Origin: a virus
DNA length: 64,000 bases
Virus record (IMG/VR): IMGVR_UViG_3300022925_000006
Reading direction: 5' to 3' (one strand)
Position numbers and translations under genes: made by a program. The notes beneath the pieces were generated by a model. It did no database searches. It worked only from the letters and a program-made list of their open reading frames with translations, and was not told the origin of the DNA. Of this stretch, positions 1-64,000 are shown piece after piece (within the stretch, counting starts at the first letter, position 1; every line of letters starts with the position of its first letter).

Positions 1-2
1 TA

Positions 3-1265
3 CTTTACTCTGGGTATTTGATTGAGGGTGACATAGAAGAAGTTGCTTCAAACTTTAGTTTCCATGATGCAAACGGAAACTTCTTTGCCGTTAAGCTGAC
101 CAAAACTGATTACGAAATATCTGTTGACTACTTCAACAATCACAAGATATTTACTGCGGACAAGTATGGGATTGAGATTACCAATCATTTACCATATATG
201 ACAATCAAAGAAGAAGATGTTGTCCGAAAAAAAATTAGATATGATTACAGACGTGAGATATATCCGATACAACAAGAAACTTTCTTTACTCACATTACTT
301 CGTTTCTTCCTGACTACGACTATATTGAAGATTGTAAACAAGCACTCAAACAAGAAGTTTGGGATGTAGATGAACTTACCGATTACATACACGAATGCAT
401 GTCACAACATGCACAAGTAATCAAAGACAAATACAAGAATAGATTTATCTCTCTGAGTGAGGGATTAGATTCTGCGGTTCAGTCTCAGTACTTCAAGGAT
501 GACCCACAATATCTGTATCACATCTATCCGTGTGATGCGGGTGATGACGGACTCAAATACAAAGAGATTGCACAAAACAACTTCACTAATACTCAGATGT
601 TCAAGTATGAGTCTTCAAGGAATAAAGAATACACCCATAAATTTTTAAGAGATTCATCTACTCGTTGGTCTACTATTCTACCGACCATGATACAGGTAGA
701 GGAGGCAAATCCTGATATCGTTTTATACGGTGTTAATGGTGATGAGATGTTCTTCCGTGATTTGTTTCCACACCTATACTTATTAACTCTGAAGTATCAC
801 GACAAAAGTGTATGGTATATTCATAACAAGATTATAGATGACCTTGAACCCAAAAGAGGTCAATATGGTGCAAACTATACACTAGGAGCATATAAGAATA
901 CAGATGATTATGTAGAAGAATTTGTGGATGATTGCTTGCATTCTGGGATGAATCGTGATATAATAGAAGGTATGATGCATTTACAGATGACACCTAAGAT
1001 GTACACCCGTGCAATTAGTTGTAACAATGATGTGATTACGGCATCTCTATATAATGATAGACGAATCTACCATGAAGTATTTAAACTAAACACTGAGTTT
1101 TTGGAAGAGTACGCAATGGATTCTCCTATTCAGAGAAAGATACTGGAGAAGTTTGATTACAAATTTACGACACCCCATAAAGATGTGTTATATGCAGATT
1201 ATGATGGGATATTAAATAACATTTTTTCTGCGACTGTGCCAAGTTGTATGGAACAAAACATATAA
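3..1265 (+). CDS. Asparagine synthetase-like (ATP pyrophosphatase) amidotransferase, 5'-truncated by the window
   Basis: PP-loop-like SLSEGLDSAV and VLYGVNGDEMF (cf. SGGLDS and G-x-G-x-DE); frame is open back to position 3. Confidence 0.65.
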   Translation, partial: LYSGYLIEGDIEEVASNFSFHDANGNFFAVKLTKTDYEISVDYFNNHKIFTADKYGIEITNHLPYMTIKEEDVVRKKIRYDYRREIYPIQQETFFTHITSFLPDYDYIEDCKQALKQEVWDVDELTDYIHECMSQHAQVIKDKYKNRFISLSEGLDSAVQSQYFKDDPQYLYHIYPCDAGDDGLKYKEIAQNNFTNTQMFKYESSRNKEYTHKFLRDSSTRWSTILPTMIQVEEANPDIVLYGVNGDEMFFRDLFPHLYLLTLKYHDKSVWYIHNKIIDDLEPKRGQYGANYTLGAYKNTDDYVEEFVDDCLHSGMNRDIIEGMMHLQMTPKMYTRAISCNNDVITASLYNDRRIYHEVFKLNTEFLEEYAMDSPIQRKILEKFDYKFTTPHKDVLYADYDGILNNIFSATVPSCMEQNI

Positions 1266-1268
1266 ATA
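1261..1268 (+). promoter_or_regulatory. T4-type late promoter TATAAATA
   Basis: Exact consensus just upstream of ATG at 1274. Confidence 0.7.
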
Positions 1269-1273
1269 AAGTT

Positions 1274-1876
1274 ATGGGATTACTTAAATCAGCAGCAGAC
1301 CTAGTCTATACGATTCGATTCTTGAAATTGTTAGTCACTCCGTTCGAGAAGACTGACGCATTCAAGGCGGGTATTATTGACGAAGATGGGCAAAAACGCA
1401 AAGACTTCAATACAAATAGTACTGATGACCGTGAAGCATACCGTTCTCATTATACACCATTTCACCGTCTTGTATTTAATCTAAAACGTTTGATGGCAAA
1501 AGTGCCTGGCGGTCAATCGGTGATTGCACGTTATGGTGCCGCTCTGGCCTTAATTAAAGAGGATGGTCAGTTGAGTGATGCACGTATTATGCAAATCCAT
1601 GAAGAGACTGGTATTGATATTCTAGATGTCCTCGCAGAAGAAACCTCGTGGTTTATGCTTGAGGACAAAGAACTGTCGCCTGGCATTTACCGCATGAAAC
1701 ATGATACTGTGACTGCAACAAAATGTGAAGATATTGTAAAGAAGGGCGATAAAATAAGGATTGTAGAGACAGACGCAAAACCAATTGATGAGATTCTTGG
1801 TCTGGACATCTACAAAGGAATACACCAAAACTCTAAACAGTGGGTGTATTTTACAAGTGGGGAGATTACCCGATGA
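1274..1876 (+). CDS. Conserved T4-like phage hypothetical protein
   Basis: ORF MGLLKSAADLVYTIRFLKLL... follows late promoter; couples to next gene. Confidence 0.7.
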   Translation: MGLLKSAADLVYTIRFLKLLVTPFEKTDAFKAGIIDEDGQKRKDFNTNSTDDREAYRSHYTPFHRLVFNLKRLMAKVPGGQSVIARYGAALALIKEDGQLSDARIMQIHEETGIDILDVLAEETSWFMLEDKELSPGIYRMKHDTVTATKCEDIVKKGDKIRIVETDAKPIDEILGLDIYKGIHQNSKQWVYFTSGEITR

Positions 1877-2052
1877 AGAAATTTAAACAGTTTGAGGAAG
1901 AGATGACTGGCACAACTGCGGTTGCAGGTGCAGGTGACGATAGTGAAACCGTACCAGTATATCTTGGTAAGAAGAAGAAGAAAAAGAAACCTGATGTAGT
2001 AAAAAGGTTTGTAGACACTAGAAAAGAAATGAGAAAACGTTGGAGTAAATAA
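1873..2052 (+). CDS. Small basic protein with internal-protein-like N-terminus
   Basis: GGAG RBS, ATGA overlap; MKKFKQFEEE..., poly-Lys tract. Confidence 0.65.
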   Translation: MKKFKQFEEEMTGTTAVAGAGDDSETVPVYLGKKKKKKKPDVVKRFVDTRKEMRKRWSK

Positions 2053-2513
2053 TGTTAAGTGGATTACTAGGTAGTGTGTTAGGATTTGGTGGTTCTGTTG
2101 TACCCGCAATCACTGACCACTTTAAAACAAAAGCAAACAACAAATTTGAACTTGAAAAAATGGGTAAGATGGCGGAACTACGTGCCGCTGGATTTGACCA
2201 AGAGTTCAGAATGTACGAAACAAAAGCGGATGATAATGAACATGATAGATTGGTTCAGCATGACATTAGTATCAATCAAGGGACAGGATTTATTGCTGGT
2301 CTTCAGAAGTCGGTTAGACCTATTATCACCTACTGTTTTTTCGGACTTTTCTGTGCTATTGAAGTTACCCTTTTGATGCAAGCACTGGAAGAGGGTAGGT
2401 CAATCTCCGACTCACTCAATATCCTCTGGGACGATGACACAAAGGCAATCTTTGCTGCAATTATCTCGTTCTGGTTTGGTTCTCGTGCTATTGATAAGTC
2501 TCGTAGAAAATAA
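2052..2513 (+). CDS. Membrane protein, 3TM holin-like
   Basis: Hydrophobic segments; SVRPIITY and FWFGSR motifs typical of GTA-type 3TM holins. Confidence 0.55.
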   Translation: MLSGLLGSVLGFGGSVVPAITDHFKTKANNKFELEKMGKMAELRAAGFDQEFRMYETKADDNEHDRLVQHDISINQGTGFIAGLQKSVRPIITYCFFGLFCAIEVTLLMQALEEGRSISDSLNILWDDDTKAIFAAIISFWFGSRAIDKSRRK

Positions 2514-2516
2514 GCC

Positions 2517-2545
2517 TTGACTTTTTACCCTAACTAGGGTACAAT
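2517..2545 (+). promoter_or_regulatory. Sigma70-type promoter upstream of nrdA
   Basis: TTGACT-N17-TACAAT. Confidence 0.65.
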
Positions 2546-2616
2546 ACAAAAACTGAAAAACTCTGGCGTGATATATACTATTACGCCCTGAAAAACTATA
2601 CTCTATGGAAAAGTAA

Positions 2617-4611
2617 ATGCCCCTAAAAATTGATAAAAAGAAAGACAAACTGCTAGCAGAATACGCAGTTGGAATGTTAAAAGATTTCTACCTAAATGAT
2701 TATGAAAAGAGTCCCCAAGAAGGATTCGCAAGGGCAGCTAAAGCATGGAGTAAGTATAGAGACGAGATGGACGAAGACCTCGCACAACGTCTATATGACT
2801 ATGTGTCTAATAAGTGGTTTATGTTCGCATCTCCTGTATTATCCAATGCACCCAACGGTCACGACCAAAAGAACAAAGGGATGCCTATCTCTTGTTTTCT
2901 TACCTACGTACCCGACACACTTGAGGGACTGATTGGTCACTCTTCTGAATTACGTTGGTTATCCGTTTATGGTGGTGGTGTCGGTGGACACTGGTCAGAC
3001 GTAAGAACTGTATCAGACATTGCGCCTGGCCCTATGCCGTTCCTACACACTGTTGATGCCGACATGATTGCATATAGACAGGGTAAGACTCGTAAGGGTT
3101 CATATGCAGCCTATATGGACGTACATCATCCTGATATTGTGGAATTCATGAATATGAGAATTCCTACAGGTGACGTTCAACGTAAGGCATTAAACTTACA
3201 CAATGCAATTAATATTACCGATGAGTTCATGGAAGCTGTTCATGCAAATAAAGAGTTTGCATTGCGTGACCCCAAAGACGATTCTGTCAAAGAAACTATT
3301 AATGCTCGTAAATTATGGGAACGTATTATAGAGATTAGGTTCCGTACAGGCGAACCATATCTGAACTTTATTGATACCGCAAACGCATCACTACCAGAAC
3401 CATTAAAAGAGAAAGGTCTAAAGATACACGGGTCAAACCTGTGTAATGAGATTCATCTTCCAACCAGTGCAGATAGAACTGCGGTGTGTTGTTTGTCGTC
3501 TCTCAACTTAGAATATTACGATGAATGGAAAGATACAACTATTGTCCGTGATATTGTGCGGATGCTTGACAATGTCTTGCAGTACTTTATTGAGAACGCA
3601 CCAGACACAATCGCCCGTGCAAAGTACAGTGCAGAACGAGAAAGAAGTATCGGACTCGGAGCAATGGGATTCCACAGTCTCTTGCAAAAACATGGAGTCG
3701 CATGGGAAAGTGAAACGGCAAGAGAAATCAATCGAACCGTGTTCCAACACATTAACAAAGAAGCCCATAAAGAAACCGAACTCCTTGCAGAAGAAAGGGG
3801 TGAGTATCCTGATGGTATTGGGTCTGGTAAGAGAAACTCCCATCTTATTGCCATTGCCCCTAACGCATCCAGTGGAGTAATATTATCAACCAGTCCCTCT
3901 ATAGAACCATTGAAAGCCAATGCGTACACTCATAGAACTCGTGCTGGTTCATTTCTTGTAAAGAATAAATACCTTACTCAATTACTTGATGAGAAGGGTC
4001 AGAACAATGAATCTAACTGGACTTCTATTATTACTAAGAAGGGTTCGGTACAACACCTACCATTCCTCACAGAAGGTGAGAAGGCAATCTTTAGAACTGC
4101 TGATGAGTTAGACCAAAATTGGGTAGTTCAACATGCAGCTGAACGTCAAGAGTTTATCTGTCAAGGACAGAGTGTTAATCTATTCTTCCCGTCTGGTTGT
4201 GAAAAGTCATATGTAAACAGGGTGCATCTGAAAGCATGGAAAGAAGGACTCAAGGGTCTCTACTACTTGCGTACAGAGGCAAAACAAAGAGCAGAGAACG
4301 TATCCGAGAAAGTAGAACGTGTCGCACTCCAAGGCGATACTCGTAGTATTGTCTATGGTAAGTCTGATTGCCCTTTCTGTTCCATGGCAAAGGAAGAACT
4401 CAAGTTGAGAGGCATTCCTTATGATTATATTGACCTACAAGAACTCGGAAAAACTACAAAAGAAGTAACAGGACGAGATGTTAAGACCGTTCCACAAATA
4501 TATATCGAAGGTGAGTATGTAGGTGGGTATGATGACTTAATGGAATATTTTAACAAACCAATAATAACAGAAACAGACGCAGACGATGAATGTCGTGCGT
4601 GTGAGGGATAA
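2617..4611 (+). CDS. nrdA: Class I ribonucleotide reductase alpha subunit with fused glutaredoxin domain
   Basis: ISCFL, GSNLCNEI, APNASS, LYYLR motifs; then CPFC...TVPQIYI..GGYDDL glutaredoxin; terminal ECRACEG; no ATP-cone. Confidence 0.95.
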   Translation: MPLKIDKKKDKLLAEYAVGMLKDFYLNDYEKSPQEGFARAAKAWSKYRDEMDEDLAQRLYDYVSNKWFMFASPVLSNAPNGHDQKNKGMPISCFLTYVPDTLEGLIGHSSELRWLSVYGGGVGGHWSDVRTVSDIAPGPMPFLHTVDADMIAYRQGKTRKGSYAAYMDVHHPDIVEFMNMRIPTGDVQRKALNLHNAINITDEFMEAVHANKEFALRDPKDDSVKETINARKLWERIIEIRFRTGEPYLNFIDTANASLPEPLKEKGLKIHGSNLCNEIHLPTSADRTAVCCLSSLNLEYYDEWKDTTIVRDIVRMLDNVLQYFIENAPDTIARAKYSAERERSIGLGAMGFHSLLQKHGVAWESETAREINRTVFQHINKEAHKETELLAEERGEYPDGIGSGKRNSHLIAIAPNASSGVILSTSPSIEPLKANAYTHRTRAGSFLVKNKYLTQLLDEKGQNNESNWTSIITKKGSVQHLPFLTEGEKAIFRTADELDQNWVVQHAAERQEFICQGQSVNLFFPSGCEKSYVNRVHLKAWKEGLKGLYYLRTEAKQRAENVSEKVERVALQGDTRSIVYGKSDCPFCSMAKEELKLRGIPYDYIDLQELGKTTKEVTGRDVKTVPQIYIEGEYVGGYDDLMEYFNKPIITETDADDECRACEG

Positions 4612-4614
4612 CCA

Positions 4615-5595
4615 ATGGCACTATTAGATTTTAGCAAAACATACAAACCTTTCCTCTACCCTTGGGCGGTAGAACTAGTAAAGAAACACGAAGAGATTCA
4701 CTGGATTGAAGACGAGGCGGAATTGTCCGAAGATATTCAAGACTGGAGAACTAAACTAAGCGAAAATGAAAAAGAATTCATCACTCAAGTATTGAGACTG
4801 TTTACTCAGTCGGACGTACAGGTGGGTGAGAACTATCACGAGCTGTTGATTCCTAAGTTTAAGAACAACGAGATTCGTAACATGTTGTCCTCATTTGCAA
4901 ACCGTGAAGGTGTACACCAACGTGCATATGCATTGTTGAATGACACTCTGGGTTTACCCGATGAAGAACACTCTGCTTTTATGGAATACAAAGAGATGGC
5001 AGATAAGATTGACTTCATGAAAGAGGGTGATATCAACTCGCATACAGGTCTTGCACTCGTACTTGCACAATCTGTATTCAACGAAGGTATGTCATTGTTT
5101 GCGTCATTCGTGATGTTGTTGAACTTTCAACGTTTCGGTAAGATGAAAGGTATGGGTACGATTGTTGAGTGGTCTATCAGAGACGAGACTATTCATGTAC
5201 AAGGCAACGCAAAACTGTTCCGTGAGTTTACTAACGAACACCCACGAATCGTTAATGACGAATTGAAATCTAAAATCTATCAGATGGCACGTAATGCTGT
5301 CAAACTAGAAGACCGATTCATTACACTTGCGTACCAGTCTGGTAATATTGAGGGTCTATCTGAAGAAGAGGTAAAACAATATATTCGTCACATTGCAGAC
5401 CGTAGACTGTTACAACTTGGTATGAAACCAAAGTTTGGTGTCAAAGACAATCCACTACCGTGGTTGGACTGGGTACTGAATGGCGCATCACACGACAACT
5501 TCTTTGAGAAGAGAGTCACCGAGTACTCCGTAAATGGTATGGAAGGTGACTGGGGTTGGGTTGATGAGGCTGATAAAGTAGTGGGTGTTGCCTAG
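4615..5595 (+). CDS. nrdB: Ribonucleotide reductase beta subunit
   Basis: FTQSD, EGVHQRAY, EGMSLF, RDETIH, NFFEKRVTEY. Confidence 0.95.
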   Translation: MALLDFSKTYKPFLYPWAVELVKKHEEIHWIEDEAELSEDIQDWRTKLSENEKEFITQVLRLFTQSDVQVGENYHELLIPKFKNNEIRNMLSSFANREGVHQRAYALLNDTLGLPDEEHSAFMEYKEMADKIDFMKEGDINSHTGLALVLAQSVFNEGMSLFASFVMLLNFQRFGKMKGMGTIVEWSIRDETIHVQGNAKLFREFTNEHPRIVNDELKSKIYQMARNAVKLEDRFITLAYQSGNIEGLSEEEVKQYIRHIADRRLLQLGMKPKFGVKDNPLPWLDWVLNGASHDNFFEKRVTEYSVNGMEGDWGWVDEADKVVGVA

Positions 5596-5720
5596 TGGAA
5601 GAAGAGAACGAAACATATGTTTTGGAATGTTCTCTATGTGAAACCGAAACAGAGGTTCTTGTAAAAGACTGTGAAGAAGAACCCGAATATTGTCCCATGT
5701 GCGGAGTGACTATAAACTAA
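5595..5720 (+). CDS. 41-aa Zn-ribbon/rubredoxin-like microprotein
   Basis: GTG overlaps nrdB stop; MEEENETYVLECSLCETETEVLVKDCEEEPEYCPMCGVTIN (two CxxC); absent from ORF track. Confidence 0.65.
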   Translation: MEEENETYVLECSLCETETEVLVKDCEEEPEYCPMCGVTIN

Positions 5721-5734
5721 TCATATATACCATT

Positions 5735-6139
5735 ATGTGGATATATGAAGATAAAGAGTTTGAACCAGAAGACGAAGTCTTGGAGCAATACCAAGGCTTT
5801 GTCTACTGTTTGACAGAGTTAAGCACTGGTAAAAAGTATATTGGTAAGAAATTCTTCTGGAAACCCAAGATACTCCCTGTTACAAAAACAAGAAAAAGAC
5901 GCAAAAGAACGAGAGTCCAATCGGACTGGCGGGACTACTATGGTTCGTCCGAGAAGGTAAAAACCCTCGTAGAAGGGGGGCAGGACTTCAGGAGAACCGT
6001 TCTCAGACTGTGCCGCACTAAAGGTGAGTGTTCGTACTACGAAGCGAAACTACAATTCGAATATGATGTTTTGTTGAGTGATGAATACTATAATGAATTC
6101 ATTGGTTGTAAGATACATGCAAAACATATTAAATCGTAA
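5735..6139 (+). CDS. GIY-YIG family nuclease (single domain)
   Basis: GFVY...KKYIGKK, YYGSS, conserved Glu in YYEAK. Confidence 0.75.
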   Translation: MWIYEDKEFEPEDEVLEQYQGFVYCLTELSTGKKYIGKKFFWKPKILPVTKTRKRRKRTRVQSDWRDYYGSSEKVKTLVEGGQDFRRTVLRLCRTKGECSYYEAKLQFEYDVLLSDEYYNEFIGCKIHAKHIKS

Positions 6140-7331
6140 CATAATCGGCGGCCCTCTAGGAATTATCTACAATGATATGTCTAGATTCGATATTGATATT
6201 GCAATCAATCGAATGAAGTGGAGACTCTTTGATGCGGGTGCAAAGAAGGGTGACCTAGTAACCATCTCAATCATGGAAGTGAGTCTTGACCATGTTGCGT
6301 CTATATTTGCGTGTGCAGAGATGGGATTGCGAATCTTTATTCTAGACAGTCCCGCAACCAAAGAATCTCTACCATTTACCAAACTCGCATTACACGGCCC
6401 ATCCGACTACTACATCTATAGTTCTAACGAAGACACCACCAAAATCTATAACGGTCTGCACGATGAGATGATGAAACGATATGGTGGAGTCGGTATTGAT
6501 AGTGAAGAACCGACCAAAGAAGTCTGGTTCCAAGGAGCGGAGGTATACCCAACTGACCCATTCCTAGTAAGTTCCACATCTGGCACAACTGGCCCATCTA
6601 AAGCAATCACGTTTTCACACCAAGAGGTGATAGGAATATCTCACCGTAATATTGATATCTTTTGGTTTGGTGAAGATGCGAAGGTAATTCATTCCAGAAA
6701 CTTGCACCACGCATCTGCAATGTTGACCCACCTATTACCCGCACTCATGAACGCATACTCACACAGTTCATTTGCGATTGGTCATGACCGCAGCGCAGAC
6801 GAAGACCTCAATAGACTATCGGGTCTAAAGGACTTAATCAAGACGCCCCCGTCCAACATCATGATACCCAATAAAGAGGAACTTTATGATTTCCTAGAGA
6901 CTTTCGCTGGGCCATTCAAGAGAACTGTTAATATCAATATGTGTGGATTTGTATTGGATGAGGAGTTTGTTGAACTTGCGAAAGAATACAATGTTCATTT
7001 TCAGTCACATTTCGGTACTATTGATACCGCTATCCCACTTTTTATAAACCGTGTGGGAAAAGACTCTACAATTATCCCTAATGGTCTGGGGGTATTGGCC
7101 GATGATTTCTACAAGACCACCCTAGAAAATGGTCGTATGAAGGTAGAACACGAGTGGTGGAACGAACCTCGTTATATTGAGGACGATATAGAACTAATAG
7201 ACGGACAATATGTATTACACCCGAAACCAAGAAATAATGTAGAATTGCCCGAAGGATTTGACATCACGCCTTTCTTCCAAGACACTAAAATCAACTACGA
7301 ACAACTACGTGGCCACCTAAAAATAATTTAA
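6117..7331 (+). CDS. Divergent AMP-binding (ANL superfamily) adenylating enzyme
   Basis: SSTSGTTGPSKAI A3 loop, GAKKGDLV, SHFGTID (A5-like). Confidence 0.7.
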   Translation: MQNILNRNIIGGPLGIIYNDMSRFDIDIAINRMKWRLFDAGAKKGDLVTISIMEVSLDHVASIFACAEMGLRIFILDSPATKESLPFTKLALHGPSDYYIYSSNEDTTKIYNGLHDEMMKRYGGVGIDSEEPTKEVWFQGAEVYPTDPFLVSSTSGTTGPSKAITFSHQEVIGISHRNIDIFWFGEDAKVIHSRNLHHASAMLTHLLPALMNAYSHSSFAIGHDRSADEDLNRLSGLKDLIKTPPSNIMIPNKEELYDFLETFAGPFKRTVNINMCGFVLDEEFVELAKEYNVHFQSHFGTIDTAIPLFINRVGKDSTIIPNGLGVLADDFYKTTLENGRMKVEHEWWNEPRYIEDDIELIDGQYVLHPKPRNNVELPEGFDITPFFQDTKINYEQLRGHLKII

Positions 7332-7378
7332 AAAAAGTGTTGCCAAACCTTGCTGTTGTTGTTATAATAAGTACATAA
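7331..7378 (+). promoter_or_regulatory. Early sigma70 promoter, repeat copy 1
   Basis: A-tract, TTGCCA(7340)-N17-TATAAT(7363) with extended TG. Confidence 0.8.
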
Positions 7379-7392
7379 AGTGAGAAAAGGAA

Positions 7393-7614
7393 ATGATTAT
7401 GTTTAAAGAATTTATTGAGTATGTTAACGGGTTTTACGGTAAAGGCGGTATCTACGCCAAGGAAGACTACGCAACTATTCCCCAAATCCAAGCTGCGACT
7501 GAAGCGTATATCAACAGGTTGACTGAGACAGTCACTTGGGGTGGTGGCGACAGTCTTGATAGAGAGAGGGTTGGTCAAATCCTTGTGGATGAAATGAGTG
7601 TGAAACTTTATTGA
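7393..7614 (+). CDS. Hypothetical early protein
   Basis: RBS plus own promoter; 73 aa. Confidence 0.7.
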   Translation: MIMFKEFIEYVNGFYGKGGIYAKEDYATIPQIQAATEAYINRLTETVTWGGGDSLDRERVGQILVDEMSVKLY

Positions 7615-7661
7615 AAAAAGTGTTGCCAAAAGTTGCTGTTGTTGTTATAATAAGTACATAA
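7614..7661 (+). promoter_or_regulatory. Early sigma70 promoter, repeat copy 2
   Basis: TTGCCA(7623)-N17-TATAAT(7646); near-identical to 7331-7378. Confidence 0.8.
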
Positions 7662-7682
7662 ACTAAAGAAAGGAAAGAAATT

Positions 7683-8105
7683 ATGGCGTTTGTATCTCAA
7701 GAAGAAAAGAAAGCCCTTGCTGTTGAAGTCAAGAAAGTCTGCAAAAAGTATGGGTTCAAAGTGAGTCTGAGTGTCAGACATCACAGTACTTTGGTCGCAA
7801 AGGTCAAAGGTGCGAAACAAATCCTTGAGGGGTACTGTGCAGAACAGATGACCCCTTTTAAGGTTGCCAAGAGGGAGTTCAACGGTTACAATAACTTCTC
7901 TCCCGAAGCAGTTATGGAAGAGTCTGCGAAGTGGGGTCACGATGTGAACCTTTACTGGTTTGAAGAGAACTACTGTCCTACTGGGGTGAAGTTCTTAAAA
8001 GAACTAAAGGCGGCGATGGAAGGGCCTGAGTTCTTCTGTGAAGATGATGCAATGACTGACTACTTTCACAGAAGTCACTACACTGACGTTAACCTGTACG
8101 CATAA
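7683..8105 (+). CDS. Hypothetical early protein
   Basis: AGGAAAG RBS; 140 aa ending DAMTDYFHRSHY. Confidence 0.75.
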   Translation: MAFVSQEEKKALAVEVKKVCKKYGFKVSLSVRHHSTLVAKVKGAKQILEGYCAEQMTPFKVAKREFNGYNNFSPEAVMEESAKWGHDVNLYWFEENYCPTGVKFLKELKAAMEGPEFFCEDDAMTDYFHRSHYTDVNLYA

Positions 8106-8131
8106 TGGAACAGTTTAAGGAATGATATATA

Positions 8132-8323
8132 ATGGGTATGAGTGAGAAAGAAATTCTCAAGAAAAAAGGTGCGATTGCGATTGAGGAATATATTGCAATC
8201 GCACAAAAAAGACTTGAAGAAGCTAAATTAAACAAGGACGAAGAAGGAGTCGCAGTTGCGACTTATCTCGTTGCAGAATATGAACAGATGTTGGAAGAAT
8301 TTGTTAAATATTATGCTAAGTAG
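8132..8323 (+). CDS. Hypothetical protein
   Basis: AAGGA RBS; 63 aa, helical. Confidence 0.6.
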   Translation: MGMSEKEILKKKGAIAIEEYIAIAQKRLEEAKLNKDEEGVAVATYLVAEYEQMLEEFVKYYAK

Positions 8324-8362
8324 AGAACCTTCCGAGTATATATAATATTATAAGAGGAAACT

Positions 8363-8785
8363 ATGCAAAAAGAAGTGTTTGAAATCTTCGAAGATTTCAC
8401 TAAATTGAAAGCAAGAAAAGATAAGATTGCTTTCCTACAACAACAGGGTAACGAAATTCCCGCTATTAAAGATGTCCTTCGAGGTGCATTCGATGACCGT
8501 CTCAAGTTTGTCTTACCCGAAGGCAAACCACCCTATACCCCAAATAGACCCGAAAGTGTCCCGTCAACTTTACGTAATCTTCACCGACAATTTGGTGACT
8601 ACGTTGAAGGAGCTAGGTCTAAAGAGATGGGTCAAATTAGGTTAGAAACAAGATTCATTCAGATGTTAGAAAGTATCCATGCTGAGGATGCACTAATAGT
8701 TCTGGATATGGTGGCAAAGAAACCACCAGTCAAAGGTTTGACAAAAAAGATTGTAGAAGAGGCATTCCCTAATTTACTTTCTTAA
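8363..8785 (+). CDS. Conserved T4-like hypothetical protein
   Basis: GAGG RBS; LPEGKPPY...RLETRFIQMLESIH...EAFPNL pattern. Confidence 0.75.
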   Translation: MQKEVFEIFEDFTKLKARKDKIAFLQQQGNEIPAIKDVLRGAFDDRLKFVLPEGKPPYTPNRPESVPSTLRNLHRQFGDYVEGARSKEMGQIRLETRFIQMLESIHAEDALIVLDMVAKKPPVKGLTKKIVEEAFPNLLS

Positions 8786-8823
8786 CTTCGTTATGTTTCT
8801 TTTAATAACAAGGAGCGCAACAT

Positions 8824-8997
8824 ATGCCAAGAAACCAAATAGAGCGATTGAAGAATGATAGCAGAGAACTTGACAATTACATCCACCGTCTCAAGAAAAA
8901 GGGAAGAGACAACCTTGCTCACAAGTTAGCTGTTAAAAAATCATTACTTAATCAAACTATTGCCGAATATGAAAATTCAAATTCACTTCTAGCATAA
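8824..8997 (+). CDS. Hypothetical 57-aa basic protein
   Basis: AGGAG RBS; MPRNQIERLKNDSRELDNYIHRLKKKG...; absent from ORF track. Confidence 0.6.
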   Translation: MPRNQIERLKNDSRELDNYIHRLKKKGRDNLAHKLAVKKSLLNQTIAEYENSNSLLA

Positions 8998-9020
8998 AAG
9001 GTAGGTGGTAATTATCTCGG

Positions 9021-9050
9021 AGGGGGTGCTGGTCACCCCCTTTCGTCATT
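9021..9050 (+). terminator. GC-rich hairpin, probable terminator or attenuator before panD
   Basis: AGGGGGTG-CTGGT-CACCCCCT followed by a weak T-tract. Confidence 0.5.
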
Positions 9051-9062
9051 TGGAAATAAATT

Positions 9063-9404
9063 ATGTTATTGACTATGTTAAAATCTAAAATCCACGGTGC
9101 AATCGTCACCGAATGTGACCTTCGTTACGAAGGGTCTATTGCAATCGATGAAGATTGGATGGACGATGTCGGAATACTCCCCAACGAACAAGTAGATGTT
9201 GTCAACCTAAATACAGGTGGACGATGGACTACTTACGCTATTCCCGCAAGACGGGGCAGTGGTTGGATAGGTGTCAATGGTGCGGGTGCAAGACTGGCGG
9301 TCGAAGAAGACGAAGTTATCATCATGGCATATTGTCAAACATCTCAACTGAAAGCAAGATGGTTAAAACCCAAAATTATAACTGATGAGGAAATGTACAA
9401 ATAA
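9063..9404 (+). CDS. panD: Aspartate 1-decarboxylase (pyruvoyl)
   Basis: MLKSKIH, YEG|S self-cleavage site at G24-S25, RWTTY, NGAGAR, VIIMAY. Confidence 0.92.
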   Translation: MLLTMLKSKIHGAIVTECDLRYEGSIAIDEDWMDDVGILPNEQVDVVNLNTGGRWTTYAIPARRGSGWIGVNGAGARLAVEEDEVIIMAYCQTSQLKARWLKPKIITDEEMYK

Positions 9405-9640
9405 TGCCGTTATATACAATCATTAATGTCAAGAACGGAGAAACCGAAGACCTAATGTGTTCGTATGATTCTCTACAGGAGAAACTGGAAGACTTGGGAG
9501 AGGACTGGAGACAACAAGTGGGTGCTCCAAATCTTATTACTCATACAGGTAGTGTGATTAGTAAAACTTCGGGGGACTGGCAAAACTTAATGACTAAAAT
9601 TAACAAAGGTTCTGGAAGAGGGAATACCGTCAAATCATGA
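9404..9640 (+). CDS. Small conserved phage protein (FmdB-like N-terminus MPLY)
   Basis: Coupled ORF immediately before phoH. Confidence 0.6.
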   Translation: MPLYTIINVKNGETEDLMCSYDSLQEKLEDLGEDWRQQVGAPNLITHTGSVISKTSGDWQNLMTKINKGSGRGNTVKS

Positions 9641-10323
9641 CTATGAAACGTCTCAAAATAGACCACTTACTAACATACCAAGCGATTACCGAAAACCAAG
9701 GGCTTGCATACGAAGCATTCAAGGAAGGAGACCACCTCGTTCTTTGTGGTTCTGCTGGTACAGGTAAAACCTTTGTAGGTATGTACCTTGCACTACAAGA
9801 TGTCATGGATAAATCTTATGACCAAGACAAACTTGTTATTGTAAGAAGTGTAGTCCCTACCAGAGAGATGGGTTATCTGCCAGGCTCTGTGGAAGAAAAG
9901 ATTGATGCTTATGTTGCACCTTATCGTGCAATCGCAACCGAACTATTCAACGAGAAGACTGCATACGAGAACCTAGAACAACAAGGTCATATTGAATTTG
10001 TGTCTACATCGTTTATTCGTGGCACAACTTTAGATGACTGTATTGTACTTGTGGATGAGATGCAGAACCTCACCTTCCACGAATTAGATAGTATCATTAC
10101 AAGGGTGGGACGTAACAGTCGTATTATCTTCTCTGGTGATTATTATCAGTCTGACCTCAAGTCGAGTTCAGACAAAAAGGGTATCCTTGACTTCATGAAC
10201 ATCATAGAAGTCATGAATAATTTTACAACCGTAGAATTTGGATGGGCAGATATCGTCCGTTCAGACTTTGTTAGAGACTATATAATGACAAAGGAAATGG
10301 TTGAAAGAGGAAACATAAAATGA
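9637..10323 (+). CDS. phoH: PhoH-family ATPase
   Basis: GSAGTGKT, GYLPG, FIRGTT, VDEMQN, TRVG, GDYYQSD, DIVRS. Confidence 0.95.
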   Translation: MTMKRLKIDHLLTYQAITENQGLAYEAFKEGDHLVLCGSAGTGKTFVGMYLALQDVMDKSYDQDKLVIVRSVVPTREMGYLPGSVEEKIDAYVAPYRAIATELFNEKTAYENLEQQGHIEFVSTSFIRGTTLDDCIVLVDEMQNLTFHELDSIITRVGRNSRIIFSGDYYQSDLKSSSDKKGILDFMNIIEVMNNFTTVEFGWADIVRSDFVRDYIMTKEMVERGNIK

Positions 10324-10784
10324 AATTAAGCAAAAACTTTTCACTCAAAGAGTTTACAAGGTCAATGACCGCAACTCGTTTGGGTATTGATAACACACCT
10401 GAAGGCGAACACTTAACGGCTGCAAAAGAATTATTCACTAATGTGATTCAACCAGTGAGAGACAAATTTGGTATCACTCGAATCACTTCGGGTTATCGTT
10501 CACCAGCACTAAACGAAGCAATCGGTGGTTCTACAAAGTCACAACACTGTAAGGGTCAAGCTGTTGACTTTGAATGTGACAGGGCAGATAACCTAGTAGT
10601 TGCACAGTGGATTAGGGACAATTTAAAATTTGACCAACTCATCTCGGAGTTCTATGAAGCAGGTGACCCAACATCTGGTTGGATTCACGTTACTTGGGTA
10701 AGTGCAGAACACAATCGTAACAGATGTCTGACCGCAAAACGTGTAGATGGTAAAGTACAATATAGTGTTGGATTGCCTGAATGA
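10320..10784 (+). CDS. Peptidase M15A endolysin
   Basis: SGYRSPALN, SQHCKGQAVDF, WIHV Zn ligands. Confidence 0.85.
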   Translation: MKLSKNFSLKEFTRSMTATRLGIDNTPEGEHLTAAKELFTNVIQPVRDKFGITRITSGYRSPALNEAIGGSTKSQHCKGQAVDFECDRADNLVVAQWIRDNLKFDQLISEFYEAGDPTSGWIHVTWVSAEHNRNRCLTAKRVDGKVQYSVGLPE

Positions 10785-11641
10785 ACTTAATCTTTCAATA
10801 TATGATTACGAACGAGGAAACCGAGAAACGGAAGTCTGTTCCTGAGTATCCCCAAGGTACACGTTCTGAGTTATATCGTGTAACTGGTGACCTGTCGGCA
10901 AAATCATTTAGAGAGTATGCCAGAGATATTGGTGTGCATCATCAATACTCAACCAAACAAGTATTTACTGCGGGCAAGACTGGTTCAACTGTGCTGCTTT
11001 TCGAGTGCTTGCGTATCATATATGACCCAATATATGACCGCTATGATAAGATTGCGTTTATCGACAGTGACATTATCTGCAACACACGAGAGAACATTTT
11101 TGACCAAACCAATGGTTATGATGTGACGGGTGTCTTTGAATCTGAGATACGTTCTGGTACGGATGGTGGATACAATACTTGGGACTACAGTGACAAGATT
11201 AAGAAACAGTTGATTACCAAGTATGAACGTAACGGTATCCCAATTGTACCCACAGAATCCCCATATCGTCCGTCCTGCGTCACTACATTCAATACTGGGG
11301 TATTGGTATGGACTAAGGAAGCACGTCTCAAAGCGAGAGAGTGTTTCGATGACTGGTATGAATATATGGCGGATGGGGACAAACACGGTGACCCATTCTG
11401 GTTGAATAACGACCAACCCTTTATCTCTGGCCAGTTGACCAAACATGGGTTCAACATTCAGAGTATAGACCAGAAATGGAATGATACCCCAACCCACTGG
11501 AAAGATGACCGTGGATATGACATGAACTTTCTCCACTACACTGGTGGTGGTAATAAGGTTGTCATGTTGGATGATTATGAAGCTGATAAATTCAGGTATC
11601 TCGTAACCGATGAATACAGGAATCCTTGGCAAGAGCCATAA
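10781..11641 (+). CDS. GT-A fold glycosyltransferase (GT8/GT34-like)
   Basis: FIDSD DxD, FNTGVLVW, NDQPFI, WN...FLHYTG. Confidence 0.7.
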   Translation: MNLIFQYMITNEETEKRKSVPEYPQGTRSELYRVTGDLSAKSFREYARDIGVHHQYSTKQVFTAGKTGSTVLLFECLRIIYDPIYDRYDKIAFIDSDIICNTRENIFDQTNGYDVTGVFESEIRSGTDGGYNTWDYSDKIKKQLITKYERNGIPIVPTESPYRPSCVTTFNTGVLVWTKEARLKARECFDDWYEYMADGDKHGDPFWLNNDQPFISGQLTKHGFNIQSIDQKWNDTPTHWKDDRGYDMNFLHYTGGGNKVVMLDDYEADKFRYLVTDEYRNPWQEP

Positions 11642-11645
11642 ACGC

Positions 11646-11674
11646 TTGACAAAACATGTTTATCTTGTTATAAT
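11646..11674 (+). promoter_or_regulatory. Sigma70 promoter (perfect consensus)
   Basis: TTGACA-N17-TATAAT, extended TG. Confidence 0.8.
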
Positions 11675-11680
11675 ACTAAC

Positions 11681-12298
11681 ATGATGAAAAAAGAACCATT
11701 AACAAAAGGAAAAGAAGTGCTAAGTCAGTACCATAAGGTAATACTTACAGATGCAGATGGTGTTCTCCTGAACTGGGGATATGCCTTCGATGTGTGGATG
11801 ACCGAGAAAGGTTATGTCGCAGAAGACAAATTAAAGTATGATATCGCAGAAATCTACGGTATCACTAAAACAGAATCTAAGAAACTAGTCAGAGAGTTCA
11901 ACGAGTCTGCCCATATGGGTTTTGTGCCTCCGTTAAGAGATGCAATCCAGTATGTCAGAAAGTTGCACGAAGAACACGGTTATGTGTTTCACCTGATTAC
12001 GTCAATGAGTAAAGACGAGAACGCACAGAAACTAAGAACAATGAACATTCAGAAGTTGTTCGGTGAGACTGCGTTTACCAAGTTCATCTACCTCGACACT
12101 GGGGCAGACAAGGATGAGGTATTGAGTCAATACGAAGGAACAGATTATACTTGGGTTGAAGACAAGGTTGAGAATGCACACGCTGGTGCAAACTTTGGTC
12201 TGGATTCTATTGTCATGGAACATGGATACAACATGGACGATGACAGTTTCCCACTCATGAAGGGTTGGAAAGACGTGTACGAGTACCTAGTCGGTTAA
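11681..12298 (+). CDS. HAD-family phosphatase (NT5C / T4 30.2-like)
   Basis: LTDADGVL motif I, WVEDK motif; alternative GTG start at 11717. Confidence 0.75.
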   Translation: MMKKEPLTKGKEVLSQYHKVILTDADGVLLNWGYAFDVWMTEKGYVAEDKLKYDIAEIYGITKTESKKLVREFNESAHMGFVPPLRDAIQYVRKLHEEHGYVFHLITSMSKDENAQKLRTMNIQKLFGETAFTKFIYLDTGADKDEVLSQYEGTDYTWVEDKVENAHAGANFGLDSIVMEHGYNMDDDSFPLMKGWKDVYEYLVG

Positions 12299-12318
12299 AA
12301 CTTCTTATATATAACTAC

Positions 12319-13833
12319 ATGAAAAGATATGTAGGTTACTCAGAATATTACCATGACGCTGCAATGGCCATCGTTAACCCCGATGGTTCAGTCGAATGGG
12401 CATCCCAATCAGAACGTTATAGTGGTAGAAAACACGATGACTTAATACACCCACCTATGTGGGAGTTTGTCAACAGAGAAGACCACGTAACTTTCTACGA
12501 AGACATTGATTTACGAAGAGAGAAGATGGGCGGTTTCCGAACCTTTGGTGGTTGGTCTGACCGTGGATTTCTAAACGAAAAAGCAGAACAAAGCACTCCA
12601 ATGCGTAACTCATTGATGTTTGATTCTTTCAATCTACATCATGAAAGTCATTGTGCTCTTGCATTCTTTACCCGACCTTGGGAATCAAAAGAAGATACTG
12701 TTTGTGTTTCTGTGGACGGTTCAGGCGAACTCGAATCAATCGCAATCTATGACCACAACCTTAAACCAATTAAAAAAATTATGTGGCCTCAGTCCTTGGG
12801 TTCACTCTATGGTCAAGTCGTTGTATCATTAGGATATCAAAATCTCAGAGATGAATATATCATCATGGGTCTTGCGTCCTATGGCAAACCCGATGACACC
12901 CTCTACGAAATACTATACAACGCTTACCACTGGTATGAAAGTGACCATGGGTTGAGGGTTAAACAGATTGTAGATTTTGAGGGTGGTTCAATTGCAGAAA
13001 GTCCCCTGTCAGCAAAATTTGTTCAGTACGGAGAAAGAATTAATAGTAGGTGTAAGGACATTTCACAAGAAGATGCTTCCGCAACTATACAAAAATTCTT
13101 TGAGGATGAAGTCCTTGAGATTATGAAAGAAGCAAGGAAGTATGGTTCTAAACTAGTTTATGGTGGAGGGTGCGCTCAGAACGTTACTGCAAACTCTAAG
13201 ATTTATGAATTGTTTGATGAGATGCATATCGCAATTGCACCCAATGACGCTGGTAATGCTCTGGGGTGTGCTGCATACACATGGCACAAAGAGACTGGTG
13301 GAACACACCTGACATGGTCACCATACCTTGGTCACAACATTGACCGAGAGATAGACCCCAAAGAAGTTGCACAATACCTTGTAGATAATAAAGTGTGTGG
13401 TGTCGCAAATGGACGTGCAGAGTATGGCCCTCGTGCGTTAGGCAACCGTTCTCTCCTTGCAGACGTAAGATTCGATGTGAAGGATACGGTAAACGATATC
13501 AAGCGTAGACATCGATTTAGACCCTTTGCCCCCGCTATTCTATCTGAACATGCAGAAGAATACTTTGATGGCCCAATGAACAAGTATATGCAATTCATCG
13601 CAAAGGCAAAACACGACTATTCGTCTGTTACCCATGTCGATGGAACAGCAAGAGTTCAACTAGTGACTCCAGACTGTGAATCAGTCCTTCGTCAAATACT
13701 AGAAGAATATTATAAATTAACAGGTGTACCGATGTTACTAAATACATCACTGAACATTCGTAACAAACCTATGGTCAATACCATAGAAGATGCAATCGAA
13801 TGGGAAAAGAAATATAAAGTAAAGGTGTTTTAA
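12319..13833 (+). CDS. O-carbamoyltransferase (NodU/CmcH family)
   Basis: HDAA, ERYSGRKHD, HHESH, MGLASYG, GGCAQN, EYGPRALGNRS, RPFAP, HVDGTARVQ, LNTSLN. Confidence 0.92.
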   Translation: MKRYVGYSEYYHDAAMAIVNPDGSVEWASQSERYSGRKHDDLIHPPMWEFVNREDHVTFYEDIDLRREKMGGFRTFGGWSDRGFLNEKAEQSTPMRNSLMFDSFNLHHESHCALAFFTRPWESKEDTVCVSVDGSGELESIAIYDHNLKPIKKIMWPQSLGSLYGQVVVSLGYQNLRDEYIIMGLASYGKPDDTLYEILYNAYHWYESDHGLRVKQIVDFEGGSIAESPLSAKFVQYGERINSRCKDISQEDASATIQKFFEDEVLEIMKEARKYGSKLVYGGGCAQNVTANSKIYELFDEMHIAIAPNDAGNALGCAAYTWHKETGGTHLTWSPYLGHNIDREIDPKEVAQYLVDNKVCGVANGRAEYGPRALGNRSLLADVRFDVKDTVNDIKRRHRFRPFAPAILSEHAEEYFDGPMNKYMQFIAKAKHDYSSVTHVDGTARVQLVTPDCESVLRQILEEYYKLTGVPMLLNTSLNIRNKPMVNTIEDAIEWEKKYKVKVF

Positions 13834-14166
13834 ATGGAAGAAAATAAAGATATGCAAAGAGATTTTTATCATCCCGCAGATTCAAATGGGGACGGTAAAG
13901 TCTCGGATAGAGAACAGGACATGTATTTTGAGTTCAAAAGAAAGGAACTAGAAGACAAAGATGCAATGCGTGACGCACAACGTAAGATGGCATGGTTTGC
14001 CCTCTATGGTATGTTGTTATATCCCTTTGCAGTTGTTTTGACTAATCTACTAGACCTGACCCAATCGGGTATTATTCTGGGTGATATGGCTCCAACATAC
14101 TTTGTATCGGTTGCCGCTATCGTTGCTGCATTCTTTGGTGGACAAGTATTCGCAAATAAGAAGTAG
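13834..14166 (+). CDS. Small membrane protein with EF-hand-like loop
   Basis: DSNGDGKVSDRE followed by two hydrophobic helices. Confidence 0.65.
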   Translation: MEENKDMQRDFYHPADSNGDGKVSDREQDMYFEFKRKELEDKDAMRDAQRKMAWFALYGMLLYPFAVVLTNLLDLTQSGIILGDMAPTYFVSVAAIVAAFFGGQVFANKK

Positions 14167-14169
14167 ATA

Positions 14170-14973
14170 ATGGAAAAGGTTAGGTGGAGAGGTACTTGGG
14201 GTGTTGGTGATGCTATGCAAGCCCTCAACTGTTGTCATAACTATTCTTTTCATAACAAGAAGAAAGTTAATCTAGAAATGCATTGGGAACACGGTGAGGA
14301 TTATCTTCACCATCCCGATGACCCCGAAACAATCATTCAAAGAATGGAATGGATTCACAATCAATATCATCGACAAGATGATGTTACTCTCACCCACGTC
14401 TATAACTCTGACCTGTTCGAACACGGTAATGTAAACCCAAACAAAAGAAAAGACCGATTCTATTTTGATTCAAATGCGTTTGACCCAAAGGAATCTGCTC
14501 CTAATGACTGGGTGTTCAAACCCGAAGCCTTTGTCCCCAAGAAAAAGAAGATAGTTATATGGACACCTCATTATAATAGTGAACCACCAAGAAAGTGGAA
14601 AAGGTTCTTGACAAAAGATGATTGGGGTGTTATAATAAGCTCTCTGCGCTGGGAGGGTTGGATACTAGTTGAATTGACCTATAGAACACCTATTAAAGAT
14701 GTGTTCAAACAGATACAAGAAGCTGATTTTATAGTCTGTTACGATGGTATGTGGCATTATATTGCACGAAACTTTGGTAAACCTTTGTTCGTACCATCAT
14801 GGGAACAGATTACTTATTTCAATACACCTCAAGCAGTAACAAGACCAAATAGACATGAGGTACTAGATTTCTTTGGAGATGGTAATGAATCATTCACACC
14901 CAATCTCAATGAGATGAAATCTAAAGCACAAGACTATATAGACATGTTACAAGAAAGATACTATGAAAGATAA
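14170..14973 (+). CDS. GT-B fold glycosyltransferase-like (GT9-like)
   Basis: GVGD near N-terminus; ADFIVCYDGMWHYIARNFGKP resembles the GT9 C-terminal motif. Confidence 0.55.
   Translation: MEKVRWRGTWGVGDAMQALNCCHNYSFHNKKKVNLEMHWEHGEDYLHHPDDPETIIQRMEWIHNQYHRQDDVTLTHVYNSDLFEHGNVNPNKRKDRFYFDSNAFDPKESAPNDWVFKPEAFVPKKKKIVIWTPHYNSEPPRKWKRFLTKDDWGVIISSLRWEGWILVELTYRTPIKDVFKQIQEADFIVCYDGMWHYIARNFGKPLFVPSWEQITYFNTPQAVTRPNRHEVLDFFGDGNESFTPNLNEMKSKAQDYIDMLQERYYER
14608..14636 (+). promoter_or_regulatory. Intragenic sigma70 promoter
   Basis: TTGACA-N17-TATAAT with extended TG, inside a CDS. Confidence 0.6.
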
Positions 14974-15003
14974 AAAGATACTACAAGTAATAGGGGATTT
15001 AGT

Positions 15004-15963
15004 ATGAAAATTGATAGAGCAGTAATTGAAATAAACGGTGGGTGTAACTACTCGTGTACTATGTGTCCTCAAGATATGAGAACAGGTGGACGTGATAAAA
15101 GATTCCTACGTAAGATGAACCTATTAGAGTTTGAGAACAACGTAGCTGATTGTGCAAAACATGGACTCAATGTAGTTAACCTAGAAGGTAGTGGAGAACC
15201 CACACTGAACAGAAATCTACCTGAGTACATTAAGATTGTTAAGAAGTATGGTGCGAAGTGTTTCATGTTCTCTAATGGATTCCGTATGCACGGTGACTTT
15301 ATGAAGAAGTGTGTTGATGCGGGATTAGACTTCTATAGATTTTCATTCATTGGATACAATCCTGATAAATATCAAGAATGGATGCATAATACTCAAGGCG
15401 GTAACTTTGATTTCATTTGTAAGAACATCAAAGAGATGCAAGAATATGTAAAAGAAACGGGTAGTGACTGTGTGGTCGCAACCTACCATCTTATAACTGA
15501 TAATGATAATTTAGAGGAGGAACTTAATGAATATAAAGCAGTGGTTAATAGACTTGGAGTTAAAACAGAAATTTGGAAGATGCATAACTGGTCTGGAGTC
15601 TATGATAACAAAGACAAACGTCAAGGTAAAGTTAAAACGTGCGGTAGGCCATTCTCTCCTGATGTTGTTATACGTGCTGGCGGTCTTGACGGGAAAACTG
15701 GGGCAGTGGCTCCTTGTTGTCAAGTCTTGGGCAGAGACGAAGAGGCAGTCCTTGGTCATACGAGTGAGAAGTCTATAGAGGATATATGGAACGATATTCC
15801 ATACACCGAACTTAGGGAACAACACACAACAGGAGATTATCCCGACTATTGTAAGGGGTGTGACTTCCTTCTAGATGACCCTGAAGTATTAGTCTATAGT
15901 AATCACGATAGAGACCTACATAAGATGCATGGAACTGATTTTGACCTTGAAGATTACCGATAA
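15004..15963 (+). CDS. Radical SAM protein with SPASM/twitch domain
   Basis: CNYSCTMC, GSGEP, C-terminal CGRPF...PCC...CKGC. Confidence 0.88.
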   Translation: MKIDRAVIEINGGCNYSCTMCPQDMRTGGRDKRFLRKMNLLEFENNVADCAKHGLNVVNLEGSGEPTLNRNLPEYIKIVKKYGAKCFMFSNGFRMHGDFMKKCVDAGLDFYRFSFIGYNPDKYQEWMHNTQGGNFDFICKNIKEMQEYVKETGSDCVVATYHLITDNDNLEEELNEYKAVVNRLGVKTEIWKMHNWSGVYDNKDKRQGKVKTCGRPFSPDVVIRAGGLDGKTGAVAPCCQVLGRDEEAVLGHTSEKSIEDIWNDIPYTELREQHTTGDYPDYCKGCDFLLDDPEVLVYSNHDRDLHKMHGTDFDLEDYR

Positions 15964-16555
15964 TATATGGATGATACAGATACCTGATAGTAAGGTATCT
16001 CAACATTATGCAAAACAGGCAATACAAAGTTGGGAATCTCACGGTTTTCAAGTAAATCTATTTGATGCAGTCACTCCAAAGACTCTACATCTATATGACG
16101 ATATACAGCTTGACCAGTATCACGGTAAACGTGATTTCACTGATACTGAAATGGGTTGTTGGTATAGTCACTATCTGTTATGGGAGAAATGTGTTGAAGA
16201 ACGAACGCCCATAACAATTATAGAACACGATACCGAATGTCTTACTTCTGATATGCCTATTATCGCACCATACTTTTCAATCTGTGATTTTCAGAATAAT
16301 GAAGAGTTTCATAACTATTGTGATAGGTTTGAAGGACACCCTTATTGGTGGCATTACAAGTTATGCCCTATTACTTCTGGATATTATATTGAACCAGAAC
16401 AGGCCGAAGACTTGTTATTAGAATGTGTGACCAAGAGACATACAAGATATGTTGATGATATAATGTTTGATAAATTAAATAAAGATTTAAATTTAATTGC
16501 GGATTACTGTAGACCTATATATGATACAAAGGTAGGAGGAACAGTTGACCACTAG
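15929..16555 (+). CDS. GT25-like glycosyltransferase
   Basis: FDAV, EMGCWYSHYLLWEKC, IIEHD; true start may be 15971. Confidence 0.7.
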   Translation: MELILTLKITDNIWMIQIPDSKVSQHYAKQAIQSWESHGFQVNLFDAVTPKTLHLYDDIQLDQYHGKRDFTDTEMGCWYSHYLLWEKCVEERTPITIIEHDTECLTSDMPIIAPYFSICDFQNNEEFHNYCDRFEGHPYWWHYKLCPITSGYYIEPEQAEDLLLECVTKRHTRYVDDIMFDKLNKDLNLIADYCRPIYDTKVGGTVDH

Positions 16556-17339
16556 AATGATATTCCAAGTGTCGGTGGGTAAACCATCTAAACTATACGA
16601 ACACTGTATTGAATCAGTCGCACATTATTGTGCGAAGTATGACATTGAACATATCGTATTGACTCAACCTAAACTAAGAATCAAACCTGATATCTTTACC
16701 AGTGGACGTAGTGAAGAATCCTACATGAAATATGGTGGATATCTTCCTATCTTTGAAAAGGAAAATGCATTTGACTATCTCGATAGATTTGACCAGATTG
16801 CAATTGTGGATGCCGACATTTACATCCGAAATGATGCACCCAATATATTTGATGATTTTGGTACTGACCACGCATTTGGGGCAGTAGTAGAACGTGAAAT
16901 GGATATACAGTCTTGGTATGGAAACAAGATTATAAACTATTCACAGATGCAGTACCGACACCTACACAGTTCTGGCCATGGAGACTTCAAACCAAACAAT
17001 CTGGGATACGAGTTCTTTAATATGGGGTTGATTCTCCTGAACTCCAAGTTATTCAAACCATACCTCAAGGGACAAGACCCTCACAGTTTCCTGAACCGTA
17101 TGGAATTTAAAGACTTTGTAGACGGTGTTGGTGCATACAAGTGGAGTACTGACCAGACCCTACTAAACTATTTCCTGAAGAAGTATAGAATACCTACCAA
17201 ACATATGGAAGGTAAATGGAATGGACTATTCAGTGCAATCAATAATGTAAAAGATTGTAACTTTGTGCATTTCTTTCTAAAGGATAAACTCCCTGACGGT
17301 GGAGAAAATGTTGACCAGTTAATGAGTCAAATTATATAA
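16545..17339 (+). CDS. GT-A fold glycosyltransferase (GT8-like)
   Basis: IVDADIY, FFNMGLIL, DQTLLN, WN...FVHF. Confidence 0.7.
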   Translation: MTTRMIFQVSVGKPSKLYEHCIESVAHYCAKYDIEHIVLTQPKLRIKPDIFTSGRSEESYMKYGGYLPIFEKENAFDYLDRFDQIAIVDADIYIRNDAPNIFDDFGTDHAFGAVVEREMDIQSWYGNKIINYSQMQYRHLHSSGHGDFKPNNLGYEFFNMGLILLNSKLFKPYLKGQDPHSFLNRMEFKDFVDGVGAYKWSTDQTLLNYFLKKYRIPTKHMEGKWNGLFSAINNVKDCNFVHFFLKDKLPDGGENVDQLMSQII

Positions 17340-17342
17340 ATA
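17335..17342 (+). promoter_or_regulatory. T4-type late promoter
   Basis: TATAAATA upstream of AGGAG RBS and ATG 17393. Confidence 0.7.
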
Positions 17343-17392
17343 CTATAGACAATACCGTCAATTATATTAATAGAGTGAATAGGAGAACCCTA

Positions 17393-18091
17393 ATGTTAAA
17401 CCCGAACGATTTTGTGAAGAAGATTCGCAAAGATAACCAAGCCCTGTTCGAAGCGTCTAAGATGAACACTAAGGCGTATTTCGAAGGTGACCTTCCTGAA
17501 GAGGAGATGGTCAATCACTTCATTGGTCGCATGGTCAATGAACGTATGAACATGCAAGAAATCTCAATGCAGATTGCAAATGCATCCGATGACGCAGACC
17601 CTAAAGAGTTAGAACTTCTTTCTAAACAAGCAGCAGATGAAGCAAAACATTACCGCATGGTTCGAGAAGTAATCGAACACATTAAAGGTGAGAAGATTGA
17701 TGTAGTCCAAGCACTTGAAGATGAGAGAAAGGCAAACACCGCAAAAGGTGCTGCACTTCTAGAGAAGTATGATGCACAAGAAGATGAGGCAGTCCTTGCC
17801 GCATATCAACTTGTTGCGGAAGGACGTGCAGAAGCTGTCTGGAATCAGATGGCAGACACCATTCAAGATGAATTCATCTCAACTCGTTATCGTGAGATTG
17901 CGAAAGACGAAGGTTTCCACAGTGCAATCGGTGGATACTCGTTACGTAAACTTGCGACAGATGAAGAGACTCAAAGTCGTGTCCAACGTGTTGTTGACGC
18001 AATGCGTAAAGACCTATTTGAAATCTCTTGTAGAAATCAAGTTGAAGCAGAAGGTTCGAGAGAACTGGTAAACGCAGCTTACGGTTGGTAG
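17393..18091 (+). CDS. Ferritin-like diiron protein
   Basis: Paired E...DEAKH and E...DEGFH diiron ligand pattern. Confidence 0.75.
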   Translation: MLNPNDFVKKIRKDNQALFEASKMNTKAYFEGDLPEEEMVNHFIGRMVNERMNMQEISMQIANASDDADPKELELLSKQAADEAKHYRMVREVIEHIKGEKIDVVQALEDERKANTAKGAALLEKYDAQEDEAVLAAYQLVAEGRAEAVWNQMADTIQDEFISTRYREIAKDEGFHSAIGGYSLRKLATDEETQSRVQRVVDAMRKDLFEISCRNQVEAEGSRELVNAAYGW

Positions 18092-18643
18092 ATGAAAATT
18101 GGACTCACGCAAAGAGTCCTCACGCACAATAAACAAGTACATGATTCCTTAGACCGTTGTTGGTACACATTTCTAAGGGGTCATGAACTTGTTCCTATCC
18201 CAAATCGTGAAGACTTAGATTACGAATCCCTCGCAAAATCTCTAGACCTTCTCATCATTACTGGTGGGGGGAACGAGAGTGTTCGAATTACCACAGAAGT
18301 AAACATGGCAACAGAGATGTCTAAGTTGGGCAAACCTATGCTCGGCATATGTCATGGTGCATTTTTACTTACCGAAATACTTGGTGGTAAAACAAGAATA
18401 GGTAAAGAGGGACATTATAATGTCGAACACTTGGTACATAGTAAGTATCAACCCCACAGGGTAAATAGTTTTCATAATGTTGTTATTGACAAAGTACCAC
18501 CAAATAGTGTATCATTATGTATAGACGAAGATGGTGATTGCGAGTCTTGGATAAAGGATAATATTTGTGCTATCGTGTGGCATCCTGAGAGGATGACCAT
18601 ACCCTATATACCCAAAGAGATAAAAGAGATTATAAGATTATGA
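18092..18643 (+). CDS. Class I glutamine amidotransferase (peptidase C26-like)
   Basis: ITGGG, LGICHG nucleophile, VNSFH, WHPE. Confidence 0.85.
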   Translation: MKIGLTQRVLTHNKQVHDSLDRCWYTFLRGHELVPIPNREDLDYESLAKSLDLLIITGGGNESVRITTEVNMATEMSKLGKPMLGICHGAFLLTEILGGKTRIGKEGHYNVEHLVHSKYQPHRVNSFHNVVIDKVPPNSVSLCIDEDGDCESWIKDNICAIVWHPERMTIPYIPKEIKEIIRL

Positions 18644-19308
18644 AGGGAATGTTAAATATAGAAAATGGTGAAACCTATAAGGTTCGTGACGTATGGAGTT
18701 ATGACGTTACGGTTACCAAAGACTCAGTCCACTACCTTGGAGATGAGTTTGAAGGAACAAGTTATCTAATGGGTAAGAATTGTGATATTGATGTGAAAAA
18801 AGGATACACCATTCACCGTGGTGATTTTGCAGGACAGATAGGAAAAGAGTTTCTAGTATCTGGCGAGACGTTTGCTCATATAAAATTCTATGGATTATCC
18901 ATGAATGATGACCGACTGTTTATACCTCATGGTCTACCGAAGGGTAATCTATCCTACATGGATGGTGGTACAAACACCACCGCAGTAAATCCTGGCAGAC
19001 TGGGACTTCCTGTTATCAACTATGTCCACTTCCCCGCAGGGATGAAACAAACCCTACACACCCATCCAAGTCAACGTATTGGTCTTATACTTTCTGGTAA
19101 AGGTGAGATTGAACTTGACAATGGTGTAATGTTTCCTATCAAAGAAGGTGACTGTTGGGTGATGGATAGAAATGTGTTACACAACTTCATGTGTAACCAA
19201 GGTGAAGATGTCACCCTATTTGTGTTCAGTCCTGACTCTGGTACAGGGCCGACAGATGAAATTAATCCATTGAAGGTGAGAACTTATGTCGGACAAACAC
19301 GGGTCTAA
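18640..19308 (+). CDS. Cupin-domain protein
   Basis: HTHPSQRIGLILSGKG...EGD...LHNF. Confidence 0.8.
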   Translation: MKGMLNIENGETYKVRDVWSYDVTVTKDSVHYLGDEFEGTSYLMGKNCDIDVKKGYTIHRGDFAGQIGKEFLVSGETFAHIKFYGLSMNDDRLFIPHGLPKGNLSYMDGGTNTTAVNPGRLGLPVINYVHFPAGMKQTLHTHPSQRIGLILSGKGEIELDNGVMFPIKEGDCWVMDRNVLHNFMCNQGEDVTLFVFSPDSGTGPTDEINPLKVRTYVGQTRV

Positions 19309-19924
19309 GAAACTACTCATAATTACAGGGCCCCAAGGTTCTGGAAATCATCTATTCAGCAAGGTGTTCAGTTATCATTCAGATGTAGTGGGATGGGACT
19401 TTGGTGACAAGTACTGGATACCATCTGACGAAGAACCCTTTGCGGAGTGTTGGGTTGACCCATCCAAGACAAAGAGTCAATTGACCCAAGACTATGTGGT
19501 TGCAAATGTTAGTGTACCATTTGTCTATGATGGCGTCAAGCAAATTCCTCAAATACAAGAAGTTGTTTACGAAGCACAAGATGCGGGTTATGAAGTGAAG
19601 GTCTGTATCGTAACAAGAGACCGAACCATTAACGAAGAACAACAACTCAGAGTTCGTAAGGAAGTAACCCTACCAACCGCCTTGCAGTACTACTACAACC
19701 TAGATGCGACTATAGAATTTATATCACACGAATCACTCTACCTTTATGGTGGTGCATATCTGAAATGGTTAGGTAAAGTTCTTGACTTTCCGATTGCCTA
19801 TAGTGACGAACGAATATTGAAAGACATCAAAGAGAACCAGAATGCAAAGTACGTGAAACACGTAGAGGAACACTGGTTGGATGAACATGTATGGAATGGG
19901 ATAAGACCAAAAAATGAAAGGTAA
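19286..19924 (+). CDS. P-loop/sulfotransferase-like protein
   Basis: IITGPQGSGNHL resembles a 5'-PSB or P-loop. Confidence 0.5.
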   Translation: MSDKHGSKKLLIITGPQGSGNHLFSKVFSYHSDVVGWDFGDKYWIPSDEEPFAECWVDPSKTKSQLTQDYVVANVSVPFVYDGVKQIPQIQEVVYEAQDAGYEVKVCIVTRDRTINEEQQLRVRKEVTLPTALQYYYNLDATIEFISHESLYLYGGAYLKWLGKVLDFPIAYSDERILKDIKENQNAKYVKHVEEHWLDEHVWNGIRPKNER

Positions 19925-20483
19925 GTATTTATTAATGACAGGAGCGCCAGGCAGTAGATGGTCTGGGGTTGCAAATAACATTCACGTATCTAGTAGTTTT
20001 GACCAGACTGATTGCACTGAAGAGAGGTCATTCTCTCATCATAATGGATTAGTACATGGCGGTGCATATTTTGACCCCATGATGGAGTTTCCGTTTCGAA
20101 AAGAAGAATGGGACTTGCCTTTTTCTGGTGAAGGTGTTAGACTAATAAAGTCACACACATTAGCTACATCTCTACTTTACTATGTTGACCATCCTATTGT
20201 TATGGTATTGAGAAATGATTATGAGTGTTGGACATGGTGGAACGAGTGTGGTGGTTTTGATATCCCCTATCCCAACTATGCATGGTACAAAAATCAAGAC
20301 AATATGTTTGCTCAGATTACGTTGCAAAATATGTCTATAAATTCTTTCATATATAACCATAGAGATAAAGTAACTAAATGTGAAAGTAATCTTGAAGTAC
20401 TAAAAAAATTAGGATTAGACTCTAACGTGACAAAAGATAATTATAGTAAAAAAGATGTGAGTGTATATGTCTACCAACCTTAA
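19914..20483 (+). CDS. P-loop/sulfotransferase-like protein
   Basis: MTGAPGSRWS, LIKSH, MVLRN. Confidence 0.45.
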   Translation: MKGKYLLMTGAPGSRWSGVANNIHVSSSFDQTDCTEERSFSHHNGLVHGGAYFDPMMEFPFRKEEWDLPFSGEGVRLIKSHTLATSLLYYVDHPIVMVLRNDYECWTWWNECGGFDIPYPNYAWYKNQDNMFAQITLQNMSINSFIYNHRDKVTKCESNLEVLKKLGLDSNVTKDNYSKKDVSVYVYQP

Positions 20484-21012
20484 TCCACATATGGATTTTT
20501 TAAAAGATTACTTTACATACGACTGGCCAAGTTCACGTACTGCGGGACTTGATAGATATTACTGGACGGGGTTTAAATTAATTGAAGAAATCAGAGAAGG
20601 GGAATCAGTTCTGGATGTTGGTTGTGGTCTCAATCCTCTTAAGCGTCATATTACCAATCTTCATGGAATTGATATCACAGACATAGGTTCCGATGAACAG
20701 GTTGCAATTGAAGACTACCATACAGATGAGAAGTTTGATGTTGCGTTTGCACTGGGTAGTATCAACTTTGGTGATTGGGAACTAATCCAACAACAGACTA
20801 AGTCAATGTGTAATGCATTGAAACAGAAGTCACGTATCTATTGGAGATGTAATCCCGCACACCGTGACCATGGTAATGATAAGGTACAGGATGTGCCTTT
20901 TTGGCACTGGACACTAGACCACCACTTGTTGTTATCAAAACAAAACGGGTTTGAGGTGACTGAGTTTATGCAAGACCTTAATCGATATTATGTGAAATGG
21001 GAAAGAACATGA
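20467..21012 (+). CDS. Class I SAM-dependent methyltransferase
   Basis: VLDVGCG, GIDI, KFDVAF. Confidence 0.8.
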   Translation: MSTNLNPHMDFLKDYFTYDWPSSRTAGLDRYYWTGFKLIEEIREGESVLDVGCGLNPLKRHITNLHGIDITDIGSDEQVAIEDYHTDEKFDVAFALGSINFGDWELIQQQTKSMCNALKQKSRIYWRCNPAHRDHGNDKVQDVPFWHWTLDHHLLLSKQNGFEVTEFMQDLNRYYVKWERT

Positions 21013-21704
21013 TGGGGAAAAAAATATTTATTCATATCCCCAAGAACGGAGGAATGACCATAAGGAGAAATCCCGAACTGTCAAGTAAGGTGTTTCTGGC
21101 ACAGCCAAAGAACCATATCAATCCTGAGTATACCCAAGGTCTTGTTTCTAAAATGAAACAGACTAAAGACCATGAGGGTTATGAACATGCTCGTTGGAGA
21201 GACTGGAAGGTAGAACTACGAAATGAAGTTCCTGCTTTTGCCTTCGTTCGTAATCCTTGGGACAGGGTTGTGTCTCGTTACTTTTTCGCAAAGAAAGTTA
21301 TTGAAATAGAAGAGAACTCTGACCACTACGGTGAGACTGATTACTGTGACTGTTCATCCTTCGAAGCTTTTCTAGAGGAAAGACATAAGTGGGGAAACGA
21401 AGAATATATGTGGCATCGTGCAGTTCGTGGTTGGTATAATGCATTTGATTATGTCGAGAACGGAAATGGTAAAGTCGTTTGTGATATACTTCGATTTGAA
21501 AACTATAATGAAGATATTAAACTGTATCTTGGAACTCTGACTAACCCACCACCACGTAATGTGACTGCGGTAAACAAGGGTTCTTATCAAGATATATACA
21601 CTAAAGAGACTATACAGATTATTGCAGACTGGTATAAAAAAGATATAGACTATTGGGGTTTTGATTTTGATACAGGTGCAACCAAAAACATTTGGAATGG
21701 ATAA
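20997..21704 (+). CDS. Sulfotransferase family 2 (carbohydrate sulfotransferase-like)
   Basis: FIHIPKNGGMTI (5'-PSB), FVRNPWDRVVSRY (3'-PB), LRFEN. Confidence 0.82.
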   Translation: MGKNMMGKKIFIHIPKNGGMTIRRNPELSSKVFLAQPKNHINPEYTQGLVSKMKQTKDHEGYEHARWRDWKVELRNEVPAFAFVRNPWDRVVSRYFFAKKVIEIEENSDHYGETDYCDCSSFEAFLEERHKWGNEEYMWHRAVRGWYNAFDYVENGNGKVVCDILRFENYNEDIKLYLGTLTNPPPRNVTAVNKGSYQDIYTKETIQIIADWYKKDIDYWGFDFDTGATKNIWNG

Positions 21705-22290
21705 GGTTATATTCATACATATTCCTAAGAATGGAGGAATGACTATACAACACAACGGTGTGTTTAAAGATAAAGTTCATATCCATTTATGGAAAAAAGA
21801 ACATCGTCATTGGCGATATCTTGATATGAAAGACGATATATTAAAAAAGTATAAAACTTTTGCTATAGTAAGAAACCCTTGGTCAAGAATTGTATCTCGT
21901 TATATGTGGTCAAAACTTGATTGGCCAAAAGAATATCCAAAATTTACTTCGTTTGAAGATTTTATTGAACAACGAAATGAATTTCCAACCGAGGATTTTT
22001 ATATGTGCCCTATTCGTAGTTGGTTAACTCAATACGATTATGTTGTTGAAGAAGACGAAAAAATTAATAGTAACATTCTTCGTTTTGAAAACTATGATGA
22101 GGACATAAATTTATATTTTAATTTAAAACATAATGTGACACCTAGTAATGTTACAGGATACGATATATCTTACAGGGATATATACACTAAAGAAACTATA
22201 CAGATTGTAGCCGATTGGTATCAAAAGGACATTGACCATTGGGGATTTGACTTTGATACAGGTGCAACGAGGAACTATTGGAATGCTTAA
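21697..22290 (+). CDS. Sulfotransferase family 2, tandem paralog
   Basis: FIHIPKNGGMTI, IVRNPWSRIVSRY, LRFEN. Confidence 0.82.
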   Translation: MDKVIFIHIPKNGGMTIQHNGVFKDKVHIHLWKKEHRHWRYLDMKDDILKKYKTFAIVRNPWSRIVSRYMWSKLDWPKEYPKFTSFEDFIEQRNEFPTEDFYMCPIRSWLTQYDYVVEEDEKINSNILRFENYDEDINLYFNLKHNVTPSNVTGYDISYRDIYTKETIQIVADWYQKDIDHWGFDFDTGATRNYWNA

Positions 22291-22900
22291 ACAATTATTT
22301 GACAAATACAAGTGCGATAAGGGCACAGAGAAACATCATTACTATAAAGAGTATGAACCATACATGGAGTCTGTAAGAGAAGAACCTATCAATCTTCTTG
22401 AGATTGGTACGTTTAAGGCAGCTTCTACTCGTGCATTTCATGAATACTTTCCTAACGGAACAATTTACACTATTGATATCTTTACTCGCACCAATCCCAA
22501 AGACCTAGATATTCTGAGTGAAGAACGTGTCAAGTGGTTAAAAGCAGATTCTATGGACGCATCTCTTGGTACGAAAATGAGGAATGCGTGGGGTGATGTC
22601 GAGTTTGATTTTATTATCGATGATGGCGCTCACTGGCCCGAAGCTAATCGACTGACCTTTGAGAACTGTATCCCGTTCCTAAAAGATGATGGAACATACT
22701 TTATCGAAGATATATGGCCTATGCATCGTATGAGTCAAGCAGAGTTACAACACCCTTGGATTCAGAATAGATTAGACCTGTATGACATGTTGAAACATAA
22801 CCGTCTTATGACTAAACTCTCAGAATATAGTCACAAGACATACGATAGACGCAAGGAAACTAAGTGTGGTGACACTTATATTATAGCGGTAAATAAATGA
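22283..22900 (+). CDS. SAM-dependent (sugar O-)methyltransferase
   Basis: CDKG..HHY, LLEIG, FDFIIDDGAH, YFIED. Confidence 0.8.
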   Translation: MLKQLFDKYKCDKGTEKHHYYKEYEPYMESVREEPINLLEIGTFKAASTRAFHEYFPNGTIYTIDIFTRTNPKDLDILSEERVKWLKADSMDASLGTKMRNAWGDVEFDFIIDDGAHWPEANRLTFENCIPFLKDDGTYFIEDIWPMHRMSQAELQHPWIQNRLDLYDMLKHNRLMTKLSEYSHKTYDRRKETKCGDTYIIAVNK

Positions 22901-24243
22901 TAAAGACAATTCTATTTGACCTAGACGGTGTTCTGGTCAGTACTAAGAAAATACATTTCGATGCTTTGAATGAAGCGTTGGATAAGTTTGGTTATCCACA
23001 AATAACAGTAAAGGAACATCTATCTAAGTATGACGGTCTGACTACAGAAGATAAGTTGGAAAGGCTGGGTGTATCGAAGGACGTGATTGATAAACTTCAA
23101 ATACACAAACAATCTGTCACTTACTACAAAATGAACACTATCAAACCGAACAAGGACATTACTGAAGTCTTTGGTAAACTTAAAGAACTTGGATTTACTA
23201 TTGGTATCTGTTCTAATGCTATCGGTAAGACTGTACAAAAATGCGTAGAGATGTTACAACTTGATGAGTATGTGGATGTTGTTCTGAGTAGTTACGATGT
23301 TACCAACCCAAAACCACACCCTGAGATTTGGTGGAATGCAATGATAGGTTTGGGTGTACATCCTTCTGAGTGTATCATCATCGAAGATTCTCCGACAGGA
23401 TTGATGTCTGCATATTCTAGTGGTGTACCTGAACATCAAATTCTACGAGTTAGTTCTCCCGAAGATGTTACTCTAAGTTTGGTTGATAGAATTCAAAATG
23501 GCAAAAATACGACACTTAAATGGGTTGACCCAAAGATGAACGTATTGATTCCTATGGCGGGTGCGGGTAGTCGATTTGCAAAAGCTGGATATAGTTTTCC
23601 CAAACCTTTGATTGATGTCAATGGTAAACCAATGATTCAGACTGTGGTCGAGAACCTTGGTATTGATGCAAACTATATCTTTATTGTACAGAAGGAACAC
23701 CGAGAAAAGTATAACTTAGACTCTATGTTAAATTTGATTGCACCAAACTGTAGAATCATTGAAGTAGATGGTGTTACCGAAGGTGCAGCTTGCACGACAT
23801 TACTTGCAGAAGAGTATATTGCCAATGAACAACCACTGATTATTGCAAACTCTGACCAATGGGTAGATTGGAATCCAATTGAGTTTATGTATAAGATGCA
23901 AGAACTAAACGCAGATGGTGGTATTGTTACTTTTAAAGCAACACACCCTAAGTGGAGTTATGCAAAAGTTGATAATGATGGCATGGTAACCAAGGTTGCC
24001 GAAAAAGACCCAATCAGTGATAATGCGACTGTTGGTTTCTATTACTGGAAACGTGGTGAGGATTATGTTGAGTCTGCAAAAGATATGATTGCTATGCAGA
24101 AACGAGTGAACGGTGAGTTCTATGTGTGTCCTGTATTCAATCAGGCAATTCTAATGGGTAAGAAAATCTTTATTCATGAAGCATCTGAGATGTGGGGACT
24201 TGGTACACCCGAAGACCTAGAGACATACTTACGTGGTTGCTAA
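22897..24243 (+). CDS. HAD phosphatase fused to sugar/polyol nucleotidyltransferase
   Basis: FDLDGVL, KPHP, IEDS; then IPMAGAGSRF, PKPLI, EK, GLGTPEDL. Confidence 0.85.
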   Translation: MIKTILFDLDGVLVSTKKIHFDALNEALDKFGYPQITVKEHLSKYDGLTTEDKLERLGVSKDVIDKLQIHKQSVTYYKMNTIKPNKDITEVFGKLKELGFTIGICSNAIGKTVQKCVEMLQLDEYVDVVLSSYDVTNPKPHPEIWWNAMIGLGVHPSECIIIEDSPTGLMSAYSSGVPEHQILRVSSPEDVTLSLVDRIQNGKNTTLKWVDPKMNVLIPMAGAGSRFAKAGYSFPKPLIDVNGKPMIQTVVENLGIDANYIFIVQKEHREKYNLDSMLNLIAPNCRIIEVDGVTEGAACTTLLAEEYIANEQPLIIANSDQWVDWNPIEFMYKMQELNADGGIVTFKATHPKWSYAKVDNDGMVTKVAEKDPISDNATVGFYYWKRGEDYVESAKDMIAMQKRVNGEFYVCPVFNQAILMGKKIFIHEASEMWGLGTPEDLETYLRGC

Positions 24244-25001
24244 TGAAGATTGCATTGTGTCTATCGGGTAGATGGAATGAGTTTTGTGATTCAAAGTGGG
24301 TAGAACGTTCGAGGGAAATTCTTCCTCACGATAAGATGTTCACTGGTTTATGGAATGGTCAAAGTGCGGTGGATACCACCGTAGATTTCTATTTTGATGA
24401 ACCCGAAAACAAATATCATCCTGTATTTGATACTGAAGCCTATCCTGATGATGCGTCTCGTTTAAGACGGGATATCTTTCCTAAACTACTTAAAAATGCC
24501 GAAGAGGGAGACACTAGTCATAGTCAGTTGAAACACGCACATGCATCTGCGAACTGGCACAAACAGATTCTCATACACAATGAGATGATGAAGTCAGTAC
24601 CACAAGAATACGATATGATTATTCGTACACGATTTGATGTAATAGTATCTGACCAATTACCTTGGGATGATATTATCAAAGATGCATACGAAAGAATAAT
24701 TCCGAAAGGATTCAATTGTATGAACTACTATGGCACTCATGACTTCAATAAACTTAAAGGTATGAGTAAGGAGACTACTTACTATATCAATGATGCGTTG
24801 ATAATCCATCCAAGAGAGTGTTGGGATACGGACTTAGTGGATTCTCTATATAAGGATAAGAAGTTAAAAAGTGCAGAAGAGGGATGGTATCAAATACTAT
24901 CCGAACCCTTTGGATTTTATCATGAGAGTTATCATGGTGGATGTTACCTATCAGAGAGATGGGAGTATGTGAGAGATGTTGATGAAAGCCTTCATAATTA
25001 G
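24243..25001 (+). CDS. Hypothetical glycan-cluster protein (MKIALCLSG type)
   Basis: MKIALCLSG and YDMIIRTRFD, GT-A-like. Confidence 0.55.
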   Translation: MKIALCLSGRWNEFCDSKWVERSREILPHDKMFTGLWNGQSAVDTTVDFYFDEPENKYHPVFDTEAYPDDASRLRRDIFPKLLKNAEEGDTSHSQLKHAHASANWHKQILIHNEMMKSVPQEYDMIIRTRFDVIVSDQLPWDDIIKDAYERIIPKGFNCMNYYGTHDFNKLKGMSKETTYYINDALIIHPRECWDTDLVDSLYKDKKLKSAEEGWYQILSEPFGFYHESYHGGCYLSERWEYVRDVDESLHN

Positions 25002-25695
25002 TATGATAAACAACCATGAGTCCACAGTTGCGACTCGTATGGTTATTGAATCTATTAAGAAAACTAAAAGTAAATTAGAACCAATTATTCTACCCGCAAC
25101 TACGCCTATGACAATAGGTGACGGAATGGAGTCTTTGGAGATGTCTGGTATAGCTTGGACATATCCTTTGGACGAACACCAAGACGGTCTTGATATGAAA
25201 ACAGGCCTGCGTCTTACTCATTACAAAACTGCGAACCATCCAAATCGAGTTGCGTGTATGATATCTCATATGAGATGTTGGCAGAAAGCAATCGACCTTG
25301 ATGAGACCATTGTTGTACTGGAACATGATGCACTGTTTGCCAGACAATTAAAACCTAATGACTTGACAGAAGAGTGGAAAGGTGGTATAATAGGGCTTAA
25401 TGACCCAAGAGGTGCAACTAGAAGGTCTCAAGAGTTTCATAGAAAAGTATCATCATTCGTTGGCCTACAACCAGTTCCTAGTGTAGATGACTGGGACGTA
25501 CCCCAAGGTCTTGCGGGTAATTCCGCATATATGATATCACCCAAGGGTGCTAAGAAACTACTAGATAAGGTGAAAGATATCGGAATGTGGCCTAATGATG
25601 CATTGATGTGTAAACAGATGTTTCCGTGGTTACAGGTTGTGTATCCTTATTATACAACTATACAGAGGGGGTTGAAGTCAACCACAACACAATGA
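24976..25695 (+). CDS. GT25-like glycosyltransferase
   Basis: ACMISHMRCW, VLEHDA, AYMISPKGAKKLL. Confidence 0.78.
   Translation: MLMKAFIISMINNHESTVATRMVIESIKKTKSKLEPIILPATTPMTIGDGMESLEMSGIAWTYPLDEHQDGLDMKTGLRLTHYKTANHPNRVACMISHMRCWQKAIDLDETIVVLEHDALFARQLKPNDLTEEWKGGIIGLNDPRGATRRSQEFHRKVSSFVGLQPVPSVDDWDVPQGLAGNSAYMISPKGAKKLLDKVKDIGMWPNDALMCKQMFPWLQVVYPYYTTIQRGLKSTTTQ
25363..25391 (+). promoter_or_regulatory. Intragenic sigma70 promoter
   Basis: TTGACA-N17-TATAAT with extended TG, inside a CDS. Confidence 0.55.
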
Positions 25696-26339
25696 AAGCA
25701 TTTGTAATTACAATTAAAGACAATCCACAATCATTAAAGGTTGCGGAACGTTGTATCGAATCTGGATGGAGACATGAACTTCAAATTAAAATGTTTGATG
25801 CCATTACTCCTAAAGATAATCCTGTAGAACTATTAAAGACAAGGGGTATTGACCCCGTACAATTTGATGAGAAGTATTCTCGTAACTTGAATTGTATTTC
25901 GGCATTCCTATCACACTACGCATTGTGGGAAGCCTGTTCCAAGGGTAACGAGAACTTTGTTATCTTTGAACATGATGCCGTGATGGTGGCACCACTACCA
26001 TTTGTGTTTCCTAACTATGTGATGAATATGGGAAAACCATCTTACGGTAAGTGGAACACTCCACCAATGTTAGGGATTAATCCGTTAACAACTAAACGAT
26101 ATTTTCCTGGCGCTCATGCGTACATGGTGACTCCAGCTGGTGCAAGACTATTGGTGGAGAATGCGCCACTGTATGCAAAACCAACTGACGTTTATTTAAA
26201 TCTGACCACATTCCCTTGGTTACAAGAGTGTTATCCTTTCGTTGCAGAAGCTAGAGATACTTTCACGACTATTCAAGTTGAAGAAGGTTGTAAAGCAAAA
26301 CATAATTGGAAAGAAGGATATGAAATCATCGATGCGTGA
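25692..26339 (+). CDS. GT25-like glycosyltransferase
   Basis: FDAITP, AFLSHYALW, IFEHDA, AYMVTPAGARLL. Confidence 0.78.
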   Translation: MKAFVITIKDNPQSLKVAERCIESGWRHELQIKMFDAITPKDNPVELLKTRGIDPVQFDEKYSRNLNCISAFLSHYALWEACSKGNENFVIFEHDAVMVAPLPFVFPNYVMNMGKPSYGKWNTPPMLGINPLTTKRYFPGAHAYMVTPAGARLLVENAPLYAKPTDVYLNLTTFPWLQECYPFVAEARDTFTTIQVEEGCKAKHNWKEGYEIIDA

Positions 26340-26997
26340 AGTATTTTTAACAGGGTGTGACGTAAACACCGAATGGCAATTGCCGTGGTTTATTAAGAAG
26401 TATAGAGAACACAATACGACTCCAATTATTTGTGCTGACTTTGGTATGAGCAAGGACGGTCGTAAACTTGCAGAAGAACACTTTGATTTGGTTATTGGTA
26501 TCATGAGTGAAGCACAAGGGTGGTTCAAGAAACCTCGTGCAATTCTGGACGCAACCAAACTAGATGATGTTGAAAAGGTTTGTTGGTTGGACACTGATTG
26601 TGAAGTTACCGATGACATCTCAACTATTTTTGATTTGACCGAAAAGGGTAAACTGGGTATGGTCAAAGACAGGCCTTGGTCTACTCGTAGAGATGAACTT
26701 GGAGAATGGTATAACTCTGGTGTAGTCGCAGTAGAAGGAACGCCTAATATCCTACGTGCGTGGGCAGACGAATGTATTCGCAATCCTGTACAGGGTGACC
26801 AAGAGGTTTTATATCTTATGATGGGTGGTGATGCCCTCAAGAAGTTATCATGCATTCAACCTATACCACACTCATATAACACTTTAAGATTAGACTACAT
26901 AGATAACATACAAGTAAAGAATCCAAAGATTATCCATCACACGGGTAAGAAGGGTAATGAAGTAATAAGGAGTCAAATGAATGAATTATCTAATTGA
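26320..26997 (+). CDS. GT-A fold glycosyltransferase (GT8-like)
   Basis: WLDTDC, YNSGVV, GDQEVL, IIHHTG. Confidence 0.7.
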   Translation: MKSSMREVFLTGCDVNTEWQLPWFIKKYREHNTTPIICADFGMSKDGRKLAEEHFDLVIGIMSEAQGWFKKPRAILDATKLDDVEKVCWLDTDCEVTDDISTIFDLTEKGKLGMVKDRPWSTRRDELGEWYNSGVVAVEGTPNILRAWADECIRNPVQGDQEVLYLMMGGDALKKLSCIQPIPHSYNTLRLDYIDNIQVKNPKIIHHTGKKGNEVIRSQMNELSN

Positions 26998-27196
26998 AGC
27001 ATTGGTTAAAAAACTAGAAGGTGAGATTGCGGTTGCACAAGCAAACATTACGGTGTACCAAAAGAATCCTGCTGGTATCGGAGAACACTCTGATATCGTA
27101 GAAGCGATTGAAGTGCAAATCGGTAAGATTGCAGAAGCAGAAGATAAACTCAATGTTTGTCTTGAACATTTTGGATTTGGAAAAAGGAATGCATGA
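26981..27196 (+). CDS. Conserved small phage protein
   Basis: AGGAG RBS; NPAGIGEHSDI motif. Confidence 0.7.
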   Translation: MNYLIEALVKKLEGEIAVAQANITVYQKNPAGIGEHSDIVEAIEVQIGKIAEAEDKLNVCLEHFGFGKRNA

Positions 27197-27596
27197 ATAC
27201 AGAACAAAAGTAGTACGTGTCGTTGATGGTGATACCGTTGACGTTGACATCGATTTAGGTTTTGGTGTCTGGTTAAGAAAAGAACGTATTCGCTTACTTG
27301 GTATCGACACCCCCGAATCACGAACACGTGATAAAGTTGAAAAGAAATATGGATTGGCTGCAAAAGCATTCCTCAAGAAAGCTTTAGGAACAACCCCTAT
27401 TCTTAAAACAACAAAGGATGGTAAGGGTAAGTTCGGACGTATCCTTGGTACATTTGTTGTTGAATATGACGATGGTAGTCGGATTGATATCAATCAATAT
27501 TTGGTTGACAATTACCATGCAGTAGAGTATAATGGACAATCTAAAGAAATTATTAAAGACCAACATTTGGCAAATAGAGAATTAGTACAACTATGA
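27189..27596 (+). CDS. Thermonuclease (SNase) family protein
   Basis: VVDGDT, IRLLGIDTPE, KFGRILG. Confidence 0.85.
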   Translation: MHEYRTKVVRVVDGDTVDVDIDLGFGVWLRKERIRLLGIDTPESRTRDKVEKKYGLAAKAFLKKALGTTPILKTTKDGKGKFGRILGTFVVEYDDGSRIDINQYLVDNYHAVEYNGQSKEIIKDQHLANRELVQL

Positions 27597-27847
27597 AAGT
27601 ATTACACAACAACGTCCTAGTGACACAAGCAGAAGTTGAAGAGAAAACCGCAGGTGGTATTATCCTATCGGGTGATGTCACGTCTGGTAATAAGCCAGCA
27701 ATCGTTATCGCAGTTGGTGATACGGTTGAGGATATCAAACCCAAGAACAAAGTATTTCTTGACTGGAGTAAATCCATGCCAGTAGAGATTGATGGTTTGA
27801 AGTGTGCGGTAATAAACCAATTAGATATTAAGTTGATTGTAGAGTAA
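27593..27847 (+). CDS. groES: Co-chaperonin GroES-like
   Basis: EEKTAGGIIL mobile loop, VIAVG. Confidence 0.8.
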   Translation: MKVLHNNVLVTQAEVEEKTAGGIILSGDVTSGNKPAIVIAVGDTVEDIKPKNKVFLDWSKSMPVEIDGLKCAVINQLDIKLIVE

Positions 27848-27850
27848 AAC

Positions 27851-28477
27851 ATGAGAGTTAATGTTCTAGGTAATGGTGACCATGCGGGAATCTTTAAGAG
27901 AGGAACGCCAGGCAAATTGTTGATTTGCAATATGCCCCCATTTGAAATTCCTCGTAGTGAAGTACACGCAACTTGTATGGTTGACTTCAAGATGATGAAG
28001 GCACTTCAAGAGGGTCGCATCAAACTGGACATGTATGATTGGGTATTGGGTCAAAGACCTAAAATCTGGATGGAACAGTCTGGAACATTCTATATGAAAT
28101 ACTCACATCTTATCAAGGGATTCTATACTCATATTCCCCCATATGCGGCAGGAAAGGGTGACCCCAAGATGGCTGCAACTAACTTCAATTGTGGCCACAT
28201 GGCAGTCCATTATGCATGTGCAAAGATGAGGGCTACCGAGGTTCACATCTATGGGTTTGATAGTATTTTTGATATGAACCTAGAGAGTTTCACTGACCTA
28301 CTTCTAGAGTCAGACCGCAGTACTGGTAACACTGTTAGACTCGCAAACAACTGGAGACCCATATGGACTAATATGTTTAAGGAGTTTCCTAATGTTGAGT
28401 TTAATCTATACCACTCTCATAATAACATCAAGATTCCTATTGGTGACAATGTAAAGATTCGTGCAAAAAGAACTTGA
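27851..28477 (+). CDS. Hypothetical, GT29/MAF-like fold possible
   Basis: VLGNG at N-terminus, GHMAV...EVHIYGFD. Confidence 0.5.
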   Translation: MRVNVLGNGDHAGIFKRGTPGKLLICNMPPFEIPRSEVHATCMVDFKMMKALQEGRIKLDMYDWVLGQRPKIWMEQSGTFYMKYSHLIKGFYTHIPPYAAGKGDPKMAATNFNCGHMAVHYACAKMRATEVHIYGFDSIFDMNLESFTDLLLESDRSTGNTVRLANNWRPIWTNMFKEFPNVEFNLYHSHNNIKIPIGDNVKIRAKRT

Positions 28478-28502
28478 CAATTTATATCAAGACTGATATA
28501 AT
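28474..28502 (+). promoter_or_regulatory. Sigma70 promoter for the tRNA pair
   Basis: TTGACA-N17-TATAAT, extended TG. Confidence 0.8.
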
Positions 28503-28521
28503 TATTAAATGATTGGGAATA

Positions 28522-28597
28522 CGACTTATGGTGAAACTGGATATCATACGAGTCTTCTAAACTTGGGTTCAAGGTTCGAGTCCTTGTAGGTCGGCCA
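28522..28597 (+). tRNA. tRNA-Arg(TCT)
   Basis: Cloverleaf: CGACTTA/TAGGTCG acceptor, anticodon loop CTTCTAA, TTCGAGT T-loop, encoded CCA. Confidence 0.9.
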
Positions 28598-28607
28598 ATC
28601 AATCACT

Positions 28608-28682
28608 GCCTCCGTAGTTTAACGGATAAAACGATGCGCTACGAACGCATAACTCGTGGTTCGATTCCATGCGGGGGCGCCA
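28608..28682 (+). tRNA. tRNA-Arg(ACG)
   Basis: GCCTCCG/CGGGGGC acceptor, ATGCG-CTACGAA-CGCAT anticodon arm, TTCGATT, encoded CCA. Confidence 0.92.
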
Positions 28683-28685
28683 AAC

Positions 28686-29366
28686 TTAGGTTCTTTTCTT
28701 CTTTTCTCTTTCTTTCTTAATCCAAGATTTTGCTTTGGCATTCTCTGGTTCTTTATCTAAGAACTTCCGAACATCTTTGTATGCACGGAGAGTCTCTTTC
28801 TGGTAATCCTTACCTTCAGAGTTATCAACAATTAACATATTCTTTTTACCAAAGAAAGTCTGGAATGCACCAATGTTCTTTTGAACAGTCTTCCAGTAGT
28901 TTGTAACTTCCTTCTCACCAATAGTACGGTCACGTGCTTTATCACGTGCAATTGCAGTATCAAGGTCAGTGTTAACAAATATCATTGCGATATCATAACC
29001 CAAGTCTTTCATTGCCTTTGCTTGTTTCTTGACCTTATCAAAGTCTTTACCTGTACCATCAACCACAACACCAAGTCTACCCATAAGGTATAGTGCTTGT
29101 TTTTTACCTGTGAGCGCTTTTGCACGACCACGGATATCTTGACCTTGAACTGAGAAGATATTTTCAGGAGACATTTCCAGTCCTGCTTTCTTCATTGCAA
29201 CTTCATAGGCATCGTCTGAGTTTATAACTTTCAAACCAAGTGCGGGAAGACCAGTCTTACCTACGATGAATGATTTACCAGACCCAGGCCCACCAGCAAG
29301 GAACACTGCTTTGAAAATAGCGGGGTCATCAACACCCTCTGTTATAAACTTTTTAAACTTAATCAT
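28686..29366 (-). CDS. Zeta-toxin-like P-loop kinase
   Basis: FLAGGPGSGKS, INSDD, VVDGTG, lid RDKARDR. Confidence 0.7.
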   Translation of the reverse strand: MIKFKKFITEGVDDPAIFKAVFLAGGPGSGKSFIVGKTGLPALGLKVINSDDAYEVAMKKAGLEMSPENIFSVQGQDIRGRAKALTGKKQALYLMGRLGVVVDGTGKDFDKVKKQAKAMKDLGYDIAMIFVNTDLDTAIARDKARDRTIGEKEVTNYWKTVQKNIGAFQTFFGKKNMLIVDNSEGKDYQKETLRAYKDVRKFLDKEPENAKAKSWIKKEREKKKRT

Positions 29367-30214
29367 TAGTATACCTTGAATTCTTTTCTGATTACTTCGG
29401 ACAGTCTTTGTAGGATAACGTCTAGGTTACCTATAGACTCTTCGTTTTCTTGTAAATGCGACATAGTATGTATGGTATTATTTATATGTTCTGATATCTC
29501 AGACATATCTTTTGTGTCACCCGTAATTCTGAGTTGAGTTGCAGGTAAAGGTGTACCGTCAATGACTGATTGGGCTAGGTCTCCACCATCATGACGAGTT
29601 TCGTACAAGTCGATTAGGTCAAACCCGATTGTACAAACTGGAGAGAAATCCGTCTTTATATCGTTTGCTTCAAAAGTCTCGTCCGAATTCATCGGAATGC
29701 CTGCTAAGAAGACTGCGTCAAATTTTATGTCATCTGGAACGTCAACCATATAGGTACTATCTCCCATGACATATGGTTTGTTCGCAGCAATTCGATTTAC
29801 ATTGAAATGTCTCATTAAACTTCGTGCGAAACTTTGATGTGTTTCTGAATATGCGACATATACGTTGGTCGATACCGAAAAGTGTTTATTAATTATAGGC
29901 CAAATATTACTCTGTACGTTAGGCATAATTCTATCAACAGTATTGTCCCATAGACTTGGGTAGTTACTGTCTCTAAACGAAGGCACTACCAAAACATTAT
30001 TGTATCTTAATCGCACAATAATATTGTTTATAATAATAGACCACATTATCATCGCATTGATACTGTCTTGTTCTACAGTATAATCATAGGTGGGGTCAGA
30101 TGCCATGAAATCTTGTATCTTTTTCCATAGACTTCCATAACTATTTTCGTCAAGTAACAATGCTCTTGTTTTACTATCGGTCTTTTCGATGAAGACATCG
30201 TATAAATTATTCAT
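29366..30214 (-). CDS. Hypothetical protein (paralog of 30214-31008)
   Basis: 282-aa ORF in a coupled late operon. Confidence 0.7.
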   Translation of the reverse strand: MNNLYDVFIEKTDSKTRALLLDENSYGSLWKKIQDFMASDPTYDYTVEQDSINAMIMWSIIINNIIVRLRYNNVLVVPSFRDSNYPSLWDNTVDRIMPNVQSNIWPIINKHFSVSTNVYVAYSETHQSFARSLMRHFNVNRIAANKPYVMGDSTYMVDVPDDIKFDAVFLAGIPMNSDETFEANDIKTDFSPVCTIGFDLIDLYETRHDGGDLAQSVIDGTPLPATQLRITGDTKDMSEISEHINNTIHTMSHLQENEESIGNLDVILQRLSEVIRKEFKVY

Positions 30215-31008
30215 TAGTACACCTTATAATATTCATTCACGTTTTCGAGATTCAATGCAAGTCTATAAAACAATAGTTGTTGTCTCAGGTTTTTCATATA
30301 ACCAGCACTAGTTACAAGACGAGTTGTTTTATCATAAACTTTTGTTGGAGTGTTTACACACTCAATGACTCTTTCTATGTGGTCTTCTAAATTGTCTGCA
30401 CCACCCTTGAGGTCTCTTAAATCGTTACGATATATATCAATTAGGTCAAAAGTAGATGTACAATATCTTGCGAATTTCTTTTTAACATCCGAAGCTTTGA
30501 AACTACCTTTCTTGAATGATTCTGAACCAAGAAGAACTACTACATCAAATTTCTCGTCAGTCTTAATTTTAAAATCACCATCAACTCTGAAATGACCATC
30601 AACATCTATGGTATCAACTCCAAACTTCTCATAGATTGGTTTGAAGAAATTAGTACCACCTTTGGTTGAAGTGACCGTCATCTTACCGTCACTTTCGTTA
30701 AACTTATGAACAATAGGTAAGAAATGGTCACCCGCACTTTTAACCGCTCTGTAGTTACGGTCTCTCAATCGGTCATACACCGAGTCTTCGAATGAAGTCA
30801 CCACAAGGATGTTACTGTATCCACCGCAACACAATAGTGCATCAACGATACTTGCGTCAGTGATAAGTGTTGTGAAGTCAGTTACAGTTATACGCTTATT
30901 GTTAAAACGATTAAAGTCGCCCAACATACTTATCAATCTTTCTTTCGCATCAAGATTAATGATGTTACTTTGCTTGCCATTCTTGGGTTGAGTGCGGTAT
31001 AATAACAT
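30214..31008 (-). CDS. Hypothetical protein (paralog of 29366-30214)
   Basis: 264-aa ORF in a coupled late operon. Confidence 0.7.
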   Translation of the reverse strand: MLLYRTQPKNGKQSNIINLDAKERLISMLGDFNRFNNKRITVTDFTTLITDASIVDALLCCGGYSNILVVTSFEDSVYDRLRDRNYRAVKSAGDHFLPIVHKFNESDGKMTVTSTKGGTNFFKPIYEKFGVDTIDVDGHFRVDGDFKIKTDEKFDVVVLLGSESFKKGSFKASDVKKKFARYCTSTFDLIDIYRNDLRDLKGGADNLEDHIERVIECVNTPTKVYDKTTRLVTSAGYMKNLRQQLLFYRLALNLENVNEYYKVY

Positions 31009-31277
31009 TACTTTGTACCCTGATAAATTGTCTGTATATGGTCTTCAAACTGTTCAATCTTCTCAAGACGGTTAGGCCACAAGATATATTCCTTTTCGGG
31101 GTTTTGTTTGAGATTGTTCAATAGGGGTTGAACCGCATTGTACAGTTTGTCCAGTTTATCTTGGGTTTCGGACACAGAAGTAGACACGTTGGCGACTTGG
31201 GACTGTGCTTGTTGCACTGCCTCCAGTTCGTTCTCGTCTACAAGGGTAAACCCAAAATCGAATAGTTCGTTACTCAT
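31008..31277 (-). CDS. Conserved small T4-like hypothetical protein
   Basis: FDFGFT...PLLNNLKQNPEKEYILWPNR. Confidence 0.7.
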   Translation of the reverse strand: MSNELFDFGFTLVDENELEAVQQAQSQVANVSTSVSETQDKLDKLYNAVQPLLNNLKQNPEKEYILWPNRLEKIEQFEDHIQTIYQGTK

Positions 31278-31282
31278 AGTTC

Positions 31283-31290
31283 TATTTATA
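31283..31290 (-). promoter_or_regulatory. T4-type late promoter
   Basis: TATAAATA on minus strand just upstream of ATG 31277. Confidence 0.7.
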
Positions 31291-31312
31291 CCTCATTTAA
31301 ATTAAATAACGC

Positions 31313-31341
31313 TTGACAAAGCATGTTTATTCATGTATAGT
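31313..31341 (+). promoter_or_regulatory. Sigma70 promoter
   Basis: TTGACA-N17-TATAGT; shares AACGCTTGACAAA-CATGTTTAT with the 11646 promoter. Confidence 0.7.
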
Positions 31342-31366
31342 GTATTTATATAGTAAGGAGATGAAG

Positions 31367-31663
31367 ATGCAAACCTTTCACGGTTCAATGAAGTATGATA
31401 TTCATGGTCGCAAACGTAAGACCAATGCATGGAAAAAGACCCCCAAACATAACCCCGAATTTAAACCTCTTGAAAGTTACTCTATAGGTAATGGTGAAGA
31501 CCATCGTAAGAAGTACCCGTCAGCTAGTGAAATGGGCTATGTCCCACAAAAAGACAACTCTTACAAACTAGAAGAGTCCAAGAAGTTTACTGTCGCACCC
31601 GCATACAATAAAGGTGCATACCAAGTCATCCCCCGTGGTGATGTTAAACATATAGGAAAATGA
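31367..31663 (+). CDS. Hypothetical early protein
   Basis: AAGGAG RBS; APAYNKGAYQVI motif. Confidence 0.7.
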   Translation: MQTFHGSMKYDIHGRKRKTNAWKKTPKHNPEFKPLESYSIGNGEDHRKKYPSASEMGYVPQKDNSYKLEESKKFTVAPAYNKGAYQVIPRGDVKHIGK

Positions 31664-31839
31664 TTATGGAAACTCCCTTATTAAACCCCGATACTCGCAC
31701 TAAATTTGAGGTGTTTGCTCGTGATATGTTTCTAGAAAATTGTTCAGAACGTGATACGTTCAAAGAACCATTGTTGACATATGACGAATATGTCGAAAAA
31801 AACATGAAGTTTTTGCTTGACAAATTCAGAGAACTCTGA
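31660..31839 (+). CDS. Hypothetical 59-aa protein
   Basis: ATGA overlap; MIMETPLLNPDTRTKFEVFARDMFLENCSER...; absent from ORF track. Confidence 0.55.
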   Translation: MIMETPLLNPDTRTKFEVFARDMFLENCSERDTFKEPLLTYDEYVEKNMKFLLDKFREL

Positions 31840-31845
31840 TATAAT
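31817..31845 (+). promoter_or_regulatory. Sigma70 promoter
   Basis: TTGACA-N17-TATAAT, extended TG. Confidence 0.8.
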
Positions 31846-31877
31846 ACTTGTATTGATAATGAGAAAGAGGTGTATGT

Positions 31878-32126
31878 ATGATTACTTTTGCAACACAAGA
31901 ACGGATTGACGTTCTAAAAGAAAAATTTGATGAGTTGACCGAAGGTATGGATAATTGGAAGATGCCTATTGATACGGTAGTTCCAATCCGTGAACTGGAT
32001 GATTATCGTGACGCATGTGAGTGGTTTACTGGTTCCAAACTTTATGTTGTCAAACAAGTGAATGAACCAAACTTTGGAGACATGCGTGTAAAAGCGAAGG
32101 GTTATTATAATGCAATCGGAAGTTAG
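31878..32126 (+). CDS. Hypothetical early protein
   Basis: GAGGTG RBS; 82 aa. Confidence 0.7.
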   Translation: MITFATQERIDVLKEKFDELTEGMDNWKMPIDTVVPIRELDDYRDACEWFTGSKLYVVKQVNEPNFGDMRVKAKGYYNAIGS

Positions 32127-32145
32127 AGAAATGAAGGGTGGGTGT

Positions 32146-32391
32146 ATGGTCGAGAAATTCGACATGCCTGGAGTAGACGGTTACCAACTCGTTTATAAAT
32201 TTGATAATGATTATGGCGCATCTGTAGTCAAACACAACTTCTCTTACGGCGGTGAGAAAGGCCTGTATGAACTTGAAGTGCTTGACAAAGATGGTGGGTT
32301 ATGTTATGATTCACCAATCACTGAAGATGTAATTGGGCGTCTTACAATGGGTGAAGTCGATAAATTACTTGTGGAGATATCACACCTATGA
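32146..32391 (+). CDS. Conserved phage hypothetical protein
   Basis: FDNDYGASVV...SYGG..GLYELEV motif. Confidence 0.7.
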   Translation: MVEKFDMPGVDGYQLVYKFDNDYGASVVKHNFSYGGEKGLYELEVLDKDGGLCYDSPITEDVIGRLTMGEVDKLLVEISHL

Positions 32392-32939
32392 ATATATTTC
32401 ACTTAGACAATGACCCTAAGATTGCCGCAGAGATGATGTGTGACAAACACGTGGTCAAGATGGTCACTGAGTACGGTCAGATGTTGTCTACCGCACATCG
32501 TGTACTAGATGGTGAGTTGTATACCGACAAGACCAAGAATGGTCGTAACATCAAACGGTGGAGACTGAGGGGGGCTGCACAAGAACGTGACTTGTACAAA
32601 GCATCACATGTCAATCACCCATCTAACATCTGGACACGTGAGAACGATAAGAACTACCGATGGTTGTTCAAACACTTCCAAGCAACCGCAAAGGAGTATG
32701 AGAAACGATACGAACGTGTTCATGCTACCTACGATAAGTTAGGTGGTTATCTGTGGTTTGCGCCACGCAACATTAAACAAGTCGTAAGACTAACAAGATT
32801 CGCACAAGCAATGCCTGAGTATTGCAAACGTGAAGACCCAGTAGAAGCATACCGTTTCTACTATATAAATGAGAAGGTAGAATTCGCAAAGTGGAAGAAC
32901 GTTGAGACACCTCAATGGTTTTCTGAAGGAGTCGCTTAA
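32388..32939 (+). CDS. Pyrimidine-dimer glycosylase (DenV-related) family protein
   Basis: MNIFHLD, DKHVVKM, HVNHPS, QAMP, AYRFYY. Confidence 0.65.
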   Translation: MNIFHLDNDPKIAAEMMCDKHVVKMVTEYGQMLSTAHRVLDGELYTDKTKNGRNIKRWRLRGAAQERDLYKASHVNHPSNIWTRENDKNYRWLFKHFQATAKEYEKRYERVHATYDKLGGYLWFAPRNIKQVVRLTRFAQAMPEYCKREDPVEAYRFYYINEKVEFAKWKNVETPQWFSEGVA

Positions 32940-33163
32940 TGACTATGCCCGATGAACGGTATCATGCCCTCAAGAGAACTGCAACCTTTCTAAAAGAATT
33001 GCAGAACCCTAGAGGTATATACAAAAGAGATAACATGACTGAGATACGTAAGATGGCATCAAGTTGCCTTCGACACTACCCTTGGGATATGTATCTAGAA
33101 GACCTTGCGGAAATTGCCCCTCATATATTGGAAAATAAAGAGACCCTTAATAATGGAGAATGA
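32939..33163 (+). CDS. Hypothetical protein (MTMPDER...LRHYP family)
   Basis: GGAG RBS, coupled ORF. Confidence 0.65.
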   Translation: MTMPDERYHALKRTATFLKELQNPRGIYKRDNMTEIRKMASSCLRHYPWDMYLEDLAEIAPHILENKETLNNGE

Positions 33164-33164
33164 A

Positions 33165-33419
33165 ATGACTTATGAAGAAATCGTTAACACCTTACGTGAA
33201 GGTGTCGTGAACTTGTCTTTTACAAAAGTAAAGGACGGTGGAGTTCGTGAAATGAGAGCAACCTTGGTATCTGATATGATTCCAACGGACAAAATGCCTA
33301 AGACCGATGCAAACGCAAACACTGAAAAGAATCAACTTGCAGTGCGTGTATTTGATTTGGATATTAATGACTGGCGTTCATTCCGTGTAGATTCGCTCTT
33401 GACTTTTAGTGCAGTATAA
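33165..33419 (+). CDS. SH3/WYL_2-like small protein
   Basis: FTKVKDGGVREMRATL...VFDL...WRSFR. Confidence 0.65.
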   Translation: MTYEEIVNTLREGVVNLSFTKVKDGGVREMRATLVSDMIPTDKMPKTDANANTEKNQLAVRVFDLDINDWRSFRVDSLLTFSAV

Positions 33420-33427
33420 GTTATACT
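33399..33427 (+). promoter_or_regulatory. Sigma70 promoter
   Basis: TTGACT-N17-TATACT. Confidence 0.55.
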
Positions 33428-33436
33428 ATATAATAT

Positions 33437-34066
33437 ATGGTCAAGAAACTAACACCACAAGAGAAAGCAAAAGCAACTAGAGAAGCCAAGAAACAGGCGA
33501 GTCTAGATGCTCTTGGTTTCGAACGTAAGAAAGTGAAACGTACACGTAAACCTATGTCTCCTGAACAGAAGGCAGCGGCAGTCGAACGTCTTGCTAAAGC
33601 ACGTGAAGCTAGGGGTGCAGACGGTAGTAAGTCTGTCCACAAGGACATTAGAGATTTACCCGAAGACCATTTCCTGCATTGGAAGAAAGTTAAACAATGG
33701 TTGAAATCCAACCAAGATGAACTGAAAGCAATGAGGTCGTACAAGACCTCTAAGGTTTCTAAGGAGCGAGCAGAATACCAAGACCTAGAAACATATGTCT
33801 CAAATATGAAAAAGTATTTGGCTAATGGTATATGGATGGACTTTCGCTATGGTGAGAAAAGGGAATCTAGAATTCAAAAAGTGTGTGTTGCAATGGCATA
33901 CCATGATGACGGAACACCAAAACGTCAATACAATACATGGTATCCTGATATCGCACAAGTCTGGACTCCTGAACTTGAAGAAGAGTTTGCAAAAGATGAA
34001 GAATATGTAAGTTCCTTCAAGGTAAATATTCGTACAAACGAAGAGGTCGATGATGGCGAAAGTTGA
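33437..34066 (+). CDS. Hypothetical basic protein
   Basis: 209 aa, Lys/Arg-rich N-terminus, precedes gp33. Confidence 0.7.
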   Translation: MVKKLTPQEKAKATREAKKQASLDALGFERKKVKRTRKPMSPEQKAAAVERLAKAREARGADGSKSVHKDIRDLPEDHFLHWKKVKQWLKSNQDELKAMRSYKTSKVSKERAEYQDLETYVSNMKKYLANGIWMDFRYGEKRESRIQKVCVAMAYHDDGTPKRQYNTWYPDIAQVWTPELEEEFAKDEEYVSSFKVNIRTNEEVDDGES

Positions 34067-34328
34067 TATGATTATGGGTGGGGTAGATTCTTCGGAAGAA
34101 GAGTCCAACTTCATGAACAAAAAGAAATTTACCCGTATGGTTGAAGATACGGTTAGAACAAAATCTATGTCTTACATGGATACGGTTGTTTATCTCTGTG
34201 ATGAAAACAATCTAGAAATTGAGGATGTGAAGAAATATATCACAGTCTCGATAAAAGAGAAAATTGAGTTGGAAGCAATGAAACTTAACTTTCTCACCAA
34301 GGGTGAAGCTCTCCCTATTGATAAATAA
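34050..34328 (+). CDS. gp33: Late-transcription coactivator gp33
   Basis: SYMDTVVYLCDEN...IKEKIELEAMKLNFL; synteny with gp32. Confidence 0.8.
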   Translation: MMAKVDMIMGGVDSSEEESNFMNKKKFTRMVEDTVRTKSMSYMDTVVYLCDENNLEIEDVKKYITVSIKEKIELEAMKLNFLTKGEALPIDK

Positions 34329-34333
34329 AAGAG

Positions 34334-34362
34334 TTGACAAAACCTTTTGATTATGATACAAT
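34334..34362 (+). promoter_or_regulatory. Sigma70 promoter of gene 32
   Basis: TTGACA-N17-TACAAT, extended TG. Confidence 0.75.
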
Positions 34363-34406
34363 GAATACTCAAAATACTACTAATACGCAAATATACGGAG
34401 AATACA

Positions 34407-35327
34407 ATGTCTTTTGCAAATCTAAAAAATAATCGGACTGATGTGTCCAAACTCGCTAATGCCGCCTCAGAAATGTCTGGTGGTAAGCAAACCAATAACA
34501 AATACGAAGATACTCGTTTCTGGAAACCTACTGTAGATGACAGTGGTAACGGTTACGCAGTTGTTCGTTTCCTTCCTGCCGCAGAAGGTCAAGAACTACC
34601 TTGGGTACGTTACTTTGACCATTTCTTTAAAGGCCCTACTGGTCAATGGTATGTTGAGAAGTCTCTGACTACTCTAGGTAACAATGACCCAGTGAGTGAA
34701 TATAACTCACGTCTCTGGAATTCTGGCATTGAGGAAGACAAAGAGACTGCACGTAAACAGAAGCGTAGACTTCACTATGTTGCAAACATCATGGTCTTGA
34801 GTGACCCATCTAATCCTGCAAACGAAGGTAAAGTATTCCTTTACGACTTCGGTAAGAAAATCTTTGATAAGGTTATGGATAAGATGCAACCTGAGTTCCC
34901 AGGCGAAGAACCAATCAACCCGTTTGATTTCTGGTCTGGTGCTGACTTTCAGTTGAAGATTCGTAACGTTGCTGGTTACAGAAACTATGATAAGTCTGAG
35001 TTTAAATCAGCTGCTCCACTATTGGAAGCGGATGAGACTAAACTAGAAGCAACTTATAATCAGTTACATGATGTGTCTGAGTTTGTTGCACAGTCTTCAT
35101 ACAAGTCTTATGATGAACTCAAGCAACGTCTTGAAGTTGTTCTTGGTCAATCGACTGGTCAAGGTTCTACGGTGAAGAATGATTCTTTGACACAAACTGC
35201 GGAAGTGGTTAGTTCAAAGGAACAAGAACCGCAAGTTATTGCGTCTGCACCTGAACCAAGAATCACCGCATCTACGGATGAGGATGATACGTTGTCATAC
35301 TTTGCTAAGTTGGCTGCTGAGGACTAA
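34407..35327 (+). CDS. gp32: Single-stranded DNA-binding protein gp32
   Basis: RFWKP, GYAVVRFLP, WYVEKSLTT, GKKIFDK, NYDKSEF, acidic tail SYFAKLAAED. Confidence 0.95.
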   Translation: MSFANLKNNRTDVSKLANAASEMSGGKQTNNKYEDTRFWKPTVDDSGNGYAVVRFLPAAEGQELPWVRYFDHFFKGPTGQWYVEKSLTTLGNNDPVSEYNSRLWNSGIEEDKETARKQKRRLHYVANIMVLSDPSNPANEGKVFLYDFGKKIFDKVMDKMQPEFPGEEPINPFDFWSGADFQLKIRNVAGYRNYDKSEFKSAAPLLEADETKLEATYNQLHDVSEFVAQSSYKSYDELKQRLEVVLGQSTGQGSTVKNDSLTQTAEVVSSKEQEPQVIASAPEPRITASTDEDDTLSYFAKLAAED

Positions 35328-35363
35328 AAGAATCCTTGCCTTAGGATAAACCGTTATGGTTAT

Positions 35364-35389
35364 AGGGTCTCTTCGGAGACCCTTTTTTT
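35364..35389 (+). terminator. Rho-independent terminator with cUUCGg tetraloop
   Basis: AGGGTCTC-TTCG-GAGACCCT followed by a T-run; lies between convergent genes. Confidence 0.9.
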
Positions 35390-37298
35390 ATGCTACTCGG
35401 TCTAGTTGGTCTACCGCTGGAGTCGGGTCAGACACTAAGGAGTTGTTTGTTGTATTAGAGGTTGTTGACCTACTTGAGGCATCAACAACAGCAGTAGATG
35501 AGGCACTAGACTGTTGTTTCAGTTCTGCGTTCTGGCTAGACTGATTATTAACTTCTGCATTTCTTACAGGGCCAAGACCCAACGCAGAGTTAACCTGATT
35601 CATCGTTGCGGTAATCTCTGGAACTTTAAGTGATGGGTCAAGAATACCTTTCTTAAAGTCAATTTTTTTGTTAAAACCTGCTGTTTCAAATTCGACTTGA
35701 CCACCATTTGCCAGTCCACCCAATAGAGCAGGAAGATGACCAAAACTATCTAACATACCTTCGATGTCTATTGAACCAGACCCGATGTTGATACCAGACA
35801 TCTTTTGCAGTGCATCTGCCATTCGAGTGAGACCACGAGATGCCTTATTGATTTCAGTCTCTCTGTCAGCAATTGACAACATTTGTTCTATAGGTGATTG
35901 ACCACCAGTCATGAAGTTCAGAATACCAGAAGCTGCATTTGCAAGAGAGGATACAAAGTTACCTGCGCCAAATACACCGAGACCAGCACCTAATGATACC
36001 ATAGCGTCTCTTACATTATTCGCCCTTGTCAACATATTAGAGGAGTCTTCTCCACCAATAGACAAAAGTGTGTTTACTTGGTTTTTAGTTTTTTCTGCAA
36101 AGTCATCCTTTGAGAAGAAGTCGCCAAGTGCTTTAACTACTTGACCGCCACCAAACACAGCAAGACCAACACCAAGACCACCTAATGCGAGAGCAACAGC
36201 GCCTCCCTCTGCCAACATTCCTAGAGCGCTCTTATCGAGACCTTCGGGAATACTTAACAGTGTGAGTACTTGGTCTTTTACTAATTGTGCATCAAAATCT
36301 ATTAATTGTGTGATACCACCAACACCAGTACCAATACCAAAAGCGGCCAGACCGAGACCTAGTCCAGTCATAACAGGAGCAAATGCAGTTAACCATGCGG
36401 CATCACCAATACTACCTACGTGTTCGCCGATGGATAGTAATGTGCCAACTTGGTCTTTTACTTTATGTGCATCAAAATCTATTAATTGTGAGACACCAGT
36501 AATCCCAGCACCAATACCGAATGCCGCAAGACCAAGACCCAATGCCATCATTGCGGGTTTGAATAACGCAAGTGTTACAAGTTTAGGAGCGTCTAGTGAT
36601 TCACCGATACTCAATAAGGTTAGAACATTTTTCTTTGTGGTCTCTGCCCAGTTACCTTGGTCAAACTTATCTAATATCCCTTGAGTCATACCAGCGATAC
36701 CACCACCAGCAGAGAAGTATACTAAACCAGTTGCAATTTGTTTCATTGCAGTAGGAAATGCAATAAGAGTGGCCAACTTGGCCAAGTTCATCTCATCACC
36801 GATACTGAGTAGACTCAGAACATTCTTTTTGACCTTCTCACCATCAATCAGACCAGACGACATAAGACCAGCAACAGCAACAATCGCAAGGATGCCGATA
36901 CCAGCACCTTTTGCTAGACTGCCAAGCATACCACCGAATCCCTTGACCTTCTTGCCAAGAGAACTCATGAGGTTACTAGGAGCGTCTTTTGCTGTCTGTA
37001 GTCCTGCCTTTAATGATGATGGTAGATTTGCAAGTTTCTTAAAGAGACTTTTTCTTTCTATCTCTTCTTCTTTCTTATCACCCCTTTCACTCTGGTCTCT
37101 TTTTTCTGCATCCGTACCCATACCAACCAAACTATCTAATAGTGTATTGGTTTCCTTGGCAATACTCACCTTTTCTACATTATAGTTTGTATCTTGAGTA
37201 TGGTTTTCTTTGAGCGTGTTGATTACTTTCCTCAGAAGGTTCTTCTGAGAATCGCTGTCTCTACCTGCCCCTTTTGCGGGATGCATTTCCTCGGCCAT
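35388..37298 (-). CDS. Tape-measure protein candidate (gp29 analog)
   Basis: 636 aa, Ala/Gly/Leu-rich helical, repeated K-x-[NQ]V-x-[ST]LLSI units; directly downstream of gp26/gp51. Confidence 0.6.
   Translation of the reverse strand: MAEEMHPAKGAGRDSDSQKNLLRKVINTLKENHTQDTNYNVEKVSIAKETNTLLDSLVGMGTDAEKRDQSERGDKKEEEIERKSLFKKLANLPSSLKAGLQTAKDAPSNLMSSLGKKVKGFGGMLGSLAKGAGIGILAIVAVAGLMSSGLIDGEKVKKNVLSLLSIGDEMNLAKLATLIAFPTAMKQIATGLVYFSAGGGIAGMTQGILDKFDQGNWAETTKKNVLTLLSIGESLDAPKLVTLALFKPAMMALGLGLAAFGIGAGITGVSQLIDFDAHKVKDQVGTLLSIGEHVGSIGDAAWLTAFAPVMTGLGLGLAAFGIGTGVGGITQLIDFDAQLVKDQVLTLLSIPEGLDKSALGMLAEGGAVALALGGLGVGLAVFGGGQVVKALGDFFSKDDFAEKTKNQVNTLLSIGGEDSSNMLTRANNVRDAMVSLGAGLGVFGAGNFVSSLANAASGILNFMTGGQSPIEQMLSIADRETEINKASRGLTRMADALQKMSGINIGSGSIDIEGMLDSFGHLPALLGGLANGGQVEFETAGFNKKIDFKKGILDPSLKVPEITATMNQVNSALGLGPVRNAEVNNQSSQNAELKQQSSASSTAVVDASSRSTTSNTTNNSLVSDPTPAVDQLDRVA
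36268..36560 (-). repeat. 180-bp internal tandem duplication in the tape-measure candidate
   Basis: ACTTGGTCTTTTACT...TGTGCATCAAAATCTATTAATTGTG at 36268 and 36448. Confidence 0.75.
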
Positions 37299-37487
37299 CT
37301 ATCTACCCTGTTGTTGTTTCATTTTTTCGTTCTCTTCTTTAATATAATCAGTAAGAAGAGAAACATAAACTTCCCTTTCCCACGGTATCATCATTTCTAG
37401 TTCACCTAAACCATAGTGATGATGTTGCATTAACGAAAAATTAGTTTGATAATAATTAATCAAACTATCATGGGAAAGGTTTACTAA
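37299..37487 (-). CDS. gp51: Baseplate hub assembly protein gp51-like (open -1 frame; first ATG at 37430)
   Basis: LSHDSLINYYQTNFSLMQHHHYGLGELEMMIPWEREVYVSLL; absent from ORF track. Confidence 0.8.
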   Translation of the reverse strand, partial: LVNLSHDSLINYYQTNFSLMQHHHYGLGELEMMIPWEREVYVSLLTDYIKEENEKMKQQQGR

Positions 37488-38185
37488 AAAAAATCAGTAA
37501 AGCCTGATAACGTATGTTTATTTTCTGTGCCACATTCGTTACAATCAAACTCAATTTCTTTGGTTAATGTTGGAATAGTCGAAACAAACTCGCTAACTTT
37601 TTTGAACTGGTCACCAGTCATAGAGTCAACAAATTCATATAATTCCTTTTTCGACACATCACTTGCATTCATCTGTTCTTCTTCAGTCATAATACTTTTA
37701 ATACTATAGACAATTAATTCAATCAATTGTTCGGTCTGAGACATACCTTCTTTCATGTTCATAAGAACAGAAGCTGACGGGTATCCCATCTCAATACTAA
37801 TGTCTTCTTGAAGTTCGATGGTCTGTACTGGATTATCCATCTCAATTTCAATGTCATCAATATTAATTGATACTTCGTTTGCAGTCTTACACTCAGAACA
37901 AGAAACGTTTAGATTACTACGTTCTCCGACTGACTTACTACGAAGTTTGGTAAACATATACTCAACATCAAATGTAGTGAGTTCTTGTTTATTAATTTTA
38001 TCGTCAACACACACTTCAATTGTATCAATGATTGCCTTCATCGCTTGAACAGTATCTTGACTCTCAAACGCCATAAGAAGAACCTTCTCTTCTTTTACCA
38101 AGTATGGACGGAATCTTACCGTCTGTTGTTTCGATGGAATTACCATCTCATACTTTGGGTTACTATTTAACTTAGGTAATGCCAT
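37484..38185 (-). CDS. gp26: Baseplate hub assembly chaperone gp26-like
   Basis: MALPKL, FRPYLVKEEKVLL, FDVEYMF..LRSKSVGE, two CxxC, ends GFTDFF. Confidence 0.85.
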   Translation of the reverse strand: MALPKLNSNPKYEMVIPSKQQTVRFRPYLVKEEKVLLMAFESQDTVQAMKAIIDTIEVCVDDKINKQELTTFDVEYMFTKLRSKSVGERSNLNVSCSECKTANEVSINIDDIEIEMDNPVQTIELQEDISIEMGYPSASVLMNMKEGMSQTEQLIELIVYSIKSIMTEEEQMNASDVSKKELYEFVDSMTGDQFKKVSEFVSTIPTLTKEIEFDCNECGTENKHTLSGFTDFF

Positions 38186-38200
38186 TATATTCTCCAAATG

Positions 38201-38902
38201 TTATAAAAATTTCCTAATCAGTTCACCAGCAAGACCTTCAATGAAATCATTTTCTACGCTGTCACCTTTTTTAGACTTCCAGTTCTTGTACGATAATTGT
38301 ACCGACACTTCAAGTAACTGTCCGTCATCACTCAACTCAATTGAATTCAATGTTGTTGGGTATGCCTTATCTAGGACTAAAGTATAAGTGATATCATCAC
38401 CAAATACTGCGTTCAAATCGAACTCACCTTGTGCAAGGTCGAGTGGCCCTAGTCTTGGTAATCTACCCGCAATAGACGAAGGTAATTTACCAGAATCAAA
38501 AATCTTTTTCTTTTTAATCGGAAACGATACACCTTTCTTAATGTGTTGAATAATCACGGGGTGTGTATAATCGTTAAAGTATCCGACTTCCTTGGTCTCT
38601 TGATTGACCGCAAGGTTCTGCCATGTCTCAAAGTATTCTCTTATTTTCATATCATTAAGACAATGGAATGTCAACTGAACATCCTCGACAGCATAACCAT
38701 ATGCAATCTTAGTAGTATCAAGACCCATTTGTTTTTCGGTTGATAGGATTTGTCTGCCAGGCAAAGAGGTTGCTTTACATAACATGTTTAGTGTTCTTGC
38801 ATCACCCCTAATCGGGGGTAGGAAAATCTTGTACAGACTCCCCAGAGCTATACCACCACCAGCACCTACCGCTGATTTGAAATCGTCAATACGAATTGCC
38901 AT
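38201..38902 (-). CDS. Tail tube-fold protein (gp54/gp19-like tube initiator)
   Basis: CKATSLPGR, KIAYG, FETWQN, AYPTTL, VQLSYKNW. Confidence 0.65.
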   Translation of the reverse strand: MAIRIDDFKSAVGAGGGIALGSLYKIFLPPIRGDARTLNMLCKATSLPGRQILSTEKQMGLDTTKIAYGYAVEDVQLTFHCLNDMKIREYFETWQNLAVNQETKEVGYFNDYTHPVIIQHIKKGVSFPIKKKKIFDSGKLPSSIAGRLPRLGPLDLAQGEFDLNAVFGDDITYTLVLDKAYPTTLNSIELSDDGQLLEVSVQLSYKNWKSKKGDSVENDFIEGLAGELIRKFL

Positions 38903-39495
38903 TAGTCTTTACCTATCATCTGCCTTGAATCATAGAACACTTTCTGCGAACTTGCTTTACGGAACTGAGCAGTCGGTAAGAATGTTGCAATCTCCCACTC
39001 TGGAGTAGGGACTTCTGCGAACTTACTCTTTACGTGTTTGTTCAAGTAATGTTTGAAACATGGTTTGTAGTATTTTAGTTTTGCAATACTCTGTAATCTT
39101 TTGTACGTAATATTAAACTTTGCATCGTCAGACTTCTTACTAGATGCAACTTCCATCAATGCGTCCAACATCTTCGCACGAAGGATGGGTGGTAGATAGT
39201 GAAGATTGATTCCATAGAACCCGCCTTCTGCTGGCCCAACCACGATGATTAGTGGAAACGCATCATAGTAGGGAAGCGTGTCTTTATATTTGGGGTCGTA
39301 AAAGAACATCTGCATTGTTCCGACCACACCACTCTTTGCCTTCTGTCGCAATTGTTCTTCTTTCATCAACGCTTCACGGTTGATAGAACGCATGTTAGAT
39401 GCTTTCTTTCTGAACCATTCACGAGATTCCTTGGTACGGGGAGTAACTCCTGCACGGAATGCCTGTAGTTCTAGTCTGTTGAATATATTACTCAT
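38902..39495 (-). CDS. gp2: DNA end protector gp2
   Basis: FFYDPK..TLPYYD.FPL, GINLHYLPP, KHYL. Confidence 0.88.
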   Translation of the reverse strand: MSNIFNRLELQAFRAGVTPRTKESREWFRKKASNMRSINREALMKEEQLRQKAKSGVVGTMQMFFYDPKYKDTLPYYDAFPLIIVVGPAEGGFYGINLHYLPPILRAKMLDALMEVASSKKSDDAKFNITYKRLQSIAKLKYYKPCFKHYLNKHVKSKFAEVPTPEWEIATFLPTAQFRKASSQKVFYDSRQMIGKD

Positions 39496-39499
39496 GTCT

Positions 39500-41194
39500 T
39501 TATTTATACCAATTTATCTTAGATTTTTTATAGTTTTCAATAAAATCATAGTATCGGTCAACATCATCCTGACCTATAATTGGGGGGTTGCCCGAATATA
39601 CATCATTTAAGTCGTATCCTAATACACTGTACCAGTGCATGTGCCAGCCACTTAGACTCTCTGGTCTTCCTAGTTTTTGTATTCTATCAGATTGAAACTT
39701 GGCACTCCATTCTACCATATCAATAAAATCATAATCTCCACTTGGATGTACCCATGTACGTTGCATAGTTTCTTTTGCTCGGTCTTTTAGTTCTTCTTGT
39801 TTCAACCAATCAACATTTTTATTTTCTATCATATCATGTATTGAAACGTTATCTGGTATTATTCGTTTTACTTCCCAATTGGTATAATAATACGATTCAA
39901 CTATCCTATCAATAGGGGTCTTATTTCTCCATGTGTATCCGTACTTTGACGGGTCTTTTTCTATTTCAGATACCGCATCAATACCATCATGACCCACGTG
40001 TTGCGATATGTATAGTCCATGCATTGTTACTTGGTTCTTCCAATACTTGTTCAACCAATCCGCAGTATTGTCAAGAGTCTCAAACGTTTCGTGTGGTAAT
40101 CCCGCAATCATTGATAGTGTTCCATTATAATGATTACCCGATAATACATTTTTTCTAAAGTATTCTTCTCCTGCCAACAGCCCTTCTTGTATTATAAGAG
40201 GGGACATTCCTTTTCTGATTGACTTTGCAGACGCATGATTGAACGACTCAAGTCCCATAGAGTGACTGGTGAATCCCATAGTAATCATATTATCCCAGTC
40301 TTCTCTCGCTCGTTTTACAAACAAGTCTCCTCTAACAAATCCATGAAACTGAGGTTGAAAGGGTAATGTCTTTACAACATTAGCAAACTTCTCAATCTTC
40401 TCTGAACGGTCATTACAAGTCTCATCCGCAAGCACGTAACGAGTCACTCCCCATCTATCGTAGTTTTCTCGCAACTCTTCTTCAAAGTTTATTGCATCTC
40501 TGGTATGGTCTCCCTTGACACCCAGTGGTGCATAGTCACAGAATGTACACTTGAACATACATCCTCGTGATAACTCTATAGTTAACACTTCATTCTTTTG
40601 TATGAAGTCTCTTTCCTCGTATGATGTTCTTGGGTTCTTGTGTGGAAATGCGGGATAGTCTTTGAAACAATCAATGATTTTAAATTTCTTATTGGTCATA
40701 TCAATAAGATTAAATGGGTTGGTCATCTCTTTGACGTTTGGTTCAGATGCATTACCAACAAAGTAATCACACAAAGCAACGATTGCATGTTCTCCATTAC
40801 CTACAGAAAAGTAATCTACATTCTCGTGACGTATAACATTTACAAGTTTATTTGCACCCACGACAATTTTAATCCAAGGGTATTTCTTTTTAATGTATCT
40901 TATAAGCCTGTTGTGTTTTACTACTAACGGTGGTGCAGAAAAAATAGAGTATGTAAAGAACACACTGAATCCTATCCATTTTGTATCATGAGTAACCCGA
41001 CTATCAACAAAATCTTTTAGTTCTTCGTCTGACCACGCATCAACAAAGTCCAAAACTTCAACGTCCCATCCCCTCGCTTCTCTTAAATGTGAAGCAATCC
41101 TGTGTGCTCCTGTTCCACGAACAGGTATATCACGACCACTGTATCCGACTGGATACGTTATATTAGCTCCAGTGATAATTAGTGCGTGATTCAT
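39500..41194 (-). CDS. Cobalamin-binding radical SAM protein
   Basis: N-terminal GAHRIASHLR...IGFS...VVG...GNGE B12-binding-like domain; SRGCMFKCTFC, ADET, MGLES, IAGLPHET. Confidence 0.85.
   Translation of the reverse strand: MNHALIITGANITYPVGYSGRDIPVRGTGAHRIASHLREARGWDVEVLDFVDAWSDEELKDFVDSRVTHDTKWIGFSVFFTYSIFSAPPLVVKHNRLIRYIKKKYPWIKIVVGANKLVNVIRHENVDYFSVGNGEHAIVALCDYFVGNASEPNVKEMTNPFNLIDMTNKKFKIIDCFKDYPAFPHKNPRTSYEERDFIQKNEVLTIELSRGCMFKCTFCDYAPLGVKGDHTRDAINFEEELRENYDRWGVTRYVLADETCNDRSEKIEKFANVVKTLPFQPQFHGFVRGDLFVKRAREDWDNMITMGFTSHSMGLESFNHASAKSIRKGMSPLIIQEGLLAGEEYFRKNVLSGNHYNGTLSMIAGLPHETFETLDNTADWLNKYWKNQVTMHGLYISQHVGHDGIDAVSEIEKDPSKYGYTWRNKTPIDRIVESYYYTNWEVKRIIPDNVSIHDMIENKNVDWLKQEELKDRAKETMQRTWVHPSGDYDFIDMVEWSAKFQSDRIQKLGRPESLSGWHMHWYSVLGYDLNDVYSGNPPIIGQDDVDRYYDFIENYKKSKINWYK
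39501..39508 (-). promoter_or_regulatory. T4-type late promoter
   Basis: TATAAATA just upstream of the gp2 start. Confidence 0.7.
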
Positions 41195-41676
41195 TTTTTA
41201 CGTTTTTGAAAAGGTTTAAGTTTTTTCAGAGGTTTTGTTGATTTGGGAATAAGAGTCTTGAGTGGTTCGTTCTTCTCTGTCCATATAACAAAATGCCATC
41301 CACGGTCTTTCGCAAACTCTTCGGCTGCTTTCCACTTGTTTTGATTCTTAACAAAGGTCATCGCTTCGTTCAAATATCTCTTAGTCTTGTTTCTACCTGT
41401 AGGTGGTTTACGTTCCTTGTCTGGTTTTATCTCGACCAACCAAGTAGACCCATCGTCCATGAGTAGTTTCAAGTCCATAAAATATCTATGATAACGCTTG
41501 TCAACTTCATATAGATATGGTATAATGACTTCTTCGGAAGACCACTTCTTTACCTTGGGATTATCGTCACACCATTTGAAGGCGTGTTTCTCCCATAACG
41601 AACGATAAACTACAGCTGTATAGTCACCATCATACTTCTTAGTATTTTTTACTCGATATCTTCCTGAATATGCCAT
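41191..41676 (-). CDS. gp4: Head completion nuclease gp4
   Basis: YRSLWE, WSSEE, HRYFMD, VEIKP, NKWKAA. Confidence 0.88.
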   Translation of the reverse strand: MAYSGRYRVKNTKKYDGDYTAVVYRSLWEKHAFKWCDDNPKVKKWSSEEVIIPYLYEVDKRYHRYFMDLKLLMDDGSTWLVEIKPDKERKPPTGRNKTKRYLNEAMTFVKNQNKWKAAEEFAKDRGWHFVIWTEKNEPLKTLIPKSTKPLKKLKPFQKRKK

Positions 41677-41684
41677 ACAAACCT

Positions 41685-41717
41685 TATAAATAAAGACAAA
41701 CACTGATTGTATTTATA
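41685..41717. promoter_or_regulatory. Opposed pair of late promoters
   Basis: TATAAATA on + at 41685-41692 (toward gp48) and on - at 41710-41717 (toward gp4). Confidence 0.75.
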
Positions 41718-41728
41718 GGACACAAACA

Positions 41729-42808
41729 ATGGTTGATTCCATAACAAAAGACCAAACCCTTGCTCTCAGACAAATAGCAGAAAATAATGCTGCTCGTTCT
41801 GAAGGTAGGGAACCTAGAAAGGTCACCAGCCCCCCACCCACTCAGGGAGTTGAAGAAGCAAAAGCAGTAAAAAACCTTGAGTATCCGTTAAACAATGCGG
41901 ATGATTATAAAGGCAGACTTGTTTTTAATGTGATGGAGGAAGCTGAGACAGATATCGGTAACGCACTTTCGACAGTTGTTGAGTTTGGTAAAGGATTTGT
42001 CGAACAGATAAAAGATGCCATCGGGTCTGAAAATCCAGCCGAAATACAAGAAGCTGTGACTAAACACAAAGGTGAAGAGTCAAAAACCAAAACCGTCACA
42101 AAACCTAAAGGATTGTCCGAGACGGGTAGACGTGTGTCCTTATATTTACCAGTCGGTCTACAGTATCGTGATAACGTTGCATATGATAATATGGACTTGG
42201 GTGGTATGGGTGCAGCTGCTGAAGCTGGATTGAAGGGCGGTGAAGGCGCAATCAAAGGATTGATGGAGGGTGGATTAAAGACTCTTGGTGCGGGACTAAT
42301 GGGTAGCGCAAACAAAGACGTTGCAAAACTTGCTACCGTAAAAATCATGAGTAATTTCCCAGACGAAGTTTCGGGTGCGTTTAGGTCTGCAACGGGTGTA
42401 ACATCAAACCCCAATACTCGTGTACTATTTAAATCTGTAGGGTTAAGAGAGTTCTCTTTCGCATTTAAGTTTATCTCAACCTCAGCAAAAGAAGCCGAAG
42501 AAATAAAAGAAATTATTAAGTTATTCAGAACAGAACTATATCCAGAGAACATTAATATTCCTATCGGTGATAGTGAAATCTCTATTGGTTATAAGTTTCC
42601 GAATAAGTTTAGAATTGATGTTGAGTATGACGGTAAAGAAATCGCAACCAAAATCAAACCATGTTTCTTGAGAGATGTTGGTGTTACGTATAACAATACT
42701 GCGATGTCTATGCATTCGGATGGTAACTTCCAAGAGATTGAAATGACTCTTGCGTTCCAAGAAACAAGAACACTCAACAGAAAAGATGTTGATGAGGATG
42801 GATTCTAA
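41729..42808 (+). CDS. gp48: Baseplate tail-tube cap gp48-like
   Basis: LYLP, NPNTRVLF...REFSFAF, IIKLFR...YP, LAFQE. Confidence 0.75.
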   Translation: MVDSITKDQTLALRQIAENNAARSEGREPRKVTSPPPTQGVEEAKAVKNLEYPLNNADDYKGRLVFNVMEEAETDIGNALSTVVEFGKGFVEQIKDAIGSENPAEIQEAVTKHKGEESKTKTVTKPKGLSETGRRVSLYLPVGLQYRDNVAYDNMDLGGMGAAAEAGLKGGEGAIKGLMEGGLKTLGAGLMGSANKDVAKLATVKIMSNFPDEVSGAFRSATGVTSNPNTRVLFKSVGLREFSFAFKFISTSAKEAEEIKEIIKLFRTELYPENINIPIGDSEISIGYKFPNKFRIDVEYDGKEIATKIKPCFLRDVGVTYNNTAMSMHSDGNFQEIEMTLAFQETRTLNRKDVDEDGF

Positions 42809-43557
42809 TGACTACAAAATATTTCCGTAACTTCAACACCGTAGCTTATAAGTTTGGTGACAACGAGAAACCAGTCATGTTTGATGACTTGTCTCAGTAT
42901 GTTGATTTAATTGACGGCATAAAGGACAACATTTCTTTTTATAATCCATACACTATTATTTCAGGAGAAAGACCTGATACTCTATCATATAAGTTATATG
43001 GAACAACTGATTACTATTGGACTTTTTATTTGATGAATGATAATATTCGTCAAAACGGATGGCCTATAGACTACACCGAAATTCTATCAACAGCAAAGTC
43101 TAAGTATCCAAACCGAACAGTAACAACGAATTCAGAAATTGCGAAAAACTTTCCTGTCGGGACAACTGTGACGGGTACTGTTAGTGATACGGTAGGAACT
43201 ATCGTTGCAAGACGTTTAGACTTTGGTCAACTGATTATTGATACTGTAGGTGGTAATAACTTTAGTCCTACCGAACAAATAACTTACACATCTCAAGAGG
43301 GTGCATTTTATAGTGCAACACTCATAAAAGAGTCTGAACAATACAATGCAATACATCACTACGAAGATGCTGATGGTGTTTGGCAAGACTTACCATTATT
43401 CGACTTTGGTACTCCAAACCCTACTTGGTTACCTATCACCCATAGAGGCCGAATGGAAATGTCCAACGATGATTTAAAACTAATTACTGTTTTACAAGCA
43501 TCCGTCATTGATAAGGTAGTAGCCGAATTCATCAACTTCCAAAAACAGGCCAGATAA
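42808..43557 (+). CDS. gp53: Baseplate wedge gp53-like
   Basis: YFRNF, GERPDTLSYKLYG...YYW, HHYE. Confidence 0.8.
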   Translation: MTTKYFRNFNTVAYKFGDNEKPVMFDDLSQYVDLIDGIKDNISFYNPYTIISGERPDTLSYKLYGTTDYYWTFYLMNDNIRQNGWPIDYTEILSTAKSKYPNRTVTTNSEIAKNFPVGTTVTGTVSDTVGTIVARRLDFGQLIIDTVGGNNFSPTEQITYTSQEGAFYSATLIKESEQYNAIHHYEDADGVWQDLPLFDFGTPNPTWLPITHRGRMEMSNDDLKLITVLQASVIDKVVAEFINFQKQAR

Positions 43558-44928
43558 ATGGTTGGTTCATCTAAACCATCACAGTCTCAACAGTTTAAGA
43601 TAACTGAAGCGTCTATTAGTTCAGACCGCTTTGGCGGTTTTGAGTCAAACTCCTTTGATGTCAGAACCTCTATTGCGGAGTTTACGGTATTTGAAAGTTT
43701 GGATAAACCTTATCTAACAGGACAGGTTGTTATTCTTGATGACAAAGCATTGTTTGATAGAATCAACTTCCAAGGCACCGAAAGATTCAAAATCACAATG
43801 GCATCCGTAGATAATGATTTAGATACGGTATTTGAACGTATCTTTATTATGACAGGTATTGAACGTTCTGTCAAGTCAAATGATAACGCAAAATCTAGTA
43901 TGTTTGTGTTTACACTCTTGGACGAACATGCGTTTATATCCAGTGTAAAGAAGATTAGTAAATCATTTAATGGTCGTATTGATGAGATTTTGATTCGACT
44001 ACTAGCCACCGAAATGAAACTTGATATCGACCTTTCATATCTATTTTTACCTAATGGGTCGAAGAGTGTGCCTATACAAACTAACTTGAAAGGTATCATT
44101 CCCAATCTAAGTCCTATTGAAGCAATCAAGTGGTTAACCACAAGAGCAACAACAGTCACAGGTTCTCCGTTCTTTGCCTATGCTTCGATGCATGATGACA
44201 ATCTACGTCTCGGTAATCTGGATTCCATGTTATCACAAAAAGCGTTTAACACAATGTTGCCCTATACATATAACCCAGCCAACATTGCCAACGCAGAAAC
44301 ACAAACAGAATTTGAGAAAACGTTTACAATCAAATCACTAACTACCAGTAAACAAGCAAACACTCTGAAACTTATTCAGGAAGGTGCGATTGGTTCTCAA
44401 TTACAAAACACCAATCTAAACACTGGTCAGATATTTTCTGGTCATCATAGTATGAGAAAAACATTAGATAGACTAGAAAAGAATCAAATCATTGGTGACA
44501 GTCAAGCGATATTTGACCCAGAGTTCAAGTTAAACGGAATTCTTTCGGATGAATTTAATTCACATATCTATCACACAGTAACTTCTACTGGAACTTATGG
44601 TAGACATAAGAGTTATCATGACGAATATGACGGAAGTAAATTTAAAAAGAAACTGGAAAGACGTGCAATATTAAATGGTCTGTACAAAAATATGATGAAT
44701 ATTGTGGTAGAAGGGGCTGGTTTTATTGTTTCTAAAGCAAGTGTCGGTGATGTTATAAATCTAAAAGTTGTTAATGACAATGTTGAATCGTCTATAACAG
44801 CTACCGAAGATGACCTAATAGACAAGAACAAATCAGGTGATTTTATCATCTATGACACCAGACATACATTTGCTGGAACACAACATTCGGTCGCATTGAA
44901 TCTGTGTAAGATGGAGAGACTTAAATAA
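43558..44928 (+). CDS. Putative baseplate hub protein (gp27-like position)
   Basis: FESLDKPYLTG, GDFII...RHTF; lies between gp53 and gp5. Confidence 0.5.
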   Translation: MVGSSKPSQSQQFKITEASISSDRFGGFESNSFDVRTSIAEFTVFESLDKPYLTGQVVILDDKALFDRINFQGTERFKITMASVDNDLDTVFERIFIMTGIERSVKSNDNAKSSMFVFTLLDEHAFISSVKKISKSFNGRIDEILIRLLATEMKLDIDLSYLFLPNGSKSVPIQTNLKGIIPNLSPIEAIKWLTTRATTVTGSPFFAYASMHDDNLRLGNLDSMLSQKAFNTMLPYTYNPANIANAETQTEFEKTFTIKSLTTSKQANTLKLIQEGAIGSQLQNTNLNTGQIFSGHHSMRKTLDRLEKNQIIGDSQAIFDPEFKLNGILSDEFNSHIYHTVTSTGTYGRHKSYHDEYDGSKFKKKLERRAILNGLYKNMMNIVVEGAGFIVSKASVGDVINLKVVNDNVESSITATEDDLIDKNKSGDFIIYDTRHTFAGTQHSVALNLCKMERLK

Positions 44929-45785
44929 TGAAACCCATTCTATCAGAGTTCTATGGTGACAATACAAGATGGTTCATTGCAACTGTTATTGACGCATCAC
45001 CCCCATACGGTTATGAGGGTAGAGTGAAGATTCGTGTACACGGATTACATACACCATCGACCAGACTCATCCCACAAGCAGACCTACCTTGGGCGCAATG
45101 TCTCACACCAACTACCGAAGGCGGAATCTCTGGTATCGGTAGAATGCCACAATTACAACCTAATGCATTGGTATTTGGTTTCTTTGTCGATGGCATGAAC
45201 TCACAGACACCTGTTGTATTTGGTTCTCTTCCCCATATAGAGTTCCCAACTACCGTACAAAAAGGTCAGAAGAAAGAGGATGTCGGTCAAGATAATAAAC
45301 CAGAAACCGTTTGGGAGAATCTTGTTGCAGCCGTAAAACCTAAAGATATTGATATTGATAATACAAATTCGGGTAATATCTCTACTTTGGTCAAACAACA
45401 GCGAGAGAAGACCGCAGTACAATTCTTTTTAAATTTGGGATACTCGATAAAACAGTCTATCGGTCTTACTGCTGGACTATCGTATTCTTCGGGAATGCGT
45501 ACTGGTGTCAATACACAATCAAAAGGTCTGGCAAACTTTAACATAACCCGTTATGCTGAACTTCAAAAGTTTTCTCCGAAGTTTGAGAATTTTTTAACAC
45601 AGTTATCATTTATTGCATATGAGTTGAATGGTTCGCAATCTAACGCAAACATTAGATTGTTACAATCAAAACAACTTGAGAATAAAGGCATATGTCACAT
45701 TGTCGGTAAATACTATTTGAATAATGCCGCAACAGTAAAACAAATAGAACTACTCGCAAGACGTATGATGGATAGGATAGTTTAA
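44928..45785 (+). CDS. gp5: gp5 N-terminal OB domain plus degenerate tail-lysozyme domain
   Basis: GRVKIRVHGLH, DLPWA, VFGFFVDG..SQTPVVFG. Confidence 0.75.
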   Translation: MKPILSEFYGDNTRWFIATVIDASPPYGYEGRVKIRVHGLHTPSTRLIPQADLPWAQCLTPTTEGGISGIGRMPQLQPNALVFGFFVDGMNSQTPVVFGSLPHIEFPTTVQKGQKKEDVGQDNKPETVWENLVAAVKPKDIDIDNTNSGNISTLVKQQREKTAVQFFLNLGYSIKQSIGLTAGLSYSSGMRTGVNTQSKGLANFNITRYAELQKFSPKFENFLTQLSFIAYELNGSQSNANIRLLQSKQLENKGICHIVGKYYLNNAATVKQIELLARRMMDRIV

Positions 45786-47686
45786 TGATATTAAAAGATG
45801 ATTTGAATACTAATCTAAAAGCGGAAGCACGAAAGAAGGCTGCCGAGAATAATATATTCAAAGATAAAGCCACAAAGGCAATAGATGAAAAGTTTGTCAA
45901 GACTTCGACCCTAGTCGGTAAAGTTGATGGTGAAGTATTGGGTGGTATTAAGACTATTGGTCAAGTTGCAAGTTCTCCCGAAGAAGCAATTAGTGCTGGT
46001 ATCGGTTTGTTGACAGACAAGATGCCTAGTCTCAGTGGTATTAAGAAACCAAGTATTAATCAGTCTGGAACGACTATCACTTCTTTGACAGGTCTTCCTG
46101 CAATCAAGTGTAACAACCCCAATTCAGGAATGGAAGCTGTATCAGACGGAACACCTCAGAGTATTGCTGAGTGTGCCTCTTTGGTCGAATCTAAAACTGC
46201 CGACTCACTAAAAGAAATATCTGCATTCACCGAGATTATTGAAGCACAAAACGCTACTGGATTGGGTGGTGGTGGTGGATTCTTTGGTGCAATATCTGCC
46301 GCATTATCCGTGTTATCGATTGGTGACCTATTACCAGAAATAGAAGCGCTCGCTCCAATTCGAGAGTTAAATGATAAGGTCAAAGGATTCCAAGATAAAA
46401 TTGAAGCAGGTATAAAAGATTTCGGTAATGAATTGTTCTCTGGACTTGAAGGTGTTGGTGACCAAGTCATAAACGATACTGGCATCAAAGGAATGATTGC
46501 TGACGTAAAACGAATTAAAGCTGAACTGAAGACCTTCCCGTCAGTAAGTAGTGTATTGCCCACTGGATTAAGCGATACTCTTTCTGCTATAAATGACTTC
46601 ACCAAAGAAGTTGATGGTTTTGTTGGTGATTTTGATGAACGAATTGGTGAGGGTTTAGGTGGTGTTCTACAGAATCTAACCGAAGGTATTTCTGGTGCAG
46701 CATCAAGTTATATTGAGAACCTAGTGCCTGGCGGTATTTCTGCTACAGAGAGTGAGAGACGAGCAATTCTAAAAGAATTCTCTTTGGGTAATGACACCGA
46801 TAAAGTCAATGCAGTAAAAACACTGGTTACTAAATCACCCAACGTATCTGAAAAAATGAAATCTGTTTTAGAAGATGCAAGAAGACAACCAACCGCAACA
46901 GACTTGAACAATGCTGTTGTGGATGAAGCACGAAGAAGAGGTATTCCAGAATCAGAGATTGCAGCTGCGTCCGAAGAGCTTGCGACCATTGATGATAGGA
47001 TGAAAAAACTAGATACTACTATTAGTGGTTCTGTTATTATTGATGCTGGTTTATTTGATGAATCTGTACCAGTAGATGAGAATAATCAGAAATGGAGTGG
47101 TCGAAATACTCCCGATGATACATTTACCTATATCGCATCTGTCGAAGAACTTGATGCTGAATTTGCCTCGGTGAAAAGAGATATCACTGAAGTTATTGTT
47201 CATGCAACCGAAACTTATACCAATAAAAATATCGGTTCCATTGAAGTGAATAATATGCAAATTGAATTGGGACAAGACGGTATCGGTTATCATTATGTCA
47301 TTCGTAGAGACGGTAGACTGCAACGTGGTAGACCAGTTAACCGTGTCGGTGAACATGCCGTGGTTAATGGCCATGACGTATATTCTATTGGTATCGCTTT
47401 AGTTGGTGGTCTAAATATATCTGCGGGAGATGATAATCCGACAGATTATAAGTCTTCACAATCATTTACTCGCCAACAGTATACGACACTAGAAAAGTTT
47501 TTGAGAAGTTTCTACCGAAAATATCCAGGCGGACAAGTCTTTGGACATAACGATGTAGATGAAAGTGAACTTGACCCATATTTTGATGTAGTGGACTATG
47601 TTGAATCGGTATTCAGGAAAAAGAATATTCTTACTGAACCATCAACACAAGCGCCATTGAGTCCAGCGGAGATTAATGTAGAATGA
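45785..47686 (+). CDS. Baseplate-associated protein with C-terminal N-acetylmuramoyl-L-alanine amidase
   Basis: VIVHAT, IGYHYVIRRDG, GEHA, SIGIALVGG, GHND...DP. Confidence 0.8.
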   Translation: MILKDDLNTNLKAEARKKAAENNIFKDKATKAIDEKFVKTSTLVGKVDGEVLGGIKTIGQVASSPEEAISAGIGLLTDKMPSLSGIKKPSINQSGTTITSLTGLPAIKCNNPNSGMEAVSDGTPQSIAECASLVESKTADSLKEISAFTEIIEAQNATGLGGGGGFFGAISAALSVLSIGDLLPEIEALAPIRELNDKVKGFQDKIEAGIKDFGNELFSGLEGVGDQVINDTGIKGMIADVKRIKAELKTFPSVSSVLPTGLSDTLSAINDFTKEVDGFVGDFDERIGEGLGGVLQNLTEGISGAASSYIENLVPGGISATESERRAILKEFSLGNDTDKVNAVKTLVTKSPNVSEKMKSVLEDARRQPTATDLNNAVVDEARRRGIPESEIAAASEELATIDDRMKKLDTTISGSVIIDAGLFDESVPVDENNQKWSGRNTPDDTFTYIASVEELDAEFASVKRDITEVIVHATETYTNKNIGSIEVNNMQIELGQDGIGYHYVIRRDGRLQRGRPVNRVGEHAVVNGHDVYSIGIALVGGLNISAGDDNPTDYKSSQSFTRQQYTTLEKFLRSFYRKYPGGQVFGHNDVDESELDPYFDVVDYVESVFRKKNILTEPSTQAPLSPAEINVE

Positions 47687-49173
47687 CGACTAAACAAGAT
47701 AATTTTAAAATTCGAGTAGACAAACTCGGAGAAGGACTAGAGAACACACTCGGAGTACCCGAAGATGGGATGCAAGACCCCACAGGTGAGTATCCTAAAC
47801 GAGAGTATAACTTTGGTTCTTCAATCAACAAAGCTGCTCGTGGAACTAAGATAAATGACCTCTATGTTGGGGGTGGTGACTATGGTGTACCACTCAACAT
47901 TGAACCACAACGTCCATCCGAATATCCATTCAATCAAGTTCAAGAGACTACCTCTGGACATGTTGTTGAAATGGATGATACGCCTGGCGGTGAACGTGTA
48001 CTAATTAGACATCGTAAAGGTGCGGGTGTAGAGATGAGGGCCGATGGTTCTGTTATTATCTCTGCTGTCAATAACAAGGTAGAAATAACGGGTGGTGACC
48101 AGACTGTAATCATTGAGGGTAATGGTAACCTTGTGTATCAAGGTAATCTAAATCTAAAGGTTACGGGTGACTATAATGTTGATGTTGGAGGTAACTACAA
48201 TGTCAACGTTGCGGGTAGTCAGAATGAAACTATCGAACATAATCATAAGACAACGGTAACAGGTAACTCAGAATATATTACCAAGAAGACCAAGACAACT
48301 AAGACTGTTGGTACAAGTACCGATGTCATGTTATCAGATTTCAACCAGTTTGTCAAGTTTGATATGAAAACACTTGCGGAAGGTAATATTCAACTATCTT
48401 CTGAAGAGACCATTCTTATTACGGCTAAAGAAGGATTTGCTGCAACGAGTAAGAATACCAATATCACTGGTGCAAAGTATGTGTCGGTGATGGGTCAGAA
48501 AGGTGCGATTGGTGGACGAATGGTTGACTTCACAGGTAACGCATTTATGGGTGGTGAAGGTGCGGTTCCGTTTAACTCTGGTGCTGCATTCTATGGTACA
48601 CTGTTTGGTAAAGCGTCTGAAGCACTATTGGCCAACAATGCGGATAAAGCAGACTTGGCACTTAGGTCTTGGTATGCAACTAATGCTACATCCGCATTAA
48701 CTGCTGTGACCGCTGGCGCATTGGGAGCATCGACTGTTCCGACACTATTAGCCGCATCTGTTCATATTCCATCATTTACTTCGGAACAACAATACACAAG
48801 TTCTGGTGCGGGGGAAGGGCCAATCAACGGTGAGTTTGTTGTTGGACACTCTACCAATGGTGACTATGCAATCAGAACAGTAGTAATTGATGGTGGGGAT
48901 GTGTTAAAGAACAAGACACTATTGACCGATGATTACTTTGATGTGTTTGATAAGATACCAACGACCCAAGAGATTCGTTCTGCTTTCAGAAACTCTGGTT
49001 CTCGTGATGTAGTTGCGGGTGTGCTTGTTTCAGAAGAAAGACTAAATTCCGAGTACAAAACAAGGACTCCTCCAGCGATTGGTAGGACTGTGAAGAAATC
49101 ACCGTCTTCAAGATTCGGATTTGAACCGATTGGTAATGCAATTGAAAATAGAGGAAAGAGATTTACACGATGA
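47683..49173 (+). CDS. gp5 C-terminal beta-helix spike portion
   Basis: YPFNQV.ETTSGHVVEMDDTPGGER, VxGD/VxGN repeats. Confidence 0.75.
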   Translation: MTTKQDNFKIRVDKLGEGLENTLGVPEDGMQDPTGEYPKREYNFGSSINKAARGTKINDLYVGGGDYGVPLNIEPQRPSEYPFNQVQETTSGHVVEMDDTPGGERVLIRHRKGAGVEMRADGSVIISAVNNKVEITGGDQTVIIEGNGNLVYQGNLNLKVTGDYNVDVGGNYNVNVAGSQNETIEHNHKTTVTGNSEYITKKTKTTKTVGTSTDVMLSDFNQFVKFDMKTLAEGNIQLSSEETILITAKEGFAATSKNTNITGAKYVSVMGQKGAIGGRMVDFTGNAFMGGEGAVPFNSGAAFYGTLFGKASEALLANNADKADLALRSWYATNATSALTAVTAGALGASTVPTLLAASVHIPSFTSEQQYTSSGAGEGPINGEFVVGHSTNGDYAIRTVVIDGGDVLKNKTLLTDDYFDVFDKIPTTQEIRSAFRNSGSRDVVAGVLVSEERLNSEYKTRTPPAIGRTVKKSPSSRFGFEPIGNAIENRGKRFTR

Positions 49174-49763
49174 TAATTTTAGTTGACCCAGTATATAATC
49201 CACAGTTTCGGACAAACATTACGTCCGCAACTAAACTTGCGCCTGGCATTACTGTTGCCAAGTTCCTTGGTGCGTATGGTGATAGAACACCATTCAACCA
49301 CGTGACCAGTGAAACGAAGAGAAAGGAAATTGCAAGACATCTCTACCTCCAAGCTGAAGCAATGAGAATCATCAACGGCAACACCGAAAACTTTAATGAT
49401 GTTCGTTTGATTGTGTCAGAAGGTATCTATGACCTCAAAGAGATTGATGACGGTAACGAAATAATGGAAAAGAAATCCGATGGTCGTTTGGTTTATTATC
49501 AAGTGATTGGTCAGGATGGAGAAATTAATCTGGAACAAACCTTTGATGTTGCTGAGTATTGGAAAGATTATATCAAGTTTGGAAAACTGTATCTAGATTA
49601 TGACATCTACAATCCAGACGGAAGTCTTACTGCACAGATTGGTTTAGAGTTTCCAAAAACACCAGATTCCTTTGATATTGAGTTCTCTGGTGATGTTGCA
49701 ACTTATTTTAATAATGAGTTAATGAGTTCAGATGAATTAATAGAAATTAAGGAAAGTGACTAA
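49170..49763 (+). CDS. Baseplate-region protein, degenerate M15 peptidase-like
   Basis: Parallels the 10320 endolysin but lacks the Zn ligands. Confidence 0.5.
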   Translation: MIILVDPVYNPQFRTNITSATKLAPGITVAKFLGAYGDRTPFNHVTSETKRKEIARHLYLQAEAMRIINGNTENFNDVRLIVSEGIYDLKEIDDGNEIMEKKSDGRLVYYQVIGQDGEINLEQTFDVAEYWKDYIKFGKLYLDYDIYNPDGSLTAQIGLEFPKTPDSFDIEFSGDVATYFNNELMSSDELIEIKESD

Positions 49764-49770
49764 AAAGTCA

Positions 49771-49778
49771 TATAAATA
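49771..49778 (+). promoter_or_regulatory. T4-type late promoter
   Basis: TATAAATA before gp25. Confidence 0.75.
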
Positions 49779-49783
49779 GAACT

Positions 49784-50233
49784 ATGGCAATACGTAGAGC
49801 GTTCGCACAAGAAGATACTAACTTACAGACTGCGTCAGTAACGACCACTCGTGTAAGACAGTATACCGATATCGACCTTGCATTTAGGGCAAAACCGTCT
49901 AGTGGAGAAATCTACAAGAAGACGGATGCAGCTGCGGTGCGACAAGCGGTAAAGAATCTAGTTCAGACAAATAGACTAGAGAAACCGTTTCGTCCTCAAT
50001 ATGGTGGAAACCTTAGAGGTCAATTATTTGAATTGGCTGATAGGGGCCAGTCGGACGTGTTACGTAGAGGTGTTATCGAAAATATCGAATACTTCGAACC
50101 AAGAGCGCAAGTTCTTGAAGTTATTGTATCACTACAACCAGATACTAATAGTTTATCAGTAACAATAAAATTTAAAGTAGTCAACACAGAAGAAGAAGTA
50201 ACGTTCACTACCACACTCGCAAGGTTAAGATAA
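49784..50233 (+). CDS. gp25: Baseplate wedge gp25
   Basis: YTDIDLAF, AVRQAVKNL, EKPFRP.YG, FEPRA. Confidence 0.88.
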   Translation: MAIRRAFAQEDTNLQTASVTTTRVRQYTDIDLAFRAKPSSGEIYKKTDAAAVRQAVKNLVQTNRLEKPFRPQYGGNLRGQLFELADRGQSDVLRRGVIENIEYFEPRAQVLEVIVSLQPDTNSLSVTIKFKVVNTEEEVTFTTTLARLR

Positions 50234-50234
50234 A

Positions 50235-52061
50235 ATGGCAACAACAATTAAATCGACATCATTAGACTTTGACGCAATCAAGAATAACCTAAAAACATTT
50301 CTCGCTGAAAAAGAAGAGTTTGCGGATTATAACTTTGAAGCGTCTGGTCTGTCTAATATCTTGGATGTACTTGCATATAATACTCATTATAATGCACTGA
50401 CTGCCAATTTTGCGTTGAATGAATCTTTTCTTGGAACCGCACAGTTACGTAGTTCTATTTTATCACTTGCAGAAGGTATCGGTTACATTCCTGATTCTAT
50501 GACTTCTGCTCAAGCGATTATAAACTTAACATTAAATCTTTCTGGTGTTACTGACAGAACTCCAGAGATTCAAATCCCAACTGGATATAAGTTTAACGCT
50601 ACTGTTGATAATGAAGAATTTATTTTTCAAACACAAGAAAACATTAGCGCAACAGATAATGGTTCTGGTCTATATGAATTTAAAAACATTGCGGGTAGCA
50701 AAAACATAAAAGTTTTCGAGGGAATTGAACGAGTAAAGACGTTCCTTGTGTCGAGAGCAGAAGATAATGCGGTTTACATAGTTCCAGACAGAACGATGGA
50801 TATTGATACTGCAATCATTCGTGTTTATGAAGTTCCGTCATCTTCAACATTTACTGCATATACTAGTATTCTAAAAGCGACTACCATTAATGCAAACTCT
50901 ACCCTATACATTCTCAAAGAGTCTCCGAATGGATTCTTTGAATTGTCATTTGGTAATGGTAGCACTCTAGGCGCTGCACCCAAAACAGGTTCTAAAGTTA
51001 CGGCAACATATCTTGCTGCTAGTGGTGCATCCGCTAATACCGCAAAGGTTTTTGAACCACAAGCACAAATCAGTGTTGGTGGGAGTAACTATACCATGAG
51101 TGTGGCCACAGTCGCAGCTGCTGTTGGTGGTTCTGCAAAAGAAACTACCGAATCAATTCGTCAGAATGCGCCTTTCCAATACGCATCTCAGAATCGAATG
51201 GTAACTGCGGTAGACTATTCATCTCTTGTCCTACGTAACTTTTCTACACTCATAAAAGACATTCAATCATTTGGTGGAGAGGAAGCTCTTGACCCTGAGT
51301 TCGGAACAGTGTTTCTTTCAATTCTGTTTAATGCAGACGTTGATGATACTACAATTGCAACAACAAAAGATTCTATTGTTGACCTTGCAGCTCAGTTATC
51401 GGTCGCTTCCTTTAATGTCAAGTTTAGTGACCCTATCAAGACCTTTATTGAGACTAGAACATTCTTCCAATTTAATCCTAGTTTGACCACACTTTCTAGG
51501 AATACTATCCAAGATTCGGTCAATGAGGTTATTACTAATTACTTTACCAATAACCTTGGTAAGTTCAATCAATCGTTTAGACGTTCAAACCTTCTTACTT
51601 TAGTCGATGATGTGAGTCCTTCGGTTCTCTCATCTCGTACAGATGTGTTTATGCAGAGAAGATTTACTCCTACGTTAACTAAGATTCAAGACCACACACT
51701 CAGATTTGCGGCTCCTCTAAAAGCATTTGATGATGTTTTCTATACAATCACATCTTCAGCATTTAGATACAAAAACCAAACTTGTATTCTGAGAAACAAA
51801 CTGAACACCAATAAACTAGAAGTCTTCAACACCGAAGGTAACGAAGTTATTGTGGACAATGTCGGTAACTATACGGGTGATACCGTATTTATTGTAGGTC
51901 TTCAGATTGATAACTTTGTTGGTTCGGATGGATTTATTAAGATTTCTGCCAAACCTGCAAACGAGAGTGCAATCTCTCCATTAAGAGAAGACGTTTTAGA
52001 ACTAGACCCATCCAACACATTCTCACGTGTTGTTGAAATTGATACTGGGATTACTAACTAA
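50235..52061 (+). CDS. gp6: Baseplate wedge gp6
   Basis: LDFDAIKNNL, DYNFEASGLS.ILDVLAYNTHY, QNRMVTAVDY. Confidence 0.92.
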   Translation: MATTIKSTSLDFDAIKNNLKTFLAEKEEFADYNFEASGLSNILDVLAYNTHYNALTANFALNESFLGTAQLRSSILSLAEGIGYIPDSMTSAQAIINLTLNLSGVTDRTPEIQIPTGYKFNATVDNEEFIFQTQENISATDNGSGLYEFKNIAGSKNIKVFEGIERVKTFLVSRAEDNAVYIVPDRTMDIDTAIIRVYEVPSSSTFTAYTSILKATTINANSTLYILKESPNGFFELSFGNGSTLGAAPKTGSKVTATYLAASGASANTAKVFEPQAQISVGGSNYTMSVATVAAAVGGSAKETTESIRQNAPFQYASQNRMVTAVDYSSLVLRNFSTLIKDIQSFGGEEALDPEFGTVFLSILFNADVDDTTIATTKDSIVDLAAQLSVASFNVKFSDPIKTFIETRTFFQFNPSLTTLSRNTIQDSVNEVITNYFTNNLGKFNQSFRRSNLLTLVDDVSPSVLSSRTDVFMQRRFTPTLTKIQDHTLRFAAPLKAFDDVFYTITSSAFRYKNQTCILRNKLNTNKLEVFNTEGNEVIVDNVGNYTGDTVFIVGLQIDNFVGSDGFIKISAKPANESAISPLREDVLELDPSNTFSRVVEIDTGITN

Positions 52062-53059
52062 TGACACACAAGAGTGATGATACACTAAACGACTTGAATC
52101 GAAGAAATATTTCTTTTCCTCGTAATGAGGTCGAAAAAGTATTGCCTGAGTTTTTCAAGTCTGAGTATCCCAAATTAATTACTCTTCTTAACGAATACTA
52201 TCACTTTGAGGATGGTGATACTTCGCCATCAAAATTAGTAAATGAACTATTCTATAATCGTGATATTACCCAAACTGATATAGAATTATTATCCTATATC
52301 GAAGATGAACTACTTTTGGGTCAATCTTACTTTGAAGGATTTACAGACAAACGTGCAGCTTCAAAATACTCAAGCACTCTTTATCGTTCTAAAGGAACAA
52401 AGTATTCTATTCAACAGTTCTTCAGAACTTTCTTTGGTATTGACCCCGATGTGATTTATACCAAAGAAAATGTATTTAAAGTTGGAGAAGAGGATTCTCA
52501 GATTGGTTTGAACTCTCAGAAGTTTCTTACTGATAATAAATTATATCAGACTTTCGCTATCCTTATCAAGTCTGACATTGCTTTTAGTGAATGGAAAGAA
52601 CCATACAAATTGTTTACCCATCCCGCTGGTATGTTTATTGGCAGTGAGGTTCAGATTGTATCTGAAGTTATAGATACTGTGACAGCGCCACTAGTTGTTC
52701 TTGAACCACCACCACCTATCACAATAGAGGGAACAGGTGTATTCGGAGACTTCGCACACATGGACTTAACCGCTCTTGTCGATGACCTATATAGTGATTC
52801 AGATGGTGTATTGAATAGAATCAATGCGGAACTTACAAGTATAGAAGATTTTGGTTACAACATTCAAACAATTGAAAATCAATACTCATCATTACGTGAA
52901 GCGCAGACGGCTACATCACCTACATTTGATGATTCGGATGAATTCGAGACTAATGGTATGGACTTGAGTAACAACTTCAGATGGGAAACACTAGACCAAG
53001 ATATCAACAAATGGTACAGTGCGGACTCCGACCAGTATATAAAAAGTTTCACACTTTAG
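52061..53059 (+). CDS. Baseplate wedge gp7-like (short)
   Basis: LYRSKGT..SI..FFR, HPAG; follows gp6. Confidence 0.65.
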   Translation: MTHKSDDTLNDLNRRNISFPRNEVEKVLPEFFKSEYPKLITLLNEYYHFEDGDTSPSKLVNELFYNRDITQTDIELLSYIEDELLLGQSYFEGFTDKRAASKYSSTLYRSKGTKYSIQQFFRTFFGIDPDVIYTKENVFKVGEEDSQIGLNSQKFLTDNKLYQTFAILIKSDIAFSEWKEPYKLFTHPAGMFIGSEVQIVSEVIDTVTAPLVVLEPPPPITIEGTGVFGDFAHMDLTALVDDLYSDSDGVLNRINAELTSIEDFGYNIQTIENQYSSLREAQTATSPTFDDSDEFETNGMDLSNNFRWETLDQDINKWYSADSDQYIKSFTL

Positions 53060-53070
53060 TTAATAATGCT

Positions 53071-53078
53071 TATAAATA
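53071..53078 (+). promoter_or_regulatory. T4-type late promoter
   Basis: TATAAATA. Confidence 0.75.
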
Positions 53079-53101
53079 GATAAAACAAGACGGATTTAAA
53101 A

Positions 53102-54133
53102 ATGGCAAGACAGACTCTAAACAGAGGTACAGCGGCAAATGACGGCACAGGGGATACTCTGCGTGTAGCTGCCCAAAAAATTAATGAAAACTTCGCTGAA
53201 TTGTACACTTCAATCGGTGGAGATTCTGCGTCTACGTCTGTAACACTTACAGAACTTGGTGCGGTGTTTGAAGGTCTCGCTGAAAATGATTTTGAGACCA
53301 CATTAACATCAATTGAACCCACCCAAGATAATACTGTATATCTTCCAGATACCAGTGGGACACTCTTATTAGACTCTGCTTCACAGACATTGTCTAATAA
53401 AACTATTCTAAGTCCTAGTTTAACTACTCCATCTATTAAAGATGCAGATTCAAGTCATACATACAATGTTGTGGTGAGTAACCTAAGTGCAAATCGTAAT
53501 ATTACACTTCCATTACTCACAACGAATGATACTTTTGTATTTGCAGATGCAACCCAAACACTAACCAATAAAACTATTAGTAGTCCACACATTGAGAATC
53601 CAGAACTGGGTGGTCTTAGTGGTGGTTCAAAACTTTTTGACAGTGCTGGTGATGAATACCTTGAATTTGTATCTACATCAAGTGCTGTAAATTATGTGAT
53701 GATTACTAATGCGGCTACAGGTAATGGCCCTGCAATTGATGTCGATGGTGATGATACTAATATCAGTCTTGAACTTGCTGCGAAAGGTACAGGTGGTGTT
53801 GAAATTAAAAACAAATTTGTTCTTGAAAAAGGAACAGACGTTGCAACAAGTAGTGCAATAGACCTAACAAAACCGATGACAGTATTTAATTCTGGTAGTT
53901 TGATTTCTCCTATTATTAACGATGGAACAATTCAGGCAGAGACCAAATTCTTTAGTAATGTTGGTGCGGGTGAAGTAAGACTTACTCCACAAGGCGGAAC
54001 ATCAAATATCTTTGGTGTTGATTCTGGCAACGGATTTTTAAGTTTTGGTGAGGGTGACGGATGTCAACTTATCTGGAATAATGGAAAGAGTAAATGGTTT
54101 ATCGTTGGCAACAACGGTGTAACAACAGGATAA
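53102..54133 (+). CDS. gp9/gp10-like baseplate-fibre connector
   Basis: GTAANDGTGDTLR...KINENFAELY; QTLTNKT repeats. Confidence 0.7.
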   Translation: MARQTLNRGTAANDGTGDTLRVAAQKINENFAELYTSIGGDSASTSVTLTELGAVFEGLAENDFETTLTSIEPTQDNTVYLPDTSGTLLLDSASQTLSNKTILSPSLTTPSIKDADSSHTYNVVVSNLSANRNITLPLLTTNDTFVFADATQTLTNKTISSPHIENPELGGLSGGSKLFDSAGDEYLEFVSTSSAVNYVMITNAATGNGPAIDVDGDDTNISLELAAKGTGGVEIKNKFVLEKGTDVATSSAIDLTKPMTVFNSGSLISPIINDGTIQAETKFFSNVGAGEVRLTPQGGTSNIFGVDSGNGFLSFGEGDGCQLIWNNGKSKWFIVGNNGVTTG

Positions 54134-54137
54134 TAAG

Positions 54138-55496
54138 ATGGCAATTGTAACTCGAAAAATTAAAAAACAAGTAATCGAATCAATCAAAACCGACATTTCG
54201 GACTCTGATACTAATTACTTTATAGCGATTGGACGTTCCGAGGATTGGAACGATTCTGATATCGCACCAACTGTTCTAAACAGCGCAAGAGAGGAAAGAA
54301 ACTTCCGTCTTGGTTTACAGTCAGTAAAAAATATTGTTGACCATTCTTTTGTTATTCCTCGTTACAACTGGGCATCTGGTGCAATATATTCTGCATATGA
54401 TGATGCACAAGTTGGTTATCCTACTCAGACATACTATGTCATGAACGATAACAACCAAGTTTATATGTGTCTTCAACAAGCAAAAAACAATTCGGGTCAA
54501 GCCCAAGTATCCACGGTTCAACCAAGTGGTAATACTACAGGTACTCCGTTTGATACCGCAGATGGTTACATCTGGAAGTTCTTGTATTCTATTGGTGCCT
54601 TGGACGCAAACAAATATATCTCTGCAAATTATCTTCCTGTACAACTTATTACTGGTACGGACTCGGATTCTCCTGCTGCTGATGTGGAACAAGAATTGGT
54701 TCAGAATGCAGCTGTTGTTGGTCAGATTATCGGTTATGTTGTTGATTCGGGTGGAACAGGATATACCTCAACACCTACAATTTCCGTCACAGGTGATGGA
54801 ATAAAGGCAAAAGCTGGTGCAACGATTTCTGGTGGACAGGTTACTAGGGTAGAACTCATCGATAGTTCTGGTAGTTACACACTTGGTAGTGGGTATAATT
54901 TTGCGGATGTTGCTGTCACTGGTGGTGGTTCACCAAGTAAACCAGCTTCAGTAAGAGCCGTTCTCTCGACACCTTTAGGTTTAGGTGCAGACCCAAGAGA
55001 TGACTTACGTTCTACTGCTATTATGTTTAACGCAAAACCCGAAGGTGTTGAAGGCAATGACTTTATTATTGGTAATGATTTCCGTCAAGTCGGTTTGATT
55101 AAGAACCTAATGGATAGTTCTGGTTCAACACTCTTTACAGAATCTACTGGTATTGCACTCAAACAACTTAGGTTGTCTAGTGTGGTGACTGGATTTACCA
55201 CAGACAATATTATTGAAGGTGGAACCTCTGGTGTACAGGCATATATTGATAAAGTAGACTCTAACAGTATTTGGTATCACCAAACAGAAGTTACTGGATT
55301 TGGTAACTTTGATGCGGGAGAATCTATCTCAGAAATTGATGGTAATGGTACAGGTAGTCTTAACGCTACGTTTGCTCCATATATAACTCCTGAAGTTGAT
55401 ATTTTCAGCGGTGTGGTTTTGTATATTGACAATCGTGGGTCAGTTACTCGTAGTGCCGAACAGACCGAAGACATTAAAATCGTAATCCAAATTTAA
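54138..55496 (+). CDS. gp8: Baseplate wedge gp8
   Basis: PRYNW, YYVM, VYMCL, DGYIWKFLY, FRQVGL, YIDNR...EDIKIV. Confidence 0.85.
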   Translation: MAIVTRKIKKQVIESIKTDISDSDTNYFIAIGRSEDWNDSDIAPTVLNSAREERNFRLGLQSVKNIVDHSFVIPRYNWASGAIYSAYDDAQVGYPTQTYYVMNDNNQVYMCLQQAKNNSGQAQVSTVQPSGNTTGTPFDTADGYIWKFLYSIGALDANKYISANYLPVQLITGTDSDSPAADVEQELVQNAAVVGQIIGYVVDSGGTGYTSTPTISVTGDGIKAKAGATISGGQVTRVELIDSSGSYTLGSGYNFADVAVTGGGSPSKPASVRAVLSTPLGLGADPRDDLRSTAIMFNAKPEGVEGNDFIIGNDFRQVGLIKNLMDSSGSTLFTESTGIALKQLRLSSVVTGFTTDNIIEGGTSGVQAYIDKVDSNSIWYHQTEVTGFGNFDAGESISEIDGNGTGSLNATFAPYITPEVDIFSGVVLYIDNRGSVTRSAEQTEDIKIVIQI

Positions 55497-55505
55497 GGTA
55501 GAGAC

Positions 55506-58500
55506 ATGCCAAAGACATTTACATCTAACGTATTTAACTCATCTTACAAGGATGATTTCAAGGATAGTGATAATTATCACCGTATCCTATTCAACAGTGG
55601 ACGAGCGCTTCAAGCACGTGAACTTACACAGTTGCAAACAATCATCCAAGAAGAAATTGGTCGCTTTGGTAGGAATGTATTTACAGAAGGTGCTGCAGTA
55701 AATCCTGGCGGCCCATCTATAAACAATGATTACGAATTTATTAAACTGAATACTTCGGTTAATACTTTACCTAGTGATTTAACCACTCTGGTCGGAACAG
55801 AATTTACTGGTCAGACTTCCACTGTAAAAGCAAGAGTTCTCGAAGTTCTTGTTGCGTCAGGTTCAGACCCCGCAACCTTATATGTACAATACACCAATAC
55901 CTCTGGTGCAACTGCGGGTGAAAATACTATTCGCATGGGTGCTGGTGAAGACATCTCTAATGGCACAGATACACTTACTGTACAATCAACCAACACAGTT
56001 AACAACCCTGCTGTTGGTCGAGGTTGTCAAATTTCATCTGCGGAAGGTGACTTCTTTACTCGTGGACACTTTGTCTTTAACGGTAAACAGAGTCTAATCC
56101 TTTCCAAATACTCAAGATACCCTACTAAGGTTGTCGGTTTTAAAGTGACTGAAGATATCGTTACTGTTACTGACACCAATACCCTGTATGATAATCAAGG
56201 TGCAACTCCTAACTTGTCTTCGCCTGGCGCAGACCGTTATCGCATCAAACTTACTCTTACTACTAAAGACCAAATTGTTTCGGACGAAAACTTTGTTTAC
56301 TACTGTGATGTAGCTGACGGGTTAATTGTCGATGAGGCAAAAGGCGAATCTAATTATAACGCAATTAATAAACTTCTTGCGACCAGAACTGAGGAAGAAT
56401 CAGGTAATTATATTGTAGAGCCATTCACGGTTGACTTTGGTGATTCTGCGAATGATTTCCTTGCTTCTGTTTCAGACGGAACCGCATATGTAAATGGTTA
56501 CCGTGCTGACGCTCCAAAACCTACACCTCTAATAATCGCAAAACCAAGACAGACCGAAACTCTAACAAACGAAGTTGCTGGTATTACTTACGGTCAATAT
56601 TTTATATGTGATACGCTTGAAGGTAATCTTAACGTATCAGCATTTGCGACACTAAATTTACGTAGCACTGCATCATATGGTGGTTCTACCATTGGTACTG
56701 CAAGAGTCCGTTATGTAGAAGAAGATGGTGCGAACTATCGAGTCTACTTGTTCGACATTAAAATGAACAGTGGTCAGTCTTTACGTAATGTTAAATCTCT
56801 TGGTACTGGTGCAGCTGATTTTGCTAACCCAATTCTTGAAAATAGTAAAGCTGTTATTAAAGAGTCAACCAAAACAACTTTGGTGTATCCTCTTCCTAAT
56901 CCAAGACCAAGAACTATTAGTGACGTAGACTTTGAGGTTCAACGTATCCGTACAGGTACATCAAGTGGTTCTGGTTCACTGACGCTTTCTTTGTCGGCAA
57001 CTGGCGAAACATTTGTAAACACCTCTCAATGGATTGTCACTCGTAATGATACTGGTGCGGTGGTTTCTCCTTCTGGTATTACTGGCACAGGTACTCAGTC
57101 AACTACTATTAGTGGACTTCCAAACTCTACAGCAGTTACCGTATATCTTAAAGTTAACAAAGCACAACCATCGGTGCGTCAAAAAACATTGGTAGAAACC
57201 ACATTTAGTGGTGCAGTAGAATCCGATGGCACAGGAACTAAATTTGTTAATCTACACGCAACAGATGTATATGATGTATTATCAATCAAACAAACGGATT
57301 CTAGTGGTTCGGATATTTCTTATCTGTTTACTGTTGACGATGGTCAACGTGCTGGTTTCTATGATAATGCACGTCTAGTACTTGAGGGTGGCGCTACTGC
57401 TCCAGCTGGTTCGGTGTTTACAAGATTCAAACACTTTACCCACGGTGCAGGTGATTACTTCGCAGTAAACTCTTACACGGGTCAGGTTGCTTACGAAAAT
57501 ATTCCTAACTTTCAGATTGGCCCTCGTAGTTCAATCAATCTACGTGATGTGATTGACTTCCGTTCATCGGTTGATTCTGACGGACTATTTGCTGGCGGTG
57601 ACGCTGCATTTAACGAAATACCTACTAACGGTGACATCTTCCAAGGTGACGTAGAATACTATGTTCCTCGTGCAGATAAAATTGTTATTACCACACAAGG
57701 TGATATAAAGAACATTAAAGGTGAACCTGGCTTTACTTCACAAGTACCCTTTACTCCCGAAAATACATTGCCCCTCTTTGAATTAGAACTTAACCCATAT
57801 GGTCTAAGTGACTCAGATATCGTTGTAACTCCGATTGAAGCAAAACGTTTCACGATGAAAGATATCTCACAGATTGAGAAAAGAATTGATAAACTAGAAG
57901 AAGTTACTTCACTATCTCTTCTTGAAGTCGATACATCGGCTCTGTTGGTTCTTGATTCTTCGGGTAACCCTAGAAGTAAATCTGGATTCTTTGTTGATAA
58001 CTTCAAAGATAGAAGTTTCTCGGATGCACAGAACTCTGAGTATCGTGCTGCGATTGACCCATCTAGAAACTTCTTAGCACCACAAACAATTGAAGATAAT
58101 GTCGGACTTATCTATGATAGTGCGCTTTCAAGCAATACTATCTTGAAAGGCGATACCATTTTCCTTAATTATGCACATAAAGAAGCAATCACTCAACCAG
58201 TTGTTTCTGGTACTGAGAATGTTAACCCATTTGCGGTTATTACTGGAGAGGGTAATATTACTCTTTCTCCCGCTTCGGATGAATGGCAACAGACAAAATA
58301 TAAACCAGCGAACGTAATTAACAAGACTGCGGAAGAAGACCTTGGTACAATTAACGAAGGTAACCTTGCGGTAGGAACGGCAGTAAGAAGAGGCGTAGCT
58401 AACGAATTCGTATGGAGTGGTCGCCCATTTGCACCTATCGGTGGATTTGGATTTATGCAACTTCCAATCTTCAATGGTTGGAGAGGTGTTGCTGATTGGA

Positions 58501-60707
58501 ACTGGCGTGGTGTACCACTTGCTACAAACAGACAGTCAGACGGTGTTGCTAGAGGTGGTGTTACAACTAACAGAGACCGTGCAGGAACCACAACGACCCG
58601 TTCATTTTCGCAACGTGTTGTTGTTGGAACAAGAACTGTTCGTAAAGTAGTTGGTGATAAAACAGTATCTCTGACATTCTTACCATTTATCCGTTCACGT
58701 AAAGTGTTCTTCCGTGCAGAAGGACTCCGACCTAATACACAATTCTTCCCATTCTTTGATGGTAAACTAGTATCGAATTTCTGTCGTGAAGAGTCTTTCG
58801 AAAGATTTTCGTTAGGTGGAACTTCAGGAATCTATTATGGTAACAGATTCCGCAATTCTAGTTCGCACCCACAGGGTTCGAGTAACTTAGAATCAAATGC
58901 AAATGGTGTGATTGAAGGTTCATTCTTCATCCCATCTTCAACTACTAATCGTTTCCGTACAGGTACTCGTGAGTTTAAACTACTTGATATCAGTATCAAC
59001 AATGATGCAGCTGCATTGTCTCATGCATCAATTAACTATGTTGCACAAGGTACATTAGATACAAGACAGAAGACCATTACCTCTACTCGTATCACTCAGA
59101 AGAGAACCCGTAAGTGGACAGAAACTACTCGTGTCCGTAACCGTGACCCACTTGCTCAGTCATTTACTGTCACAAAACCTTCAGGTATGTTTGTAACTAA
59201 AGTTCAGTGTTACTTTAAGAGTAAGGATTCCAGTGTTCCTGTTGAACTACAGATTCGTCCTATGGTCAATGGTGTCCCGTCTGCAACTGATATTATCGGT
59301 AATGCGATTAAATTCCTGTCACCGTCACAAGTTAACTTACCAGCATCACAGACACAGGCTGCGGTACTTGCCGCTCCTACTACGTTTGAGTTTGATGAAC
59401 CAATCTATCTGAATCCCGAAACGGATTATGCAATTGTTCTACTTGCGGAGTCGGTTGAGTATGAAGCCTATGTTGCTGAGACCTATGCGTTTGAACTAGG
59501 TTCTACCGAGAAACGTGTATCACGACAACCTTCAATGGGTTCACTCTTCAAGTCACAAAATGGTAAGACTTGGGAACCAGACCAAACAAAAGACTTGTCG
59601 TTCAAGATTTTCCAAGCAGAGTTTGATACTGCTGGAGGTTATGCGATATTTGAGAACCGTGACGTAGAAGATGAGGTTTTAGAAAACAATCCATTCTTCA
59701 TGAACAATGCGGACGCAACCGTTACTATGTTGTTCCCAAATCATGGTTATGATGTTAATGATACAGTAACTATTGCTGGATTGGATAGTGCAACAACTTA
59801 TAACGGTATTCTTGGAACTAGTCTCCTTGGTAGCCGAACAGTTACCGCAATTGATGGATTTGGTCTAAGATTTGAAGCTGATAGTGCTGCAACATCTTCG
59901 GGTAGATTTGGTGGAACAGATATCATAGTTGACCAACAAGTTCAATTTGATATTGCAACACCAAACTTTACCACAATGCAACCAGACGATACAAGTTTAT
60001 CCTTTGGTGCTAAGTTTACTACAGGTAAATCTCTGGCAGCTGTTGCTGGTCAACAGACTCGTTATCAGAAAGATGCGACATATAGTGCCGATATTGTGGT
60101 GGGTGAAGAGAACTTCTTTACTGCACCAAGACTTGTTGCGAAAGCCTCAAATGAAACTACGGAACTGGGTTCTGGTGTTCGTTCAACAACCTTTAAGATT
60201 GATATGGGAACGGTTCGTTCGGATGTATCTCCTGTTATTGATGCACAAAGAGCGTCTCTTACTACCACGTCAAACTTGATTGATAATCAAGTCTCATCTG
60301 CTGCTAATGGATATAATGTTCCATTAACATATACGGACGAGACAACACCGTTTGGCGGTTCCGCTTTGGCTAAACATATCACCTCGGTGAATGAACTTGA
60401 AGCAGATGCTGTTGGTATGAAAGTACTGGTATCTGCACTAAGACCATCTAATGCTGACTTTGATTTATATTTCAGAGTTGCGAATGATGGTGAAAATATC
60501 TTTGATAAGGATTGGACACTTCAATCAACAGAAACAACTATTGCACCAGACCCTAATAACTATCGTGAATATCGTTACTTGATTGGTGGTGATGGTGGTG
60601 ATGTTGACCCGTTCACTCAATATCAATTTAAAATTGTGATGCGTTCAAATAACTCATCTAAGATTCCTGTCTTCAAAGACTTCCGAGCAATTGCGTTGGC
60701 AGTATAA
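55506..60707 (+). CDS. Large virion structural protein (VrlC/DUF4815-like)
   Basis: YKDDF..YHRILFNSGRALQARELTQLQ, PGADRY, GFFVDNF, DPLAQSF. Confidence 0.8.
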   Translation: MPKTFTSNVFNSSYKDDFKDSDNYHRILFNSGRALQARELTQLQTIIQEEIGRFGRNVFTEGAAVNPGGPSINNDYEFIKLNTSVNTLPSDLTTLVGTEFTGQTSTVKARVLEVLVASGSDPATLYVQYTNTSGATAGENTIRMGAGEDISNGTDTLTVQSTNTVNNPAVGRGCQISSAEGDFFTRGHFVFNGKQSLILSKYSRYPTKVVGFKVTEDIVTVTDTNTLYDNQGATPNLSSPGADRYRIKLTLTTKDQIVSDENFVYYCDVADGLIVDEAKGESNYNAINKLLATRTEEESGNYIVEPFTVDFGDSANDFLASVSDGTAYVNGYRADAPKPTPLIIAKPRQTETLTNEVAGITYGQYFICDTLEGNLNVSAFATLNLRSTASYGGSTIGTARVRYVEEDGANYRVYLFDIKMNSGQSLRNVKSLGTGAADFANPILENSKAVIKESTKTTLVYPLPNPRPRTISDVDFEVQRIRTGTSSGSGSLTLSLSATGETFVNTSQWIVTRNDTGAVVSPSGITGTGTQSTTISGLPNSTAVTVYLKVNKAQPSVRQKTLVETTFSGAVESDGTGTKFVNLHATDVYDVLSIKQTDSSGSDISYLFTVDDGQRAGFYDNARLVLEGGATAPAGSVFTRFKHFTHGAGDYFAVNSYTGQVAYENIPNFQIGPRSSINLRDVIDFRSSVDSDGLFAGGDAAFNEIPTNGDIFQGDVEYYVPRADKIVITTQGDIKNIKGEPGFTSQVPFTPENTLPLFELELNPYGLSDSDIVVTPIEAKRFTMKDISQIEKRIDKLEEVTSLSLLEVDTSALLVLDSSGNPRSKSGFFVDNFKDRSFSDAQNSEYRAAIDPSRNFLAPQTIEDNVGLIYDSALSSNTILKGDTIFLNYAHKEAITQPVVSGTENVNPFAVITGEGNITLSPASDEWQQTKYKPANVINKTAEEDLGTINEGNLAVGTAVRRGVANEFVWSGRPFAPIGGFGFMQLPIFNGWRGVADWNWRGVPLATNRQSDGVARGGVTTNRDRAGTTTTRSFSQRVVVGTRTVRKVVGDKTVSLTFLPFIRSRKVFFRAEGLRPNTQFFPFFDGKLVSNFCREESFERFSLGGTSGIYYGNRFRNSSSHPQGSSNLESNANGVIEGSFFIPSSTTNRFRTGTREFKLLDISINNDAAALSHASINYVAQGTLDTRQKTITSTRITQKRTRKWTETTRVRNRDPLAQSFTVTKPSGMFVTKVQCYFKSKDSSVPVELQIRPMVNGVPSATDIIGNAIKFLSPSQVNLPASQTQAAVLAAPTTFEFDEPIYLNPETDYAIVLLAESVEYEAYVAETYAFELGSTEKRVSRQPSMGSLFKSQNGKTWEPDQTKDLSFKIFQAEFDTAGGYAIFENRDVEDEVLENNPFFMNNADATVTMLFPNHGYDVNDTVTIAGLDSATTYNGILGTSLLGSRTVTAIDGFGLRFEADSAATSSGRFGGTDIIVDQQVQFDIATPNFTTMQPDDTSLSFGAKFTTGKSLAAVAGQQTRYQKDATYSADIVVGEENFFTAPRLVAKASNETTELGSGVRSTTFKIDMGTVRSDVSPVIDAQRASLTTTSNLIDNQVSSAANGYNVPLTYTDETTPFGGSALAKHITSVNELEADAVGMKVLVSALRPSNADFDLYFRVANDGENIFDKDWTLQSTETTIAPDPNNYREYRYLIGGDGGDVDPFTQYQFKIVMRSNNSSKIPVFKDFRAIALAV

Positions 60708-60913
60708 TGAGTAGGTATATAATGGTAGACGGAAGTTCTAGTTTGGCAAGAGACCCAAGAACTGGTGCCATAGTTAATATAAATAAAGATGAGATTAACA
60801 AAGCACGAGATGCTAAACAACGAAGAAAGAATAAAGATAGAGAGTTTGACGAATTAAAGAATGAAGTCGGTGAGATAAAAGAACTCCTCAATAAACTAGT
60901 AGAGAAACTGTAA
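60707..60913 (+). CDS. Small coiled-coil hypothetical protein
   Basis: RDPRTGAIVN...ELKNEVGEIKELL; contains TATAAATA at 60778. Confidence 0.7.
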   Translation: MSRYIMVDGSSSLARDPRTGAIVNINKDEINKARDAKQRRKNKDREFDELKNEVGEIKELLNKLVEKL

Positions 60914-62400
60914 TGGCAACAAATCAACCGACAATTACAACGATTCAGGATACGTTCACTACGTTGGTGACCAATACCAATACAGTGTCCTTAGACTTAG
61001 GTGCGACTGGTAGACTAAACACTAATCAAGATTCTAGTGCGGTCGCAGCTATTAACGAACTTGAATTAGGAATTCGTGGTACTTCTAATAATCTAGTCTT
61101 AACTGACCTTGCAGACTTTAGTGCTGATAACATCGTATCTGCACTGCATGAACTCGACAGTGACCTTCATGGCGCTGGTGGTGGTAATGCTAAGGCTGAC
61201 TTAACCACTAATGCGAATGATATCGTATCAGGTATTAATGAACTAGAAGTAGGTATCCGAGGAACATCAAACAATCTGGTCGCAACTGACCTTACAACTA
61301 TTGCAAATAACCTTGTGTCGGGTGTTAACGAACTTGATAGTGATATCGGTGCGAGACCCCATACTAATCTTACGACAATTGCAAAAAATCTAACTGCTGC
61401 TGCAAATGAGTTGGATAGTGATATTGGCGCAAGACCACACACAACACTAACAACATCTGCAAAGAATCTGACAGCTGCAATCAATGAACATGATGCAGAG
61501 TTAGGTATAATCACTTCAGGTGCAATGGGAACAATCGCATCTACAGTAAGTGGTGCGATTGCGGAACTGGATAGTGACCGTGACGTTCTTATTACTTTTG
61601 TTGAACCTAAACAGGCAATCAATACAACTGCAACAACTGTTGCTGACGCAATCAATGAACTTGATAGTGATATTGGTGCGAGACCCCATACTAACCTAAC
61701 AACCAGTGCATCAAATCTTACATCTGCGGTTAATGAACTTGATGCGGAACTAGGAACAATTACTGCTGTTGCGATGGGCACTACCGCATCAACTGTATCT
61801 GGTGCAGTCTTTGAATTAGAACAAGAGATTGATACTCTTAATACCGCAGTTGAACCTACTCAAGTATTAACAACAACTGCAAACTCACACGCAGACGCAA
61901 TCAATGAGTTGGATAGTGATATTGGTGCGAGACCACACACTAATCTAACAACCACTGCCAAGACTCTGACGGGTGCTATCAACGAACACGATACAGAGAT
62001 TGGTGCTGCTGCATTAAATACTTCTGCAACAACTCTACGTGGTGCAATTAACGAACTACATACTGAAGTAGGGGACGCAATAAGTGGTGATAATCTTACT
62101 ACAGGTAATATTGGTTCGTCTTTAAACTTACTAGATAGTGCAGTAGGTGATTTAGGTATTCTTAACAGTGACGGTTCTATTGCAAATAGAACTAATCTGG
62201 TTAGAGCAATCAACTCTCTTGCGGACGATATCCTCCTCTTGGATTCGGATTCAACGTTACAGAGTGCAAGACTGGGTTCATTGAATGATTTAGACGTAGC
62301 TTTTGTTGGTGCAGAAAGAGATAATTTTGTTGCAGCTTTAAATGCATTACGAGCGGATATACCACTGATATTTGATGAGAATGGAACACAACTTAATTAA
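60913..62400 (+). CDS. Repeat-rich fibre/whisker protein (fibritin-like position)
   Basis: ~26-28-aa repeats L-x-T-x-A-x-x-L-x-x-A-I-N-E-L-D. Confidence 0.7.
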   Translation: MATNQPTITTIQDTFTTLVTNTNTVSLDLGATGRLNTNQDSSAVAAINELELGIRGTSNNLVLTDLADFSADNIVSALHELDSDLHGAGGGNAKADLTTNANDIVSGINELEVGIRGTSNNLVATDLTTIANNLVSGVNELDSDIGARPHTNLTTIAKNLTAAANELDSDIGARPHTTLTTSAKNLTAAINEHDAELGIITSGAMGTIASTVSGAIAELDSDRDVLITFVEPKQAINTTATTVADAINELDSDIGARPHTNLTTSASNLTSAVNELDAELGTITAVAMGTTASTVSGAVFELEQEIDTLNTAVEPTQVLTTTANSHADAINELDSDIGARPHTNLTTTAKTLTGAINEHDTEIGAAALNTSATTLRGAINELHTEVGDAISGDNLTTGNIGSSLNLLDSAVGDLGILNSDGSIANRTNLVRAINSLADDILLLDSDSTLQSARLGSLNDLDVAFVGAERDNFVAALNALRADIPLIFDENGTQLN

Positions 62401-62411
62401 TCGGAGAGAAC

Positions 62412-64000
62412 ATGACTGTTCCAGTAAAACTAAAAGACAGTGCTAGTGCCGATTTTGTTCAGTTCTCATCGACAGAAGAAAATTATTTAGCATACCAAGC
62501 GGGTCTACACCTTGCGTCTGGAGATAGTTCAGACGTAGGTTCTCTTGCGTTCAATATTCATGGGGTTGTTAATACAATCGGTTCCGTGGTTGATACGTCA
62601 TATGACTCTGCTGTAGGAACAGGCGGTGATGGTTCGTTCTTATCATTCACCACAACTACGACTCCGATTAGACAAACCAAAGGAACCATTACTCCTGCTG
62701 GAAGTAATAACCGTCTTCCCGTGATGCAGAGGGACAGTGACGGACAAAGAGTTATTCGTGAGATGAATGATTCTGATGTGAGTGCATTACTCGATAGAGT
62801 CGGTTCACGTATCTTTACATCTGACTATCCTGGCTCATATAAACTTTCAACATCAACTCCGTCTGGTGGATATTCGACAGTCTTATCAAATGTAACGACT
62901 GATACTAGAACTGATGGAACATCTATACAATATAATCTGTATAGAAGAACTTCAATGACACCACCAACTAAAGTGTTGCCATTTTCTATCAAACGTTCTA
63001 GTGGTGATACTGGTACATATCAAGGTCTTCAGTTAATGACTGACGACCAAGTCAAATATTCTATTGGTACTCGTTTACAAAACAAGATTGCGGGTACTGA
63101 TAATTCTGTAGGTTCATATAAGATTTACAGTGCTTCTGCTGGTACTCCAACCAACAATGGTTTGTCTGGTACATGGCAATCTAAAGGTACTGCAACAGAT
63201 ACTCGTCAAGATATTGTTGATGCAAACTATACTAGAGGACGTGTATCTACTTACTCTCGTCTAAGAGAATCTACTTATAGTGCTGCATATAACAGAACAA
63301 GAAGTAGTTCCTATGCTAGTACTAATGATGTTACTCGTACCAGTACATACTCAGCAACATATTCCCTACCAAGAACTAGTTCATTCACCACTAATGGTTT
63401 CATAGGAAACTACATTGGTAATTATCAAAGAACAACGAGTGGAGTTTATACTCGAAGTCGTCTGGCTACTCTCGATTATGCTGGTGATTATGTAGGTAAC
63501 TTTGTAGGTAACTATTCTCGTTTATTAGGATTTACTGGTAACTATTCAGGTGTGGGCGGAAACTTTCTTAGAGATTCTACCAGAGTATCGACATATGGTA
63601 GAACCTCTACTAATACTTTTGTTGGTAATTATAATCGAAGTGTAACTTACCTCGGTAATTATACTGGCAATTTCTTGGGCGAATACACTCGTGATAGTCA
63701 AAGAGTCCCAGCAGTTGACTTTACTGGCAACTTTGTTGGTAACTATTCACGTAACTTCCTTCGTACTCGTAATTCTAATTATCAAAGAAACACTTTAATA
63801 GACTCTACTAGAACGTCTACCAGAGATTCTCAAAGAACTGATATCGGCAACTTTACTGGTGATTTCACTGGTAACTATTCACGTAACTTTTCTGGCGCAT
63901 TTACTAGAAACTCTTTGGACGAAATGGCCTATGTTACTGTTTACTCACGAGGTACAGTAAAGGCTGGTGACATTACATACTATACTGGTAACTATCTAGG
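62412..64000 (+). CDS. Fibre-like virion protein with [FY]-x-G-N repeats, 3'-truncated by the window
   Basis: GGAG RBS, ATG 62412, open to window end (MTVPVKLKDSASADFV...); absent from ORF track. Confidence 0.75.
   Translation, partial: MTVPVKLKDSASADFVQFSSTEENYLAYQAGLHLASGDSSDVGSLAFNIHGVVNTIGSVVDTSYDSAVGTGGDGSFLSFTTTTTPIRQTKGTITPAGSNNRLPVMQRDSDGQRVIREMNDSDVSALLDRVGSRIFTSDYPGSYKLSTSTPSGGYSTVLSNVTTDTRTDGTSIQYNLYRRTSMTPPTKVLPFSIKRSSGDTGTYQGLQLMTDDQVKYSIGTRLQNKIAGTDNSVGSYKIYSASAGTPTNNGLSGTWQSKGTATDTRQDIVDANYTRGRVSTYSRLRESTYSAAYNRTRSSSYASTNDVTRTSTYSATYSLPRTSSFTTNGFIGNYIGNYQRTTSGVYTRSRLATLDYAGDYVGNFVGNYSRLLGFTGNYSGVGGNFLRDSTRVSTYGRTSTNTFVGNYNRSVTYLGNYTGNFLGEYTRDSQRVPAVDFTGNFVGNYSRNFLRTRNSNYQRNTLIDSTRTSTRDSQRTDIGNFTGDFTGNYSRNFSGAFTRNSLDEMAYVTVYSRGTVKAGDITYYTGNYL

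What the first reader, a model, noticed from the sequence alone, without database searches (positions are those of the whole stretch)
10781..28477. ~17.7 kb phage glycan synthesis and decoration locus
Seen: three GT8-like, three GT25-like, one GT9-like and further GT-like ORFs, two carbohydrate-type sulfotransferases, two methyltransferases, an O-carbamoyltransferase, a SPASM radical SAM enzyme and a HAD-nucleotidyltransferase, mostly translationally coupled. No flippase, polymerase or lipid-carrier priming transferase is present, which argues against a standard O-antigen or capsule export pathway. Carbamoyl, sulfate and methyl tailoring resembles Nod-factor-style sugar decoration. Inference: a cytoplasmic pathway that builds a complex modified glycan directly on virion proteins (see the DS motif finding), or less likely on DNA or host LPS.
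Basis: partly seen in the sequence, partly recalled or inferred. Interest (0 to 1): 0.75.

Follow-up and report, generated by a model that had tools for sequence, protein, structure and literature searches.

The report
Marine phage glycan-building gene cluster
An uncultured marine T4-like phage carries about 23 back-to-back genes for soluble enzymes that should build and decorate a complex sugar chain; this is a new variant of the 'LPS gene clusters' already known in ocean phages, and what the sugar is attached to remains open.

Summary
Window 10781-28477 is one + strand array of 26 ORFs in a T4-like marine myovirus. About 23 are glycan-type enzymes. Nine are putative glycosyltransferases: 3 GT25, 3 weak GT8-like, 1 GT9-like lead, 1 new GT-A fold, 1 Maf/CstII-like fold. 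There are also 2 sulfotransferases with intact PAPS motifs, 2 methyltransferases, a NodU/TobZ-type carbamoyltransferase, a radical SAM/SPASM enzyme and a HAD-nucleotidyltransferase fusion. No flippase, polymerase or priming transferase is present; the only membrane protein is a 110-aa two-helix protein.

The array is syntenic in at least 15 IMG/VR contigs, with a smaller conserved core in more distant ones. Conserved perfect sigma-70 promoters and one conserved late promoter drive it.

The kind is published: LPS clusters near phoH and tRNAs in cyanomyoviruses, and LPS-related genes in pelagimyophages. This scan has also reported similar loci on other DNA. The gene set, however, is almost absent from deposited phages.

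The target is unresolved. A missing flippase does not exclude LOS-type host lipid A-core modification. An Asp-Ser-(Ala/Asp) excess in outer virion proteins occurs only in genomes that carry the core, which mildly favours virion glycosylation.

The parts
10781..11641 (+). GT8-like glycosyltransferase (weak assignment)
   Evidence: Pfam Glyco_transf_8 E 6e-3, below the cut-off. hhalign 84% to the 16557 family. Homologues in L021 (54%) and C48C1 (46%).
11646..11674 (+). Perfect sigma-70-type promoter (TTGACA-17-TATAAT with TG) in the 39-nt gap before 11681
   Evidence: Six 12/12 sites on the + strand of the window against 0.07 expected.
11681..12298 (+). HAD-like hydrolase
   Evidence: phrog_420 E 2.7e-30. 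HAD_2 E 5.7e-4, below the cut-off.
12319..13833 (+). O-carbamoyltransferase of the NodU/TobZ/CmcH type (ORF opens at 12265; ATG at 12319 preferred)
   Evidence: Carbam_trans_N 5.4e-33 and Carbam_trans_C 2.2e-48. phrog_1601 9.3e-84. 51% identity to C48C1 and 27-29% to S-SSM7, P-SSM2 and HTVC008M.
13834..14166 (+). Small protein with an acidic EF-hand-like N-terminus and two hydrophobic helices; part of the conserved core
   Evidence: Sequence and hydropathy. Lies directly before the 16557 homologue in distant loci.
14170..14973 (+). GT9-like protein (lead only); contains an internal perfect sigma-70 promoter at 14608-14636
   Evidence: Atlas features score 0.96 to a viral PF01075 cluster. No Pfam or PDB sequence hit. 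Promoter conserved in 8 of 8 relatives.
15004..15963 (+). Radical SAM enzyme with SPASM domain
   Evidence: Radical_SAM 4.8e-16 and SPASM 1.1e-8. 64-82% identical in 16 loci.
15971..16555 (+). GT25 glycosyltransferase 1
   Evidence: Glyco_transf_25 5.9e-16. hhalign 93-98% to the other two GT25s.
16557..17339 (+). GT8-like glycosyltransferase (core gene, invariant DAD)
   Evidence: Pfam GT8 E 0.013. 26 homologues among the loci. No PDB sequence hit.
17335..17342 (+). T4-type late promoter motif TATAAATA, 51 nt before the ATG at 17393
   Evidence: An exact copy lies between the 16557 homologue and the next gene in 9 of 9 relatives.
17393..19924 (+). Variable slot: ferritin-like di-iron protein (17393-18091), class-I glutamine amidotransferase-like (18092-18643), cupin (18640-19308), P-loop sulfotransferase-like lead (19286-19924)
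   Evidence: The slot is replaced by a TctA transporter cassette in L013 and L014. It therefore may not belong to the glycan pathway.
19914..20483 (+). Conserved protein of unknown family with a GAPGSRWSG loop
   Evidence: 612 homologues, none with a Pfam domain. No PDB hit of note.
20467..21012 (+). Class I SAM methyltransferase (weak HMM hits, VLDVGCG motif)
20997..22290 (+). Two tandem paralogous carbohydrate-type sulfotransferases (20997-21704 and 21697-22290)
   Evidence: Sulfotransfer_2 1.2e-6 and 8.4e-8. hhalign 100%. PAPS-type motifs kept. Relatives have one copy only.
22283..22900 (+). Methyltransf_24 methyltransferase
   Evidence: Pfam 2.9e-6, above the cut-off. phrog_21658.
22897..24243 (+). 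HAD (beta-phosphoglucomutase-like) fused to a sugar-1-phosphate nucleotidyltransferase
   Evidence: HAD_2 2.3e-37 and NTP_transferase 2.9e-11. The C-terminal domain hits 4evw at 5.6e-24, and HddC-type and mannose-1-P guanylyltransferases at 1e-5 to 1e-4. 216 relatives in IMG/VR.
24243..25001 (+). GT-A fold glycosyltransferase of no described family
   Evidence: AF2 pLDDT 89. Foldseek gave 79 matches at E <= 1e-3 (vaccinia H3, GT6, SpsA, GnT-I). No Pfam or PDB sequence hit. Tandem paralogues in distant loci.
25003..26339 (+). GT25 glycosyltransferases 2 and 3 (25003-25695 and 25692-26339), with an internal perfect sigma-70 promoter at 25363-25391
   Evidence: Pfam 5.6e-13 and 2e-12. Promoter conserved in 9 of 9 relatives.
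26320..26997 (+). GT8-like glycosyltransferase (invariant DTD)
   Evidence: Pfam GT8 4.8e-4 and Nucleotid_trans 0.013. The profile hits glycogenin-1 at E 0.045 over 157 residues.
26981..27847 (+). Interposed genes not related to glycans: phrog_1811 ORF, SNase-like nuclease, Cpn10 co-chaperonin
27851..28477 (+). Maf/CstII-type (GT42-like fold) transferase; core gene
   Evidence: AF2 pLDDT 87.6. VIA Z 11.2 to Maf 5mu5 (rmsd 3.7, 167 aa) and Z 9.4-10.4 to CstII. Foldseek is weak, E 3e-3. Found in 1 of 50,697 phage records.

Best explanation
The locus is a phage-encoded, export-free assembly line for a decorated oligosaccharide.

Inferred steps:
1. The HAD-nucleotidyltransferase fusion turns a host sugar phosphate into an NDP-sugar.
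2. Up to nine soluble glycosyltransferases add residues in turn: 3 GT25, 3 GT8-like, 1 GT9-like, 1 novel GT-A and 1 Maf/CstII-like. The last probably uses a host CMP-sugar.
3. A carbamoyltransferase, two sulfotransferases (host PAPS) and two methyltransferases tailor the chain.

Transcription starts early from host-type sigma-70 promoters. From 17393 onward it continues late.

My preferred acceptor, by a narrow margin, is the phage's own outer baseplate and fibre proteins, glycosylated in the cytoplasm before or during assembly. This would work as in Maf-type flagellin glycosylation, mycobacteriophage virions and giant-virus fibrils.

Shown: gene content, conservation, promoter motifs and the motif excess. 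Inferred: every enzymatic step, the order of steps and the acceptor.
For: Enzyme families and folds.

No export parts, and all but one ORF soluble.

Conservation implies function:
- Eleven IMG/VR loci span the homologues from 14170 to 27851 in the same order at 43-99% identity. Four more are cut by contig ends.
- A core (13834, 16557, 25003, 25692, 26320, 27851, usually with 22283 and 22897) persists in distant loci.

Promoters:
- Six perfect TTGACA-17-TATAAT sites lie on the + strand, against 0.07 expected.
- Their positions are kept inside coding DNA in 8 of 8 and 9 of 9 relatives, and TATAAATA is kept in 9 of 9.

Virion link:
- D-S-[A/D] counts in ORFs of at least 250 aa downstream of gp6: window 28 observed against 3.6 expected, G001 52 against 9.9, G003 82 against 16.1.
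- C48C1, with a partial gene set: 23 against 9.6.
- HTVC008M 9 against 8.1 and Melnitz 5 against 6.9. The rest of the window: 3 against 5.6.
- In 58 clade loci the median ratio is 4.2, range 1.8-7.2.
- All six outer proteins of the window are enriched. Their likely counterparts by size, position and annotation, the gp8-like and VrlC-like ORFs of HTVC008M, Melnitz and C48C1 (not aligned here), are not.

The top structural match of 27851, Maf, is a protein O-glycosyltransferase.

Near-identical contigs over 24-29 of 30 bins occur in 4 of 4 metatranscriptome libraries. This is presence in an RNA library, not proof of transcription.
Against: No modification is shown anywhere.

The motif-gene co-occurrence is one clade against two outgroups, which is effectively one evolutionary event. 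No within-clade loss was found to test it. Other follow-ups of this scan read the Asp-Ser excess as a structural turn of fibre repeats (e1-6049205).

The strongest promoters are early-type, whereas the proposed substrates are late proteins.

The conserved core includes a two-helix membrane protein. A purely cytoplasmic protein-glycosylation route does not need one.

GT8, GT9, GT25 and CstII-type enzymes are the classical LOS/LPS-core families.

The locus lies about 24 kb from the fibre genes, not among them.

The GT8-like and GT9-like assignments are weak.
Confidence: 0.4

Rival explanations
1. Host envelope remodelling. The soluble transferases extend the host's lipid A-core (LOS-type) or another lipid-linked acceptor at the inner face of the cytoplasmic membrane. 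Host MsbA/Lpt then export it. The infected cell surface changes, which blocks superinfection or stops progeny from sticking to debris.
For: - GT25 (three), GT8-like, GT9-like and CstII-like folds are the families that build LOS in Neisseria, Haemophilus and Campylobacter, and that route needs no flippase, polymerase or priming transferase of its own (family knowledge, recalled; families).
- Conserved perfect sigma-70 promoters imply expression from the start of infection.
- A small two-helix membrane protein belongs to the invariant core, directly before a GT8-like gene.
- This is the published reading for pelagimyophages and cyanomyoviruses (PMC7029224, PMC3037559, PMC12801897; passages read).
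Against: - The only cellular homologues that the pattern scan found (it reaches only proteins matching two peptide patterns): the GT25 profile found 3 genome contigs, all MAG contigs of three unrelated taxa. All three carry the same phage synteny, so no host-derived LOS genes were seen.
- Nine transferases plus tailoring is far more than known seroconversion modules use.
- This reading does not explain the clade-specific D-S-[A/D] excess in virion proteins or the conserved late promoter.
- I know of no lytic-phage precedent for cytoplasmic LOS rebuilding.
Confidence: 0.33
2. A soluble or otherwise non-virion, non-LPS product. Examples are a decorated oligosaccharide or glycoconjugate metabolite (Nod-factor- or aminoglycoside-like), or glycosylation of host cytoplasmic or other phage non-structural proteins.
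For: - NodU/TobZ-family carbamoyltransferases, radical SAM/SPASM enzymes, cupins and amidotransferases are typical of small-molecule pathways.
- All enzymes are soluble.
Against: - No scaffold-forming enzyme (NodC-type GT2, NodA/B, aminocyclitol synthase) and no exporter among the 28 ORFs scanned.
- The amidotransferase-cupin block sits in a swappable slot.
Confidence: 0.12
3. DNA hypermodification. The transferases glycosylate modified bases of phage DNA to evade restriction, as in T-even phages.
For: - Phage glycosyltransferases are best known from DNA glucosylation.
- The locus has early promoters.
Against: - The complete close relative G001 (149 kb, terminal repeats, gp6 73% identical) has no PF00303-family gene, so no ThyA-type hydroxymethylase.
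- No family here resembles the T4 alpha- or beta-glucosyltransferases.
- I know of no sulfated or carbamoylated DNA sugars, and nine transferases are excessive.
Confidence: 0.03
4. Non-functional cargo ('stuffer DNA'), as once considered for cyanophage LPS clusters.
For: - The idea was raised in PMC3037559 (passage read).
- Some homologues of 26320 and 27851 in relatives contain in-frame stops.
Against: - Synteny and 43-99% protein identity without frame breaks in most of 15 contigs.
- Invariant catalytic-type motifs.
- Conserved promoters.
Confidence: 0.02

Closest known systems
'LPS' / cell-wall-synthesis-and-modification gene clusters of marine T4-like myoviruses (P-SSM2, S-SSM7, S-SM2, S-SCSM2R) and the LPS-related genes of pelagimyophages (PMC3037559, PMC12801897, PMC7029224; passages read)
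   Same: - T4-like backbone.
- Position in the plastic region next to phoH and tRNA genes.
- Many glycosyltransferases plus sugar-activating enzymes and a Nol-like carbamoyltransferase.
- Function never tested.
   Different: - The gene set is largely different. The 27851 family occurs in 1 of 50,697 deposited phage records, and the GT25 lineage has only 6 weak matches.
- Sulfotransferases, a Maf/CstII-like enzyme and a radical SAM/SPASM enzyme are present.
- No NDP-sugar epimerase or dehydratase genes are present.
- The genome is about 150 kb, not over 230 kb (relative G001).
LOS outer-core assembly of Neisseria, Haemophilus and Campylobacter (Lgt/Lic2A GT25, LgtC GT8, heptosyltransferases GT9, CstII GT42); recalled knowledge
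   Same: - The same combination of transferase families.
- Soluble or peripheral enzymes.
- No dedicated flippase, polymerase or priming transferase.
   Different: - Nothing here shows a lipid A-core acceptor.
- Sequence relation is at family level only.
- Sulfation and carbamoylation are not LOS features I know of.
Cytoplasmic protein O-glycosylation: Maf flagellin glycosyltransferases (PDB 5mu5), virion glycosylation of cluster F1 mycobacteriophages (Freeman et al. 2023, seen only as a citation in PMC12801897), glycan clusters of giant viruses (recalled)
   Same: - Soluble virus- or cell-encoded transferases acting on folded proteins without export machinery.
- 27851 matches Maf best (Z 11.2).
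- Methylation as tailoring.
   Different: - No acceptor is demonstrated.
- Far more transferases than in mycobacteriophages.
- The host is presumably Gram-negative and marine.
Nod-factor decoration (NodU carbamoyl, NodH sulfate, NodS/NoeI methyl); recalled
   Same: Carbamoyl, sulfate and methyl tailoring of a sugar chain.
   Different: - No NodA/B/C.
- The carbamoyltransferase scores 152 bits against a NodU cut-off of 1000.
- The sulfotransferases belong to Sulfotransfer_2.

Membership tests
LPS/CWSM-type gene clusters of marine T4-like myoviruses | T4-like myovirus genome | tested here: met
   gp6, gp8, gp25, gp32, baseplate hub and RNR families. gp6 is 30-38% identical to Kyanoviridae records.
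LPS/CWSM-type gene clusters of marine T4-like myoviruses | Cluster of several glycosyltransferases and sugar-nucleotide enzymes in the plastic region near phoH and tRNA genes | tested here: met
   PhoH at 9637-10323. Two tRNA-Arg at 28522-28682. Nine putative transferases between them. The feature is described in PMC3037559 (passage read).
LPS/CWSM-type gene clusters of marine T4-like myoviruses | Orthology of the transferase set with the published clusters | tested here: not met
   The carbamoyltransferase is only 27-29% identical. The 27851 family occurs in 1 of 50,697 records. GT25 25692 has 6 weak hits of at most 38%. Megablast of the whole locus found no match.
Wzx/Wzy- or ABC-transporter-dependent O-antigen/capsule pathway | Polyprenyl-phosphate priming transferase, flippase or ABC exporter, polymerase | tested here: not met
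   None among the 28 ORFs scanned. No ORF has more than two hydrophobic helices.
LOS/LPS-core-type assembly | Transferases of families GT8, GT9, GT25 and GT42 | tested here: inconclusive
   GT25 is above the cut-off three times. GT8 is below the cut-off three times. GT9 rests on language-model features only. A GT42/Maf-type fold has Z 9.4-11.2.
LOS/LPS-core-type assembly | Acceptor is lipid A-Kdo/heptose core at the inner membrane | not testable with these tools
   The only indirect hint is a conserved two-helix membrane protein in the core.
Cytoplasmic protein O-glycosylation (Maf-type, virion glycosylation) | Soluble transferases, no export step | tested here: met
Cytoplasmic protein O-glycosylation (Maf-type, virion glycosylation) | Identified acceptor protein with modified Ser/Thr | not testable with these tools
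   The candidate sequon D-S-[A/D] is enriched 5-8 times in outer virion ORFs of genomes carrying the core. No modification data exist.
Maf / GT42 sialyltransferase-like enzymes (for ORF 27851) | Fold of the catalytic domain | tested here: met
   Z 11.2 (5mu5, rmsd 3.7, 167 aa). Z 10.4-9.4 (CstII, 167-192 aa). The next unrelated folds score about Z 8.
Maf / GT42 sialyltransferase-like enzymes (for ORF 27851) | Sequence-family membership and a CMP-sugar supply | tested here: inconclusive
   No Pfam hit at E <= 5 and no PDB profile hit. No CTP_transf_3 gene in G001 or G003, so any CMP-sugar would come from the host.
Nod-factor biosynthesis | NodC chitin-oligomer synthase, NodB deacetylase, NodA acyltransferase; NodU equivalog | tested here: not met
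   No such families in 28 ORFs. NodU model scores 152 bits against a cut-off of 1000.
T-even-type DNA glycosylation | Hydroxymethylase of the ThyA family making the acceptor base | tested here: not met
   No PF00303 match in the complete relative G001; the control genomes did match. The window's own genome outside the window could not be searched.

The most novel reading that the evidence does not exclude
The locus writes a sulfated, carbamoylated and methylated oligosaccharide onto serines of an Asp-Ser-(Ala/Asp) sequon on the outer baseplate and fibre proteins. This would be a sequon-directed virion glycosylation system in T4-like phages of marine bacteria, with a Maf/CstII-like enzyme among its transferases. 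It would make the particle surface, not the host surface, the purpose of the long-puzzling 'LPS genes' of ocean myoviruses.
Probability: 0.25. Interest if true: 0.85.

Novelty: new variant of a known kind. Interest (0 to 1): 0.5.

Why it matters
Sugar-gene clusters were noted in ocean myoviruses at least as early as 2010 (PMC3037559) and have never been assigned a target.

This clade offers a compact core of six to eight genes, a candidate acceptor motif confined to outer virion proteins, and mapped promoters. Together these turn the question 'virion or host surface?' into an experiment that could be run by co-expression, without a cultured host.

If the glycan sits on fibres, it would change how host recognition, particle stability and grazing or antibody-like recognition of abundant marine phages are understood. 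If it sits on host LOS, it would be the first case I know of where a lytic phage rebuilds the host core oligosaccharide.

Tried and rejected
**Searches that found nothing or too little**
- Megablast of the whole locus against 50,697 phage records: no match.
- PDB profile searches for the 24243, 14170, 27851, 19286, 19914, 17393 and 16557 families: nothing usable.
- hhalign of 19286 and 19914 against the sulfotransferases: no link, probability at most 0.2%. The idea that they are extra sulfotransferases rests only on an Atlas lead for 19286 (0.93-0.94) and on loop motifs.
- The 19914 family has 612 homologues but none with a Pfam domain.
- PADLOC: only generic radical-SAM/viperin and methyltransferase similarities.

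**Host origin**
- The GT25 profile scan of 185,579 species genomes gave only 3 loci. All three are phage-like contigs binned into MAGs of three unrelated taxa. No host assignment and no host origin follow from this.

**With/without contrasts for the D-S-[A/D] test**
- Large contigs that share only the HAD-nucleotidyltransferase turned out not to be close T4-like relatives.
- The 80 gp8 relatives are all inside the clade, with a uniformly raised motif ratio.
- Of the four further contigs searched for the 27851 family, only the one long one (108 kb) carries it; the three short fragments are uninformative.
- No independent loss event was therefore available.

**Collagen-type coupling**
- The complete relative G001 has no PF13640 oxygenase, so GT25 with a lysyl hydroxylase is rejected for this clade.

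**Phage-supplied donors**
- No APS kinase and no CMP-sugar synthetase in G001 or G003.

**RNA evidence**
- Only assembled contigs of RNA libraries could be laid. They show presence, not transcription, strand or start sites.

**Not done**
- Complex prediction was not used, because enzyme-substrate pairs are a poor use of it.

Full report
**What the window is.** The 64-kb window belongs to an uncultured T4-like myovirus.
- PHROG scans find RNR subunits, gp32, the baseplate hub, tail tube, gp25, gp6 and gp8-type wedge proteins, and fibres.
- gp6 is 37.6% identical to Phage C48C1 (Kyanoviridae). It is 33% identical to the OM43 phage Melnitz, 32% to Pelagibacter phage HTVC008M and 30% to cyanophage S-PM2.
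- No whole genome is held, and megablast of the locus against deposited phages finds nothing.
- Near-identical DNA occurs in salt-marsh and seawater metagenome runs. 20 of 24 listed runs hold part of the stretch, and 14 hold at least half of the sampled words.
- The host is unknown. Three MAG contigs that carry the same locus come from three unrelated taxa and look like binned phage contigs.

**The observation.** From 10781 to 28477 there are 26 consecutive + strand ORFs. With the starts I prefer, 20 of 25 junctions overlap or lie within 3 nt.

*Secure assignments:*
- three GT25 enzymes;
- a two-domain carbamoyltransferase;
- a radical SAM/SPASM enzyme;
- two Sulfotransfer_2 enzymes;
- a Methyltransf_24 enzyme;
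- a HAD plus NTP_transferase fusion.

The two sulfotransferases are tandem paralogues (hhalign 100%) and keep the HIPKNGGMT and VRNPW.R..SRY motifs. Relatives have only one copy. The nucleotidyltransferase domain is closest to an NDP-sugar pyrophosphorylase (4evw, 5.6e-24). More weakly it resembles heptose-1-P and mannose-1-P guanylyltransferases.

*Weak assignments:*
- The three GT8-like ORFs are all below the Pfam cut-off. Invariant DxD motifs, weak glycogenin hits and one hhalign link support them.
- The GT9-like call for 14170 is a language-model lead only.
- The second methyltransferase (20467) shows a VLDVGCG motif.

*Two unassigned ORFs became transferases after folding with alignments of relatives:*
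- 24243-25001 is a GT-A fold.
- 27851-28477 has the Maf/CstII fold.

That gives nine putative transferases. Nothing resembles a flippase, polymerase, ABC exporter or priming transferase. The only membrane candidate is the 110-aa ORF 13834-14166, which has an acidic EF-hand-like head and two hydrophobic helices. Three ORFs inside the coordinates (26981-27847) are unrelated: an unknown, a nuclease and Cpn10.

**Conservation and architecture.**
- The HAD-nucleotidyltransferase has 216 relatives in IMG/VR.
- Eleven of the 80 loci kept span the homologues of 14170 to 27851 in the same order. Four more are cut by contig ends, and L030 is a more divergent copy.
- More distant loci, and the three MAG contigs, keep a core: 13834, 16557, 25003, 25692, 26320 and 27851, usually with 22283 and 22897.
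- The block 17393-19286 (di-iron protein, amidotransferase-like, cupin, P-loop protein) is a swappable slot. In L013 and L014 it is replaced by three genes that include a TctA transporter. It therefore may not belong to the glycan pathway.
- The amidotransferase's best NCBIfam hit is gamma-glutamyl-CDP-amidate hydrolase, but at 57 bits against a cut-off of 250. I draw nothing from it.

**Expression signals.**
- The window has six perfect TTGACA-17-TATAAT sites, all on the + strand between 11.6 and 31.8 kb. A composition-matched simulation expects 0.07.
- Three lie in or at the head of the locus (11646, 14608, 25363). A fourth, at 27505, lies inside the nuclease gene before Cpn10.
- The sites inside the 14170 and 25003 homologues are kept at the same offset in 8 of 8 and 9 of 9 relatives.
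- One exact T4-type late motif, TATAAATA, lies at 17335, 51 nt before the next gene. Reading this motif as the T4 late-promoter consensus is recalled.
- An exact copy lies between the 16557 homologue and the following gene in 9 of 9 relatives, including those with the TctA cassette.
- Six of the other ten copies in the window lie 6-128 nt before baseplate, head-closure, end-protector or fibre genes.
- The locus should therefore be transcribed from the start of infection, and its distal two-thirds also late.
- Contigs from four metatranscriptome libraries cover 24-29 of 30 bins at 99% identity. This shows presence in RNA libraries but not transcription.

**What is known.**
- Sullivan et al. 2010 (PMC3037559, passages read) describe large LPS gene clusters near phoH and tRNAs in P-SSM2, S-SSM7 and S-SM2. 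They leave open whether these are functional.
- Zaragoza-Solas et al. 2020 (PMC7029224, passages read) count 162 LPS-related proteins in pelagimyophages, with GT8 the commonest family. They propose O-chain modification to block co-infection.
- A 2025 paper on S-SCSM2R (PMC12801897, passages read) lists 13 transferases and calls that possibly the highest number in a marine phage.
- This scan has also reported similar loci on other DNA (e1-5844000, e1-3418793, e1-5667339).
- The kind is therefore known. The gene set is not: the 27851 family occurs in 1 of 50,697 deposited phage records, and the GT25 lineage has 6 weak matches.
- I found no paper on sulfotransferases in such phage glycan clusters. 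This rests on one search (terms 'sulfotransferase' and 'cyanophage'): 15 papers, 12 listed and seen as listing only, one read in passages.

**The target.**
- *DNA is unlikely.* The complete relative G001 (149 kb, gp6 73% identical) has no ThyA-family gene.
  - It is 7.7 times over expectation in the six ORFs downstream of gp6 in the window.
  - It is 5.2 times over in G001 and 5.1 times in G003, both of which carry the core.
  - It is 2.4 times over in C48C1, which has the 27851-like gene but no GT25 core.
  - It is 1.1 times in HTVC008M and 0.7 times in Melnitz, and 0.5 times in the rest of the window.
  - Across 58 clade loci the median is 4.2.
  - The likely counterparts (by size, position and annotation; not aligned) of the gp8-like and VrlC-like ORFs in the outgroups and in C48C1 are not enriched, so the excess does not seem to be inherited with those proteins.
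- *Limits of this test.* It is still one clade against two outgroups, and I found no lineage that lost the core.
- *Points for the envelope reading.* The early promoters, the membrane protein in the core and the family make-up.
- *Weights.* Virion proteins about 0.40, host envelope about 0.33, other acceptors about 0.12, DNA 0.03, non-functional cargo 0.02.

**Donors.** G001 and G003 encode neither an APS kinase nor a CMP-sugar synthetase. PAPS and any CMP-sugar must therefore come from the host.

**Verdict.** It is a new variant of a known kind.

Noticed in passing
L096 (Synechococcus virus S-PRM1, NC_055761.1 126960-133475): A 614-aa cyanophage protein joins a GT25 domain to a PLOD (collagen lysyl-hydroxylase-type) glucosyltransferase domain. 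It sits directly after two P4H-type 2OG-Fe(II) oxygenase genes and a gene of about 5.5 kb. This looks like a collagen-style hydroxylate-then-glycosylate kit and hints that some phage GT25 enzymes act on proteins. The clade studied here lacks the oxygenase.
   Followed up: partly
window 52061-64000: Asp-Ser-(Ala/Asp) occurs 28 times in six outer baseplate and fibre ORFs against 3.6 expected. It occurs 3 times against 5.6 expected in 22 other ORFs of at least 250 aa. The excess is clade-wide: median ratio 4.2 in 58 related loci.
   Followed up: partly
window 11646, 14608, 25363, 27505, 28474, 31817 (+ strand): Six perfect TTGACA-17-TATAAT promoters, three of them inside coding sequences, against 0.07 expected. 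Near-perfect ones precede gp32 (34334) and the DNA-binding protein gene (32282).
   Followed up: partly
L013 4554-7614 and the same place in L014: In two relatives the di-iron/amidotransferase/cupin/P-loop block is replaced by a cassette with a TctA-family tricarboxylate transporter (303.6 bits) and two unknown ORFs. The cassette sits behind the same late promoter motif.
   Followed up: partly
L008 13682-14347, L030 14116-14793, G016:C1:39642-40268: Homologues of 26320 (two loci) and of 27851 (one contig) contain in-frame stop codons. These could be decay, assembly error or recoding. I did not examine them.
   Followed up: no
L084, L085, L086: Contigs filed in MAGs of Microbacteriaceae, Balneola and Opitutia carry the phage core locus in synteny. 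They are probably phage contigs binned by mistake.
   Followed up: partly
window 2617-4611: The RNR large subunit carries a C-terminal thioredoxin-like domain (phrog_22, residues 561-647).
   Followed up: no
window 28522-28682: Two tRNA-Arg genes (TCT and ACG) follow the locus directly, behind a perfect sigma-70 promoter at 28474.
   Followed up: no

Follow-up and report, generated by a model that had tools for sequence, protein, structure and literature searches.

A predicted -1 frameshift joining a gp26-type tail assembly chaperone to a gp51-type domain upstream of a tape-measure candidate in an uncultured T4-like phage

The stretch of viral DNA analyzed here, referred to below as the window (64,000 nucleotides; IMG/VR record IMGVR_UViG_3300022925_000006; G+C content, 39%), has uncultured marine contigs and cyanophages as its nearest relatives. 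On its minus strand, at positions 37484..38185, lies a gp26-type gene whose open reading frame extends from an ATG at 38185-38183 to a TAG at 37486-37484 and encodes a protein of 233 aa (TAC-N), with a GGAG Shine-Dalgarno (SD) sequence (38195-38192) placed six bases 5' of the start codon. The protein matches the Pfam family PF12322 (T4_baseplate) with an E value of 6e-58, residues 10-233 aligning over positions 2-218 of the 219 in the profile, as well as phrog_150 (baseplate hub) with an E value of 2e-60. Its identity reaches at most 79-95% to proteins of other uncultured contigs; to cyanophage gp26, it is about 35-50%. The neighboring genes are of T4 type, including those for a gp2-type DNA end protector, a tail-tube-fold protein and, on the opposite strand, gp32, and a baseplate module with gp48-, gp53-, gp5-, gp6- and gp8-type genes is found farther along the window. 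A search within these 64 kb revealed no second gp26/gp51 copy.

The 3' end of the gp26-type gene reads, on the minus strand, GAT TTT TTT TAG TAA, in agreement with the original prediction, and harbors the slippery heptamer U_UUU_UUU at 37487..37493 (0-frame codons UUU UUU). The heptamer is located inside a run of eight T's (37493-37486) and is abutted by the 0-frame stop codon TAG. According to a stop-to-stop listing of open reading frames, the -1 frame is open from a TTA at 37487 to a TAG at 37301-37299, giving an extension of 62 codons plus stop (37299..37487, minus strand), exactly as had been claimed. Because a TGA at 37494..37496, just 5' of the T-run, closes the -1 frame, the T-run is all that the two frames have in common, and any change of frame must therefore fall there. 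The product of such a change would be 295 aa long (233 + 62).

The stop codon of the -1 frame is directly followed by the ATG (37298) of a gene for a protein of 636 aa (35388..37298, minus strand), which contains five repeats of ~58 aa with Gly-rich hydrophobic segments and which the original prediction took for the tape measure. No match to this protein was found in Pfam or PHROG or, by tblastn, among 50,697 phage records (cultured phages), and a BLASTP comparison with T4 gp29 gave no significant similarity. A language-model search placed it with the PF25671 (T4_Tape_measure) cluster (score of 0.91, rank 8), which we treat as a lead only; structure matches retrieved from the Atlas had TM scores below 0.3 and were discarded as meaningless. 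The assignment consequently stands on position, size and repeats, from which the 636-aa protein is likely to be the tape measure, and not on a family match or similarity to T4 gp29.

The peptide encoded in the -1 frame belongs, by homology, with gp51. It matches phrog_634 (baseplate hub assembly catalyst, gp51) with an E value of 3.7e-27, the match starting at residue 3, and it also matches positions 235-278 of phrog_150, in the C-terminal region (the last 45 positions) of this gp26/gp51 profile. A tblastn search with the peptide retrieved 555 phage records, in which the alignment nearly always started from query residue 2 and overlapped the end of the annotated gp26. The homology to gp51 sets in at the slip site and extends beyond the stop codon of gp26. 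Most of the GenBank records examined annotate gp26 and the extension separately or do not annotate the extension at all.

The T4 proteins offer a direct point of reference. Both gp26 and gp51 of T4 are listed among the assembly chaperones, with gp51 being absent from the finished particle, in Table 2 of Leiman et al. 2010 (PMC3004832). T4 gp26 (208 aa) consists of the PF12322 domain, and in T4 gp51 (249 aa), the same domain (residues 1-201) precedes an extension that matches phrog_634; the -1 peptide of the window aligns to the C terminus of T4 gp51, at residues 207-244 (BLASTP; E value of 1e-5 in a single comparison). T4 is also represented in the alignment of the extension. Genes 26 and 51 are transcribed in diverging directions, and gp51 is a gp26-like domain with an extension, so that T4 obtains its short and long forms from a pair of divergent paralogous genes.

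In order to compare the junction across relatives, loci were gathered in two ways, with a gp26 query (10 loci) and with a query based on an alignment of the extension (80 kept, of at least 600), and four cyanophage isolates were added. The sequence T_TTT_TTN was present in the same register in all of 89 distinct loci, with TTTTTTC in 45, TTTTTTT in 34, TTTTTTA in 9 and TTTTTTG in 1, and the same heptamer and register recurred in four distant cultured phages, namely, Vibrio phages phi-pp2 and D486, Sinorhizobium phage phiM9 and Pseudomonas phage pf16. The alignment of gp26/gp51 junctions, which had been put forward as a check of the heptamer and the -1 register, thus bears out both. (Vibrio phage phi-pp2 is a KVP40-type member of the straboviridae.) The codon choice at the site is equally uniform: the first Phe codon of the heptamer is TTT in every locus, compared with a background TTT use for Phe of 75%, and the codon 5' of the heptamer (Asp, Asn or Ser) always ends in T, while the synonymous alternatives account for 22-44% elsewhere in the same genes. 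The second 0-frame codon of the heptamer switches between Phe and Leu among the loci while the T-run stays, so it is the nucleotide run that is conserved. A 0-frame stop codon follows the heptamer directly, or one codon later, in most loci.

The region 3' of the slip site behaves as coding sequence in the -1 frame. Between the slip site and Met22, the first conserved Met, entropy at codon positions 1, 2 and 3 of the -1 frame was 0.91, 0.66 and 1.36, respectively, and stop codons occurred in this frame in none of 90 sequences, compared with 90 and 87 sequences for the other two frames. Residues 3-21 of the extension are conserved, with variation of the coding type, and both the gp26-type part and the extension are under purifying selection.

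Several ways of arriving at this arrangement have to be weighed. The break between the frames could be a homopolymer error of the assembly, the true run being T9 or T6 and the gene a single open reading frame, or the mark of a pseudogenised fusion, and sequencing errors are indeed most frequent in homopolymer runs; the original prediction itself had raised a differing run length. A break of the same kind and register recurs, however, in 89 independent assemblies and in isolates from four phage families, which excludes an assembly error; an in-frame fused version was found neither among the 89 loci nor in the isolate genomes of those families; and purifying selection on both parts speaks against decay. 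We therefore consider an artefact or a pseudogene to be exceedingly improbable.

Alternatively, the long form could arise mainly at the level of transcription, with the polymerase adding an extra U on the T8 run and thereby producing mRNAs in which the two parts share one frame. Homopolymer runs of about eight nucleotides are known to cause stuttering of bacterial polymerases, as in Thermus dnaX and IS elements; eight consecutive T's are present in the window and in its close relatives, and the product would be the same. On the other hand, with 45 of the 89 relatives carrying TTTTTTC, i.e., only six T's, and ten carrying TTTTTTA or TTTTTTG, the run is short for efficient polymerase slippage, and for this reason such slippage is not the general mechanism of the family. 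Moreover, the conserved X_XXY_YYZ codon register matters for the re-pairing of tRNAs and not for the polymerase. In this phage, slippage of the polymerase on the T8 run may add to the long form, but it is unlikely to be its main source.

A further possibility is that no fusion is made and that the gp51-like peptide is produced separately, either by reinitiation at the gp26 stop codon or from a TTG at 37463 or an ATG at 37430. This is how many GenBank records have it, with the small "baseplate hub assembly catalyst" annotated as an open reading frame of its own; the Met22 ATG is kept in almost all of the aligned sequences; and the gp26 stop codon of the Vibrio phages and phiM9 shares bases with an ATG (TAATG, TGATG), making coupled reinitiation possible in those phages. 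In the window itself, TTG 37463 is the first start codon after the slip site, and neither TTG 37463 nor ATG 37430 is preceded by an SD element, so that the gp51-like part, with homology from residue 3, begins 5' of the first ATG and has no evident ribosome binding site, as originally noted. Across the family, ATG, GTG and TTG are absent from the -1 frame before codon 8 in 75 of the 89 loci. The conserved, coding-type variation of residues 3-21 also speaks against independent initiation, which leaves the conserved residues 5' of any start codon, as well as the retention of six T's at synonymous sites, without explanation, and in T4 the homologous segment is found only as part of a fusion with a gp26-like domain. 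Taken together, these points make separate synthesis of the peptide very unlikely.

The RNA downstream of the heptamer can be folded into a candidate stimulatory structure (37374..37479, minus strand), in which an outer stem of 11 bp (37479-37469 paired with 37384-37374), beginning 7 nt 3' of the heptamer, closes a three-way junction. The junction encloses an inner 9-bp hairpin, UAGUUUGAU / AUCAAACUA (37442..37467, minus strand), and an inner CAUCAUC/GAUGAUG helix around a small hairpin (37387..37423, minus strand). All three elements, drawn in the original prediction as an 11-bp stem, a 9-bp hairpin and a CAUCAU/AUGAUG helix, were recovered in the minimum free energy (MFE) fold of positions 37486-37365, the energy of which was -37.1 kcal/mol, compared with -20.1 +/- 3.4 kcal/mol for 200 dinucleotide shuffles (z of -5.0; no shuffle was as good).

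The three helices differ in their conservation. Over 90 relatives (gapless alignment A2), 79.6% of the alignment cells of the outer stem were paired, and at least 9 of the 11 pairs were kept in 62% of the sequences. In a null model of 1,000 synonymous-codon resamplings, the corresponding values were 66.7 +/- 1.1% and 21%, and none of the resamplings reached the observed values (z of 11, a score that overstates the evidence, since the loci are mutually related). The inner 9-bp hairpin had only 60% of its cells paired, and its register is not conserved; the CAUCAUC/GAUGAUG helix had 73%, mostly in invariant coding columns. The outer stem is absent in several clades, RNAalifold predicted no pairs and no consensus structure for the 90 relatives as a whole, and no Rfam match was found in 37200-37700.

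Stem covariation, which had been proposed as a check, could be assessed only with little statistical power once the tree was taken into account. Pairs 15-120 (CG in 46 sequences, UA in 13) and 18-117 (CG in 29, UA in 29), both consisting of third codon positions only, covary, with Fisher values of 1.5e-7 and 5e-8, respectively. However, the non-pairing columns 18 and 58, the association of which is purely phylogenetic, exceed the covarying stem pairs in mutual information, and in a tree-aware comparison with only 5-6 independent contrasts, the scores for changes in the same versus the opposite direction were 4.0 versus 0 for one pair and 3.1 versus 1.1 for the other, neither being significant. 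In view of both results, raw Fisher and mutual-information values were dropped as proof of the stem. What holds is pairing above the synonymous null; significant tree-aware contrasts and an RNAalifold consensus do not accompany it.

Upstream of the heptamer, the sequence can pair with the anti-SD. The duplex energy at 85 loci was -5.99 kcal/mol, compared with -5.06 +/- 0.14 kcal/mol under synonymous resampling (z of -6.5, likewise inflated by the relatedness of the loci), and a conserved Gly in this region is encoded by GGG in 27% of the loci, against a background of 6.5%. The element of the window itself is weak, consisting of CAGG only. We regard the evidence for stimulatory RNA elements as moderate; a downstream stem combined with an upstream SD-like element fits ribosomal frameshifting, which adds to the case against the polymerase as the main source of the long form.

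The predicted fold of the short form points to the tail assembly chaperones of other long-tailed phages. An AlphaFold model of the gp26-type protein, built with 82 homologues, had a pLDDT of 89.5 and a pTM of 0.83. When compared with 48,161 PDB representatives by VIA-align, it gave 3fgx (Z of 8.1), 2ob9 (Z of 7.4) and 3klu (Z of 7.1) at ranks 1 to 3, with the HK97 tail assembly chaperone, 2ob9, aligning over 85 residues at an rmsd of 3.6. Z values below 8 are middling on the scale of this tool; still, the three matches stand clear of the rest (the next has a Z of 5.0) and involve a whole domain, covering most of model residues 1-96, the N-terminal domain. Lactococcal phage p2 ORF12 scored a Z of 3.0 in the same search. 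A Foldseek search with the whole chain returned nothing at E values up to 0.001, the row of best probability again being 2ob9 (E value of 0.46; probability of 0.84). The modeling supports the view that the N-terminal domain of the gp26-type protein has the tail-assembly-chaperone fold, with the HK97 chaperone and its two look-alikes, 3fgx and 3klu, as the nearest structures. By sequence, no Pfam TAC family was matched at E values up to 0.1, and the gp26 profile had no match in the PDB; the protein is thus not a sequence-level member of the Pfam TAC families, although the predicted fold and the proposed G/GT-like working are common to them. It is also about twice the length of the HK97 and lambda chaperones and carries a second domain as well as two CxxC pairs. 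The extension, modeled alone, forms three helices with a pLDDT of 82.

Sequence features, conservation, homologies and predicted folds combine to make it highly probable that a programmed -1 ribosomal frameshift yields a 233-aa and a 295-aa form of the protein. The gp26-type gene would then encode a tail (baseplate-hub) assembly chaperone that is decoded in two ways: (i) most ribosomes would read GAU UUU UUU and terminate at UAG, giving the short form; and (ii) a minority would shift back by one base on U_UUU_UUU and read the 62 codons of the -1 frame, giving a long form composed of the chaperone body and a small three-helix gp51-type domain. The shift itself may proceed by either of two routes leading to the same product, i.e., tandem slippage of two tRNA-Phe molecules or slippage of the P-site tRNA-Phe alone while the A site waits on a slowly decoded UAG. 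The stem 7 nt downstream of the heptamer probably assists the slip, as does, in many relatives, the G-rich SD-like element located ~9-10 nt upstream.

A -1 shift that fuses gp26 to gp51 in the manner of lambda G/GT was the central claim of the original prediction, and it gains support from the homology of the extension, the conserved register, the architecture of T4 gp51 and the fold. Under this reading, the short form would correspond to T4 gp26 and the long form to T4 gp51, which is needed in catalytic amounts and has the same architecture as the predicted fusion. T4 differs in that it uses two divergent paralogous genes and no frameshift and in that gene 51 is separated from the tape-measure gene, 29, by genes 27 and 28, whereas in the window the chaperone gene is directly upstream of the tape-measure candidate.

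With lambda, the correspondence would be one of logic, gene position and the fold of the front domain. The lambda proteins gpG and gpGT and the conserved -1 frameshift of tail assembly chaperone genes are the subject of Xu, Hendrix and Duda (Mol Cell 2004), as cited in PMC9024508. The locus described here resembles that system in having two overlapping frames upstream of a (candidate) tape-measure gene, an X_XXY_YYZ heptamer, and a long form that would contain the whole of the short form and should be made in the smaller amount. It departs from it in that no sequence similarity to the lambda and HK97 chaperones is detectable and the gp26-type protein is so much longer. The heptamers differ as well, that of lambda being G_GGA_AAG and the present one U-rich. 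The layout of the signal also invites comparison with the bacterial -1 frameshift signals of dnaX and IS911, in which a heptamer is flanked by an SD-like element on its upstream side and by a stem or a three-way junction on its downstream side. In the window, the predicted structure starts 7 nt from the heptamer and closes a three-way junction; the SD-like element, ~9-10 nt upstream, is enriched across the family and weak in the window. The elements are, however, not homologous to those of dnaX and IS911, they have no counterpart in Rfam, and the structure in the window is a candidate stimulator.

The original prediction knew of no frameshift description for T4-like phages, and on this point it has to be corrected, as one exists in the work of Vladimirov, Gautam and Davidson (Virology 2022;566:9-15; doi 10.1016/j.virol.2021.11.003) on the frameshift of the T4-like tail assembly chaperone (TAC). 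We refer to this work as it is represented in two citing papers: in PMC12846349, it is the reference given for the poly-T -1 frameshift signals that TAC-N genes of T4-like phages carry, and in PMC10274946, for T4-like phages that have a short gene and a long fused gene in place of the frameshift. As far as these accounts go, the window shares with the published T4-like TAC the PF12322 domain with a gp51-type extension, the pair of short and long forms, and a TAC-N gene with a poly-T -1 signal at its 3' end; its own particulars are that it comes from an uncultured marine relative, that the T8 run leads at once into the stop codon, and that the chaperone gene directly precedes the tape-measure candidate. 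The T4-like tail-chaperone frameshift, as cited there, is already published, and the window is a new, unannotated example of it and not a discovery.

A bolder proposal would take the frameshift to be ancestral to the whole T4-like superfamily, with the two genes of T4 being a later duplication, and would add a composite signal that is new for the family, made up of an SD-like element ~10 nt upstream, a U-rich heptamer, in many cases directly next to the stop codon, and a long-range stem, formed from L-S-H and P-W-E-R-E codons, by which a three-way junction is closed. We put this forward tentatively and regard it as rather doubtful.

To conclude, the correct annotation for this phage would be one chaperone gene with two predicted products, and the free-standing 54-aa "gp51" open reading frame that gene callers are expected to report would not be a real product. 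The window extends the published T4-like tail-chaperone frameshift to an uncultured marine lineage, and its practical value would lie in annotation and in the benchmarking of frameshift predictors rather than in new biology.

In the AlphaFold model of the window's gp26, the chaperone-type protein encoded on the minus strand at 37487-38185, residues ~1-110 and ~120-233 look like two successive modules, each closing with a beta-hairpin that bears a single CxxC pair (CSEC and CNEC), and the HK97 chaperone fold is matched by the first module only. This two-module arrangement recalls 26', the internal-start product of T4. The tape-measure candidate (35388-37298, minus strand) consists mostly of five tandem repeats of ~58 amino acids, in each of which a 'TLLSIGE'-like motif precedes a hydrophobic stretch rich in Gly; a search of 50,697 cultured phage records for a homologue of this candidate found none.

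The genes of the tail/baseplate block include one (39500-41194, minus strand), located just upstream of the gp2-type gene, whose 564-amino-acid product contains a B12-binding and a radical SAM domain assigned by Pfam (PF02310 and PF04055); a PHROG search with this protein returned no match. On the plus strand, the gp5-type hub/lysozyme profile matches two separate ORFs within 44928-49170, one corresponding to its N-terminal part (44928-45782) and the other to a later part (47683-49170). Between them lies a 633-amino-acid ORF with a C-terminal amidase domain (45785-47683), and the cell-puncturing and lytic functions thus appear to be divided among three genes. The same strand carries a 1733-amino-acid ORF downstream of the baseplate wedge genes (55506-60707) and two adjacent tRNA-Arg genes with anticodons TCT and ACG (28522-28682).

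The slippery T6 heptamer is retained in Vibrio phages phi-pp2 (L096) and D486 (L099) and in Sinorhizobium phage phiM9 (L097), at positions ~1480-1510 of these loci. In all three, the gp26 stop codon is overlapped by an ATG (TAATG or TGATG), which is the gp51 start as annotated in their records. Frameshifting and coupled reinitiation could coexist in these phages.
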